Virus record (IMG/VR): IMGVR_UViG_3300010362_000035
Coordinates: 1-44,739 of that record
Length of the DNA stretch: 44,739 nucleotides
DNA from: a virus
Lineage: Duplodnaviria; Caudoviricetes
Strand: one strand, 5' to 3'
Shown here: one piece after another, positions 1 through 44,739 of the stretch
Position numbering within the stretch: position 1 is the first letter of the stretch
Layout: each line of letters begins with the position of its first letter
The notes under the pieces: model-generated
Seen by the model: the letters and a program-made list of their open reading frames with translations, nothing else
Databases searched by the model: none
Told to the model about the DNA's origin: nothing
Position numbers and translations under genes: made by a program

Positions 1-123
1 CGGGGAATTGATCGATGCCCTCCTCTGCGGCGGTATCCATCCCGTAGAGGAGGAGATCCCCGATGAGGGCGCGCATCTGCGGCTCTTCCATTACTTCACC
101 CCCTCGTTGATCTGGTAGGCGAA
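1..123. repeat. Terminal direct repeat, copy 1 (circular-assembly overlap)
   Basis: CGGGGAATTGATCG...GGTAGGCGAA is identical to 44617-44739; genes run through the junction with a TAATG stop/start overlap at 89-93. Confidence 0.95.
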
Positions 124-249
124 GGCGCGGGCCTCCTCCTCGCTGGCGAAGCGGAAGACCTCGATGAGGCTCCCCTTCCGTACGTAGATGAGCCAGTCGG
201 GGCGATTGCGCTTCTGGCGGGGATCGAGGATCGGGAGGGAGGCGCTCAT
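91..249 (-). CDS. Small hypothetical protein (52 aa, MSASLPILDP...), C-terminal part of ORF 91..729
   Basis: Own GAGGAGG RBS before the ATG at 249; TAA overlaps the ATG of the next gene across the junction. Confidence 0.6.
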   Translation of the reverse strand: MSASLPILDPRQKRNRPDWLIYVRKGSLIEVFRFASEEEARAFAYQINEGVK

Positions 250-729
250 CGCTGGGCCTCCTCGATGATGGGCGTCGACCTGGCGGCGGATCTCCCGCCG
301 ATTGGCCTTGTCCTGGGCGGGGGCTCCGACGTAGAAGGCGGGCGAGGGGAGGCTCTTCCGCGCGCCCAGCCGATACTCCGCTACGCCGTAGGCGTAGTCG
401 TCGGCTCCCTGCCCTGCGCCCTGAGCGCTGGCCCAGGGGCGATGGCGCTCGCGCCAGATGCGCGCGACCTCAGGGGCCGTCAGCGGCTCGTGCGCGCTGA
501 GGATCTGCTCCCGGATCTCGCCGCTCTCCGCATCGATGATCTGGACGGGGAGGTCGGAGAGATCCTCCTGGCCCAGGATGCGGCCAGCCTCCCGCGCGAT
601 CTCGCGGGCGAAGGCGCGGGCGGCGGGGAGCGAGGGGAAGATCGCCGCCCCGGTGAAGGGATCGCGCGTAGCGCCATGCTCAAGCCGCGCCCAATCCTCC
701 GTGCCGTTGTGATTGACGAGGTAGCTCAT
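246..729 (-). CDS. Hypothetical protein (MSYLVNHNG...), probably carrying a 1-nt insertion near 270
   Basis: ATGA overlap with the upstream gene; removing one base gives the ending VDAIIEEAQR-stop with an ATGA overlap onto 249. Confidence 0.55.
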
Positions 730-1043
730 CGAGCCTCCTCCTCGATCTTCTCCGCCGCCTCCATCACGATGAAGCGGATCGTGGCGACGAAGGAGTCGAG
801 ATCGTCGCGCCGCCCATCGGGCGCGTACGTGATGTAGGGCCAGCGCTTCCCGCCGACGATGCTGTCGCAGGAGGCGTATCCGGCCTGGAAGTTGTAGGAG
901 AAGGAAAGCTCCGGGGCGAAGCGATCCGGGCGCTCGAAGGAGATCCGGCCCGTATTCGCCCAGGCCGTATCAACCACGAGGTCGAGGCCGGCGTCGGCGG
1001 CGATCTTCTCCATCTGCTTCATGAACTTCTGCTGGGTATTCAT
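726..1043 (-). CDS. Hypothetical protein (105 aa, MNTQQKFMKQ...)
   Basis: AGAGGAG RBS and conserved leader motif upstream; protein-like composition from the Met at 1043. Confidence 0.75.
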   Translation of the reverse strand: MNTQQKFMKQMEKIAADAGLDLVVDTAWANTGRISFERPDRFAPELSFSYNFQAGYASCDSIVGGKRWPYITYAPDGRRDDLDSFVATIRFIVMEAAEKIEEEAR

Positions 1044-1047
1044 CTGG

Positions 1048-1096
1048 GCTCCTCTGGGGGCTTCGGGTACGTACAACATCGTACCAAATAGGAAGC
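1048..1096 (-). promoter_or_regulatory. Putative promoter/leader: TACGAT(-10)-N7-GTACCCGAAG...GAGGAG with overlapping 15-bp box
   Basis: Same architecture repeated at about 10 loci. Confidence 0.65.
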
Positions 1097-1123
1097 TCCT
1101 TGAGGGGGATCTCCCGCGATCTT

Positions 1124-1849
1124 TCAGGCGGCTACGTTCCAGAAGAGCGCGCCGTCCGCCGCCTGGCCCTCGATGAAGCGCCAAGCCTTCGCGTCGTATT
1201 CGGCGCAGGAGGGGAAGGGCGGGGGGAGGAGGGCCCGCTGGGAGAAGCGCTCCGGGGCCTTGAGGATCTCCGCGCGCCCTACGCCGTCGGCAAGCAGCAC
1301 GCCGTCGCCCCCGATCTGGACGCCGTAGGCGCGCGCGAGCGGGGCGGCCTGCTGGAGCGCGCGGCAGAGGAGGCCGGAGCCGACGGCGCACCAGATCTCC
1401 GCCGGCGGGGAGGGGAGCCGCGCGAAGACGCCCCCTGCGAGTTCGGCCAGCGCGTCGAGGACGCGGGGGTCGCGGAGCGAGAAGGGGACTAGCTGGGCTC
1501 CGCGCTCCTCCGCGAGCTCGCGGGCGCGCGCGCGTACGAGCGAGAGGTAGCCGGGGCGGACGGCGCGGATCTCAGCGCCGGCGGCGCGGGCCCTGCGCGT
1601 GATGCTGCTCTCGCTGGCCCTTGAGGCGACGACGATGGTGCAGGGGATCCCCAGGTCGGCGCAGGCGAGCGCGAGCGCGAGTTGGGCGTGGCCTTCCGCG
1701 GGCGTCGGGTAGACGGCCGGCCGGCCGTCGAGGACGATCGGGGCGACGCGCCGCTTCGTGCCGCCGGGGAGGAGATCCTCGCGGACAACCCAGAGCCGCC
1801 GCCCGCCGGCGATCCGCCGGGACTCGAGCGCGGGCTCCGGGAGGCTCAT
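1124..1849 (-). CDS. PLP-dependent enzyme, fold type II (tryptophan synthase beta-like superfamily)
   Basis: VVREDLLPGGTKRR (Schiff-base Lys), GHAQLALA, Gly-rich CAVGSG phosphate loop, YDAKAW...LFWNVA; ATGA overlap at the start. Confidence 0.85.
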   Translation of the reverse strand: MSLPEPALESRRIAGGRRLWVVREDLLPGGTKRRVAPIVLDGRPAVYPTPAEGHAQLALALACADLGIPCTIVVASRASESSITRRARAAGAEIRAVRPGYLSLVRARARELAEERGAQLVPFSLRDPRVLDALAELAGGVFARLPSPPAEIWCAVGSGLLCRALQQAAPLARAYGVQIGGDGVLLADGVGRAEILKAPERFSQRALLPPPFPSCAEYDAKAWRFIEGQAADGALFWNVAA

Positions 1850-2244
1850 GAGGGGCGCTGGCCCTGCCGCTCCGCTCGCCATTGCGCGAGCAGGCTCTCG
1901 TCGTGAAGCTCCCAGAGATGCAGGACGTCGGGATGGACGTTGAGCCAGTAGGAGCGCGGCGGGACGCCGACGGCGAAGGGGACGCCCGGGCGCAGGTCGT
2001 GGGCGGCCTGGACAAGCTCCGCCCATGTGGGTACGCGCCCCCGCCCGCGGTCCTCGTAGCGCAGGGAGATGTGCCAGCGCCGGTCCCCGCGCGCGATCTC
2101 GTCGTAGGAGAGGAAGGCGACCAGCCCGCGCCGCTCGTGCCGGAAGGCTCGCGGCTGGATCGAGCCCTCCGGATAGAGGCCGGCGAGGACTTCCGGGACG
2201 GGCTCCTGCCTCCAGCCGGCGGCGGCGGCGAACATCGAGGTCAT
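1846..2244 (-). CDS. Conserved phage hypothetical protein (WHISL...PTWxE...NVHPxxLHLW type)
   Basis: His/Trp motif pattern seen in phage proteins of unknown function; coupled overlaps on both sides. Confidence 0.75.
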   Translation of the reverse strand: MTSMFAAAAGWRQEPVPEVLAGLYPEGSIQPRAFRHERRGLVAFLSYDEIARGDRRWHISLRYEDRGRGRVPTWAELVQAAHDLRPGVPFAVGVPPRSYWLNVHPDVLHLWELHDESLLAQWRAERQGQRPS

Positions 2245-2651
2245 CCCGCCTGGCCGTCCAGCCAGCCGTCGGTGTCGACGCCCAGCGCCTCGACGAGCAG
2301 GCGCATGCGCTCCCCGATGACGAGGATCGTGGCTCTCAGCGCGAGGAGATCCTCCTCCTCGTCGAGGGCCTCCCAGGCTTCGAGGACGCCCTGGCCCGTG
2401 CCCTTCTCCTCCTGGACGGCGATGATGCCCTCCGCGAGGTGGCCGATGAGCATCGAGAGGACGCTGACGCAGGCGGCGAAGGAGGAGGGGTCGTCGGCGG
2501 GGCCCTCCATCGCCGCCTCCCAGAGCGCGCGGCCCGTCAGATGCTCCCCCTCCTCCTCCGGCAGGGCCTCTCCGATGCTGCGCGGCGGCCCGCGGCGGAC
2601 GAACTTGCGCGCGTAGCCGTGGCCGTCGGGGCCTCTGCGATGGCGGCTCAT
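2241..2651 (-). CDS. Hypothetical protein (136 aa)
   Basis: GGAGG RBS, ATGA overlaps. Confidence 0.7.
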   Translation of the reverse strand: MSRHRRGPDGHGYARKFVRRGPPRSIGEALPEEEGEHLTGRALWEAAMEGPADDPSSFAACVSVLSMLIGHLAEGIIAVQEEKGTGQGVLEAWEALDEEEDLLALRATILVIGERMRLLVEALGVDTDGWLDGQAG

Positions 2652-2905
2652 TGGTACTCCTCCCCCAGTGCGCCGGCGAGGCGCTCGATCAAGCGGAGCG
2701 CCTGGGCGTCCTCGATCTCCAGCCATGCGGAGTCGTGCTTCTCGTAGCGCTTCCCCGGCTTGCCGCGGATCGTCATCATGAGGAGCCCCTCGTCGCTTCG
2801 CTCGATCTCGACCTTCGAGGGCATCGCCGTGACTTCCGGCTCCTCCGAAGGAAGATCCTCCTCCGGGTTGAATTGCCAGTAGGAGAGCATGATGGGCGGG
2901 CTCAT
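2648..2905 (-). CDS. Hypothetical protein (85 aa)
   Basis: GAGGAGG RBS, ATGA overlaps. Confidence 0.7.
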   Translation of the reverse strand: MSPPIMLSYWQFNPEEDLPSEEPEVTAMPSKVEIERSDEGLLMMTIRGKPGKRYEKHDSAWLEIEDAQALRLIERLAGALGEEYQ

Positions 2906-3057
2906 CGCTGGAGCCTCCTCTCCGCGCCCTCCGTCCGGGCCCGCTCAAGATTGGCCTCCGCCCGGAGCTTCTGGACGTCGAGGCGGACCATGAGAAGCGC
3001 GGCGGCGGCAAGGATCGCGACGAGCCCCAGGATGAGAACAACCCAGGGCCAGGTCAT
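2902..3057 (-). CDS. Small membrane protein (51 aa, MTWPWVVLILGLVAILAAAALL...), absent from the ORF track
   Basis: Read manually; one hydrophobic helix plus coiled coil; ATGA overlaps at both ends; GGAGG RBS. Confidence 0.7.
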   Translation of the reverse strand: MTWPWVVLILGLVAILAAAALLMVRLDVQKLRAEANLERARTEGAERRLQR

Positions 3058-3272
3058 GCCTCCCTCCAGTGCCGCCCGGAGATCGAGTCGTCGATCTCGC
3101 GAGCGCCGGCGACGGCCTCCGCCGGCGTCTCGTACGGGCCGGTCGCGAAGTCACCCTCCTCCGGCATCGAGACTACGACGTAGCCCTCCGCGCGCGTGCC
3201 ATGCAGAAGCCAGCCGTGGGCGGCGAGGATCTCGCGCGCCCTCCTGGCCGTCATGCCCGTCAGCCCGCTCAT
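3054..3272 (-). CDS. Hypothetical protein (72 aa)
   Basis: ATGA overlaps at both ends. Confidence 0.6.
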   Translation of the reverse strand: MSGLTGMTARRAREILAAHGWLLHGTRAEGYVVVSMPEEGDFATGPYETPAEAVAGAREIDDSISGRHWREA

Positions 3273-3664
3273 GCCGCGAGCCTCGCGCTGATCTGCGCCG
3301 CCGTCACGCCCATATCGGAGAGGAGCTTCCTCAGCACGGCGTTCTCGCGGGCGGCCGCGCCGTCCTCCTGCGCCTTCGCGCGGCGAGGCCGGCGGCGCGG
3401 CGGGATGCGGTACAGCCAGGGCCCGCGCGCCTGCTCGTCGACGAGGATGACGCCGGCCTCCGCCAGCGGCTCCAGATAGTTCCATACCGTCGCGGGGCTC
3501 CCGCCGGCGCGCTCCGCGATGGCCTCCTTCGACGCGTCCTTGCCTTCGGCGGCAAGCTCGCAGATGGCGACGTAGACGGCGACGCCCGTGAGCTTCTTCC
3601 CGCCGGCGGGGAGCGCGGCGCGAGCTCGCGCAAGCTCCTTCGCTGGGATCTCGATGTTCATCAT
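3269..3664 (-). CDS. Winged-HTH DNA-binding protein
   Basis: SKEAIAERAGGSPATVWNYLEPLAEAGVI is a typical wHTH signature; RBS and leader motif upstream. Confidence 0.75.
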   Translation of the reverse strand: MMNIEIPAKELARARAALPAGGKKLTGVAVYVAICELAAEGKDASKEAIAERAGGSPATVWNYLEPLAEAGVILVDEQARGPWLYRIPPRRRPRRAKAQEDGAAARENAVLRKLLSDMGVTAAQISARLAA

Positions 3665-3667
3665 TGC

Positions 3668-3703
3668 CCTCCTTCGGGGCGATTCGGGTACGCGCCTAGA
3701 TTA
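3668..3703 (-). promoter_or_regulatory. Putative promoter/leader TAATCT-N6-GTACCCGAAT...AGGAGG
   Basis: Copy of the repeated leader architecture. Confidence 0.6.
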
Positions 3704-3847
3704 CTACCTCGTCGGAGGCGCGGCGGCGGCGGGGCCGCGAGGCTCGCCCTAGGCGCGCTCCTCGCCACTCCCCGCCGCTCTGCGCGCGTACCGGGGCGGT
3801 TCCCATCCGCCCATCCGCGGTCGGGCTCCGGAACCCGCCGGGATATC

Positions 3848-4369
3848 TCAGCGGCGATAGCCGCTCTGCTCGACGTAGCGGTTGAGCCGCAGGAGCCATG
3901 CCCCCTCCCGCCAGGGCCCACCCCTCATCTGAGAGCGAGGCCAGTAGGCCATATGCCCCATCGCCGGGCTGTAGCTGAAATGGACGCGAAGCTCCGTCAC
4001 TCGCTGGGCATAGACGCTCTGGGTGGAAACCTCTCCGATGACGAGGAACGTGGCGACGCCCGTCTGCCGCTCGTACTCTCGATAGCTGTCGAGGAGATGG
4101 CGCGAGGTGCCGTGCTCCCACTCCCCCACGACGCGGCCCCAGTCGGCGGCCTCCTTCCGCTTGCATTCGACGGCGACGTGCCTTCCGTGCTTCGTCGCCT
4201 GCAAGTCCGGGAGCGTGGGATCTCGCCCGCCGGCGCGGAGGCGCGGGCCACGCCCTCCGCGAGCGGGGAGGTCTGCGAGCGGGAGCACGCTCCAGCCGTC
4301 CTCGACGAGGCGCTCTGCCGCCCACTCCTCGAAGCCCCGGCCCTGCTTGAGATTCTCCGCAAAGGCCAT
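3848..4369 (-). CDS. PD-(D/E)XK nuclease-family protein
   Basis: GRGFEEW...LPDLQA...VECKRK catalytic pattern. Confidence 0.7.
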   Translation of the reverse strand: MAFAENLKQGRGFEEWAAERLVEDGWSVLPLADLPARGGRGPRLRAGGRDPTLPDLQATKHGRHVAVECKRKEAADWGRVVGEWEHGTSRHLLDSYREYERQTGVATFLVIGEVSTQSVYAQRVTELRVHFSYSPAMGHMAYWPRSQMRGGPWREGAWLLRLNRYVEQSGYRR

Positions 4370-4370
4370 C

Positions 4371-4823
4371 TCAGAGCTCGAGTGCGTTCTGGCCCTCCAC
4401 GGCCCCCGCCGGCGGGTGGTTGTGCCGCCGCCCGAAGCGCTCGCGGAGCGCGCCGATCGAAGGCCAGCGCCCCCGATCCCGCCGGTAGCCCTCGATGTAG
4501 CGCCAGACCTCGACGTGCTCGACGTCGGCCCAGCGCGTCGGCTCGTAGAGCAGATGCCAGGGGATCTCGATCCTCGCCGCCTCGTAGAGGAGATGGGGAG
4601 GCCACCAGTCGATGACGCGATGGGCCTGCTCCAGTCGCTCCGCCGGCGAGACGCCGCTCTCCGTCGGGAGCGCGAAGAGATCCGCCTGGCCCTCGACGGG
4701 GATGCGCAGAAGCTCCTCCTGGTGCGTCTCAAGCGCGCGGCTCGCACGGGCAACGAGGATCCAGTGGCTCGTCGGGATCTGCCGGCCTCTCAGCGGCTCG
4801 ACGCGGAATAGGCGCGATGGCAT
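4371..4823 (-). CDS. Hypothetical protein with possible C-terminal helical DNA-binding element
   Basis: AGGAGG RBS; YIEGYRRDRGRWPSIGALRERFG resembles LexA-type N-terminal helices. Confidence 0.65.
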   Translation of the reverse strand: MPSRLFRVEPLRGRQIPTSHWILVARASRALETHQEELLRIPVEGQADLFALPTESGVSPAERLEQAHRVIDWWPPHLLYEAARIEIPWHLLYEPTRWADVEHVEVWRYIEGYRRDRGRWPSIGALRERFGRRHNHPPAGAVEGQNALEL

Positions 4824-4825
4824 GG

Positions 4826-4897
4826 CTTCCTCCTGGTCGGGTACGGGCGGAAGCCTAGCGGTAGGGTCGGCGGGCCCGAAACCCAGCCCAGGAGGCG
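4826..4897. promoter_or_regulatory. Back-to-back divergent promoters, each with the leader motif
   Basis: Minus: TAGGCT-N7-GTACCCGACCAGGAGG; plus: TAGGGT-N4-GGGCCCGAAACCCAGCCCAGGAGG. Confidence 0.6.
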
Positions 4898-4898
4898 G

Positions 4899-5237
4899 AT
4901 GATGGAGAGCATCGCGGAGCAAGCGGCGGCGGCCCTCAGCAACGGGCAGGCCGGCCAGATACCGGAGCCGCCCCCGATCCCCCCGCTGGAGGGCGACGCT
5001 CAGCTAACGCTCAATCTGGGGACGCTGGCGCGCGGGCCCATCGAGGCGGAGGTCTCGCTCATGAGCGCCAGCATCCCGCTTGAGGGGATGCTCTCCCCCA
5101 ATGAGGAGGCGCTCCTCTCCGTCAGCGTCATCGCCCATAGCTACCGCTACGTCCCCGTCCGCGAGAACGGGCGCGTCGTACGCTGGAAGCTCCGCCTGCA
5201 AGTTCGGCCTACCGGGGCCTCGCGCCTGCGCCCCTGA
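4899..5237 (+). CDS. Hypothetical protein (112 aa), rare plus-strand gene
   Basis: GGAGG RBS, leader variant, fills the gap between minus-strand genes, followed by a hairpin. Confidence 0.75.
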   Translation: MMESIAEQAAAALSNGQAGQIPEPPPIPPLEGDAQLTLNLGTLARGPIEAEVSLMSASIPLEGMLSPNEEALLSVSVIAHSYRYVPVRENGRVVRWKLRLQVRPTGASRLRP

Positions 5238-5243
5238 AACGCG

Positions 5244-5266
5244 AAGAGCCCGCTCGCGCGGGCCCT
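5244..5266. terminator. Hairpin between convergent genes
   Basis: AAGAGCCCGC-TCGC-GCGGGCCCT stem-loop. Confidence 0.5.
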
Positions 5267-5290
5267 CCGGTACTGCGCTGTACCCGCCCC

Positions 5291-5599
5291 CTAGGGGCGA
5301 TATCCGTCGCGGCGCATCCGCCGCTCCCTCGCGAGCTTCCGCTCGATGAGGGTTTCTACGTTCGCCGCGCTGTAGCCAGCGGCGAGCATCTGCTCCGCCG
5401 CCTCCTCGTAGGAGGGCGGGAGGGGCTGTAGCTGAGAGAGGGTCATCCCCAGCGAGGCGCATCGCGCGCGGGCGATGGAGAAAGCGTCGGCCTCGCTCGA
5501 TGCCTCGATGGGGCCCCAGGGGCCGCGCGAGCCGTCATGCCCGCGCTCCTTCGTGAAGAACTGCCAGCGCGAGCGGCGGGCGATGCGGGGGGCGCTCAT
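5291..5599 (-). CDS. Hypothetical protein (102 aa)
   Basis: ATGA overlap; plausible composition. Confidence 0.65.
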   Translation of the reverse strand: MSAPRIARRSRWQFFTKERGHDGSRGPWGPIEASSEADAFSIARARCASLGMTLSQLQPLPPSYEEAAEQMLAAGYSAANVETLIERKLARERRMRRDGYRP

Positions 5600-5790
5600 C
5601 GCCCGCCCGCCTGCGCGAGGATCTGCTGGGCGCGCTGCTCGTACTCCGCAAAGGCCATCTCAAGCTCGCTTGAGCATCCCTCGTATTCGCCGCGCGCTAC
5701 CTCCGCGTCGCAGAGGCTCTCCGCCACGGCCCATGCATCGCCCTCCGCCTCGATGAGGAGGGCGAGGATCTGCTCGTCGGAGGGCCTCAT
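5596..5790 (-). CDS. Hypothetical protein (64 aa, acidic helical)
   Basis: ATGA overlaps at both ends. Confidence 0.65.
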   Translation of the reverse strand: MRPSDEQILALLIEAEGDAWAVAESLCDAEVARGEYEGCSSELEMAFAEYEQRAQQILAQAGGR

Positions 5791-6416
5791 CGGCCCATCT
5801 CCGGGGCGCGCCAGCCAGCGGGGCTCTCCGCCTCGCTGTAGCCGGGGCCTTCGGCCTCCGCCTCGCGGAGGCTCTCTTCGAGGTAGGCCTCGTAGCGGGC
5901 CTCCTCCTGCGCCTGCTCCCGCGAGAGCGGGCCGATGGGCGGGAAGCCCATCGAGAGGCGGTCGATGGCGAAGTCCAGATCGGAGGGCTCGCGGGCGAGG
6001 TACGGATCGTTGAAGTCCTCGCCGTCGGGGCCCTCCGCGTACGTAGCGGGCCCGCCCTTCGAGAGGATCTCCGCCCCCTCAAGGACGAGGGCATGCAGGG
6101 CCTCAAGGGAGTCGGCGTAGCGCATCTCCCCGCCGTTGGGGAACTCGATCCATTCGCCCGCCTCGTTGGGCCAGCATCCGTCGTGCTCCCACGTCGGGTA
6201 GAGGCCTACGGCGTAGCCGGGCTCGCCGTCGAAGTCCTCGCGCGGCGTGATGTAGAGGTACGGGCCCTCATGCGGGCCGACGTCGGAGATGCGATCTACG
6301 TCGACGCGGACGCAGAAGATCCCGCCACCCGTATGGTCGATGGACGCGGGGATCGGCATCTGGGGGTGCTCGCTGAGATAGCGGGCAATCTCGATGTAGC
6401 GGGGCGGGGCGGACAC
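5787..6416 (-). CDS. Hypothetical protein (209 aa)
   Basis: GTG start with AGGAGG RBS and leader motif. Confidence 0.75.
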   Translation of the reverse strand: MSAPPRYIEIARYLSEHPQMPIPASIDHTGGGIFCVRVDVDRISDVGPHEGPYLYITPREDFDGEPGYAVGLYPTWEHDGCWPNEAGEWIEFPNGGEMRYADSLEALHALVLEGAEILSKGGPATYAEGPDGEDFNDPYLAREPSDLDFAIDRLSMGFPPIGPLSREQAQEEARYEAYLEESLREAEAEGPGYSEAESPAGWRAPEMGR

Positions 6417-6424
6417 GGCTGGAG

Positions 6425-6482
6425 CCTCCTGGGCTGGGATTCGGGTACGCGCCCACTATAGCAGGATGCTTCCTATTTGGTA
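6425..6482 (-). promoter_or_regulatory. Putative promoter/leader TATAGT-N6-GTACCCGAATCCCAGCCCAGGAGG with inverted 15-bp box
   Basis: Leader copy; 6468-6482 is the exact reverse complement of 1082-1096. Confidence 0.65.
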
Positions 6483-6817
6483 GGAGGCTCGATCTCCGCG
6501 TAGCCAGGGAGCCGCTCGCTCTCTTCCTCCGCGCGCGCGAGACGCTCGTCGAGCCGGGGATCCTTCCCGTCGTAGCGCCGGCTGAGATACGAGAAGGCGT
6601 AGACGCCCAGGCGCTCGAAGGCGTAGTCGAGGGCGGCCTCCGGTAGCTGGTCTGCGCGGATGCGGATCGAGCGCGCGTGATACCCGGCATGGCAGTCGAG
6701 GCAGAGGGGGACGAGATTGCGGCGATCCCTCGTCCCCCCATGCTGCTCCCAGACGACGTGATGGCTCTGGCACCAGCGCCGCCGGGCGCAGGCGAGGCAC
6801 TTCGTCTTCATCGCCAT
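6473..6817 (-). CDS. HNH endonuclease
   Basis: CLAC...SHHVV...NLVPLCLDCHAGYH. Confidence 0.8.
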   Translation of the reverse strand: MAMKTKCLACARRRWCQSHHVVWEQHGGTRDRRNLVPLCLDCHAGYHARSIRIRADQLPEAALDYAFERLGVYAFSYLSRRYDGKDPRLDERLARAEEESERLPGYAEIEPPTK

Positions 6818-8044
6818 CTAGGCCGCGCCTGCCTCCTCGCCGGCGGGCTCCGCGCGATGGGCGGGCTCGAACTCATGGGAGCCCTCAAGCGCCCGGATCG
6901 TCGCCTCGTTCGCGACGACGTCGGCGACGAGATGGATGCGCTCGCTCTCCCCGCCGTTGAATGCCGTATGCGGCTTCCTGGTGTCGAGGTAGTAGATGCC
7001 GCCGCGCTTCATCGAGCCCAGGCGCGGCACGCCCTCCAGATCCCAGCCGGCGAAGCGGACGCGCTCGCTCGTCACGAGCGGGACGTGCAGGCGCACGACC
7101 TTCCCCGGCTCCGCGCCAGCGGCGGCGTCCGTGATGTCGGCGTGGCGCTCAAGCTCGCCGCCGCCTGGCGCGAGAGCCATGAGCCGGATCCGCTCGAAGG
7201 AGGCGCAGGGCATGAGCGCGAGGATCGGCTCGACGGCGCTCATGCGGGCGCGCAGGGGCGTGTCGCGGACCTCGCGCTCCAGATCCTCCTCATGCTCGCG
7301 CTTCCATTTACGCGCCATCTCCGCCGGCTTCTCGATGCGCTCCGCCTCGTCGTAGAAGCCGCGCAGGGCCAGCGCCGTCCAGGAGCCGCGGGCGTTGTAG
7401 GAGGAGTAGTGCTGCGCGAAGCCCTCCCCGGGAACCTGCTCGATGAGGGCGGCCAGCGCGGCGGAGGGAACGAGGATCGGGAGGCGCGCGAGGCCGATCG
7501 CCTGCGCCTTCTCGTACGGGCCCGGGGAGATCCCCGGCGACGCGTAGACGCCCCGCATCTCAGAGGAGGCGTGGATCTTGACTGCCGCGAGCTCCAGCCC
7601 CAGCGCCTCCGCGAGAAGCCGCTCCCCGGGGTGCTCCTGCCAGATCTCAAGCGCGAGGGGGCGCTGGGCCATCGCCTGCTTGAGCGTCGCGCCGGCGGCA
7701 AGCCAGCCCTCCTCCTTCGCGTGGCCCTGCCAGGCGACGCGGGAGACGAAACCGGTGCCGGGCTCGAGTCGTACGCGCGCGCGGCCCGTGAAGTCCTTGA
7801 CGCCGGAGCGGCGGGAGAGGCTCCGCGCGACCATCGCCCAGAGCGGCCGCCCGTCCTCCGCCGGCGGGCCCCACGCGATCCGGCCGGCCTCAAGGTCGCC
7901 CGCCAGCGCCGTCTCGCTGTAGCGCCCGAAGCCGCCGTGGATCATCCCCTCGTCGTGCTCGCGGAAGATCGAGCAGAAGCTCTTGAGATCCTCGACGCTG
8001 TACCCCTTCGCCCAGGCCGGACCGTCATCCTGCTTGCGCGGCAT
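6818..8044 (-). CDS. Two-domain protein: N-terminal GNAT-like domain plus C-terminal Asp/Asn beta-hydroxylase-family 2OG-Fe(II) dioxygenase
   Basis: C-terminal RIRLMAL...LERHAD (HxD)...RLHVPLVT...LDTRKPH (His)...N...RIHLVAD; the N-terminal GNAT call is tentative (IWQEHPGERLLAEALGLELAAVKI); GGAGGAG RBS at 8044. Confidence 0.8.
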   Translation of the reverse strand: MPRKQDDGPAWAKGYSVEDLKSFCSIFREHDEGMIHGGFGRYSETALAGDLEAGRIAWGPPAEDGRPLWAMVARSLSRRSGVKDFTGRARVRLEPGTGFVSRVAWQGHAKEEGWLAAGATLKQAMAQRPLALEIWQEHPGERLLAEALGLELAAVKIHASSEMRGVYASPGISPGPYEKAQAIGLARLPILVPSAALAALIEQVPGEGFAQHYSSYNARGSWTALALRGFYDEAERIEKPAEMARKWKREHEEDLEREVRDTPLRARMSAVEPILALMPCASFERIRLMALAPGGGELERHADITDAAAGAEPGKVVRLHVPLVTSERVRFAGWDLEGVPRLGSMKRGGIYYLDTRKPHTAFNGGESERIHLVADVVANEATIRALEGSHEFEPAHRAEPAGEEAGAA

Positions 8045-9119
8045 TCGCTCCTCCTCCGTTGAGCCCCTCGATCTCCGTCTCCTCGTCGATGCGATGCAGG
8101 CCGAAGCGCCGGCCGGTCGCGTAGCCCTCCAGATTGCGCGAGACGCGCCAGCCCAGGACGGCCTCCCCCTTCTCCGCGCGCACGACGATCGGGCCGTTGT
8201 CGCCGACCCAGCCCTTGAGCGCCCTCGTCCGCCGCTCCTTGACGGCGTCGGCGACCACCCATTCGGCGGCCCAGCGATGCGCCTGCTCAAGATTCGCGAC
8301 GCCGCCCGCGCCGCGCCCCTCCGCCTCGATGGGGCAATGGGCGGGCCTGGGGCAGTAACGGCAATGGGAGCCGGCCTGCGGATCCCAGCGCCCCGTCCGC
8401 TTCGCCTCCTCCAGCCCGACGACGCCGGCGAGAAGCTCCGCCTCGACCTCCTCAAGGTCGGAGCGGTAGAGCGTCGCCTCCCGGATCTCGTCCTGCAAGG
8501 GGTATTGCTCCCTCAGCGTGCAGCGGTTGAGCCCCGGGTAGTTGCTGAGGACGAGGAAGCCGTAGCAGCGCTGCTGGTAGTAGCCGCGCTCCGATATGGC
8601 GCTCTTCGGGGGGACCGCCCACGTCAGCTTGTAGTCGATGACGACAGCGCCGCCCGGGGGGTCGGCCAGGAGCGCGTCGGGCTGGCCCGTGACCTGGACG
8701 ATCTCCGCGGTATGCGGGAGATAGAGCTTCGCGAAGAGGCGGCGCTCGACGTCGACGAGATGCTCCGCGCTCCATCGATTCGCATTCGCCCATTTGATAC
8801 AGGCGATCCGGACGTTGCGCAGGAAGCGCGCTGGCACGTGCGGAGCGCCGGGGGCGGCTAGCTGCTCGTTGAGGATCGCGAGGCAGTCCTCCGGCGCGAT
8901 GCGGTCCTCCTCCTGGGCGCGCATGGCGCGCAGGGCCTCCCCGAAGACGAGATGCATGAGCGTCCCTGCCGCCGCCTCCGGGCCCGATACGTCGGGGGTC
9001 TCGATGCGCCACTTCGTCGCGAGCGGGCAGGCGTCCCAGGAGGCGAGGACGCTCTGGCGGAAGATCCCGCCCGTCCCGTCGCCGGGGAGCGCCTGCTGGC
9101 TCTCCGGGCGCGCGCTCAT
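8025..9119 (-). CDS. PD-(D/E)XK exonuclease (RecE/AddB/Cas4-like), partner of the SSAP
   Basis: GTLMH, GQPDAL...IDYK, QxxxY, N-terminal Cys plus C-terminal CxxCxxxxxC. Confidence 0.85.
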   Translation of the reverse strand: MSARPESQQALPGDGTGGIFRQSVLASWDACPLATKWRIETPDVSGPEAAAGTLMHLVFGEALRAMRAQEEDRIAPEDCLAILNEQLAAPGAPHVPARFLRNVRIACIKWANANRWSAEHLVDVERRLFAKLYLPHTAEIVQVTGQPDALLADPPGGAVVIDYKLTWAVPPKSAISERGYYQQRCYGFLVLSNYPGLNRCTLREQYPLQDEIREATLYRSDLEEVEAELLAGVVGLEEAKRTGRWDPQAGSHCRYCPRPAHCPIEAEGRGAGGVANLEQAHRWAAEWVVADAVKERRTRALKGWVGDNGPIVVRAEKGEAVLGWRVSRNLEGYATGRRFGLHRIDEETEIEGLNGGGANAAQAG

Positions 9120-10510
9120 CCCTGGGGCTCCTGGGCGTCAATGGCGGCCCGGAGCTCAGAGATGTTCGCCTCGACCTCGTCCTCGCTCATGCCCTGCTGG
9201 TCGCGGTACTCCGGATCCGCCTTGACATCGAGCCAGTAGGCGAGATCCGCGCGAAGATCCTCAACGCTCGCGGCCGGCACCGAAGGCGTCGGCTCCAGCG
9301 GCGGAAGCTCCGTCGGCGCGTCGGGATCCTCCTCCTCCGGCTCCGCCGGCGGGGCCTCCTCCGGCTCCGGCTCCGGATCGACTCCGGGGGCCGTCGGATC
9401 GATCTCCGGCTCCGGCTCGCGGGGAAGCTCCGTCTGCGGCTCGCCGGGGGCCGGGCCCGCCTGCGCCTCCTGGCCGGCGAAGAGCGCGGAGAGCGCACTC
9501 GAGCCCCGCTCTGCCGGTTCCGGCGAATCCTCCGGGACCGGGGCCGGGGGCTCCGGGGGCGCTTCGGGGGCTTCGGGCTCTACCACCTCAGCGTCTTGTG
9601 GGGCGTCGTCCTGCGGCTCCTCCGGGGCGTCCGGCACTTCCGCGGCTCCTTCTACGACCTCGCCATTCTGTGCGGCAGAGGCGACGAGAGCGCCGCGCTC
9701 CTCCTCCAGCCGCGAGGCGAGCGCCGCGAGCGCCTCCTCCGCCTGGCCGCGCACGAGCAGGTCGATAGCACCGGGCCCGTAGGAGTGCGGGGCCAGGGCG
9801 TTGATCGCCGCGAACAGCGGCTCGAGTCGCGCCCGCGCATCGGCGCTGGGCCATGCGATGTCGACGGCGAGAGCGACCTCCCCGGCGGCGCGCTCCTCGT
9901 TGAGATCCATCTCGCCCTCCACGACGACGCCGGAGAGATTCGAGGCCATCGCCAGCGCCGTCCGCTCAGCGGCGGCCAGGATCATGACGGAGCGCTGGGA
10001 GCCCCAGGGCGAATACTTGAGCTTGGCTTCACTCGTCGGCAGATACTCCTCAAGCGGCGCGTAGAAGAAGCCGTAGGCCTCCGGCCCCGCGTCGACCTCG
10101 CACCACGCCCCGACGATGGCCCCGCGCTTCCCCTGCGAGCCCTTGTAGCGATGCGTGATCGCCCGCCGGCCGTCCGGGAGGCGCTCGACCTCGAACTCGT
10201 CCTGCTCGCGGACGACGTCGCGATCCACCTTCGCCTTGAGCCGGCGGGCAACCTTCCGCAGGCCGTCGCGCCCAACCATGATGAGCATCCGCCCGCGGCT
10301 CCCGTCCTTCCGCGGCTGGGGCGCGCACCAGATCTCATGGGCGAAGGGATCGAGCCCGTAGCGCGCCGCGAGCTCAAGGAACATCGCAAGCTCCGCGTCG
10401 GTAGCCCCCTCCGCAACCGTTGCCTTTATGAGGCGGACCTGCTCTGGGTCGTAGTCGCCTCGCCGGCGGCGCAGAGCGGCCTCGTCCTGGGCAAGCTCGA
10501 TGTCAGTCAT
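9116..10510 (-). CDS. bet: Bet/RecT-family single-strand annealing protein with long acidic Pro-rich tail
   Basis: LIKATVAEGATDAELAMFL...YGLDPFAHEIW...IMVGRDGLRKVA; adjacent exonuclease. Confidence 0.85.
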   Translation of the reverse strand: MTDIELAQDEAALRRRRGDYDPEQVRLIKATVAEGATDAELAMFLELAARYGLDPFAHEIWCAPQPRKDGSRGRMLIMVGRDGLRKVARRLKAKVDRDVVREQDEFEVERLPDGRRAITHRYKGSQGKRGAIVGAWCEVDAGPEAYGFFYAPLEEYLPTSEAKLKYSPWGSQRSVMILAAAERTALAMASNLSGVVVEGEMDLNEERAAGEVALAVDIAWPSADARARLEPLFAAINALAPHSYGPGAIDLLVRGQAEEALAALASRLEEERGALVASAAQNGEVVEGAAEVPDAPEEPQDDAPQDAEVVEPEAPEAPPEPPAPVPEDSPEPAERGSSALSALFAGQEAQAGPAPGEPQTELPREPEPEIDPTAPGVDPEPEPEEAPPAEPEEEDPDAPTELPPLEPTPSVPAASVEDLRADLAYWLDVKADPEYRDQQGMSEDEVEANISELRAAIDAQEPQG

Positions 10511-10514
10511 GCGG

Positions 10515-10549
10515 CCCTCCTGGGGCGTCGGGTACGACGACGGAGCCTA
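10515..10549 (-). promoter_or_regulatory. Putative promoter/leader TAGGCT-N8-GTACCCGACGCCCCAGGAGG
   Basis: Copy of the repeated leader architecture. Confidence 0.6.
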
Positions 10550-10779
10550 TAGAGCCTCGCGGCAGAACGGCCAGCGGGCCGCCCTCCCGGAAGGCGGCTT
10601 CGCCGGCGGCGCGCCGACGACGGGCTCGCGACGCGGTCTTGGCGCGCGCTCCGGGGCGCGCTTGTACCCGAAACAGCCCGCAGAGGAGGAGTTTCGCCGG
10701 GGCGATATGTGGCCCCGGGCCGCATCGAGCGAGGCGTAGCCGGCTGGGGGCAGTGTACCCAGGAAGAGGCCGGGGGCAC

Positions 10780-11415
10780 TCAGGGCACGCTCGCGACGAG
10801 GCAGACGATGATCGTCGCCGTCGCCTCCGGATTGCGCTGGTGCACATCGATGGTCGTCCGCGTCGAGCCCGGGGGGCAGTTGAAGCCCTGCCCCTGGTCG
10901 CCGGGCGGCCCCTGCGGCCCCTGCGGCCCGATCGGTCCCGGGGGGCCTGCCGCTCCAGCCGGGCCGATCTCGCCCACCGGCCCCTGCGCCCCCGCGGGCC
11001 CGCGCTCGCCTGCGGGGCCTCGCGCGCCCGTAGCGCCGTCCTGGCCCGCCTCGCCGGTAGCCCCGGCCTCGCCGGCCGAACCTCGAGCTCCGCGCGCACC
11101 GCGCGCCCCGCGCCTGCCTGCCGCGCCCTGGCTTCCCTGGGCTCCGGCGGGGCCTGGGCCGCCCTCCGCGCCCGGGGCCCCTGCCGCGCCCTGGGAGCCC
11201 TTCGAGCCCTTCGAGCCCTTCGCCCCCGGCGTACCCTGCTCGCCGGCGGGGCCCGCGGGACCGGCGGGCCCCGCTGCTCCTCGCGGCCCCGTCTGCTGCG
11301 AGGAGGGCTCCGGGGAGTTCATCGCATTGACGCCGACGGCGACGGCGGAGGCCCCGCAGAGCGCCGTCATGACGCCCACGAGCAGAAGCGTCGGGATCCT
11401 ACGTAGCAGGCTCAC
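10780..11415 (-). CDS. Membrane-anchored or secreted collagen-like protein
   Basis: Hydrophobic N-terminus, about 45 uninterrupted Gly-X-Y triplets, C-terminal CPPG...C module; GTG start uncertain. Confidence 0.75.
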
Positions 11416-11638
11416 TGGGCATCGGGCCGCGCTCGTGGGAGACGTCGCGGCGCAGGAGGGCAAGCTCTACGCGCGCGGCGACGAGCTCATCGAGGAGATG
11501 GTCGTCGATATCTCCGGGATTGAGGATCGTCGGCCCCGGCTTCGAGCGGAAGGAACGAATGATCTGGAGCAAGCCGGCCACCGCCCCCAGGAGGCCGACG
11601 AGAGCGGTAACGCCCCCGATGGCTGTCTCTGGCGACAC
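11399..11638 (-). CDS. Single-TM lysis-cassette membrane protein
   Basis: N-terminal TM helix followed by coiled coil, directly after the holin. Confidence 0.6.
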
Positions 11639-11641
11639 GGC

Positions 11642-11977
11642 TCATGGGGCGGGCTCGTTGAACTTCGTGGGGTCGCGCACGTCCTTCTCGTAGCTCTGCC
11701 ATCCCGACAGCCACTTCGAGGCGATGGCGGCGATGGCGAGCATGCCGCCCACGAGCCCGCCCGTCGAGGCGAAGTCGAGGTTGGCGAGCGCCGGGGCCAG
11801 GGCCGTCGCCAGGCCCGCAATCGCGCCCAGGACGGCGACGATCCGGCCCTTGTTGAGGCCCGCCGGGACGGGCGTCTGCTTGACGATGGTCTCGATCTGC
11901 GTCGCCACGGAGGCGACGGTCTCCGCGCCCTTCTCTAGCTGCCCCCCGCTGGGGGGCCTGCGCTGTGCTGGACTCAT
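11642..11977 (-). CDS. Putative holin
   Basis: Two hydrophobic helices; ATGA-coupled to the lysozyme. Confidence 0.7.
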
Positions 11978-12618
11978 GATGTCCTCGCCAGGAGAGACTT
12001 GTACCGGGCCCGGCGCTCCGCCTTGTCCCACCCGCTCTTCTGGGCGGCCTGCCAGATCCGCTTACGCTGCTCCGTCATGACGCGCCGCAGAACGCGCCGG
12101 CGCGCCGGATCTTTCTTCTTCCGCAGGAGCGAGTCGTACTCTCGCATCCAGCGCCGCTCGCTGTCCGTGTAGCCCGTCCGCTCCGGCTGGGAGAGGAAGA
12201 GCGCCCTCTCCGCCTTCCGCCGGCGCGTCAGGCCGGGGAGCGCCCGCCCCCCAGCCTTGTCCCACTTGAGAAGCTCGTCCGCCGCCCGCTTGTAGTCGCG
12301 GGCCCGGAGGGCTCTCCCAACCCCGGTATTCGAGGCGATCCCCCCGGGCCCGACGTTGTAGACGAAGGAGCAGAGCGCGTCGTACTGGCTCTGGTTGAGG
12401 GGGACGCCCAGGCGATCCACGGCCGCCCCGTACGTCGCCGTGACCTCCCGGATGAGGCGCTCCTCCGCCTGCTTCTGGCTGACGCATTTGGTATGCGGCC
12501 CCACGCCCTTCGTCGAGCCGTACCCGATCGTCCAGACGCCGACGGCGTCCCGGTACGGGCAGGACCGGAAGCCCTCGAAGCCCTCGATGAGCTTCGCGCC
12601 CTTGCTACTCAGGCGCAT
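11974..12618 (-). CDS. Endolysin, GH24 (T4-type) lysozyme with basic C-terminal extension
   Basis: E-x8-D-x5-T triad EGFRSCPYRDAVGVWTIGYG; LNQSQYDALCSFVYNVG; LPGLTRRRKAERALF. Confidence 0.92.
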   Translation of the reverse strand: MRLSSKGAKLIEGFEGFRSCPYRDAVGVWTIGYGSTKGVGPHTKCVSQKQAEERLIREVTATYGAAVDRLGVPLNQSQYDALCSFVYNVGPGGIASNTGVGRALRARDYKRAADELLKWDKAGGRALPGLTRRRKAERALFLSQPERTGYTDSERRWMREYDSLLRKKKDPARRRVLRRVMTEQRKRIWQAAQKSGWDKAERRARYKSLLARTS

Positions 12619-12856
12619 CCGGCTTCTCCGATCCCTCCTCCGCGTCCGGGGGAGCCGCGAGCTCCTGCTCGTCGCTGACGTCGGGCTCCTCCCCGCCGGC
12701 CTCCTCGTCCTCCAGCGGGCCCTCGCCCTCGTCCTCGACGTCGTCGAAGGCGGCGTCCGGCTCGTCGGCCTGCTCCTCCGCCGGCGCGTCGGCGTCCGGG
12801 GGCGCGCCCTGCTCCTCCGGAGGCTCCGCGCCCTGGCCCTGCTCCTGCTCGCTCAT
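12605..12856 (-). CDS. Highly acidic, probably disordered protein (83 aa)
   Basis: MSEQEQGQG...; D/E/P/A-rich; ATGA-coupled to the peptidase gene. Confidence 0.65.
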   Translation of the reverse strand: MSEQEQGQGAEPPEEQGAPPDADAPAEEQADEPDAAFDDVEDEGEGPLEDEEAGGEEPDVSDEQELAAPPDAEEGSEKPDAPE

Positions 12857-13533
12857 CCCACCAGCCCCTTCATGTAGTCGTACCGCCGGCGGCGGTTGTT
12901 CTTGTTCCAGCCGTCGCGCTTCGCCGCGTTGGCGATATCGCGCATATAGGCGCGCAGGCGGCCCTTCGCCTTCGTTGCCCGCGCGAGATGGCTCTTGTCG
13001 ACCTTCCCCCATCCGCCGTTGCGCTTCGCGATCCTCCGCTCCTTCACGAGCGTGTCGCGCGCCGCCGCCTCGCCAGGCGTCAGATACGCGCGCGGATGCT
13101 TCTTCGGCTTCGCGCTCTCCCCTCGATGGCGGTCCTTGTCCGGGTGGTAGAGGGCATGCCACGCCTCGCTGGGGGCGTCAGAGCCCAGAGAGGCCCCGCG
13201 GATCCCCCAGCCGTACTCCGGCCCGTACTTCCGCATGGCGGCCTGCATCGCCGCCGTCGGCAGGTCGACAGCCACGCCCCATCCGTGGTTGCTCGTCCCG
13301 GGGCGAGCGGCGAGCGCCCCCTTGCCGCTCTGGTAGAGCCGCCAGAAATACTCCTGGTCGGCGTACGGGCGATAGGCCGTCCGCGCAGAGGTCGGGCAGA
13401 TCCAGACGCCCCGCTCCTTCCCGATGCGCTGGCGCAGGCGAAGCCAGGAGGCGGCGGCGTCCCTCCTCAGCCAGCCCCCGGGAATCTCCGCGAGCTCGCT
13501 CGCCGGGATGCGCCCATTCGCGTAGGCCATCAC
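12853..13533 (-). CDS. Endolysin, M15 (VanY-like) Zn peptidase with basic C-terminal domain
   Basis: AYRPYADQ...ARPGTSNHGWGVAVD...EAWH (SxH-x6-D...ExWH). Confidence 0.85.
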   Translation of the reverse strand: MMAYANGRIPASELAEIPGGWLRRDAAASWLRLRQRIGKERGVWICPTSARTAYRPYADQEYFWRLYQSGKGALAARPGTSNHGWGVAVDLPTAAMQAAMRKYGPEYGWGIRGASLGSDAPSEAWHALYHPDKDRHRGESAKPKKHPRAYLTPGEAAARDTLVKERRIAKRNGGWGKVDKSHLARATKAKGRLRAYMRDIANAAKRDGWNKNNRRRRYDYMKGLVG

Positions 13534-13745
13534 GCAGGCGGCGTCTCAGCCGGCGCGGGCGGGGCGGCGACCATCTCCGCCGGCGTCTTGATCTCCCCTC
13601 CCTGCACGACCCCTCCGGCGACCTGCTCCGTGACGTTGGCGCTGACGGTAGCCCCCTCCGGCAGGGCGAGGCTCGCGACGAAGCTCTGGACTGCCTCCGC
13701 CGACTCCGCTTGATAGCTGATATTGACGAACGCCTGGACGGGCAT
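13530..13745 (-). CDS. Hypothetical protein (71 aa), tail-fibre associated
   Basis: RBS upstream; overlap with the downstream gene. Confidence 0.6.
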   Translation of the reverse strand: MPVQAFVNISYQAESAEAVQSFVASLALPEGATVSANVTEQVAGGVVQGGEIKTPAEMVAAPPAPAETPPA

Positions 13746-13748
13746 GGC

Positions 13749-14432
13749 TCACGCTCCTGCGTAGATGTAGGCGGGGATGGCGATAGAGGGCTGGGTGTTG
13801 TCATGCGCGGCGTTGCCGCCGTCGGCCAGGAGGGCGTGGCCGTGATTGAGGTCGTCGTTGTAGAGCACGCCGTCGGTGACGAAGGCCCCGACGACGCCGC
13901 CCGTAGCGAGATTCGTCGGCGCGTAGCCGCCGGCCGTATTGCGGTCCCCGGTAACGCCGTGGCTGTGGTTGAGCGAGCGGCTCGCCCCGCCGGTAGCACC
14001 CCCGTGGCTATGGGAGGGCATCTGGGCGGTGCTCAAGGCGACCGCCTCGACGCCCCATTTGGTGCCGATGGCTCGCGCCGTCAGGCCCGCGCCCTGGCCC
14101 GCGCCCACGGACGCCCGGCCCCGCAGATCCGGGACGTTGAAAGTAGTCGAGCCATCCCCGGCCCCGAAGACCGCGCCGATAGCAGCGAAGAGCCGGGAGT
14201 ACGTACTCCTGGAGCGCGCGGCCCCGTCGCAGGCCAGCCAGCCGGCCGGCGCGGTATTGACGGCGATCCAGCGAACCTCGCCGACGAATATGAGGCCCGG
14301 AGATCCGGCCCCGCCGCCGCCCTCGATGGCATCGGCCAGTGCCTTGATATCGCGCGGCACGTCGACGTTGTCGTCGGGCGTCGGATAGGGCAGACCAAGG
14401 ATCGGGGTGCTTCCAGAGGGGCCGGCCATCAT
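13749..14432 (-). CDS. Tail fibre protein with tail-collar domain
   Basis: GEVRW...PAGWLACDG...YSRLFAAIG...GDGSTTFNVPDLRGR; HxH repeats. Confidence 0.85.
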   Translation of the reverse strand: MMAGPSGSTPILGLPYPTPDDNVDVPRDIKALADAIEGGGGAGSPGLIFVGEVRWIAVNTAPAGWLACDGAARSRSTYSRLFAAIGAVFGAGDGSTTFNVPDLRGRASVGAGQGAGLTARAIGTKWGVEAVALSTAQMPSHSHGGATGGASRSLNHSHGVTGDRNTAGGYAPTNLATGGVVGAFVTDGVLYNDDLNHGHALLADGGNAAHDNTQPSIAIPAYIYAGA

Positions 14433-15082
14433 GGGCCTCCGGGCTGGTTGTTGGTCAGATCGCGGTACGTCGGGAAGAGCGGGCCCAGCGAGGCGTACGT
14501 CCAGCCTTCGGCCGCCCCCTGCTCCGTCATCGCCTCGTAATCCCAGCCCAGGACGTTCCGGTAGTAGAGAACGATCCCGGCGGGCTTCGCCGCCATGAGC
14601 GCCGCGAGCACCTTCGCCGGGTCGGGCGTCTCATTCTCCAGCGTGACGACCTCCAGCGTGTAAGGAGGATCGCTTCCCGTCGGATCGCGCTCCCGGAAGA
14701 ACACGGTCTGCGAGCCCGTCAGATAGAGGCTCGCCGCCGCCCTCATCGCCGCCACCGTCCCGCGGGCCTGGGGGGCGAGCGCGGAGATGATCTCCCGCCG
14801 GCGCGCATCGTCCGCCGTCGCCGGGAGCGCGAGGCCGACTAGCTGCGCGAGCCAGGGGAGCGCCCAGGAGGGGCATCGAGCGGGATCGAGGATCGTCTCG
14901 AAGGAGGCGGCGTCCTCCGGGTCGAAGGCCTCTTGTAGCTGGATCGCCTTCGAGGCGAGGGCTTCGGAGAGATGGGCGTGCGCCCAGCCATGCTCCGCGT
15001 CGTCGGGAGCGAGAGGGGAGGTCCGCTCCGCCAGGCGGGCCCCCAGCGGCGTGAAGTCCGGGATCTCCCCCAGCTTGCTCAT
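14429..15082 (-). CDS. Baseplate wedge protein (P2 gpI-like)
   Basis: LDPARCPSWALPWLAQLVG...RGTVAAM...KPAGI; position after gpJ. Confidence 0.8.
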   Translation of the reverse strand: MSKLGEIPDFTPLGARLAERTSPLAPDDAEHGWAHAHLSEALASKAIQLQEAFDPEDAASFETILDPARCPSWALPWLAQLVGLALPATADDARRREIISALAPQARGTVAAMRAAASLYLTGSQTVFFRERDPTGSDPPYTLEVVTLENETPDPAKVLAALMAAKPAGIVLYYRNVLGWDYEAMTEQGAAEGWTYASLGPLFPTYRDLTNNQPGGP

Positions 15083-16308
15083 GGCGCGAGATTCGCCGTG
15101 ATCTGCAAGCCGTCGGGGGCGGTGTCGAGCGTCGGGAGCGGGGCGGCCCCGGAGAGCGGGATATCCGCCGCCTGCCATGCCCCGCCGTCGATCCGAAGCT
15201 CTACCGAATCGACCCAATGCACGCCGTTGGCGCGGTTGAGGTAGTCGACGGCCTCGTAGAGCCGGACGCGATCATCGCGCGCCCAGGAGGAGGTGCCGCC
15301 GGCCGCGCCCGGAGGGAGCCCGAACTGGCCGGGGTCGAGCCACGTGCGCATCATCGCCTCCGCCGCCGCCTGAACATCGGCGGGCAGGAAGCCGGGGAAG
15401 GCCGTCACCGTCGCGCGGACGCCGATCGAGTGGTACGTACCGGCGATCACGTACGTCAGGAAATTGACCTCCCGCTGGGCGTCGATCTGCTCGTAGACGC
15501 GCTGCATGAGCGAGGGATCCGCCGGCGCGCCATCCGGGCCCGTGATCGCGATAGTCGTACAGCGCGGGACGCCCGTAGCGCCGGCGGGGTTGTACTCCGG
15601 CGCTGAGGTATCCCCGACGGGGCTCTCCGCGCTGGAGGGCATATAGAGGTCGATGGCGAGCGCGCGGCCCACGCCCGGAACCTGGGAGGCCAGCGTCGAG
15701 AAGTCTCCGGGGAGGATGGGCCTGGGCGCGAGCAGCGTAAGCAGGGTCGTCAGCCTGTCGAGGTAGGCGTCGATGTCCTCCTCGTCCTGGCCTCCCTGCG
15801 CCTCGCTGACGCTGACGCTCGAGACGCCGTCGAGGGCCGTGGCGAGCTCGCTCGCGCCGAAGCTCCCGTTGGCCACCGCCCCCGGCTCCTCCGCCGTGAC
15901 GCCGACCTGCATCGTGCCGCCGCCCTCCGGGGCAACGAGATCATCGTCCGTGAGGAAGACCTGGCCCTCCCCGGAGGGATTCGGGACGATGATCTGGGAG
16001 AGGGCGTCGAGCATGACGGCCGGCGTATCCGCCGCCCAGACGACCGTGGCCGTCGCGACGGCGGAGGTAGCGGCCCTCCGGGGAATCCCGTAGATCGTCT
16101 CCCCGATGGTCGCGTAGACGGCCGGCGCTACTTGCGAGGCCTGGTCGAGCACCTCGCTGAGCATCTGGGCGTCGGCCTCCAGCATGACCGTCTCGATATT
16201 CGCCGGCCGCGCGACCCAGCCGTCTATCGCCCCTTCGAGGTAGGAGAAGGCGACGTTGGCGAGCGCGTCGGTATCGCTGACGAGATCCAGATCGATGTAC
16301 TCCGCCAT
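15079..16308 (-). CDS. Baseplate J/gp47-family protein
   Basis: YGIPRRAAT, VTAEEPGAVANG, GGQDEEDIDAYLDRL, VPGVGRA. Confidence 0.88.
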   Translation of the reverse strand: MAEYIDLDLVSDTDALANVAFSYLEGAIDGWVARPANIETVMLEADAQMLSEVLDQASQVAPAVYATIGETIYGIPRRAATSAVATATVVWAADTPAVMLDALSQIIVPNPSGEGQVFLTDDDLVAPEGGGTMQVGVTAEEPGAVANGSFGASELATALDGVSSVSVSEAQGGQDEEDIDAYLDRLTTLLTLLAPRPILPGDFSTLASQVPGVGRALAIDLYMPSSAESPVGDTSAPEYNPAGATGVPRCTTIAITGPDGAPADPSLMQRVYEQIDAQREVNFLTYVIAGTYHSIGVRATVTAFPGFLPADVQAAAEAMMRTWLDPGQFGLPPGAAGGTSSWARDDRVRLYEAVDYLNRANGVHWVDSVELRIDGGAWQAADIPLSGAAPLPTLDTAPDGLQITANLAP

Positions 16309-16310
16309 CC

Positions 16311-16637
16311 CTACACCTCCGTCTCTTCCGCGATCCTGGCGCTTACGCGGATGCGCTGGGAGCCGCGCCCATCATCCCGGAGCTCGATCTCAAGGACGGC
16401 GCGGCTCTCATAGACCCCGACCTGCCGCTCGATCTCCGCGACGGCGCGGTCCGTCGGGATCTGGTCGAAGGCGGGGTCCGTGATCCCGAAGTCGGGGGCC
16501 TCCGCCCTCCAGCCGCGCCGGAAGCAGAGAAGCGCGGCGACGGCGGCCGCCACCTCGCTGTCGGTGTCCTGCTGGATCGAGGAGAAGCGCGAGCCCTCTA
16601 CGCGGATCGGCCAGTCGAGATGCGGGAGGTCATCCAT
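16311..16637 (-). CDS. Baseplate wedge gp25/GPW-like protein
   Basis: GWRAEAPDFGI...YESRA; size and position. Confidence 0.8.
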   Translation of the reverse strand: MDDLPHLDWPIRVEGSRFSSIQQDTDSEVAAAVAALLCFRRGWRAEAPDFGITDPAFDQIPTDRAVAEIERQVGVYESRAVLEIELRDDGRGSQRIRVSARIAEETEV

Positions 16638-19336
16638 TAGCGCGCTACCACCTCGATGGTAAGGACGTTGAGGGTCATCGAGTTGTCCCAGCGCCAAGTC
16701 CCGCCGCCGCTCTGGAAGTAGTGCGAGAACGTATATGTCGTCGAGGCGGCGAGATCTACGTAGAAGGCTCCTCCGAAGGCGACGTAGGCCGTGCCGCCGG
16801 AGTGCCCGACGGCGATCTGGCGCATGTTGCGATTGCTCGCTGAGCTTGCCCAGCCGTCATAGTCGGCGACAGGCGCGGGGGAGATGGCGACGCCAGCCCC
16901 GGCCCAGTTCCACGCCGCATCGAGCGGATCCCACCTCTGCTTCCAGAGGACGCGCGCTCGAGTCGGGTAGGCGGGAGCGGCGTAGACGATCTGCCGCGCC
17001 GCCACGGCGTCGGTGTACTGCCCGCCGCTGGCGATGGTGCCGAAGCTCCCCGCCTGGCCTCCGGTCGAGCGGAAGTCGACGAAGGGCGTGCCGGGACTGC
17101 CCTGCGGGCCCTGGGAGCCCTGCGTGATGCGCGTGATCTCAAGCGCCCCGGACATCGCGCCGCTGGTGTTGGAGAAGATCTGGAGGGACATCCCCTCCCC
17201 GGCGTTGAGCCGCACGACCGCGGGATAGCCGCTGGCGATGCCGATCCCGGAGCCGCCCGTGATGACGCTGGTATCGAGCGCCTGGGCCGACTGGGCGTTC
17301 CCTCCGGCCCCGTAGTCGAGGCGCATCCAGAACCGCGTGTTGCTTCCCGGCGAGACGATCCGGGCTGAGACGAGATACGTGCCGGCGTCGCGGCATATGA
17401 CGGTCTGCCCGTCGGCGGCGACGGAGTAGGCGGCCGCATCGCCGCCCTTCTCCCCCAGCGCCATCGAGCACTTGAGGAAAGCGCCGGCCGTGGCGGTGCC
17501 GGAGACGGCCACCCGGACGAAGTTCGGGGGCGAGGTATTGACGGGCCCCGTAGGCCCCGTGGGCCCCGTAGGCCCGGCGGGCCCATCCGCGCCGGCGGGC
17601 CCCGGAGGGCCCTGGGGCCCCTGCGCCCCGACAAGCGCGCCGGCGGAGTCGATCTGCGCGCCCGTGACCTTGACGATCTGGGCGATGAGGACGTAGGGCG
17701 GCAGGTTGTTGTGGGCCGCCCCGGCGCTCAGCGCGGCGGCGTTCTGGATCGAGATCCCCGTCCCCGCCCATTCAGTAGCGCGCCCCGTGATGTTGGCCGG
17801 GAGCGTATCCGTGCGATTGAGGTACGTAAGCTGCGTGCTCGCCGCGCCGTTGAACTCGACCCGCTCGTACGTGGCGTGCTGGTGGGAGGGATCATTTACG
17901 CCGTGGGCATGGGCAGGCATCCCGGACTCGCTGGCCGTCAGGAGATGCGTCGCCTCGCCGCCCGCGCCGCCCTGCGTGGCGGCGTCCTGCGCCCCGTAGA
18001 TGAAGCGCCCCCGGAGATCCGGGATGTTGAAGTGCGAGGCGTCGGCGGAGCCGTACTTCGTGCCGATGGCGGCGAAGAGATCCGGGTAGGCGGCTCGATC
18101 AAGCGAGCGCCCGTCGGCCAGCATCCAGTTGGCCGGGATCGTGCTCCCGGAGTACGCTTTGACCGTCCCGATCTGGTCGGAGTCGTAGACGGTCCCCATC
18201 GGGCCCGTCGCGCCGGTGTCGCCCTTCGGGCCCTGCGCCCCGGTAGCGCCCGTTGGGCCAGGCGGGCCGGTAGCGCCCGTAGCGCCGGCGGGCCCGGTAG
18301 CGCCGGGATCGCCCTTGAGGCCCTGCGCGCCCGTATCCCCCTTCGGGCCCTGCGGGCCGGTAGCGCCCGTCGCTCCCGGATTGCCCTGCGCGCCCTGCGG
18401 GCCCTGCGCTCCGGGCGGCCCCTGGATCGAGCCGCCGCTGACCCATTGCGAGCCGTCCCAGATCCAGAGGGAGTCGTCGGCCTGGACGATGAAGGCGTCG
18501 CCCTGCTCATTGCCGGAGGGCGGGAGGTCGCCGGCGGTCGGCACGGAGCCCCGCATCGTGATTCCGGAGCCCGCCTCGCCCTGCGGCCCCTGGATGCCCT
18601 GCGGGCCCTGTCCCCCGGTAGCGCCAGGGGGGCCCGTAGCGCCGGGAGGGCCCGTAGCGCCCGTCGAGCCAGTAGCGCCGGTAGCGCCCGTAGGGCCAGG
18701 CGGGCCGGCAGGCCCGGTAGGCCCCGGAGGGCCCTGCGGGCCGGGCTGGCCGGGGACGACGAGAGAGACGCCCATCGGGCGGTTGTTGGCGGGCATCCCT
18801 CCTGGGCCCGACTGGCGATAGGCGACGGGGATGCTGACGTACGTGCCGTGGTCGGTAGCCGGGGCCAGCACGTCGAAGCTCCCCCAGATGTCCGGATCGT
18901 CGCTCTGCTTGAGCGCGAGGATCTGGCCGGGCTGGAGGCCGGCGAGATTGCTCTCGCCGCCCGCGGCGTTCTCCTTCGCGAGATTGACAATCGTGGCGGA
19001 AACCCAGCCGCTCGAATTGACCCCGACGCGCCCCTTCGCCGCGTCCGTCGTGGAGGTCGTCCAATTCCAGTCGCCGGAGACGATCGCTCCTCCCCCGCCG
19101 CCCGCGCCGGCGACGGGATGGACGACGAAGGGTGTGCCGACCTGGGAGCGGACGACGCAGACGCGGTCCCCGACGGCGGCGGCCTCTGAGCCTACGAGCG
19201 GCCCTAGTAGCTGCTGGGCTCCGTCGATGATCGCCCAGCGCTCGTCGCGCCGGAGCGTGAGCTCGCCCTCCAGCACATTGACCTCGCCGGGGCCCGTGGG
19301 CGGCGGGGCCGTGACCTGGTCGAGCGAGGGCGTCAA
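16637..19336 (-). CDS. Large collagen/tail-collar fibre or spike protein (about 899 aa)
   Basis: TTG start with GGAGG RBS overlapping the hub stop; three Gly-X-Y tracts; tail-collar motif; beta-rich C-terminal domains. Confidence 0.8.
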
Positions 19337-21447
19337 GTCCCCCTCCAGTGCCTCGCCACGAAGCCGGCCGTCGAGCGCGTGCCCATTCGCAGGCGCGGGC
19401 CTCGATCCGCCGGCGGCGCGGCGTTGCGCCCCGTATCCGCGAACTTGCCGTTGCCCATGCCCTGAAACTCGATGAACGTATGCCCCGAATTGGCCCAGAC
19501 CGTCATGCGCTCGCCGGGACCCGGCTCCCCCCAGGACATAAGCCCGCCGGAGGTGGTGGCCGGCGAGCCGGGCTGAAAGCCCAGGCCGGCAGCGGCGAGG
19601 ATCGCGCAGACGTAGCCGGAGCAGTCGAAGCCGGGAGGCGGCCCGGAGTTCTTCGACGGCGTATTCGTCCCGGCGTCCGCCGTCCCGCATCGAGCATGCC
19701 CGCCGCCCCAGATGTAGGGCAGGGAGCGATCTGAGATCGCCTTCGCCTCCGCGTACGCCCTTCCCGTGGCGCTCGAGTCGGCGCGCTCGCCTCCGGAGCC
19801 GCCGCCCTCGATGGCGCTCTGGGCGCGCGAGGAGCGCTCCGCCGCGGGCTCCAGCTTCTCTTTCCCTGGCTGTTTGATCGTGACCTCCGCCGTCGGCTGG
19901 AACCAGTCGCGGCGCACGCTGGTGATGAGCCAGCGTCCGTCGGGCGGGCCGAAGCCGGAGAGCAGGACCACCGCGCCAGGCGGAGCGCCCCAGCGATCCA
20001 GCGCGACCGTGATCGTCGCCTCGCTGACCGGCTTCCCCCAGTCGACGTCGTAGGCGAGATCGAGGAGAAGCTCGCTCTCCTGCGTGATCTCATAGCGCGG
20101 CCGGCGGCGGAAGAGATCCTCCTCGCTCATGTAGTAGACGGCCTCGCCGACGACGAAGCATCGCCAGCCGACCTCCTCCGCGAGGCGCTGGATCGCCGCC
20201 CAGGAGTCCTCGTTGGCTTCGCGCGCGAACTGGTAGCTCTTGACGTAGGAGCCCCCGCCGGCGGCGGCGTCGCTCTCCGCGCTCGATGCGCCGCCCCAGG
20301 CGCGGACGGCGCGCTTGCTCTCCGCCTCCCATGCCCCGTAGCCGCCGACGCTGACCTGGACGGCCGTGATTGCGGCGGTGAAGCCGCCGGGAAGGCTCTT
20401 GAGGGAGCCGTGCTTCTTGAGCCAGCCGGGGGCCGTCCCCTTCCCCTTCGCCTGCGGCGTCCCGGAGAGCAGGAAGGCGTTCGTGACGAGGACGGGGTCC
20501 ATGACGTCGGAGGCCGGGATCCAGTTCCGCCCCTGCTGCATGATCCCTACGTCGTCGTTGCCCGTCATCGAGACCTGCTCGCCCATGACGCTCTCCTGCG
20601 TCGCGCAGGCGAGGCAGGCGGCCATCACGTCGGCGGAGCATCCCAGCCGCCCCGCCTCCGCCAGGATCCCCTCCATCCGCCCGCGCTGGGCGGCGCTCGC
20701 GGGCTTCCCCTTCACCGTGAGCTTCGCGCCGGCGGCGAACCCTCCCTGGCCGGGCTCGCTCGCGGCGGAGGAGGAGCCGTTGGAGGCGGCGCGGAGCGCC
20801 TGCGTCGTCGAGCGGCCCGCCTGCTGCTCTGAGGAGGCGGAGGCCGAATCGATGCGCTGGCGCACGTCGAGCTCAGGGCAGACGAAGGGCGGGCGGACGA
20901 GCTTGATCTCGCGGATGAGCGAGAGGATGAACTGCGCCCGCGTCACGCTCGCTCTGGAGGCCCGCCGCTGGCCCTTCTTCCGGCGCAGGAGGTAGACGAT
21001 GCGATCCTCGAAGGTCAGCGTGAGCTCCTGGCCGGCGTGGCTGTAGCTGACGGCGACGAGGCGGAAGACGGCCCCATCGAGCGTGACCTGCATCGCGCGG
21101 CCTACCACGTCCGGGCCCAGCATCGGCTCCCAGCCCTCGTCTACGTCGACGGGCTGGCGGCGGCTCTTGAGCGGCACGACCTTCGGGCGCATGCGGCGCG
21201 CCCATTGCGAGAAGAGGCGGCCCCCGGGATCGCGAAGCACCATCGTCAGCGTCGAGGCCCCCTCGACGGAGCGCTCGAGTTCGAGGCTCGTGATCGCCCC
21301 GCGCGCCTCCAGATCCGTGACGCGCCGATCGGTCCAATTCAGCACGAGGTCGGTCAGGTCGAGGGTAGGCGCGAGCCCTACGTTCTCCCAGCGCGCCCAT
21401 TGCGCGTCGCTCTTCCACGTCGAGGCCCGGTAGCGAGTGCGCGGCAT
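19333..21447 (-). CDS. Baseplate hub / tail-associated lysin with C-terminal NlpC/P60 domain
   Basis: Hub-like [18 protein letters not shown]; PYIWGGGH...GFDCSGYV...GHTF (Cys-His). Confidence 0.85.
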
Positions 21448-21451
21448 GGGC

Positions 21452-22153
21452 CTACTTCTTCGCCGGCTTCCGCTTGACCGTCTTGCGCGCCGGCTTGACC
21501 AGCACGGGGACGCGGATCCGCGTGCCGGGCTTGAGCGCCTGCTTCGCCCCCTTCGTGATCAGCGCCTTGTTGAGGTCGCGGATCTCCGTCCATTTGCAAC
21601 GGCGCTTGCGCGCGATGCTGGCCGGCGTATCGCCCTTCCGGACCGTGTAGATCGTCGTCTTGCCCTTCGCCCCCTGCCGCGCCTTCGCGCGGATCTGGAC
21701 GTACTCCGGGGGGACGTATTCGACGAAGGAGAGCGTGAGATCCTGCCGCGTCCGGGAGAAGTCGCTCGTCCGGCGGATCACGGCATCCCCGGGCTCGATG
21801 CCGTTCAGCACCCACTCGTCGGCGGGGAGCCAAGGGATCCCGTCGATATCCCACGTCGAGGGCTCGCTCTCCTCGTCGCCGCGGGCCGCCGCGAGCAGCG
21901 CCCGGAGATCCGGCTCCTGCGAGTAGCCGCCGCCCTGCGTGCCGGGATCCCAGCCGTCGAGCATGACGGAGATCTCCAGCGCGAAGGGGTCCGTCCCCTG
22001 CCAGATCGTCATCGCGCTCTGCCGGGGCCGCGCGACCGTCTCCCAACCGCCGACGCCGCCCGTGATCTTCGGGGGGCTCTCCCCCAGGAGGTACGTGCGG
22101 TCGAAGACGGGGTCGGAGCAGCGGAGGCGAACGGAGCCGGGGGCTATGGGCAT
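21452..22153 (-). CDS. Tail tube initiator with C-terminal LysM
   Basis: YTVRKGDTPASIARK...EIRDLN...LKPGTRIRVP; position after the tape measure. Confidence 0.85.
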   Translation of the reverse strand: MPIAPGSVRLRCSDPVFDRTYLLGESPPKITGGVGGWETVARPRQSAMTIWQGTDPFALEISVMLDGWDPGTQGGGYSQEPDLRALLAAARGDEESEPSTWDIDGIPWLPADEWVLNGIEPGDAVIRRTSDFSRTRQDLTLSFVEYVPPEYVQIRAKARQGAKGKTTIYTVRKGDTPASIARKRRCKWTEIRDLNKALITKGAKQALKPGTRIRVPVLVKPARKTVKRKPAKK

Positions 22154-22154
22154 C

Positions 22155-23843
22155 TCAGCGCCTCGCCGCCTGGTCGGAGGTTGCCTGCGCAACGGCCGTC
22201 ATGATGAGCCGGCGGTCGAGGAAGAACTGGGCCGTGGTATGCGGCGAGCTCGAGCCCGGCTCGACGGGCGAGAGCGCGGAGGGGCGCAGGGGCGTGATCC
22301 TCGTGCCGGGCCGGAAGGTGGCAAGCTCCGGGCCGCGCTCGCCAACGATTGTGGCGCGCTCGCGGGGCTGGACGATACCGCCGTGCTGGCGGAGCCCCAG
22401 GAAGCCCGTGACGGCCTTCCCGATCTTCCCCCCGGGGACAAGGCCCTTGACGGCGTCGACGATGGCTCCCGGCGCGCTCTTGATCCCGTCGACGATGGCG
22501 CGCACGATGTTCTTCCCCAGATCGAGGAAGCCGCGCACGAGCGCGCGGGCCCGCCCGACGGCTGAGGAGAAGGCGCGGGAGAGCGCCCCGGAGATCGCGC
22601 CGGCGAGGCGCTGGATCGCCCGCCAGGCGCTCGATGCCGCGCTCTGCAACGTATGGAAGGCTCCGACGACGGCCCCCTTGATTGCGGCGTCGACCTTGAG
22701 GAGCCAGCGATTGAGCGCGATGACGCCGTTGACGAGCGAGCGGATCGCCCCGACGATGATCCGGATGACGCGGATGAGGATCCGGATCACCGTGCCGATG
22801 ATGCGTAGCTCGATGGCGAGATATCGGAAGGTGATGACCAGCGTCGCCCCGACGACCACGGCCAGGATCTTGAGGACGGGGATGAGGTACTTCGCGTTCT
22901 GGAAGATCGGGCGGAGCGCCCAGACGAAGTTCTTTGCGGCCGCCGCAATGGCGTCGAATACGGGCTGTAGCGCCTTGAGGGCCTGGCCGATGGCGCGCGC
23001 CCCCGCCCCGCCCTTCGAGAAGAACGGCCCCAGCTTGAGGAGCCAGCCGCTCACCTTCTCCAGCGCCGGCGCGAGCAGGCCCCCGACGTTCTCCTGCAAA
23101 TTGCCGAAGGCGACCTTGAGGCGATCGGCGTTCGTGGCCTGCGCCTTCGCGCTCCCCCCGAACTCCTTGTTGAGCTCGCGGAGGATGAGCCGCTGGGCCT
23201 GGACCGTCTTGCCCTCGTCGACGAAGCGCTTGATCCGCTTCTGCTGGCCCTCGTCGAAGGAGACGCCGACGCGCCGCAGGGCCGTGATCCCCTTGACGGG
23301 GTCGTTGAGCGCCTTCCCTAGCTGGATGGCCGCCTGCTGAGGCTCCGTCCCCAGCGCCGTGCTCATATCGAGGAGCGTCTTCGTCGACTGGTTGAAGATG
23401 TCGTTGCCCTTCCCCGCCTGGTTCTGGATCTTCGTGAAGGTCAGGAGGAGGTTCTGCCCGCTCTGGATCGCTTCGTCGTCGATCCCGGTCTGCTGCGAGA
23501 GCGAGCCGGCGAGATTGCTGACCTGCTGGGCCGTGACGCCTGCGGCCCCGCCCGTGCTCTTGATCGCCGCCGCCGTCTGCTGGCCGATCTTCCACGACTC
23601 CCGGAAGGCCTTGACGGCGTCGACGCCGAACTTCGCCGCCATGATCCCGCCGCCCACGGCCGCGCCGGCGGCGAGGGGGCCGACCTTGCCGATGGCCTTC
23701 CCCAGCCGCCCCGTCGGCTTCTCCGCCCGCCCGCCGGCAACGCCGATGTCCTTGACGCTCGCCGCCGCGCCGCGCGCCTGCGCCTGGAAGGCGGCGGCCC
23801 CCGCGAGGCGAAGCTCGATGATGATCGCCTCGTTGGCGGGCAT
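22155..23843 (-). CDS. Tape measure protein
   Basis: Ala/Gly-rich helical; AIQLGKALNDPVKGITALRRVGV motif; C-terminal GERGPEL. Confidence 0.9.
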   Translation of the reverse strand: MPANEAIIIELRLAGAAAFQAQARGAAASVKDIGVAGGRAEKPTGRLGKAIGKVGPLAAGAAVGGGIMAAKFGVDAVKAFRESWKIGQQTAAAIKSTGGAAGVTAQQVSNLAGSLSQQTGIDDEAIQSGQNLLLTFTKIQNQAGKGNDIFNQSTKTLLDMSTALGTEPQQAAIQLGKALNDPVKGITALRRVGVSFDEGQQKRIKRFVDEGKTVQAQRLILRELNKEFGGSAKAQATNADRLKVAFGNLQENVGGLLAPALEKVSGWLLKLGPFFSKGGAGARAIGQALKALQPVFDAIAAAAKNFVWALRPIFQNAKYLIPVLKILAVVVGATLVITFRYLAIELRIIGTVIRILIRVIRIIVGAIRSLVNGVIALNRWLLKVDAAIKGAVVGAFHTLQSAASSAWRAIQRLAGAISGALSRAFSSAVGRARALVRGFLDLGKNIVRAIVDGIKSAPGAIVDAVKGLVPGGKIGKAVTGFLGLRQHGGIVQPRERATIVGERGPELATFRPGTRITPLRPSALSPVEPGSSSPHTTAQFFLDRRLIMTAVAQATSDQAARR

Positions 23844-24032
23844 CTACCGGCCTCGCTTGATCGCTTCCGCGTAGGCGTTGACGGCCTCTACCGCCATTGC
23901 GCGCATCCAGCGCCGCTGGTGCTCGATGGCCTCCGGGACGGCGGCGAGAAGGATCTCGCGCTCAATCGGGCCGGCGCGGAGGATCGCGCTGGGGGAGATC
24001 CCGCAGGAGGCGGCGATGCCCAGATCCGTCAT
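23844..24032 (-). CDS. Tail assembly chaperone, frameshift extension (gpT-like)
   Basis: In the -1 frame relative to the upstream chaperone, behind GGGGGAA. Confidence 0.7.
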   Translation of the reverse strand: MTDLGIAASCGISPSAILRAGPIEREILLAAVPEAIEHQRRWMRAMAVEAVNAYAEAIKRGR

Positions 24033-24553
24033 CCACCCGGCGCTTCCCCCAGGCCCGGCACCTCCACGGGCTGGCGCATCCAGTCGAGGAGGCGCGAGGC
24101 GTGGGCGTCGATGGCGAGCGCGTTCCCTCCGAAGAGGCGCAGGATGACGTCGCGGGCCGTCGGCTCGAAGCCCTCCGGGAAGGAGAGGTCGAGGAGGCGC
24201 GCCAGGCGGGCGTCGAGGCGGCAGGGCGGCTCGCCCTCCGCGGCAAGCTCCCCGCCGGCGCGATCAATGAGGCAGACGCAGGCCTGCGCCATGAGATCCA
24301 TCGAGGAGTCCGTGCTGGAGATGTCCGCGAGCTCGCCGCCCTTGTCGATGATCCGGGCGCGCTTGGCGACGTAGCGGTCCATCTGGTCGGGATTCAGCGG
24401 GCGATACCGGATCGAGAGCAGGCCGGCGAAGGCCCCGCCGACGGGGATCTCGATCCGCTGCTCCTCCTGCTGGGCCGCCGCCGCGCGCTGTAGCTGCGCG
24501 AGGATCGAGCCCGGGGCCCCCTCGACCTCGATCTCCTCAAGCTCCCCGCTCAT
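24029..24553 (-). CDS. Tail assembly chaperone (gpG-like)
   Basis: Between tube and tape measure; slippery site at the 3' end. Confidence 0.75.
   Translation of the reverse strand: MSGELEEIEVEGAPGSILAQLQRAAAAQQEEQRIEIPVGGAFAGLLSIRYRPLNPDQMDRYVAKRARIIDKGGELADISSTDSSMDLMAQACVCLIDRAGGELAAEGEPPCRLDARLARLLDLSFPEGFEPTARDVILRLFGGNALAIDAHASRLLDWMRQPVEVPGLGEAPGG
24044..24050 (-). other. Programmed -1 ribosomal frameshift site GGGGGAA
   Basis: CTG GGG GAA; a -1 slip reads GGA AGC GCC GGG TGG ATG into 23844..24032. Confidence 0.7.
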
Positions 24554-24996
24554 GCCGCCACGATGTTGGCGATGGTGCATTCGATCTCGACCAGCGCCGG
24601 ATCGTTGCCGCTCGAGTCGTGGTCGGGCATCTGGACGCTCTTGAGCGTGCCTGTCGCCGTCACGGGATTGCCGCGGGCGTTGCCGTCGATATCGAGCGCC
24701 TGCTGGCCGATGGCGATCACGGCGCGCCCCCTCCTCGTCAGGAGGTAGCTCATCGAGGGCAGATCCCGGCCCCAGTCGAACTCCCGGGAGAGCGTGATGT
24801 TCTCATGCGTCTGGCGGCCGCCCAGGCTCACCTCCTGGGCCATCCCACCGGGTGGGTACTTCGCCTCCTCTGAGTCGGCGTTCCCGCCCGTCTTCCGATC
24901 CCAGACCCCGAAGTCGATGTCCTCGACGCGGAGCGTAATGAGCCACGTATCCTCGCGCGTCGGGCGCGAGAGCGGCTGGTTGAACGGCCCGGCCAT
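24550..24996 (-). CDS. Tail tube protein (T4 gp19-like)
   Basis: 148 aa, directly after sheath; LGGRQTHENITLSR...PDHDSSGNDPALVEIE. Confidence 0.8.
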   Translation of the reverse strand: MAGPFNQPLSRPTREDTWLITLRVEDIDFGVWDRKTGGNADSEEAKYPPGGMAQEVSLGGRQTHENITLSREFDWGRDLPSMSYLLTRRGRAVIAIGQQALDIDGNARGNPVTATGTLKSVQMPDHDSSGNDPALVEIECTIANIVAA

Positions 24997-25010
24997 CTCC
25001 TACTCCTCTC

Positions 25011-26447
25011 TCAGACCGCCCGATCGAGCGGCACCTTCGTGATCGGGATATCCACCCATTCCGCGACCTTCGACGTCTTGACGCGGACGACAGCCACGAC
25101 CTCGCCGGCGGCGGCCTCGATGACGGTATTGACCTCCGCGACCATGACGCGGAAGGCGTCCGCCGGCGTAGCCCCGTACAGGGCGTCCATGTCGTAGTAG
25201 CGCGTGCAGATCGCGATGAGATCCTTCGCGAGCTTGCTGTAGAGATGCCCGCGCCCGTCGATGGGCTCGAAGAGGTAGGGCTGGGCGGCGACGTCGCACT
25301 CATGCGCGATCGCCATCACGACCCGGCTCTCCCCCAGGAACATCCAGTTCGTCTCCGGGCCCGCCGCCGCCGTCCGGTAGCCGTACGTCTCGATGGCCCC
25401 ATAGACGACTTTGCCCAGGTTGATCCCCTGGTCGTTCATCTCCTCGTGCGCCTCGTCGCTCCACTCGTAGAGGAGCGCCAGCGTCCCGTTGTGGGCGGAG
25501 CGATCTCCAGCCGCGCTGACGGCGGGGTTGCCGGCGGCGTCTACGCGCGCGATGAGGCCCGCCTGGACGGCGCTGTAGGGCACGATGGTCGTCGCCGGGG
25601 AGACCTGCCCCGGGTAGCTGAGCCAGGGCGCGAAGAGGCCCGCGTAGCGGCTCTCTAGCGTCGGCTGGATCGCCTGGATGGCGGCCTCAAGCTCCGTCTG
25701 CGAGCCCGTGTTCGGGGCGTCGAGGAGGGCGACGCGATGATGGCTCGCGGCATGCTCGACGAGCGCCTGGTGGACGGCGGGCGTCGAGAGGCCGGGCGCG
25801 AGGATCTGGCCGGGGCCCAGTTGGTAGCCGAAGGCGTCCCCGGCGCTCGCGACGGTCGCTTCGCTGACGGTGTCGTCGGAGACGCCTCCCGCGAGCGTGA
25901 GCGTCGCGCCGGCGGCGGGCATCGCCGCGGTCGGATCCTCCGGCGCGAAGCGGACGAAGGAGGAGTAGCGCGTCGCCCAGGCGACGGCGTCGGCCTGCGT
26001 CGCGAGCGCTGGTGAGCGCTCGACCTCCGTCCCGGCGGGCTCCTCGATGACGAGGACGACGGAGCCGGCGGGAGAGCCGGCGGGCGGCGCGGCGGTCGAG
26101 ACGGCTACGTCGTTCGCCCAGTCGCCGGGGGAGGCGGCCTCCGTCTGGAGCCCGGAGTCCGTGCCAAGCTCGCCGCTCGCCGCGACGGCCGTCGGGCCGG
26201 AGAGGCGGCTGACGTACAGGCTTCCGCCGGCGGGCGCGGCCTCCTGGAAGAAAGCCATCACGGAGTCGCGCAGCACGGAGGGCGAAGAGCCGAACTTGTT
26301 GTGGTAGTCGCGGAGCGAGAGGACGCGCGTAGCGCCCAGCGGCCCGCGGTCTGAGATACCGATCATGTAGGCCTGGCCGGTATCCAGTTGGATCGTCCCC
26401 CTGGGGGAGTCCTCCTCGATATGAACTGTGACGCCGGGGCGCGGCAT
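25011..26447 (-). CDS. Tail sheath protein
   Basis: MPRPGVTV, DRGP, RVALLDAP, PYSAVQAGLIARVD, C-terminal FEPID...VNT. Confidence 0.9.
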   Translation of the reverse strand: MPRPGVTVHIEEDSPRGTIQLDTGQAYMIGISDRGPLGATRVLSLRDYHNKFGSSPSVLRDSVMAFFQEAAPAGGSLYVSRLSGPTAVAASGELGTDSGLQTEAASPGDWANDVAVSTAAPPAGSPAGSVVLVIEEPAGTEVERSPALATQADAVAWATRYSSFVRFAPEDPTAAMPAAGATLTLAGGVSDDTVSEATVASAGDAFGYQLGPGQILAPGLSTPAVHQALVEHAASHHRVALLDAPNTGSQTELEAAIQAIQPTLESRYAGLFAPWLSYPGQVSPATTIVPYSAVQAGLIARVDAAGNPAVSAAGDRSAHNGTLALLYEWSDEAHEEMNDQGINLGKVVYGAIETYGYRTAAAGPETNWMFLGESRVVMAIAHECDVAAQPYLFEPIDGRGHLYSKLAKDLIAICTRYYDMDALYGATPADAFRVMVAEVNTVIEAAAGEVVAVVRVKTSKVAEWVDIPITKVPLDRAV

Positions 26448-26450
26448 CGG

Positions 26451-27200
26451 CTACCTCCTGGGGGGTATCTGGTCGCCGGGGCGATCCTCGCTGAGCGAGG
26501 CATCGAGCGGCGTCTTCTGGATGCGGGGCTGGACCTCCTGCACGGCCGGCCACTTCGGGCTCTCCGGATCCTCGCCGTCTGGGGGCGGGCCCAGCGGCTC
26601 CGCCGGCCCGCGGCCCCACTCGACGACGCGCGGCACCTCGACCGTCGCGAGGACGGCGGCGAGATGCGTCGAGCGATCCGAAGTCGAGGCGAGCTCCGTG
26701 TAGCGCTCGCCCTGCACATCGATCATGCCCAGCACCTTCCCCTCGTCGCGCTTCTGGACGAGGGCTCCGCGCAGGGCCGTGCAATAGATCTGAGCGGCGA
26801 GACGTGGAGTAGGCGTCGCGCCGTTGGCGGCCTTGAGGGAGCGCGTCACGGTCTGGACGCCGATCTCCATCGCCCAGCGCCAGGTCTGGAGATGCGAGGT
26901 AGCGCCGCCGCCTTTGCGGAGAGCCTCAGCGGAGAGGGAGCGAACTACCACAGCCGGGTGCTGGTCCTCTGGCATGTTCTCCATCTCTGAGGACACCCGG
27001 TAGGAGCGGATCTGCGGGTACGTCCCCGGCGCGAGGCCGGCGCGGCGGGAGATCTCTGAGACGTACGTCCAAGCCCACGTCTTGAGGATCGCCACCACGG
27101 CTCCCTCCACGTCATGCGCCCCGATCTGGGGCCCGAATACCTCAAGGGGGTCGTCGTAAGGATCCGGGCCCCAGGCATCGGGGAAGCTCTGGGCGCTCAT
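26451..27200 (-). CDS. Putative tail terminator / neck protein
   Basis: Position between neck genes and sheath. Confidence 0.55.
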   Translation of the reverse strand: MSAQSFPDAWGPDPYDDPLEVFGPQIGAHDVEGAVVAILKTWAWTYVSEISRRAGLAPGTYPQIRSYRVSSEMENMPEDQHPAVVVRSLSAEALRKGGGATSHLQTWRWAMEIGVQTVTRSLKAANGATPTPRLAAQIYCTALRGALVQKRDEGKVLGMIDVQGERYTELASTSDRSTHLAAVLATVEVPRVVEWGRGPAEPLGPPPDGEDPESPKWPAVQEVQPRIQKTPLDASLSEDRPGDQIPPRR

Positions 27201-27547
27201 GGCGAGATGAGATCCCTCGCGACGCGCCTCGATACCGCTCCGACGAGCGCGTCCTCATTGACCTGCGGGGGCCGCGCCTCCTGCCGGCGCGTCCCGTACC
27301 AGACGAAGCGCGCGTAGGGCACGTCGGAGACGAGGCGCAGGCGGTCGGCTTCGGCCTCCGGGATCGTCCGCGCGAGGCTCGCGGAGAGCTTCCCCGTCCG
27401 ATTCGTCCAGTCGCCGGGAGCGGCGACGCCGGGGCTGTCGGCGGCGCTCTGGAGCGTCGAGGACTGGTCCTGGGCTTTCCGGCCAGCGCGCAGGATCACG
27501 GCGGCGGCCCGCTCGTCGCCCTCGACGCTGACGGCCCCGCTAGGCAC
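27197..27547 (-). CDS. Neck protein (HK97 gp10-like)
   Basis: RTGKLSASL...VPYARFVWYGT motif. Confidence 0.7.
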   Translation of the reverse strand: MPSGAVSVEGDERAAAVILRAGRKAQDQSSTLQSAADSPGVAAPGDWTNRTGKLSASLARTIPEAEADRLRLVSDVPYARFVWYGTRRQEARPPQVNEDALVGAVSRRVARDLISP

Positions 27548-28178
27548 TCGAGCCCCTCGTATCGACCATCGCCGGCGCGGGCGAGATCGGATTGCCGTCA
27601 GCGTCGATGGTGCCCTGCCACGTGCTCTGCATCGAGGTAAGCCAGGCCTGCGCGGCGGAAGGCCAGCCCTCGTCGTCGACGTCGTCGGCGTACGGGTTGT
27701 CCCAATTCGCCGGCACGAAGAGGCGCGGGCCCGCGCCGCATGGCACGTAGGGCGTGCAGACGTCGTAGGCCTGCCCGCCGCCCTCCGGCCCGCCGGGGCC
27801 CATCCCGCCGTCGACGATGCACTGGTAGAGATCCTGCATCGCCTGCGCGAGCTCGTCGGATAGCTGGGGGTAGTGGCTCCGGTTGTCTGAGATCTGCTCC
27901 GGGAAGTAGCTCTTCTCGATCATGGCGGCGGCGAAGAGCGCGACCGTCCAGCGGTAGCCCTCAAGGCAGTTCTGGGGGGCCGCCCAGCCGACGCGCAGGG
28001 CGACCATCGAATGCGCCGTCTCGATGGCCTGCTCGACCTGCCCGACGGAGGGGCGCGTGCTCTCGTTGAAGAGCCCTACCTCGCGCCCCTCGTCATCCTG
28101 GGTGCGAGCGCGGAGCCAGACGGCCACGTCAGCCGGGGAGCAGATCGGTTCCGCCGGCGGCTGGGGCTCCGCGCTCAC
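27540..28178 (-). CDS. Head-tail adaptor
   Basis: Follows the capsid gene; LRART...FNESTRPS...IEKSYFPEQ; start at GTG 28178 or ATG 28184. Confidence 0.65.
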   Translation of the reverse strand: MSAEPQPPAEPICSPADVAVWLRARTQDDEGREVGLFNESTRPSVGQVEQAIETAHSMVALRVGWAAPQNCLEGYRWTVALFAAAMIEKSYFPEQISDNRSHYPQLSDELAQAMQDLYQCIVDGGMGPGGPEGGGQAYDVCTPYVPCGAGPRLFVPANWDNPYADDVDDEGWPSAAQAWLTSMQSTWQGTIDADGNPISPAPAMVDTRGSSA

Positions 28179-28192
28179 GATCATCCCCTCCC

Positions 28193-29119
28193 TTAGGCCG
28201 TCGCCGTCGTGGCGAAGGGGTAGGAGGTGACCTGCTGGCCGTCCGCGCCGATGCTGACGTGGTCGGCGGTCACGAAGGCGTAGCGCGCGACGGCGCGGAG
28301 CGCCACGGCGTCCTGCTGGGCGAGGTTGAAGATCACCTTCCCGGCGTCGTCGGAGATCACGCTCTCGCTCAGGACGCGGTACGTGATGTCCTGGCGGACG
28401 CCCAGGACGGCGGCGTTCCAATCGCCCATGATCGTCATGAGATTCGCCGGCCATGCCAGCGAGCCGGAGGGGTAGAGGAGGTTGTAGCCGAAGAGGTCGT
28501 TGGGGGCCGCCCCCAGCGAGGCCGCTCCCCCTAGCTGCGCGAGCGCGCGGCGGAGATGCCCGCGGACGGAGGCGCGCGCGACGATCCCCGTCACGTCGAC
28601 GTCGTTGCCTTCGAGGAGGCCCAGCGCGGTATCGATGCCCTCCACCACGTCGGCGTTGACGATGGCCTGCGTCGGCGTCGCCGCCGCCGCTCCCGGCACG
28701 ATGGCCTGCGAGAAGGTGGCCGGCCGATTGACGCCGAAGACGCAGGCGGAGTCGAGGACGCGGGCGAAGGCGTCCGCGAGGAGCGGGCGGAGGCGAGCGA
28801 AGATATCGACGCTCACGTCGGCAATGACGGCCTCCGGCACCGGGACGATGACGGCGAGCTCCTCTGCGGTGAGGTACTTCCCCGTCCAAGACACCTTGCT
28901 GGTCTGCTTGAGCCCGGTATCCCCGTTAACCCAATAGGCGTACGGCAGGGCGTCCAGCACCGATGTCTTCGCCTGCCCCGATGACATCGGGATCTGCCTG
29001 AAAAGGCTAGAGACGATGGAGGTACGGGCGATGTCCGTCTGGAGGTCGACGACGGCGGGCTCCGGCATGAGGCCCTGAACGTCGACTCTGGTGACTAGCT
29101 GGTCGTAGATGGGCGGCAC
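28193..29119 (-). CDS. Major capsid protein (HK97 fold)
   Basis: AYWVNGDTGLKQTS, EELAVIVPVPE, GDWN...GVRQDITY, NLAQQDAVALR. Confidence 0.92.
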   Translation of the reverse strand: MPPIYDQLVTRVDVQGLMPEPAVVDLQTDIARTSIVSSLFRQIPMSSGQAKTSVLDALPYAYWVNGDTGLKQTSKVSWTGKYLTAEELAVIVPVPEAVIADVSVDIFARLRPLLADAFARVLDSACVFGVNRPATFSQAIVPGAAAATPTQAIVNADVVEGIDTALGLLEGNDVDVTGIVARASVRGHLRRALAQLGGAASLGAAPNDLFGYNLLYPSGSLAWPANLMTIMGDWNAAVLGVRQDITYRVLSESVISDDAGKVIFNLAQQDAVALRAVARYAFVTADHVSIGADGQQVTSYPFATTATA

Positions 29120-29213
29120 GGCTTCTCCTGTGGCTAGAGGTATCTCCGCGCTCTCGCGAGCGCCTCCGGCCTTCGGGGGCCTGCGCTACTGCCGGCGCGC
29201 GCTCGCGCCTGCC

Positions 29214-29753
29214 CTACCGCGGGGCGAAGCCCGCTTGCTGGCGAATCGCCGCGTTGATCTCGTCGTTGGGCTTCGCCGCAGGGGGCGGAGCCGACCGACT
29301 GCGCGCCCCTCCGTCGGACGGCGGCGGGGCTGGCTGGGATCCGGCCTGGAAGTAGCCGGGGGAGTCCTGGGCGAGCGCGGAGATCGCCTCCGCCGCGCCC
29401 TTGACCTTGCCGTCCTCCAGCCGGACGGTGGAGAGATCGACGAGGCGGAGCACATGGTCGGGCCGCCTCGCCCCGGCCTTGACGGCCTCCGTGATGAGCG
29501 CCATCTCGACCTGCGTCTTGCCGACGGCCGGCTCGAGTTCGCTGACGCGCGCCTTGAGGGAGTCGCGCTCCGCGACGACCGGCTCAAGCTCTGCGTTGCG
29601 GGCCTTGAGCGTATCCCGCTCGCCGCTCGCCGCATCGAGCTTCTCCTGCCACTCGCGGCGCTGGCGCGCGACGATCTGGTCGACCTCCGCCTGGCTGAAC
29701 TGGCGCGCCGGCGGATCTGAGGAGGCGGGAGGAGCCGGAGGATCTGCGCCCAT
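29214..29753 (-). CDS. Capsid scaffolding protein
   Basis: FSQAEVDQIVARQR, coiled coil, C-terminal INAAIR; between portal and capsid. Confidence 0.8.
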   Translation of the reverse strand: MGADPPAPPASSDPPARQFSQAEVDQIVARQRREWQEKLDAASGERDTLKARNAELEPVVAERDSLKARVSELEPAVGKTQVEMALITEAVKAGARRPDHVLRLVDLSTVRLEDGKVKGAAEAISALAQDSPGYFQAGSQPAPPPSDGGARSRSAPPPAAKPNDEINAAIRQQAGFAPR

Positions 29754-29759
29754 CGGGGC

Positions 29760-31268
29760 CTAGGCTACCGCCGGAGGCTGGATCTCGCCACCGGGGGCCG
29801 CCGCCGGGGCCCCGGCGGGCGTCGGCGCGGCCTTCCCGACCGTCAGGCCATGCTCGCGCGCCTCGTCGATCCAGTCCCAGAACTCCGCGATCTGCTCCGG
29901 GCTGTAGCCGTAGTCCTCCCAGAGTTGCTGGGGCGGCACGCCGATGGTCAGGCGCTTCGCCAGCGAGTCAGCGAGCGCGCTCTCAGACCGCCGGCCGGCG
30001 GCGGTCCAGTCGATCCCGATCATCGGCGCGCCGATCGTGATGTCCTCGATCCTGCCGGCGAGCCCCATCGCATAGGAGATGCCGGGCCCCATGCTCCTCT
30101 GCTTCGCGACGACCTTGTCGGTCATCCCGGCCTCCGCGGCATCGAGGCTCTCGCCGGACGGCCAGTTGCCGGAGCCGCTCATGAGGATGTGCGGCGGGAT
30201 CCGCGAGCGGCTCGCGATGCTCCGGATCGCCCAGTCCAGCGCTTGAATGTAGTTCCCCAGGTCCGTCGGCGCGAACTCCCCGAAGCGCCCGTCGGCCTTC
30301 TCGTTGATCCAGACGCGCTCGACGGCGGCCCGGAAGGGCTGGATCGGCTGGCCCGTCTCCGGATCCTTCGGCACCTCCAGCCCCGTCGCCCAGCGCTGGC
30401 GGAAGGCGGAGAACTCCGCGCTGACGAGCATGTGCGAGAGGAGGAGATCGATGGCGTCCTGGGAGGAGACGAAGTCCGCGATATCGGAGCGCCCCAGGCC
30501 GATCGCCACGTCCGGGACGGAGTGCGGCGGGACGAGCAGGGAGAGCGGCGGGCGGGCCGGCAATAGCTGGGGGTCGTTGAGGAGCGCGCCCACGGGCACG
30601 ACGCCCAGGGCGTTGTCCTCCATCTCCGGGGCCTCGTCCTCGCGCGCCATGAGCCAGGAGTCATGGGCGCGCTTCGAGCGCCGGAAGATCGCCTCCGGCG
30701 TCCAGAGCGTGACGTACAGCGCCTCCGCGTCCTCGTCCCACCACGCCTTGAGGGCGGCGACGATCCGCCGGCGGTCGGCGGGGTCGCGGGCGATGATGAA
30801 CTGGCGGGGATGCTCGACGGTGATGCGGGCCCGCGCCTCGCCGGCGTCCCGGTAGGGCTGGACGAGGAGGTACGCCTCGCCCTGCTGGCAGGCGGCGTCG
30901 AAGGCGAGCCCGGAGTCGAGCTCGAGCCCCTCGCGCCGCCAGAGGTCGAGGAGTTGGCGATCGGCGAGGTCGGAGCCGCCGCCCTTGAGCGCCTGGACCT
31001 CTAGGCGCTGGGAGGCGGCCTGGACGATGAGGGCGCACCAGTTGTCGGAGATCCCGGCGAGCATCGCCCCGAAGGCCCGCCGGTACTGGCTGGAGATGAA
31101 GGCCAGCGCATGCCGGCCCTCGACGTAGTCCGTGTAGAGGTCGGAGAGCGGGGCGCGCTCCTGCAAGCGCGCGAGCATGCGCGCCATGAGGAGATCCGGC
31201 TCCGACGCGTCGAGTGGCTCGCGGAGGTCGACCCACTCCTCGCCGGCGATGGAAGCGAAAGCGCTCAT
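29760..31268 (-). CDS. Portal protein (SPP1 gp6-like, actinophage type)
   Basis: DYVEGRH, NWCALIV, AFRQRWATG, SGESL; ATGA-coupled to terL. Confidence 0.9.
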   Translation of the reverse strand: MSAFASIAGEEWVDLREPLDASEPDLLMARMLARLQERAPLSDLYTDYVEGRHALAFISSQYRRAFGAMLAGISDNWCALIVQAASQRLEVQALKGGGSDLADRQLLDLWRREGLELDSGLAFDAACQQGEAYLLVQPYRDAGEARARITVEHPRQFIIARDPADRRRIVAALKAWWDEDAEALYVTLWTPEAIFRRSKRAHDSWLMAREDEAPEMEDNALGVVPVGALLNDPQLLPARPPLSLLVPPHSVPDVAIGLGRSDIADFVSSQDAIDLLLSHMLVSAEFSAFRQRWATGLEVPKDPETGQPIQPFRAAVERVWINEKADGRFGEFAPTDLGNYIQALDWAIRSIASRSRIPPHILMSGSGNWPSGESLDAAEAGMTDKVVAKQRSMGPGISYAMGLAGRIEDITIGAPMIGIDWTAAGRRSESALADSLAKRLTIGVPPQQLWEDYGYSPEQIAEFWDWIDEAREHGLTVGKAAPTPAGAPAAAPGGEIQPPAVA

Positions 31269-32692
31269 GAGAAGGCGTAGAACCTCCCGGGCCTCGCGTC
31301 GGATGCCAGCGCGTCGCATCGCGCCTCGTAGGCGAGGACGGCGGCCACGGCGAGGTCGATCTTGTTCGGGCTCATCGGCGTGTCCTTCGTCAGGAAGTAG
31401 CCGCCCCTGGTCTCCTTCATCCTGGCGTTCATCACATGGCGGGTCAAGTTGGGATCCCCCGTATGCCCCGCCTCGCCCGCCACGATGTCCGTGCGGAAGC
31501 GCTCGACGGCGGCGACCATCGGGGCGCGCGCGGTATGGAAGGGGATCACGGCCGGCTGGCCGAACTCCATCCCCCAGCGCTCGATCTCGCTCTGCCAGAG
31601 CGGCGGGTCGAAGTAGCCGCGGACGACGCGGTACGTGCTCATGGCCTGCGCTACGGCTACGTCTACCTCGCCGGCGGGCACCTCCCAGGAGCCGTCGCGA
31701 TGATGGCCCTCCGGGGCCTCCCAGAGCGCCAGCGGCACGATGAGGCCGTCCTCGATCCTGCATGCGCAGAGCCCGGTGCTGTCGCCGACGCGCGAGCCGT
31801 CGAAGCCCAGGCCGACCCGCTCGCCTGGCAGGAGCGCGCCCAGCCGCGCCGCGAGCGCCCACTGCTCCGCCCTCAGCCACCAGTCCTCCGTCGCCTGCCA
31901 GATCCCGCAGGCGAAGCGCGCCCAATGCGCGGCGAGCATCGAGGGGCTCTCATAGCGCCGGCGGAGCGCCTCCTCCGTCTGCCATGAGGCGGGGTTGGCG
32001 AGCTTGACGACGCTCATGTTCGAGCGGTCGTCCTCGCGATCCAGCGCCCACTCATGCAGCGCGAAGCCGCCGTTGGGGGAGCGCGCGACGGTGTGGCGGC
32101 CCTCCCGGACGACGCCCTCGAGTCCGTGCGCGGCGGCGCGCATCGTCCCCAGGGCGGAGGCTTCGCTGTCGCCGGCGGTCGAGATCGTGAGCATCTGGCC
32201 GGAGCGCGGGCCCAGCCCGTCGCGGAAGACGCCGTACAGATTCAGGCTCTTGTGGCGATGAAGCTCGTCGACGAAGGCGAGCGTCGGGATCACGCCGTCG
32301 GCTGTGTCGACGTCGGCGGCGAGGACGCGGATCCGCCCATTGCCCTCCCGCGCCCGGATCATCCGGTAGCCGCGCTGCACCTTCATGTGGCGGAGCAGCG
32401 CCGGCGAGCGATCCACGAACCCGGCGGCCTGCTCGAAGAGGATCCCCGCCTGGTCGCGGGAGGCGGCGGCGACGAGGCACTCCGCGTCCTCGACCGTAAG
32501 GAGATGGAAGAGCGCCAGCGCCGCCATGAGCGTGCTCTTCCCGTTCTTCTTCGGGAGCAGGGCGAGCGTCTCCTCGCACCCGGCGAAGTAGTCGGCCAGG
32601 AGCTCGCGCTGGAAGGCCTCCAGCACCATCGGCCGGCCGCTCTCCAACTCGAGCCGCGAGCAGAAGGAGGCGAAGTCCTCCAGCGCGCTCAT
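31265..32692 (-). CDS. terL: Terminase large subunit
   Basis: Walker A PKKNGKST, AASRDQA, Walker B FVDELH, TISTAG, nuclease GFDGS...D, KIDLAVA. Confidence 0.95.
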   Translation of the reverse strand: MSALEDFASFCSRLELESGRPMVLEAFQRELLADYFAGCEETLALLPKKNGKSTLMAALALFHLLTVEDAECLVAAASRDQAGILFEQAAGFVDRSPALLRHMKVQRGYRMIRAREGNGRIRVLAADVDTADGVIPTLAFVDELHRHKSLNLYGVFRDGLGPRSGQMLTISTAGDSEASALGTMRAAAHGLEGVVREGRHTVARSPNGGFALHEWALDREDDRSNMSVVKLANPASWQTEEALRRRYESPSMLAAHWARFACGIWQATEDWWLRAEQWALAARLGALLPGERVGLGFDGSRVGDSTGLCACRIEDGLIVPLALWEAPEGHHRDGSWEVPAGEVDVAVAQAMSTYRVVRGYFDPPLWQSEIERWGMEFGQPAVIPFHTARAPMVAAVERFRTDIVAGEAGHTGDPNLTRHVMNARMKETRGGYFLTKDTPMSPNKIDLAVAAVLAYEARCDALASDARPGRFYAFS

Positions 32693-32997
32693 GCCCGCCG
32701 CCGGCGCGCCGCGAGCTCGTCGTCGGGGTCGCCGCTCCCCTTCTCCGGCGGCGGCACCTTCGCGAGCAGGCGCGCCAGATTCACCGTCGCCGTCACGGAG
32801 CCGTCGCGAGCCCGCTCAAGCAAAAGCCGGACGGCCTCGTCGTACGGGCTCTCCCCGTCGCGCCGGCCATGATCCAGACCGCGCGCGAGCGCCTGCCGGG
32901 CCGCCTCCGGCACGGAGATCCCCTCCGCCTCCGCCCGCCGCCCCAGGGCGTCGAGAAGATCGGGCGGATACGCCACGCGGAGGCGCTGCATGGCCAC
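32689..32997 (-). CDS. terS: Probable terminase small subunit with N-terminal ribbon-helix-helix
   Basis: Directly upstream of terL with ATGA overlap; C-terminal DPDDELAARRRR. Confidence 0.65.
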   Translation of the reverse strand: MAMQRLRVAYPPDLLDALGRRAEAEGISVPEAARQALARGLDHGRRDGESPYDEAVRLLLERARDGSVTATVNLARLLAKVPPPEKGSGDPDDELAARRRRA

Positions 32998-33029
32998 GAG
33001 CGGAGCCTAGCGCCGCCAGCGCCGCCCAG

Positions 33030-33107
33030 AAACGCCCGAAAACGCCCCGATCGGCGCTGGAGCCGCCCGCCGGCGCGGAAAAACGCCGCAAAACGCCCCG
33101 ATCGGCG
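33030..33107. repeat. Two imperfect 27-bp direct repeats AAACGCC(CG/GC)AAAACGCCCCGATCGGCG, candidate packaging region
   Basis: Copies at 33030-33056 and 33081-33107 in non-coding DNA upstream of terS. Confidence 0.7.
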
Positions 33108-33169
33108 GCTTTCCTCGCGCGGGAGCTTGCTCGCCTGGGACGCGGGCGGCGAAGAGGGCATAGCCCCTC

Positions 33170-33349
33170 TCATGGGCCAGGCGGGATCATGCGGACGAGC
33201 AGGCGCGTCAGGGCTTCGTCGGAGACGAAGGCGAGCTCTGCCTCGCCGGCTACCGTCGCCTCGATGAGGAGGAGCGCCATCCGCCGCAGGCCAGCGCGAT
33301 CCCCGGTGATGGTGATCCCTCCGTCATCCTCAAGCTCGATGTGCAGCAT
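33170..33349 (-). CDS. Hypothetical protein (59 aa, MLHIELEDDG...)
   Basis: Protein-like C-terminal part of ORF 33170..33679; no clear RBS. Confidence 0.45.
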   Translation of the reverse strand: MLHIELEDDGGITITGDRAGLRRMALLLIEATVAGEAELAFVSDEALTRLLVRMIPPGP

Positions 33350-33373
33350 GAGCAGGCGAGCGGGTACTCCTCG

Positions 33374-33538
33374 ATGATGGGCCTGCTCCTCATCATCCTG
33401 GGGCTCGTGCTCTGGCTGGGCCTGGGCTATGGACTGCTTGGCTTGATCCTGCTCATCATCGGGATCTGCCTGCTCTTCGCGCCCTGGCCCTCTGCCTATG
33501 GCTACGGCTACTACCGTGGCCGCCGCGGGCCCCCGTAG
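33374..33538 (+). CDS. Small two-TM membrane protein
   Basis: MMGLLLIILGLVLWLGLGYGLLGLILLIIGICLLF...YYRGRRGPP. Confidence 0.65.
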   Translation: MMGLLLIILGLVLWLGLGYGLLGLILLIIGICLLFAPWPSAYGYGYYRGRRGPP

Positions 33539-33741
33539 ATCCACGACCGCCTCGCCCTCTCTCGTCCATCTACCCTGCTTGCCGGCCAGCGCCGGGGGGA
33601 CCGCGTCATCGTCCAGCCCAACCCCGGCGCTGTCCGCTACCGTCGCCGATCGGAGCCTGCGGATCCGGCGAGGCCTCATCCTCCCCGCGCCTGGGTGGTC
33701 GCGGGCTCTACCTCTGGGGGGCGAGCCGCTGGCCCGTGCGC

Positions 33742-34038
33742 CTAGGCTTCGGCCTCAGGCTCGCGGGCCCGCCGGCCCCGGCCCCTTCCCCCGGTCGCCG
33801 GGGCCGGCACTGCTTCATCGGCCGCCGGGGGCTTCGGCTTGACTGGGGCTGGCTTGCTCTCCTGCCGCTTGGCTTCGGCGCGGACTCGAGCGGCCTGCTT
33901 GTGCAATTCGTCTGCGAGTTCCTGCGGGAGGATCTCGTCGGGTGGCGTGCCTGCTCCCCGCTGGGCGAGCGCGAGGTCGGCGAGCGCATCGATGACGGGG
34001 GCTAGCGGGTCTTGGCGGCGGTAGCCGGGGAGCCTCAT
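33742..34038 (-). CDS. Hypothetical protein (98 aa, MRLPGYRRQ...)
   Basis: ATGA-coupled to the HNH gene; GGAG RBS. Confidence 0.6.
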   Translation of the reverse strand: MRLPGYRRQDPLAPVIDALADLALAQRGAGTPPDEILPQELADELHKQAARVRAEAKRQESKPAPVKPKPPAADEAVPAPATGGRGRGRRAREPEAEA

Positions 34039-34328
34039 CTGCGTTCTCCATCGCGAGGATGCTCTGCGTGGTGGCATGCGGCGCAGAGCAGGACGAGGTT
34101 GGCGAGCTCGAGCCCGTGCGGGCCCAGCGGCCCCAGGGCGTCCCGATGATGGGCGCGCAGATGCCGGCTCGATCCGCACTGCTCGCAGACGCCGCGCTGG
34201 GCGACGAGGGAGGCGACTCTGCGCCATGCCCTCGACCCGTATCCGCCCTGCGCATGGGCGCGGCAATGGCGCTTGCCGGGCTCCGCGAGCTCAGGGCATC
34301 GCGGGGCCCAGCATACGGTGCGAAGCAC
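34035..34328 (-). CDS. HNH endonuclease (packaging-associated type)
   Basis: CWAPRC...CRAH...WRR...CEQC...AHH...NLVLLCAACHHAEH; near terS/terL. Confidence 0.85.
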   Translation of the reverse strand: MLRTVCWAPRCPELAEPGKRHCRAHAQGGYGSRAWRRVASLVAQRGVCEQCGSSRHLRAHHRDALGPLGPHGLELANLVLLCAACHHAEHPRDGERR

Positions 34329-34483
34329 TACGGGCCGGCGGGCGGCTCGACAGGCATGCCCAGCCGGGCGGCCGTAGCGTCCGCGATGGTCTGGGCCGTG
34401 ACAACCGCGCTCTCCTGCTCCAGCGTCGTCACAGTCGGGTCGTTGGGATGCTTCGCTCCCAGCGTTTGAACGGGCAGAGCCAT
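34328..34483 (-). CDS. Small hypothetical protein (51 aa, MALPVQTLGAKHPNDP...), absent from the ORF track
   Basis: Read manually; AGGAGG RBS, leader variant, TAGTG overlap with the HNH gene. Confidence 0.65.
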   Translation of the reverse strand: MALPVQTLGAKHPNDPTVTTLEQESAVVTAQTIADATAARLGMPVEPPAGP

Positions 34484-34516
34484 GACGGCCTCCTGGGGAT
34501 TCGGGTTGGCGGGATG

Positions 34517-34804
34517 CTACCGCGAGCGCCGGCGAGCGCCTTTGCGCATTCCGGGCCTTGAGGTCGTCCCCTTCTTCGGGCCTACGCTCGCGATCTTGTT
34601 CCCCCACTTCTTCCGGACGGCCTTCGCGACGGTGCTGTAGGAGCCGGCCGTGTTGGGCTGGGCGGCCCTGGCTAGGGCGTTGCGGGCGCGGGCCTTCGTG
34701 TCGATCGGGTACAGGCCGCGCCCTTTGCCGCCGACGGGGCTGGAGGGCGGGTAGACGAAGGAGGAGGCGGGAAGCTTCCTTCGGCGCTTGGCTGAGAGGG
34801 CCAT
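34517..34804 (-). CDS. Small basic protein (LPxSxF...YPI...ARNALAR family)
   Basis: Motif familiar from small phage/actinobacterial proteins of unknown function; TAGCCT 9 nt before the ATG and no RBS. Confidence 0.75.
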   Translation of the reverse strand: MALSAKRRRKLPASSFVYPPSSPVGGKGRGLYPIDTKARARNALARAAQPNTAGSYSTVAKAVRKKWGNKIASVGPKKGTTSRPGMRKGARRRSR

Positions 34805-34924
34805 GATGCGCAGAGGCTACGCCTCTGGGGCGTTCTGCCAGAGCGCCGGCGGGGGTCGATGAATCCCCCGCGGGAGGCGCGCAACGCCCCGGAGACGGGG
34901 GTGCTGCGCGCCGATCCGGGCGGA

Positions 34925-35218
34925 TTACAGCCAGCCGCGCCCGCGGACGATGCGGCGGGCCTTGACGCCCGCCTGGCGGAGTGTCTGCTCAGCGAGGGCA
35001 TGCTCGCCCTGGACGATGCGCTTCTCGTCGGCCTTCGTGTAGCGCCGCGCGCCGACGCGCCCGTAGAGGCGGCCCTCGATGTACCGGCGCTCCCAGAAGT
35101 TCTGGTGAGCCTCTTCGTCGAGGAGGTAGATGTCGGCCATCCGCCGGCCGTAGGGCTCAAGCGTCCAGATCTCTACGAGCATGCGCTCGCCTACGTGGAT
35201 GAGCTTCGGGCCACTCAT
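34925..35218 (-). CDS. Hypothetical protein (97 aa)
   Basis: GAGGAG RBS, ATGA overlap. Confidence 0.65.
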   Translation of the reverse strand: MSGPKLIHVGERMLVEIWTLEPYGRRMADIYLLDEEAHQNFWERRYIEGRLYGRVGARRYTKADEKRIVQGEHALAEQTLRQAGVKARRIVRGRGWL

Positions 35219-35424
35219 GCTCGCTCCTCGCTCATAGCGAGCATGGCGGCGAACCGCTCGTAGCTCTGCTCCTGCGTGAACCGCTTGGCGGTCGCGGGCT
35301 CCATCCACGAGAGCGCGTCCATGATCGCCTGCGTGCCCGCCTCCCGCAGCCGCTCGACCTCGGCTTCGGCTGTTTCGGCGCGAGCAAGCAGCGCCTCCCG
35401 TACCGTCCGCTCGTACTCATCCAT
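35215..35424 (-). CDS. Hypothetical coiled-coil protein (69 aa)
   Basis: ARAETAEAEVERLRE; operon tiling. Confidence 0.65.
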   Translation of the reverse strand: MDEYERTVREALLARAETAEAEVERLREAGTQAIMDALSWMEPATAKRFTQEQSYERFAAMLAMSEERA

Positions 35425-35431
35425 CGCTTGC

Positions 35432-35689
35432 TCACTTTCCGGCCCTAGCAGGCTCGCGCCTGCTCTCTACCCACTGGACGGCGGCGAGATCGACCCAGCG
35501 CCCCCCGATGCGATAGCGGGGGCCCAGCCTGCTCTTCGGGCGGGCCTCAAGGTAGTCGACGCGCCCCAGGATGCGCGGGCCCTCCGCATGCTCTAGCTGG
35601 ACGGCCACGAGGACATCCTTGCTCATCGCGAAGTTCAGCCGGTAGGCGTTCTGGGCGCGCCGGCGAGCCTCTTCGAGATTCGGGCTCAT
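35432..35689 (-). CDS. Hypothetical protein (85 aa)
   Basis: ATGA overlap; operon tiling. Confidence 0.6.
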   Translation of the reverse strand: MSPNLEEARRRAQNAYRLNFAMSKDVLVAVQLEHAEGPRILGRVDYLEARPKSRLGPRYRIGGRWVDLAAVQWVESRREPARAGK

Positions 35690-36048
35690 GATCCGGCCGG
35701 CCGGCGGCGCTGGAGCCAGCCCATGAACGAGCCCTGGGGGCGCTCGCGTGGCTCAAGGAAGCAGGAGGAGGGGGCCTTGTGGAACCAGCCCCAGTCCTCG
35801 CGCCAGAGGACGAGCTTGCCGCAGTCGCCGCAGGGCTGGCCCTCTTCGGCAAGGGCCGCCGCCACCAGATCCTCCGTCCGGGCGTGCTCGATCTGCTCCG
35901 GGGGCGTTCCCTCGCGCTTCGAGAGGATCTCCGCGCAGTGCTCGCGCAGGAGCGCCTCGATCTCCTCCCCGCTCATCGCGTGGAAGCTCGCCTCCGCCTC
36001 CTTCGCCGTCAGGGCGAGGAGCACCGCCTTCATCTCTGTTCGATCCAT
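35686..36048 (-). CDS. Hypothetical protein with Cys/His zinc-finger-like motif
   Basis: CGDCG...WFH...C; AGGAGG RBS and leader motif. Confidence 0.7.
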   Translation of the reverse strand: MDRTEMKAVLLALTAKEAEASFHAMSGEEIEALLREHCAEILSKREGTPPEQIEHARTEDLVAAALAEEGQPCGDCGKLVLWREDWGWFHKAPSSCFLEPRERPQGSFMGWLQRRRPAGS

Positions 36049-36053
36049 CGTTG

Positions 36054-36112
36054 CCTCCTATGGGGGCTTCGGGTACGCCCCTGAGGATACCGCTTGCTAT
36101 CAGATGGAACGC
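36054..36112 (-). promoter_or_regulatory. Putative promoter/leader TATCCT-N7-GTACCCGAAGCCCCCATAGGAGG with degenerate 15-bp box
   Basis: Copy of the repeated architecture. Confidence 0.6.
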
Positions 36113-36138
36113 AAAGGGCCCGCTCGATGGCGGGCCCT
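36113..36138 (-). terminator. Intrinsic terminator
   Basis: AGGGCCCGC-CATCGA-GCGGGCCCT-TT on the minus strand after gene 36164..36790. Confidence 0.65.
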
Positions 36139-36163
36139 GCGGTACTGCCTATGAGGGGCGAGG

Positions 36164-36790
36164 CTACGGCTTCTCGATGAGGAGCGGGCCCTCGCCGTGA
36201 TTGACGTCGCCGCCCTTGCCGCAATCCTCGCAATGCCAGTAGTCGGCCTCCGGGCTCTCGCCGTCCTCCGCCCACATGCCCAGATCCGTAGAGCCGCAGG
36301 CGGGGCAGGCGGGATCCTGCTCCCCGAAGCTCGCCGCCGCCTCAGCCTGCGGCGAGTCGATGTGCGCGAGGCGCGCGAGCGGGTACTTCTGCATCCAGCC
36401 GTTGCCGGGGTCGCTCTCGCTCTCCGCCCTGACGAGGGCCTCCTCGCCCTCGATATCGACGATGATGCCCGTAGCGATGATCCCGCCGGGGGCGGCATCG
36501 CTGAGGATCGCCACCTCATCGCCTGCGCCGATCCATTCCGCGCCCTCGCCCAGATGCGAGAGCGGCGTGGGCTCGCTGGGGAGCGTGTGGCCCTGCGGGT
36601 AGTAGAGGCCGGGCATCTCGCCTTCGAGATCGCATCCGATGCCGGATAGCTGGACGAAGACGCGGCCGTCGGGATCGGCCTCGCAGGCGAGGCGGAGCTT
36701 GCAGTCGCCCTCCGGGCCCGCGGCGATCTCGACTTCGAGATGCTCGCCGGGGCTGAGGCGCTGAGGCTGGACGTACTTCATGCGGGTCAT
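36164..36790 (-). CDS. Hypothetical acidic protein with C-terminal zinc ribbon
   Basis: CPACG...CEDCG; own promoter/leader and terminator. Confidence 0.75.
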   Translation of the reverse strand: MTRMKYVQPQRLSPGEHLEVEIAAGPEGDCKLRLACEADPDGRVFVQLSGIGCDLEGEMPGLYYPQGHTLPSEPTPLSHLGEGAEWIGAGDEVAILSDAAPGGIIATGIIVDIEGEEALVRAESESDPGNGWMQKYPLARLAHIDSPQAEAAASFGEQDPACPACGSTDLGMWAEDGESPEADYWHCEDCGKGGDVNHGEGPLLIEKP

Positions 36791-36793
36791 GCT

Positions 36794-36841
36794 TCCTCCT
36801 GGGGGATTCGGGTACAGAGAGCATCGTACCAAATGGGACGC
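36794..36841 (-). promoter_or_regulatory. Putative promoter/leader TACGAT-N7-GTACCCGAATCCCCCAGGAGG with overlapping 15-bp box
   Basis: Near-copy of the 1048-1096 element. Confidence 0.65.
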
Positions 36842-36874
36842 GCCTTGAGCCCGAATCCCGCGCAGGAGATGGGC

Positions 36875-37276
36875 TCAGCGGTAGCCGCAGACGGGCCAGT
36901 CGGCCCAGGAGCCCCGCCGCAGGAAGACCCGGACGGCCCGGTACTTCTGCTCCAGCGGCGAAGCCCAGTGGGGCATCCCCCGCCCGCCGGCGGAGAGCCA
37001 GGTGCCGACGGTGAATTGCAGGCCTCCGAAAAAGCCGTTGCCTGTCGCGATATGCCAGCGCATCCCGCTTTCGCACATCGCGATGCGGTTCAGCTTGGCG
37101 TTGTAGGGCCTGACGACGGCCCAGCGCGAGGCGCGCCGGCGGACGATCTTCTGGGGGGCGGATCGATGATGCCCTCCCTGGGCCGCATGAGCGCGAGGGG
37201 CCTCCGCCATCATTGCGCTGGCGGAGGGAGGGGCGGCGAGCGCGAGCGCGGCCGCCGCCGGGATGACGTATCGCAT
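36875..37276 (-). CDS. rpf: Secreted resuscitation-promoting factor (Rpf)-like lytic transglycosylase
   Basis: Signal peptide; IAMCESG-W---TGNGFFGGLQF---TW...ASPLEQ...WPVCG is the Rpf domain consensus with catalytic Glu and two Cys. Confidence 0.9.
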   Translation of the reverse strand: MRYVIPAAAALALAAPPSASAMMAEAPRAHAAQGGHHRSAPQKIVRRRASRWAVVRPYNAKLNRIAMCESGMRWHIATGNGFFGGLQFTVGTWLSAGGRGMPHWASPLEQKYRAVRVFLRRGSWADWPVCGYR

Positions 37277-37291
37277 AGCTGTCCTCCGCGA

Positions 37292-37483
37292 TCACCTCTC
37301 CGGCGCGCTTGGCTTCCTCAGCCGCGCCGGCCGTGACCGGGGGGCCCTCCTCTCTGGGGGTTCGGCCCGCTCAAGCTCCGCGAGCTCTTCGGGCGTTGGT
37401 TGGTCCTCCGGCTCCGCCGGAAGCTCTTCGTCGCGCGCCAGGCGGGCGGCGGCCTTGAGGTCGCGGCTCTCGCGATCCCTCAT
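37292..37483 (-). CDS. Hypothetical protein (63 aa)
   Basis: ATGA-coupled to the C5 MTase. Confidence 0.5.
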   Translation of the reverse strand: MRDRESRDLKAAARLARDEELPAEPEDQPTPEELAELERAEPPERRAPRSRPARLRKPSAPER

Positions 37484-38769
37484 CGAGCGGCCTCGTATTC
37501 GAGGATCCGCCGGCCGATCCATTCCGCGATCTGCGGGACGAGGGCGTTCCCTAGCGCCCTAAGTCGGTCCACGCGAGCGGGAATCCCATGAGCCACTCGA
37601 CCCACGTCGGGTTCAGCGCCCCACCACGCCGCTCCGTCTCCGGGCCATCCGGCGGGGGGCCACCGCGGTGCTCGCGGGCCACGGCCGTCGCGAGGTCGTC
37701 CCCGCCGCTCCCCTCCCGATCCGCCCGCGCGTAGTCCGGCCCCGACGGGCTCGACTTCGGGGTCGGCCAGAGCCTCGCAGGCGGAGCGCCGGAAGCAGGC
37801 CTCATGCTCGTCGTATCCGCCGGCGGGCCTGCCACAGTAGATGCATCGTGGAAGATCGCCGTCGCCAGCGTCACCGCCCGCTTGCTCCCGGAGGGCCGCT
37901 GGCCGCCAAGCTCCGCGCTCCTCCGCCCCCCGCTCCCGTCGCTCGCCTCCGGCGTCGGCCAGAGCTTCCCCTCCCGGACGACCACCTCGTTGAGGGGGCG
38001 CGAGTTGCGCGCATGCGTCGCCTCCGACGCCTCCCCCGACCGCCAGTCGCGCGCCGCCGGCGTAGGCCAGAGCTTCTCGAGCTCGCTCCGATTGACGGCC
38101 CGCCCTAGCTCGTTGCCCGACGGCCCCGGCCGGCGCGGCTCCCCCGGCTTCGCCATCCCATGCGGCGTCGGCCACTCGTTGCGGCGCGCCATCGTCGACA
38201 GCGAGGGCGTCCCCGCCGACGGGCGCTCGAAGGCCCCGCCCTTCCCGTTGATCCCGTTCTGGCTGGAGCCGTACTCCGTCGCCGCAGGGGTAGGCAATAA
38301 GCCAGAGGCGGTCCCTCTGGTGAGGGGCACCGAAGGCGCTCGCGGGTAGACAGTCCCATTCCGCATCGAACCCGCGCGCGGCAAGGTCGGCAAGGACGGT
38401 ATCGAGGCCTCTAGCAGCGAGAGTTGGGACGTTCTCCACGAGGACGTAGCTGGGTCGAAGCTCGCCAACGAGGCGAGCAAACTCCCGCCAAAGACCCGAC
38501 CGCTCGCCGGCGATCCCGGCCCCGCGGCCGGCGACGGAGATGTCCTGGCAGGGGAAGCCCCCGCAGAGGAGGTCGACGGGCTCGACATACTCGCCTCTCA
38601 AGGATCGGACGTCGGGATAGCAGGGGATCCGGGGCCAATGGCGGTGAAGGACGCGCTGGCAGAAGGGGTCGTTCTCGCAGTGCCATGCGATGCGGAAGCC
38701 GGCGCGCTGCAAGCCAAGCTCCCAGCCCCCGATCCCGGAGAAGAGGCCGCCGACGCTCAGACGCCGCAC
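37480..38769 (-). CDS. DNA cytosine-5 methyltransferase, catalytic (alpha) chain
   Basis: LFSGIGG (I), GGFPCQD (IV), VENV (VI), QRDRLW (VIII), LGNALVP (X); start 38769 or 38781. Confidence 0.9.
   Translation of the reverse strand: MRRLSVGGLFSGIGGWELGLQRAGFRIAWHCENDPFCQRVLHRHWPRIPCYPDVRSLRGEYVEPVDLLCGGFPCQDISVAGRGAGIAGERSGLWREFARLVGELRPSYVLVENVPTLAARGLDTVLADLAARGFDAEWDCLPASAFGAPHQRDRLWLIAYPCGDGVRLQPERDQREGRGLRAPVGGDALAVDDGAPQRVADAAWDGEAGGAAPAGAVGQRARAGRQSERAREALAYAGGARLAVGGGVGGDACAQLAPPQRGGRPGGEALADAGGERRERGAEERGAWRPAALREQAGGDAGDGDLPRCIYCGRPAGGYDEHEACFRRSACEALADPEVEPVGAGLRAGGSGGERRGRPRDGRGPRAPRWPPAGWPGDGAAWWGAEPDVGRVAHGIPARVDRLRALGNALVPQIAEWIGRRILEYEAAR
37551..38588 (-). CDS. Overprinted second (beta/TRD-like) chain of the C5 methyltransferase
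   Basis: 345-aa ORF nested in another frame of the same strand; five (L/W)PTP repeats and terminal LNPTWVEWLMGFP (motif IX-like). Confidence 0.7.
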   Translation of the reverse strand: MSSPSTSSAGASPARTSPSPAAGPGSPASGRVFGGSLLASLASFDPATSSWRTSQLSLLEASIPSLPTLPRAGSMRNGTVYPRAPSVPLTRGTASGLLPTPAATEYGSSQNGINGKGGAFERPSAGTPSLSTMARRNEWPTPHGMAKPGEPRRPGPSGNELGRAVNRSELEKLWPTPAARDWRSGEASEATHARNSRPLNEVVVREGKLWPTPEASDGSGGRRSAELGGQRPSGSKRAVTLATAIFHDASTVAGPPADTTSMRPASGAPPARLWPTPKSSPSGPDYARADREGSGGDDLATAVAREHRGGPPPDGPETERRGGALNPTWVEWLMGFPLAWTDLGR

Positions 38770-39569
38770 ATGCCCTCGCATTCAGCCCCGAAGAGATCCA
38801 TCTGGCCGAAGTCCTCCGGCGTGCGGAGATCTACCTCCTCCAGCGGGAGCCCGGAGTAATGCACGAAGAGCTCGCCCTCGACCTGCGGCATCTTCCGGAT
38901 CGCGCGGTCGAAGGCGACGGCGTCGGCCCAGAGCCCGGCGTCGGCCTTGATCTCCCGCCACTGAGGATTCGAGTGGTACGGGCAGGCGATGCAAGCGCTC
39001 TTCGGGGGCTCCGGATAGCCGTGCCGGCTCATCCAGAGCTTGCAGTCGTGGCGCGTCATCCGCCGCTCGATCAACGGCCAGGCGGCGCGCGCCCAGGGGA
39101 CGCGGGAGGGCTTCATGCGCTGGATCTCGTCGAAGGAGATCCCGATCCACTGCTCGACGGGCTCGCCCTTCCGGCCCCCGTAGCCGCGCCGGCGGATCTC
39201 GTCGAAGATCGCCTTGAGCTTGTACTGGTTCGTGCACTGCCGCCACATCTGCCCGCGAGGCCGCCCGCCGCCCCGGACGTGCAGCGGGATCGGCGGCGGG
39301 CCCTTCCCTCCGTGCCGCTGGCGCTCGAGTCCGTCGAGGTAGTCGTCGCGCAGATTGCCGCGCGAGACGCGGACGATCTCGATCCGGCCGGCGACCTCCG
39401 CTTCGAGGAAGGAGAGCCAGTCGTAGACGGCGGGCGGCTCCCAGCCGGTGTCGGCAAAGATCGCCGCCTCCGGGGAGCCGTACTCCTCAAGCTCGCCGGC
39501 ACAGGCCATGAGCAGCATCGTCGAGGACTGGACGCCTGCGCCCAGGGAGATGAAGATCGGCCGGCTCAT
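38757..39569 (-). CDS. PP-loop (PAPS reductase / adenine nucleotide alpha-hydrolase-like) Cys-rich protein
   Basis: ISLGAGVQSS, IFADTGWE, RQCTxxYK, WIGISxDE, KSACIACPY, terminal ECEGMC. Confidence 0.8.
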   Translation of the reverse strand: MSRPIFISLGAGVQSSTMLLMACAGELEEYGSPEAAIFADTGWEPPAVYDWLSFLEAEVAGRIEIVRVSRGNLRDDYLDGLERQRHGGKGPPPIPLHVRGGGRPRGQMWRQCTNQYKLKAIFDEIRRRGYGGRKGEPVEQWIGISFDEIQRMKPSRVPWARAAWPLIERRMTRHDCKLWMSRHGYPEPPKSACIACPYHSNPQWREIKADAGLWADAVAFDRAIRKMPQVEGELFVHYSGLPLEEVDLRTPEDFGQMDLFGAECEGMCGV

Positions 39570-40705
39570 TCGAGGCCCTCCATCGGCGCGCAGAGCTTCG
39601 CCGCTTTCATCGGGTCGCCCTTGACGAAGACGAGGAGGTTCTGGTGGATGCGGGCGATCTTCGCGGAGGGGATGAGGAAGCGCCCTACCCGCTGGGGGGC
39701 CGTGCCGGGGCTGTTGACGATGATGAGGTCGTTGTAGAAGCGCAGGCCGGCCTCCTCGAAGGTCGCGATGGTCTCCCCCACGAAGCCTTTGTAGAGGCCG
39801 GGGGGCGGCCCTCGAAGCTCGCTGACGACGAAGGCGGCGAAGCGATCGGGGCGGAGCCTGCTCGCGGCGTCCGCGATGGCGTCCTGATAGCCGCGCTGGA
39901 ACTCCGGCCAGTCCATCCCGGAGAGATCGGCATCGAGGTCGGAGTAGCGCTCAAGGTCGTGGTAGGGCGGGCAGGAGAAGAGGAAGTCCGCCGGCGGCGG
40001 CGCATGCTTCTGCTGGGCGGCCTCGCGCGCGAGGCGCGGCGCGGTCGGCGGCGGCTTCCGGGCGTCGCCCTCATACCAGCGGGGGCGATGCGCGACCGTC
40101 CCGAACATCCCCTTCGGCGCGAAGATCTGGAGCGCCTGGCGGCGGTTGGCGCGCACCTGCTCCTGGCGAAGCTCGACGCCGACGTAGGGATGGTCGAGGG
40201 CGGCGGCGACGATGCCGCGCACGGCCCCGCCGGCGAAGGGGTCGTAGATGAGGCCGCCCGGCGGGCACCACCAGCGGTAGCAGGCCTCCGCCACGACGGG
40301 GTCGAAGATCGAGGTCGAGCGCTCGATGCTCCCGTTGCGCTCCGGCGGCTCATACAGGCCGGAGTCGATGAACTCCCGCATCGAGAAGCTCCGGCCCGTC
40401 TGCTCCTCCGCCGCGCGCTTCTTGTCGTAGAAGGCCCCGTCGCGCATCGCCGGCGAGAAGTTCAGGAGGTTGTCCTCGCGCCCGATGAAGCGCTCCGGCT
40501 CGATCCCCAGAAGCTCCCAGTCGCGCCGGCGCTCCTTGTGCGGGCCCGCCATCGTCCAGATGATCGAGAAGGGCGGGATCCGGAAGCGCGAGCGCAGATC
40601 CGGATTCGCGATCGGTGCTCGCCGGAGATCTCCCAGCGCCATCTCCTGCTGTGCGGGGGGAAGCCGGCGCGCGGGGGCGGCGGGGGCGTCGGGCACGGGC
40701 GGCAT
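39566..40705 (-). CDS. SAM-dependent amino-methyltransferase-fold DNA-modifying enzyme (atypical SCPPY)
   Basis: SIFDPVVAE, IYDPFAGGAVRG (motif I), GVELRQEQV, DFLFSCPPYHDLERYS (motif IV), HQNLLVFVKG. Confidence 0.85.
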   Translation of the reverse strand: MPPVPDAPAAPARRLPPAQQEMALGDLRRAPIANPDLRSRFRIPPFSIIWTMAGPHKERRRDWELLGIEPERFIGREDNLLNFSPAMRDGAFYDKKRAAEEQTGRSFSMREFIDSGLYEPPERNGSIERSTSIFDPVVAEACYRWWCPPGGLIYDPFAGGAVRGIVAAALDHPYVGVELRQEQVRANRRQALQIFAPKGMFGTVAHRPRWYEGDARKPPPTAPRLAREAAQQKHAPPPADFLFSCPPYHDLERYSDLDADLSGMDWPEFQRGYQDAIADAASRLRPDRFAAFVVSELRGPPPGLYKGFVGETIATFEEAGLRFYNDLIIVNSPGTAPQRVGRFLIPSAKIARIHQNLLVFVKGDPMKAAKLCAPMEGLE

Positions 40706-40706
40706 G

Positions 40707-40814
40707 CTATCGCCTCCTTGAGCAGATCACGAGCGCGACGGTGAAGATCGCCGCGCCCACGGCCAGGGCGAGCCAGAGGGCCGCCATGAGATCCACGCGA
40801 GCGAGCCTAGCCAT
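40707..40814 (-). CDS. Tiny single-TM protein (35 aa, MARLARVDLMAALWLALAVG...), absent from the ORF track
   Basis: Read manually; fills the gap exactly; TM helix plus basic tail. Confidence 0.55.
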   Translation of the reverse strand: MARLARVDLMAALWLALAVGAAIFTVALVICSRRR

Positions 40815-41424
40815 AGATCGTCGGCAGGAGGTAGCCCTTCCCGACGGCCGTCAGAAGCTCGTCGGCGAGCGCGAGCGAGACGCGCCGGCTCCCATGCCTC
40901 AGCCGGTACAGCTTCCGCGCCTGCCCCTTCGTCGCCCCATGCCAGTCGGCGGGCAGAGCCTTGAGCAGCGGCGCGAGCTCCAGCCGCGAGCCGGAGCGCG
41001 CCTCCTCGTACGCGCCGGCGGCGCTCTTCATCCGGAAGGCGGGGCTCCTGCCCTGCCGCTCGAGTCGCAGCACGTAGGAGATGCGCTGGGAGGCGAGATA
41101 CGCCTGATAGCGCTCCGGATCCTGCTTGAGCCGCTCGTAGTAGCGCCGCGCGCTCGCCCGCGACGCCTCCCGATTGCGCTCCCGCCATGAGCGCGCCCAC
41201 TCCCGCTGGCGCTCGCGCGTCCGCGCCAGCCGCTCCGGCGACGAGCGCGCCCGTACCCGCTGGATGCGCGCGAGCTCGCGCCGGCAGGGGCGGCAGTAGG
41301 AGTCCGGGGCCGGGGAGCCGTCCTTCCGCCGCCCGTTCTGCGCGAAGTCCCGGAGCGCCTTCTCCTCCTCGCATCGATTGCAGCGCTTGAGGGCGTCGGG
41401 GCCCTCCCGGTAGGCCGGGGTCAT
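40807..41424 (-). CDS. Zinc-finger plus coiled-coil DNA-binding protein
   Basis: KRCNRCEEEKALRDF...SYCRPC; basic helical middle; possible C-terminal HTH. Confidence 0.7.
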   Translation of the reverse strand: MTPAYREGPDALKRCNRCEEEKALRDFAQNGRRKDGSPAPDSYCRPCRRELARIQRVRARSSPERLARTRERQREWARSWRERNREASRASARRYYERLKQDPERYQAYLASQRISYVLRLERQGRSPAFRMKSAAGAYEEARSGSRLELAPLLKALPADWHGATKGQARKLYRLRHGSRRVSLALADELLTAVGKGYLLPTIYG

Positions 41425-41906
41425 GGCTCAAGCCTCCAGATCGAGATCTGCACGCCCGGGGCCCCGTAGATCTTCGCGACGGCCAATTCGACGACGGCGG
41501 AGTCGTCGGCGTAGATCACACCCGTCAGCGCGTCCTCGACGGCGCGCGCGAGCTTGAGGGCGTCCGGGCGCGTCGTCGGCACGCGAGGAGCCCCCTCGCG
41601 CAGGAGATGGGAATTGCGCCCCGCACGGAAATGGCTCTTCGGGCGGGGGCGGGCGAAGACGAGGACCAGCCGGCAGGCCCGGAGCTTCGGGCCGCCGTAG
41701 GCGCGCATCACGACCTCCCGTACGTCGCCGCGCCAAGCCTCCCCGCTCTCCCCGCTCGAGTCCTTCGTGAACGTCACGAACTTCCCGTCGGCGCGCTTGA
41801 TCGGCACGCGCTCCCCCGCCGCATTCTTCTTCGTCGCGACGCCGCTGACCTTCGAGCCGGCCGGCATCGCCCGCCCCGGCACGAAAACATCGAGCACCTC
41901 CCTCAT
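41421..41906 (-). CDS. rusA: RusA-family Holliday junction resolvase
   Basis: FVPGRAMPAGSK, RPKSH, PDALKLARAVEDALTGVIYADDSAVV. Confidence 0.88.
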   Translation of the reverse strand: MREVLDVFVPGRAMPAGSKVSGVATKKNAAGERVPIKRADGKFVTFTKDSSGESGEAWRGDVREVVMRAYGGPKLRACRLVLVFARPRPKSHFRAGRNSHLLREGAPRVPTTRPDALKLARAVEDALTGVIYADDSAVVELAVAKIYGAPGVQISIWRLEP

Positions 41907-42163
41907 GCCAGCCACGTCCTTCGCCAGAGCTTCGGGCCTACGCGAACCACAAGCCCGCGGCGCTGTAGCGAATTGAGCCGCCCGCAGACGAGGAACCACG
42001 CGTAGCGACTCCGGGGACCATGATCGGGGAAGGCGGCGAGGCAGATCTGCTCCGTCGTATGCGCCTCGACCCGCGAGAGGCCAACAAGAATCTGGGCGTC
42101 ATGCTCGCGATCTAGCCGCGTCTGCCACGCCGGCGCGCTGTAGCCGTAGGGAAACCCGCTCAT
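41903..42163 (-). CDS. Small winged-helix-like protein (86 aa)
   Basis: RLNSLQRRGLVVRVG...W; ATGA overlaps. Confidence 0.55.
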   Translation of the reverse strand: MSGFPYGYSAPAWQTRLDREHDAQILVGLSRVEAHTTEQICLAAFPDHGPRSRYAWFLVCGRLNSLQRRGLVVRVGPKLWRRTWLA

Positions 42164-42450
42164 GGCAGGAGAAGCTTCCGGGGGAGCGGCTGGCCCGTGA
42201 TCCGCGCCCAGCGCGCCTCGCTCCTCAGCGCCCCGTCCTGGCGCACCTTCGTGCATTCGAGGACGAGCACGGCGGCGGAGGGGAGGAACTGCCCGCCCTG
42301 GCGGAGCACGCGCCGCATCGCGCAGTCGACCTCCTCGTCGGAGTAGATATCCAGCACCGTCCGGTACGCGAGCGCCTTCGCCTCGCTCATCCCGCCCTGC
42401 CAGCACTCGTTCAGGAGCAGAGCGCAGGCGGCCCAGCCCCGATCGGTCAT
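42160..42450 (-). CDS. Putative helicase loader/inhibitor-like replication protein
   Basis: Size, helical pattern, FLPSAA motif and position after a replication-like gene. Confidence 0.5.
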   Translation of the reverse strand: MTDRGWAACALLLNECWQGGMSEAKALAYRTVLDIYSDEEVDCAMRRVLRQGGQFLPSAAVLVLECTKVRQDGALRSEARWARITGQPLPRKLLLP

Positions 42451-42863
42451 CGCAGTTGCGCCAGACAGGCGGCGGAGAAAGCCGCGCGCTCCTCCCGCGC
42501 CGACGGAGGCCTCCGCCTGGCCGTCCCCCTCGCCTCCTCCCGGGCCCGCTCAATCGCGCGCGGCCCGAAAACCACGCCCGTCGAAGGAGCCCCATCCCAC
42601 CACGGGCTCGCCGCCGCCGCCCGGATCATCGCCTCCCCCTCCGCCAGCGAGATCGGCGGCACGGCGTCCTCCAGCGCCCCCAGGATCCGCGACAGCGCCT
42701 CGCTGGGCCTCCCCGAACGCTTGAACGGCGAGAGCCTGGTGCCCATCGCCTCGTTAAAGCAATGAAGAAGCCAGAGCGCCTCCTCGACCCGATCCCTCGC
42801 GAGAGGCCGCCTCCTGAAAGCGATCCGCGGGCCGGAAGGAACGAGCTCCATCTGCTCTGGCAT
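42447..42863 (-). CDS. Hypothetical protein, possibly replication-associated
   Basis: AGGAGG RBS; resemblance to initiator C-terminal regions is weak. Confidence 0.6.
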   Translation of the reverse strand: MPEQMELVPSGPRIAFRRRPLARDRVEEALWLLHCFNEAMGTRLSPFKRSGRPSEALSRILGALEDAVPPISLAEGEAMIRAAAASPWWDGAPSTGVVFGPRAIERAREEARGTARRRPPSAREERAAFSAACLAQLR

Positions 42864-42986
42864 CGAGGGCCTCCTGGGGGCGAAGGGCGAAGCACGCCGG
42901 CGGCGCGCTCTGTTTCGGGCGAGGGAAGAAGCTACTCCCCTCGCCGGCGCGCCGAAGCGCCAGAAGCCGCTACGAGCGGAAAACGG

Positions 42987-43754
42987 CTAGGCCGCCTCCG
43001 CGAGCCCCCGCCTGTAAGGAGCTTTGCCCTCTGCGGCGTCGCGTACCTCGCGCGAGACGGCGCGGGCGGCTCCGCCGCCGCCGGAGTACGTAGTCCCCAG
43101 GGCCCGGCGGATGATCTGTATCGGCGGCACGGCGCGCAGGCGCGCCTCCTTCTCCGCCCCCAGGCAAAGCTCCTCCGCTTCGAGGTAGTAGGCCACGCCC
43201 TGGATGAGATGCCCGCTGGTAGCCCCCTGGTCCCCCAGCCACCAGTCAGCAACATGCGAGAGCGTGGCTTCGAGGAGCGCCGGCGAGCGCCGGTAGATCG
43301 AGTCGAGGGCGTGGATCGCCCGGATGTTCGTCCGGACCTGGTGGCCGCCATTGACGGAGAAGCCGGCCGCAGTCGCCATCCGCTCGATCTCCACGGCCTG
43401 TTCCTCCCCCCGGAAGAGCCGCGCCTTATAGCGCTGGCCCTGCGTCAACTGCCGCCGCCCGACCTGCAAAGCAACGAAGAGCTCAGCCTCCTCTTCGGGC
43501 GAGAGCGCGTCGTGCACGATGCAGGGCACATGCTTGACGCCCGCCTGGCGAGCCAACTCCGCTCGATGCTGGCCGTCGAAGATCGCGAAGCGCCGGCCGC
43601 GCCGGGATACCTCAAGGACGCCGAACAGCCGCCAGTCGAAGCCTTCGCGCACCTTCGCGCGAATCCACGCGGCGTGGATCTCGCGCTGATAGCGGTCGTC
43701 TACGAACAGCGCCGACAGCGGGAGCATCCGCAGGGGCGCAGGAATGTCAGGCAT
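42987..43754 (-). CDS. ParB/Srx-fold protein
   Basis: LFVDDRYQR...FGVLEVSRR...AIFDGQHR...EEAELF; AGGAGG RBS. Confidence 0.8.
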   Translation of the reverse strand: MPDIPAPLRMLPLSALFVDDRYQREIHAAWIRAKVREGFDWRLFGVLEVSRRGRRFAIFDGQHRAELARQAGVKHVPCIVHDALSPEEEAELFVALQVGRRQLTQGQRYKARLFRGEEQAVEIERMATAAGFSVNGGHQVRTNIRAIHALDSIYRRSPALLEATLSHVADWWLGDQGATSGHLIQGVAYYLEAEELCLGAEKEARLRAVPPIQIIRRALGTTYSGGGGAARAVSREVRDAAEGKAPYRRGLAEAA

Positions 43755-43759
43755 TGAGT

Positions 43760-43791
43760 CCTCCTGGACGTCGGGTACGCGCGCCAGCGTA
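43760..43791 (-). promoter_or_regulatory. Putative promoter/leader TACGCT-N7-GTACCCGACGTCCAGGAGG
   Basis: Copy of the repeated architecture. Confidence 0.6.
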
Positions 43792-43983
43792 CCACCAAGC
43801 CGAAATCCCTCGCGCGCGACCACAACAACCCTCCCCCCTCTGGCACCGGGAGCGAGAAGCTCTGCCTTCGGGGAACGGGGCGAGCCCCCCCTCTGACGGC
43901 TGGAGCCCGGCTCTTTCACCGGGGGCTCTGCTTATGACACGGCCGGCCAGAGTCTCAGCCGCGGCCTCGCCCAGGACGTCGGG

Positions 43984-44421
43984 CTATGTGCGGTAGCGCC
44001 CGGCGAGCCCGGCGCGGATGGAGGGGGAGGCGAGGCCCTCCCGCACGAGTTTCTGCTTACGCTTGTTCTGCTGTTGGACGGCGTGGAGGCGCTCGTTCTC
44101 CTGGGCGACCTGCCTCTGCTTCTTCGAGCCTCGCCGGCGCGGGCGCGGCGGAGGCGAAGGAGGCGTGGGCGGAGGCGCGAGGCGCTCGTGGTAGAGGTCA
44201 TGGCAGGAGCGGCAGAGCACGGTGAGATCTCCGGGGCGCTCCTGGCCGAACCGCTTGTAGGTGCGGTGGTGTACGTCGAGGCGCTTAGGCGAGTTGCAGA
44301 TCTGGCAACGGCGGCCTGCGGCCTTGAGGGCGGCGCGGCGCTTCGTCTGCCACGCGGCGGAGGCTATGTAGGCCTCGTAGGTGTCCGTCCGGCGCGCTAC
44401 TCTTTCGCCACTTCCTTGCAT
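43984..44421 (-). CDS. HNH endonuclease
   Basis: YIASAAWQTKR...CQIC...LDVHHRTY...DLTVLCRSCHDLYH. Confidence 0.85.
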   Translation of the reverse strand: MQGSGERVARRTDTYEAYIASAAWQTKRRAALKAAGRRCQICNSPKRLDVHHRTYKRFGQERPGDLTVLCRSCHDLYHERLAPPPTPPSPPPRPRRRGSKKQRQVAQENERLHAVQQQNKRKQKLVREGLASPSIRAGLAGRYRT

Positions 44422-44437
44422 ACGCGCTGGGAAACGT

Positions 44438-44471
44438 AAAAGGCCCCGCCTGAGGAATCAAGCGGGGCCTT
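44438..44471 (-). terminator. Intrinsic terminator
   Basis: AAGGCCCCGCTTGA-TTCC-TCAGGCGGGGCCTTTT on the minus strand. Confidence 0.75.
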
Positions 44472-44497
44472 CTGCGTCTTCGGAATCGAGCCCGGAT

Positions 44498-44707
44498 CTA
44501 GCGGCTCTTGACGATGGTGATCTGGATCTCCGATCCATCGCTCAGGCGGGCTACCAGCCCCTCGTTGCTCGTCAGGAGCCCCGCCTCCTCGAAGGTGCGG
44601 AGCCCCTCAACGCGAGCGGGGAATTGATCGATGCCCTCCTCTGCGGCGGTATCCATCCCGTAGAGGAGGAGATCCCCGATGAGGGCGCGCATCTGCGGCT
44701 CTTCCAT
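44498..44707 (-). CDS. Conserved phage hypothetical protein (69 aa)
   Basis: TFEEAGLLTSNEGLVARLSDGSEIQITIVKSR motif; TAATG overlap; followed by a terminator. Confidence 0.75.
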   Translation of the reverse strand: MEEPQMRALIGDLLLYGMDTAAEEGIDQFPARVEGLRTFEEAGLLTSNEGLVARLSDGSEIQITIVKSR

Positions 44708-44739
44708 TACTTCACCCCCTCGTTGATCTGGTAGGCGAA
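44617..44739. repeat. Terminal direct repeat, copy 2
   Basis: Identical to 1-123. Confidence 0.95.

Follow-up and report, generated by a model that had tools for sequence, protein, structure and literature searches.

Genome and gene content

The window, i.e. the whole 44,739-nt stretch of IMG/VR record IMGVR_UViG_3300010362_000035 analysed here, represents a complete circular genome with a terminal repeat of 123 nt and no tRNA genes. Four of its genes, which an earlier note had proposed to constitute a pathway of DNA base hypermodification, were all found to be real open reading frames with family matches, located on the minus strand (Table 1). These encode an amino-methyltransferase-fold enzyme (MT), a fold-type II PLP enzyme, a GNAT/2OG protein and a PP-loop protein. 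A C5 cytosine methyltransferase gene, which was overlooked in the note, lies directly downstream of the PP-loop gene. The distance between the MT and PLP genes across the circle junction, previously given as about 5 kb, is 5,034 bp, and the MT, PLP and GNAT/2OG genes, lying about 5 kb from one another, do not form a single operon.

Table 1. Genes considered in this analysis.
Product	Position	Strand	Family match
Amino-methyltransferase-fold enzyme (MT), 379 aa	39566..40705	-	phrog_12517 (E 2e-83), phrog_498 (E 2e-61)
Fold-type II PLP enzyme, 241 aa, Lys32	1124..1849	-	Pfam PALP (E 3e-15), phrog_7093 (E 2e-34)
GNAT fold + AspH-type 2OG-Fe(II) hydroxylase, 408 aa	6818..8044	-	Asp_Arg_Hydrox (E 2e-6)
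PAPS-reductase-like PP-loop protein, Cys-rich	38757..39569	-	phrog_424 (E 4e-40)
C5 cytosine DNA methyltransferase	37480..38781	-	PF00145 (E 8e-39), TIGR00675 (above cut-off)

The previously noted lack of a dCMP deaminase, dUMP hydroxymethylase, 5hmU kinase, aGPT-Pplase and DNA polymerase was confirmed at the sensitivity tested. The M6 and ViI aGPT-Pplase, kinase, radical SAM, thymidylate synthase, dCMP deaminase, polymerase and TET/JBP-like queries gave no match better than E 0.16. As regards a source of 5hmU, M6 gp58 and gp65 and LilMcDreamy gp2 were unmatched in the six frames of the complete genome, and the Pfam and PHROG scans were negative as well. No significant match was obtained with the 5hmU kinase, aGPT-Pplase2 and ADDT queries (M6 gp51/gp54, ViI gp243/gp247, LilMcDreamy gp3, PF18724), nor was any ADDT or TGT found; phrog_6364 was also unmatched, as was its control. 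The absence of 7-deazaguanine genes likewise holds as far as PF01702 (DpdA/TGT) is concerned, which matched nothing in the genome and was detected in 14/14 control genomes, its sensitivity for DpdA being limited because the latter is a distant relative of TGT.

The genome is devoid of GGCGCC (0 observed, 149 expected), and CCATGG, CTGCAG, GGTACC and GAGCTG are wholly missing too. Since restriction-type sites are thus avoided, any mark on this DNA would not be a blanket restriction shield. The oligonucleotide bias of the genome revealed no target motif.

The PLP enzyme and the GNAT/2OG protein

The PLP enzyme belongs to a family for which decarboxylation of amino acid-base adducts in DNA has been demonstrated. 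Both this protein and gp52 of phage M6 are contained in phrog_7093, and hhalign (93.8%, 210 columns) placed K32, which is invariant in 69 sequences, adjacent to K36 of gp52. The window protein is a full-length homolog that retains the catalytic lysine and the C-terminal PFP..YD.KAW and FWN motifs, with gp52 being only 26% identical to it and residing on a long branch; the tree is a quick one, in which the branches of both M6 gp52 and ViI gp226 are long, and it supports no order of events. Both gp52 and gp226 decarboxylate amino acids linked to DNA bases and require a free alpha-amine (PMC8989533). The window enzyme is predicted to be an optional tailoring one that decarboxylates an amino-acid arm.

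In GNAT acyltransferases, the acetyl-CoA pyrophosphate loop follows strand 4. The model of the GNAT/2OG protein (pLDDT 95.7) upheld the two domains assigned to it previously. Residues 1-171 adopt a GNAT fold (2pc1, Z 12.5, rmsd 3.5, 150 aligned; Atlas TM 0.65), in which residues 105-120, after strand 4, vary across 105 sequences, and any acyl transfer by this domain within the module would be putative. The possibility that it serves as a Mom-like donor of amino acids for the PLP enzyme was discarded, with just 3/61 PLP groups having a GNAT domain. Asp_Arg_Hydrox covers residues 266-377, and the HxD...H triad together with the 2OG-binding arginine is well conserved in the same 105 sequences (H301 96%, D303 99%, H359 100%, R369 94%). 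The closest folds of the 2OG domain are proline cis-4-hydroxylase (Z 15.8), proline 3-hydroxylase (15.2) and Cpz10 (15.2), the last of which was also the best hit of a single-protein PDB sequence search (E 8e-7). Cpz10 beta-hydroxylates a SAM-derived 2-aminobutanoyl arm and did not take SAM as a substrate (PMC9814697). Nevertheless, its tie with the proline hydroxylases points to amino-acid-like substrates and not to the aminocarboxypropyl (ACP) group in particular. We predict this protein to be another optional tailoring enzyme, hydroxylating an amino-acid arm.

The methylase-fold enzyme

Canonical N6A/N4C methyltransferases carry FxGxG as motif I and (D/N/S)PP(Y/F) as motif IV, a consensus visible in the alignments of 2ZIE and CcrM. 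MT possesses a class I SAM fold with a motif I and a PPY-containing motif IV, but it conforms to neither consensus, its motif I being DPFAGGAVRG and its motif IV FSCPPYHDLERY (FSCPPY). All 63 aligned MTs share F-A-G-G-[SA]-V-R-G and CPPY, as opposed to FAGTGTT and TSPPY in 2ZIE, and the altered motif I reads GGSVR where 2ZIE has GTGTT; R163, C245, E252 and Y254 are invariant in these sequences. Across the clade the motif I arginine occurs in 170/171 sequences and ExY in 171/171, the CPPY portion of this count involving some circularity, as its loci had been retrieved with the motifs. In class I SAM aminocarboxypropyl transferases (Tyw2, MccD, CntL), the methyl of the bound SAM is buried and its ACP arm exposed; the conservation of R163 and E252 is only suggestive of such binding. 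The cysteine of SCPPY, highlighted earlier, is not the key feature, since a TSPPY sister group pairs with the same partners and has the motif I arginine and PPYxxxExY in common with the MT clade, which was estimated to comprise about 2,600 stretches in IMG/VR.

The MT model (pLDDT 79.9) has a class I SAM fold, as proposed, with tRNA guanine N2-methyltransferases Trm11, TrmN and Trm14 leading the fold search (Z 15.5-16.7; Trm11 and TrmN 16.3-16.7) and Trm11 being the best match (Z 16.7). These nearest solved folds leave little reason to restrict the target to A or C, as the earlier note did, and A-N6, C-N4 or G-N2 are all candidate positions. No solved ACP transferase stands out among the fold matches: MccD (Z 14.2) is level with many ordinary methyltransferases, and Tyw2 lies outside the best 50. 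The absence of Tyw2, and of DNA methylases such as M.TaqI, from the top fold matches listed excludes nothing. N4C/N6A DNA methyltransferases with SPPY or DPPY are the best PDB matches by sequence.

Linkage and fusions

Linkage was counted in independent locus groups of IMG/VR within ±10 kb. Alignments were needed as queries, single-sequence scans having found no loci with MT or 2OG and two with PLP. An amino-MTase accompanies 57 of 61 PLP-seeded groups, and in the four misses the sequence stops no more than 140 bp from the gene. Of the 2OG-seeded groups, 45 of 55 have an amino-MTase and 36 of 55 have PLP. Both PLP subtypes partner MT, Vincenzo gp2 being of the ViI type. MT+PLP fusions were found in 5/61 groups as well as in phages ZS04, R6L and Pam4, where PLP is inserted inside MT, and MT+2OG fusions in 6/55 groups, the order of the fused parts varying; one locus (L172) encodes the entire set in a single ORF, ParB-MT(N)-PLP-GNAT-2OG-MT(C), with the insertion in the same MT loop. 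The MT+PLP pair also occurs in the cultured phages Vincenzo, AlanGrant, R6L, ZS04, Pam4 and Mae-JY30, and HCTV-2 has MT with no PLP gene detected. As judged from co-occurrence, clustering and fusion of their homologues in phages, which the earlier note had proposed as a check, the sequence data strongly support MT, PLP and GNAT/2OG as one functional module.

The fourth enzyme of the pathway originally envisaged did not stand the same examination. The neighbouring PP-loop gene was used to seed control groups, and 0/61 of these contain a CPPY MT, PLP or 2OG vs 12/61 with a C5 methylase; the closest complete relative of the window genome (G001) has kept MT and 2OG and lacks both the PP-loop and C5 methylase genes. 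The start of the PP-loop gene does overlap the stop of MT here, a homolog is located 1.4 kb upstream of the ZS04 fusion, and five PP-loop matches were obtained in 247 module loci; even so, it is very improbable that this enzyme is a further member adding, e.g., a sulfur or acyl group. The PP-loop enzyme is probably outside the module, and the C5 cytosine methyltransferase is probably an independent, variable neighbour. Neighbour clusters of 186 locus groups likewise yielded no fourth enzyme, only terminase, portal and replication genes.

The association is a nested one, in that MT is often alone and its partners in phages almost never occur without it; PLP is adjacent in 17/69 MT loci, and 17 near-complete MT records picked for having no PLP nearby have none elsewhere (0/17). 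As MT is mostly without partners, it is the likely entry enzyme of the module. The solitary MTs, together with the true methyltransferases among the closest folds and sequences, would also suit an ordinary N-methyltransferase (m6A, m4C or m2G) whose fusion to PLP and GNAT/2OG merely targets these to an adduct made by an unrecognised phage or host enzyme. We regard this as unlikely, considering that a gp52-type decarboxylase would find no alpha-amino acid in a methyl group, that the 186 groups offer no other conserved enzyme, and that the partners keep to the one MT clade with the altered motif I and are inserted within the MT domain itself.

Proposed chemistry

MT is predicted to be a SAM aminocarboxypropyl transferase. 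According to this proposal, MT would hang the ACP arm of SAM, instead of a methyl, on a DNA base, the 2OG enzyme would hydroxylate the arm and the PLP enzyme would strip CO2 from it, giving a 3-amino-2-hydroxypropyl base (+73 Da) as the end product here, or +115 Da if acetylated. ACP chemistry is the best inference from the sequences for the module; that ACP is the group transferred by MT seems somewhat probable, and its transfer to a base followed by hydroxylation and decarboxylation has about an even chance of being correct. We infer the order of the steps.

A different order is conceivable, in which PLP and 2OG first tailor free SAM and MT then transfers the finished arm, much as CmoA supplies CmoX, another phage methylase fold with an altered SAM (PMC12783734). 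Insertion of both partners by the SAM-binding half of MT would suit channelling, and a decarboxy-SAM route is still conceivable for MccD/MccE. In a variant of this order PLP would act on the beta-hydroxy arm by elimination of water and not by decarboxylation, and weak NCBIfam matches of PLP recall that fold-II enzymes are usually lyases. Both versions are judged quite improbable, since the characterised homologs gp52 and gp226 work on DNA, Cpz10 refuses SAM, and MT alone, MT+PLP and MT+2OG each occur; moreover, in LilMcDreamy a full-length GNAT/2OG homolog follows the amino acid:DNA transferase gene in a cluster with TET/JBP and ADDT genes from which MT is absent.

Returning to the ACP reading, the context of the module makes DNA a highly probable substrate: there are fusions with ParB and others with DNA polymerase A, the position is before terminase, and in mycobacteriophages the MT+PLP pair fills the genes 1-2 slot held in LilMcDreamy by TET/JBP and ADDT. 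A tRNA, a virion protein, phosphate or a small amine (as a polyamine-like packaging aid) might be modified instead, as could be argued from the Trm-like folds, the phosphate aminocarboxypropylated by MccD, the PLP homologs that are solitary in actinomycete chromosomes (6/21 cellular loci, MT being absent from the fetched flank) and the continued avoidance of restriction sites. Against this stand, in addition to the context described above, the PPY motif IV, the DNA amino-methyltransferases as best sequence matches and the lack of tRNA genes in the genome, and a target other than a DNA base therefore has a small probability at most.

We tentatively extend this reading, with slightly less than even confidence, to a large clade of phage "orphan methylases", which may be DNA aminocarboxypropyl transferases acting on an exocyclic amine, with plug-in PLP, hydroxylase and GNAT domains giving combinatorial products (+101, +117, +57, +73 and +115 Da). 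ACP transfer is known on tRNA, rRNA and natural products, and no report of it on DNA was found in the literature searched. If true, the module, which occurs in cultured phages and has all three parts here, would be an undescribed, widespread kind of phage DNA mark, opening a new entry route to hypermodification and extending the natural DNA bases by a new family; thousands of "DNA methylase" annotations would need revision, and DNA labelling would benefit from a single SAM enzyme able to attach a primary amine. The literature searched does not describe the module, part of which may be predicted in Iyer et al. 2013, and passage searches of PMC11780129, PMC13444090, PMC13458397, PMC11955845 and PMC4472886 gave no mention of it.

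Comparison with known systems

The ParB-fused orphan N4/N6 DNA methylases B054 gp77, HCTV-2 gp11 and R6L ORF1, annotated as DNA methylases or ParB proteins, belong to the family of MT itself (phrog_498, phrog_12517). No activity of these proteins is reported in the accessible portions of the literature searched, and in the R6L paper the MT-PLP fusion is regarded as a CcrM-like methylase, with no mention of the PLP insert in the part available.

Individual steps of the proposed pathway have counterparts elsewhere. Tyw2, which has a class I methyltransferase fold like that of MT, transfers ACP, and a 2OG enzyme, TYW5, acts as a hydroxylase later in the wybutosine route (PMC3045595, as far as its available part goes); the acceptor there, however, is a tRNA carbon, and TYW5 is a JmjC enzyme, unlike the AspH-type one found here. 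A SAM-derived ACP arm is subsequently decarboxylated by a PLP enzyme or beta-hydroxylated by a 2OG enzyme in the case of microcin C MccD/MccE (PMC10491745) and caprazamycin/muraymycin Cpz10/Mur23 (PMC9814697), the substrates of which are small-molecule antibiotics and not DNA. MccD bears no special likeness to the window MT, and Cpz13/Mur24 differ in transferring ACP with PLP. Tyw2, and MccD together with MccE, provide a chemical precedent for the proposal.

The proposed transfer of a non-methyl group by a phage DNA methylase fold has its parallel in CmoX of Synechococcus phage S-B43, a C5 enzyme which makes carboxymethylcytosine with carboxy-SAM from CmoA; as in MT, there is an extra arginine, by which CmoX is helped, and often ParB, and tailoring enzymes can build on the product (PMC12783734). 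MT differs from the CmoX/CmoA/CmoY system in its amino-MTase fold and its tailoring enzymes, and no CmoA is present among the conserved neighbours of the 186 locus groups.

The proposed route shares the post-replicative logic of thymidine hypermodification in M6 (gp51-54) and ViI (gp226, gp247), in which an amino acid is placed on the base and loses CO2 to a relative of the window PLP enzyme from one and the same family; tailoring by an acetyltransferase is known from PaMx11 gp48 (Lee et al., PMC8989533). The window lacks the 5hmU, kinase and aGPT-Pplase of that pathway, and here the entry would instead be through an amino-MTase fold, with an AspH-type hydroxylase added.

Genome context of the candidate enzymes

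The sequence was found to be a complete circular phage genome of 44.6 kb (∼71% GC, terminal repeat of 123 nt) harbouring contractile-tail genes. All four enzymes listed by the earlier note were confirmed at their positions on the minus strand, and the distance between the genes of the amino-methyltransferase-fold enzyme (MT) and the PLP enzyme across the junction, put at about 5 kb in that note, was measured as 5,034 bp. The PLP gene is separated from that of the two-domain GNAT/2OG protein by 4,968 bp, and such a dispersed arrangement in this genome speaks against the pathway proposed below. The MT gene is preceded by a strong ribosome-binding site, while the start of the PLP gene overlaps the stop of an upstream DUF7694 gene. 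The ParB domain, frequent in MT homologs, is missing from MT itself.

Features of the phage genome considered in this analysis
Feature	Position	Strand	Remark
PLP, fold-type II PLP enzyme	1124-1849	-	
GNAT/2OG, GNAT fold and AspH-type 2OG-Fe(II) hydroxylase	6818-8044	-	
Collagen-repeat proteins (two) and two adjoining lysis-region genes	10780-11463, 16637-19690, 11974-13533		one collagen-repeat protein is a tail fibre; one lysis-region gene codes for a lysozyme-type endolysin
C5 cytosine methylase	37480-38781	-	overlooked by the earlier note
Second long ORF	37551-38588	-	overlaps C5 methylase in another frame
PP-loop gene, PAPS-reductase-like	38757-39569	-	
MT, CPPY amino-methyltransferase-fold enzyme	39566-40705	-	
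ParB-like DUF6551 gene	42987-43919		separate ORF, 2.3 kb upstream of MT

The ORF overlapping the C5 methylase matches phrog_1008 (annotated DNA methyltransferase; E 3e-31), and GC3 is high in both frames. A repeated motif, GTACCCGAAWCCC, is present on the minus strand at positions 1058, 3679, 6436, 10523, 36064 and 36803, the inspected copies being located directly upstream of gene starts. Allowing up to two mismatches, the window contains 10 matches versus 1.3 expected; two 51-nt stretches, at 1054 and 36799, share 84% identity. This repeat is likely to be a promoter or leader element.

Linkage of MT, PLP and GNAT/2OG

Loci were fetched from IMG/VR with MT (best 80 of at least 603 confirmed; ∼2,600 stretches estimated), PLP (best 80 of 334) and GNAT/2OG (best 80 of 252) as queries, near-identical loci were merged into groups before counting, and neighbours were recorded within 10 kb. 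This neighbourhood search, suggested by the earlier note, revealed that homologues of the three proteins co-occur and fuse in other phages. An amino-methyltransferase was present in 57 of the 61 PLP groups from the best 80 of 334 loci (42 CPPY, 17 TSPPY, two with both), and in the remaining four the locus ends within 140 bp of the PLP gene. Among the 55 GNAT/2OG groups (best 80 of 252 loci), 45 contain MT and 36 a PLP gene.

MT is fused to PLP in 5/61 PLP groups (best 80 of 334 loci) and to 2OG in 6/55 GNAT/2OG groups (best 80 of 252 loci), as well as in protein P0356. The PLP domain is inserted between MT motifs I and IV in Erythrobacter phages ZS04 and R6L and in Pseudanabaena phage Pam4, and PLP adjoins MT in Mae-JY30, Vincenzo and AlanGrant. 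One locus (L172) encodes a single frame of 1,275 codons with the order ParB-MT(N)-PLP-GNAT-2OG-MT(C). In four others (L099, L100, L105, L130) the clade MT constitutes the N-terminus of ORFs of ∼1,100-1,150 codons; fusion to DNA polymerase A was confirmed in L099 and L100, where a PLP gene lies just upstream. These data demonstrate the linkage of MT, PLP and GNAT/2OG, and the three-part module is both real and widespread. The conserved genes most often found beside it are those for terminase and portal or, in large phages, those for replication. In some large phages (L153-L165), one PLP gene is accompanied within 10 kb by three GWGGR/TSPPY paralogs.

When counted from MT, PLP was found within 10 kb in only 17 of 69 groups and 2OG in two (best 80 of at least 603 loci). 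Fifty whole records were picked for having no nearby PLP (36 MT-seeded, 11 2OG-seeded, three cultured); PLP was present elsewhere in one of the 49 searched and in none of the 17 near-complete virus records. Hence, MT usually occurs alone, its partners being optional. The closest complete relative (G001) retains MT (62%) and GNAT/2OG (71%), ∼10 kb apart; genes for PLP, the PP-loop enzyme, the C5 methylase and the ParB-like protein are all absent from it. In GTDB genomes, a clade MT accompanies 13 of 21 PLP loci, two loci are cut short, and six stand alone in actinomycete chromosomes (32-35% identity), which is evidence against an obligatory link to MT. The standalone homologs (L356-L361) belong to Saccharothrix, Lentzea, Herbihabitans, Actinokineospora and an actinomycete MAG; the flanks fetched for them contain no MT.

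The PP-loop enzyme, listed by the earlier note alongside the other three, probably does not belong to the module: none of the 61 groups seeded on its gene (median locus 10 kb), which served as the negative control for the linkage counts, carries a CPPY MT, PLP or 2OG gene. A C5 methylase occurs in 12 of these groups, and PP-loop matches were found five times among 247 module loci. The PP-loop gene is a common variable neighbour.

Properties of the module enzymes

MT has a class I SAM fold. Its sequence matches are N4C/N6A DNA methylases of permuted order and its best fold matches are tRNA m2G enzymes (Z 15.5-16.7). No aminocarboxypropyl (ACP) transferase stands out structurally, a point against the pathway proposed below. 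Motifs I and IV read FAGG[SA]VRG and CPPYxxLExY, those of the TSPPY sister group GWGGR and SPPYFxxExY. Where motif I precedes motif IV, clade sequences have Arg in 170/171 and ExY in 171/171 cases, a count that is partly circular for the CPPY portion and not circular for the 43 TSPPY sequences.

The PLP enzyme is a full-length homolog of gp52 of phage M6 (hhalign 93.8%, E 2e-7, 26% identity), with which it shares one PHROG; gp2 of Vincenzo, an MT-paired homolog, is nearer to the ViI type. M6 gp52 and the ViI enzyme decarboxylate amino acids linked to bases in DNA, provided that the alpha-amine is free (Lee et al., PMC8989533).

In the 2OG domain, HxD...H and Arg are intact. Structurally, the domain is closest to proline cis-4-hydroxylase (Z 15.8), to proline 3-hydroxylase and Cpz10, tied at Z 15.2, and to AspH; Cpz10 is the top sequence match in a single-protein search, and a profile search places proline hydroxylase first. 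Cpz10 hydroxylates the beta-carbon of a four-carbon arm proposed to be SAM-derived, and the PLP enzyme Mur23 decarboxylates the same compound (PMC9814697). The N-terminal domain adopts a GNAT fold, the predicted activity of which is uncertain, since the loop after strand 4 is not conserved in the homologs. A full-length GNAT/2OG homolog follows the ParB, TET/JBP-like and ADDT genes of Mycobacterium phage LilMcDreamy, whose genome lacks a clade MT; this protein therefore plugs into another system hanging amino acids or amines on DNA. In that phage, gp2 is annotated as a queuine tRNA-ribosyltransferase (weak Tet_JBP match), gp3 is the amino acid:DNA transferase ADDT and gp4 the GNAT/2OG homolog; genes 1-4 of this cultured phage may constitute a thymidine hypermodification cluster.

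Possible role of the proposed modification

The window contains no GGCGCC (149 expected), CCATGG, CTGCAG, GGTACC or GAGCTG/CAGCTC, and G001 lacks GAGCTG, CTGCAG and GCATGC, which looks like restriction-site avoidance. Since several six-base sites are wholly missing, the mark is probably limited to a motif, or else serves packaging and not general protection. Modification linked to ParB and taking place during packaging has been suggested (PMC8256090).

Proposed pathway and comparison with known systems

Both tailoring enzymes suggest that the substrate carries a free alpha-amino acid. Either one can accompany MT without its counterpart, and module loci contain no further conserved enzyme that might act as donor. 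SAM carries an arm with just such a group. ACP transfer by class I folds is known for Tyw2, MccD and CntL (PMC4872110, PMC10491745), and in CmoX a phage DNA methylase fold has been turned, with the assistance of Arg, to a non-methyl group (PMC12783734). These observations, together with the MccD/MccE and CmoX precedents, argue for ACP transfer as the entry step. MT would move the ACP group onto a base amine, 2OG may hydroxylate the beta-carbon of the arm, PLP would subsequently decarboxylate it, and acylation might follow. We infer every chemical step, and the chances of the whole scheme seem about even; that DNA is the substrate is considerably more probable. Most likely, the module represents an undescribed DNA base hypermodification with new entry chemistry.

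Numerous phage systems of this type were reportedly predicted by Iyer et al. 2013, and the association of the genes may therefore have been published already, even without the chemistry. Our literature search found no paper describing the module; that work and the supplements of Lee 2021 may bear on its novelty. The R6L paper names the MT-PLP fusion a DNA modification methylase (PMC5463345).

Entry-gene queries from M6, ViI and LilMcDreamy gave a best E of 0.16 against the window (GNAT/2OG homolog excepted) and ADDT and TGT profiles no match, in agreement with the absence of known hypermodification entry genes noted earlier. The two-step logic proposed for MT and PLP is the same as that of MccD and the PLP domain of MccE. 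The module lies outside the 5hmU pathways, and its downstream logic resembles theirs.
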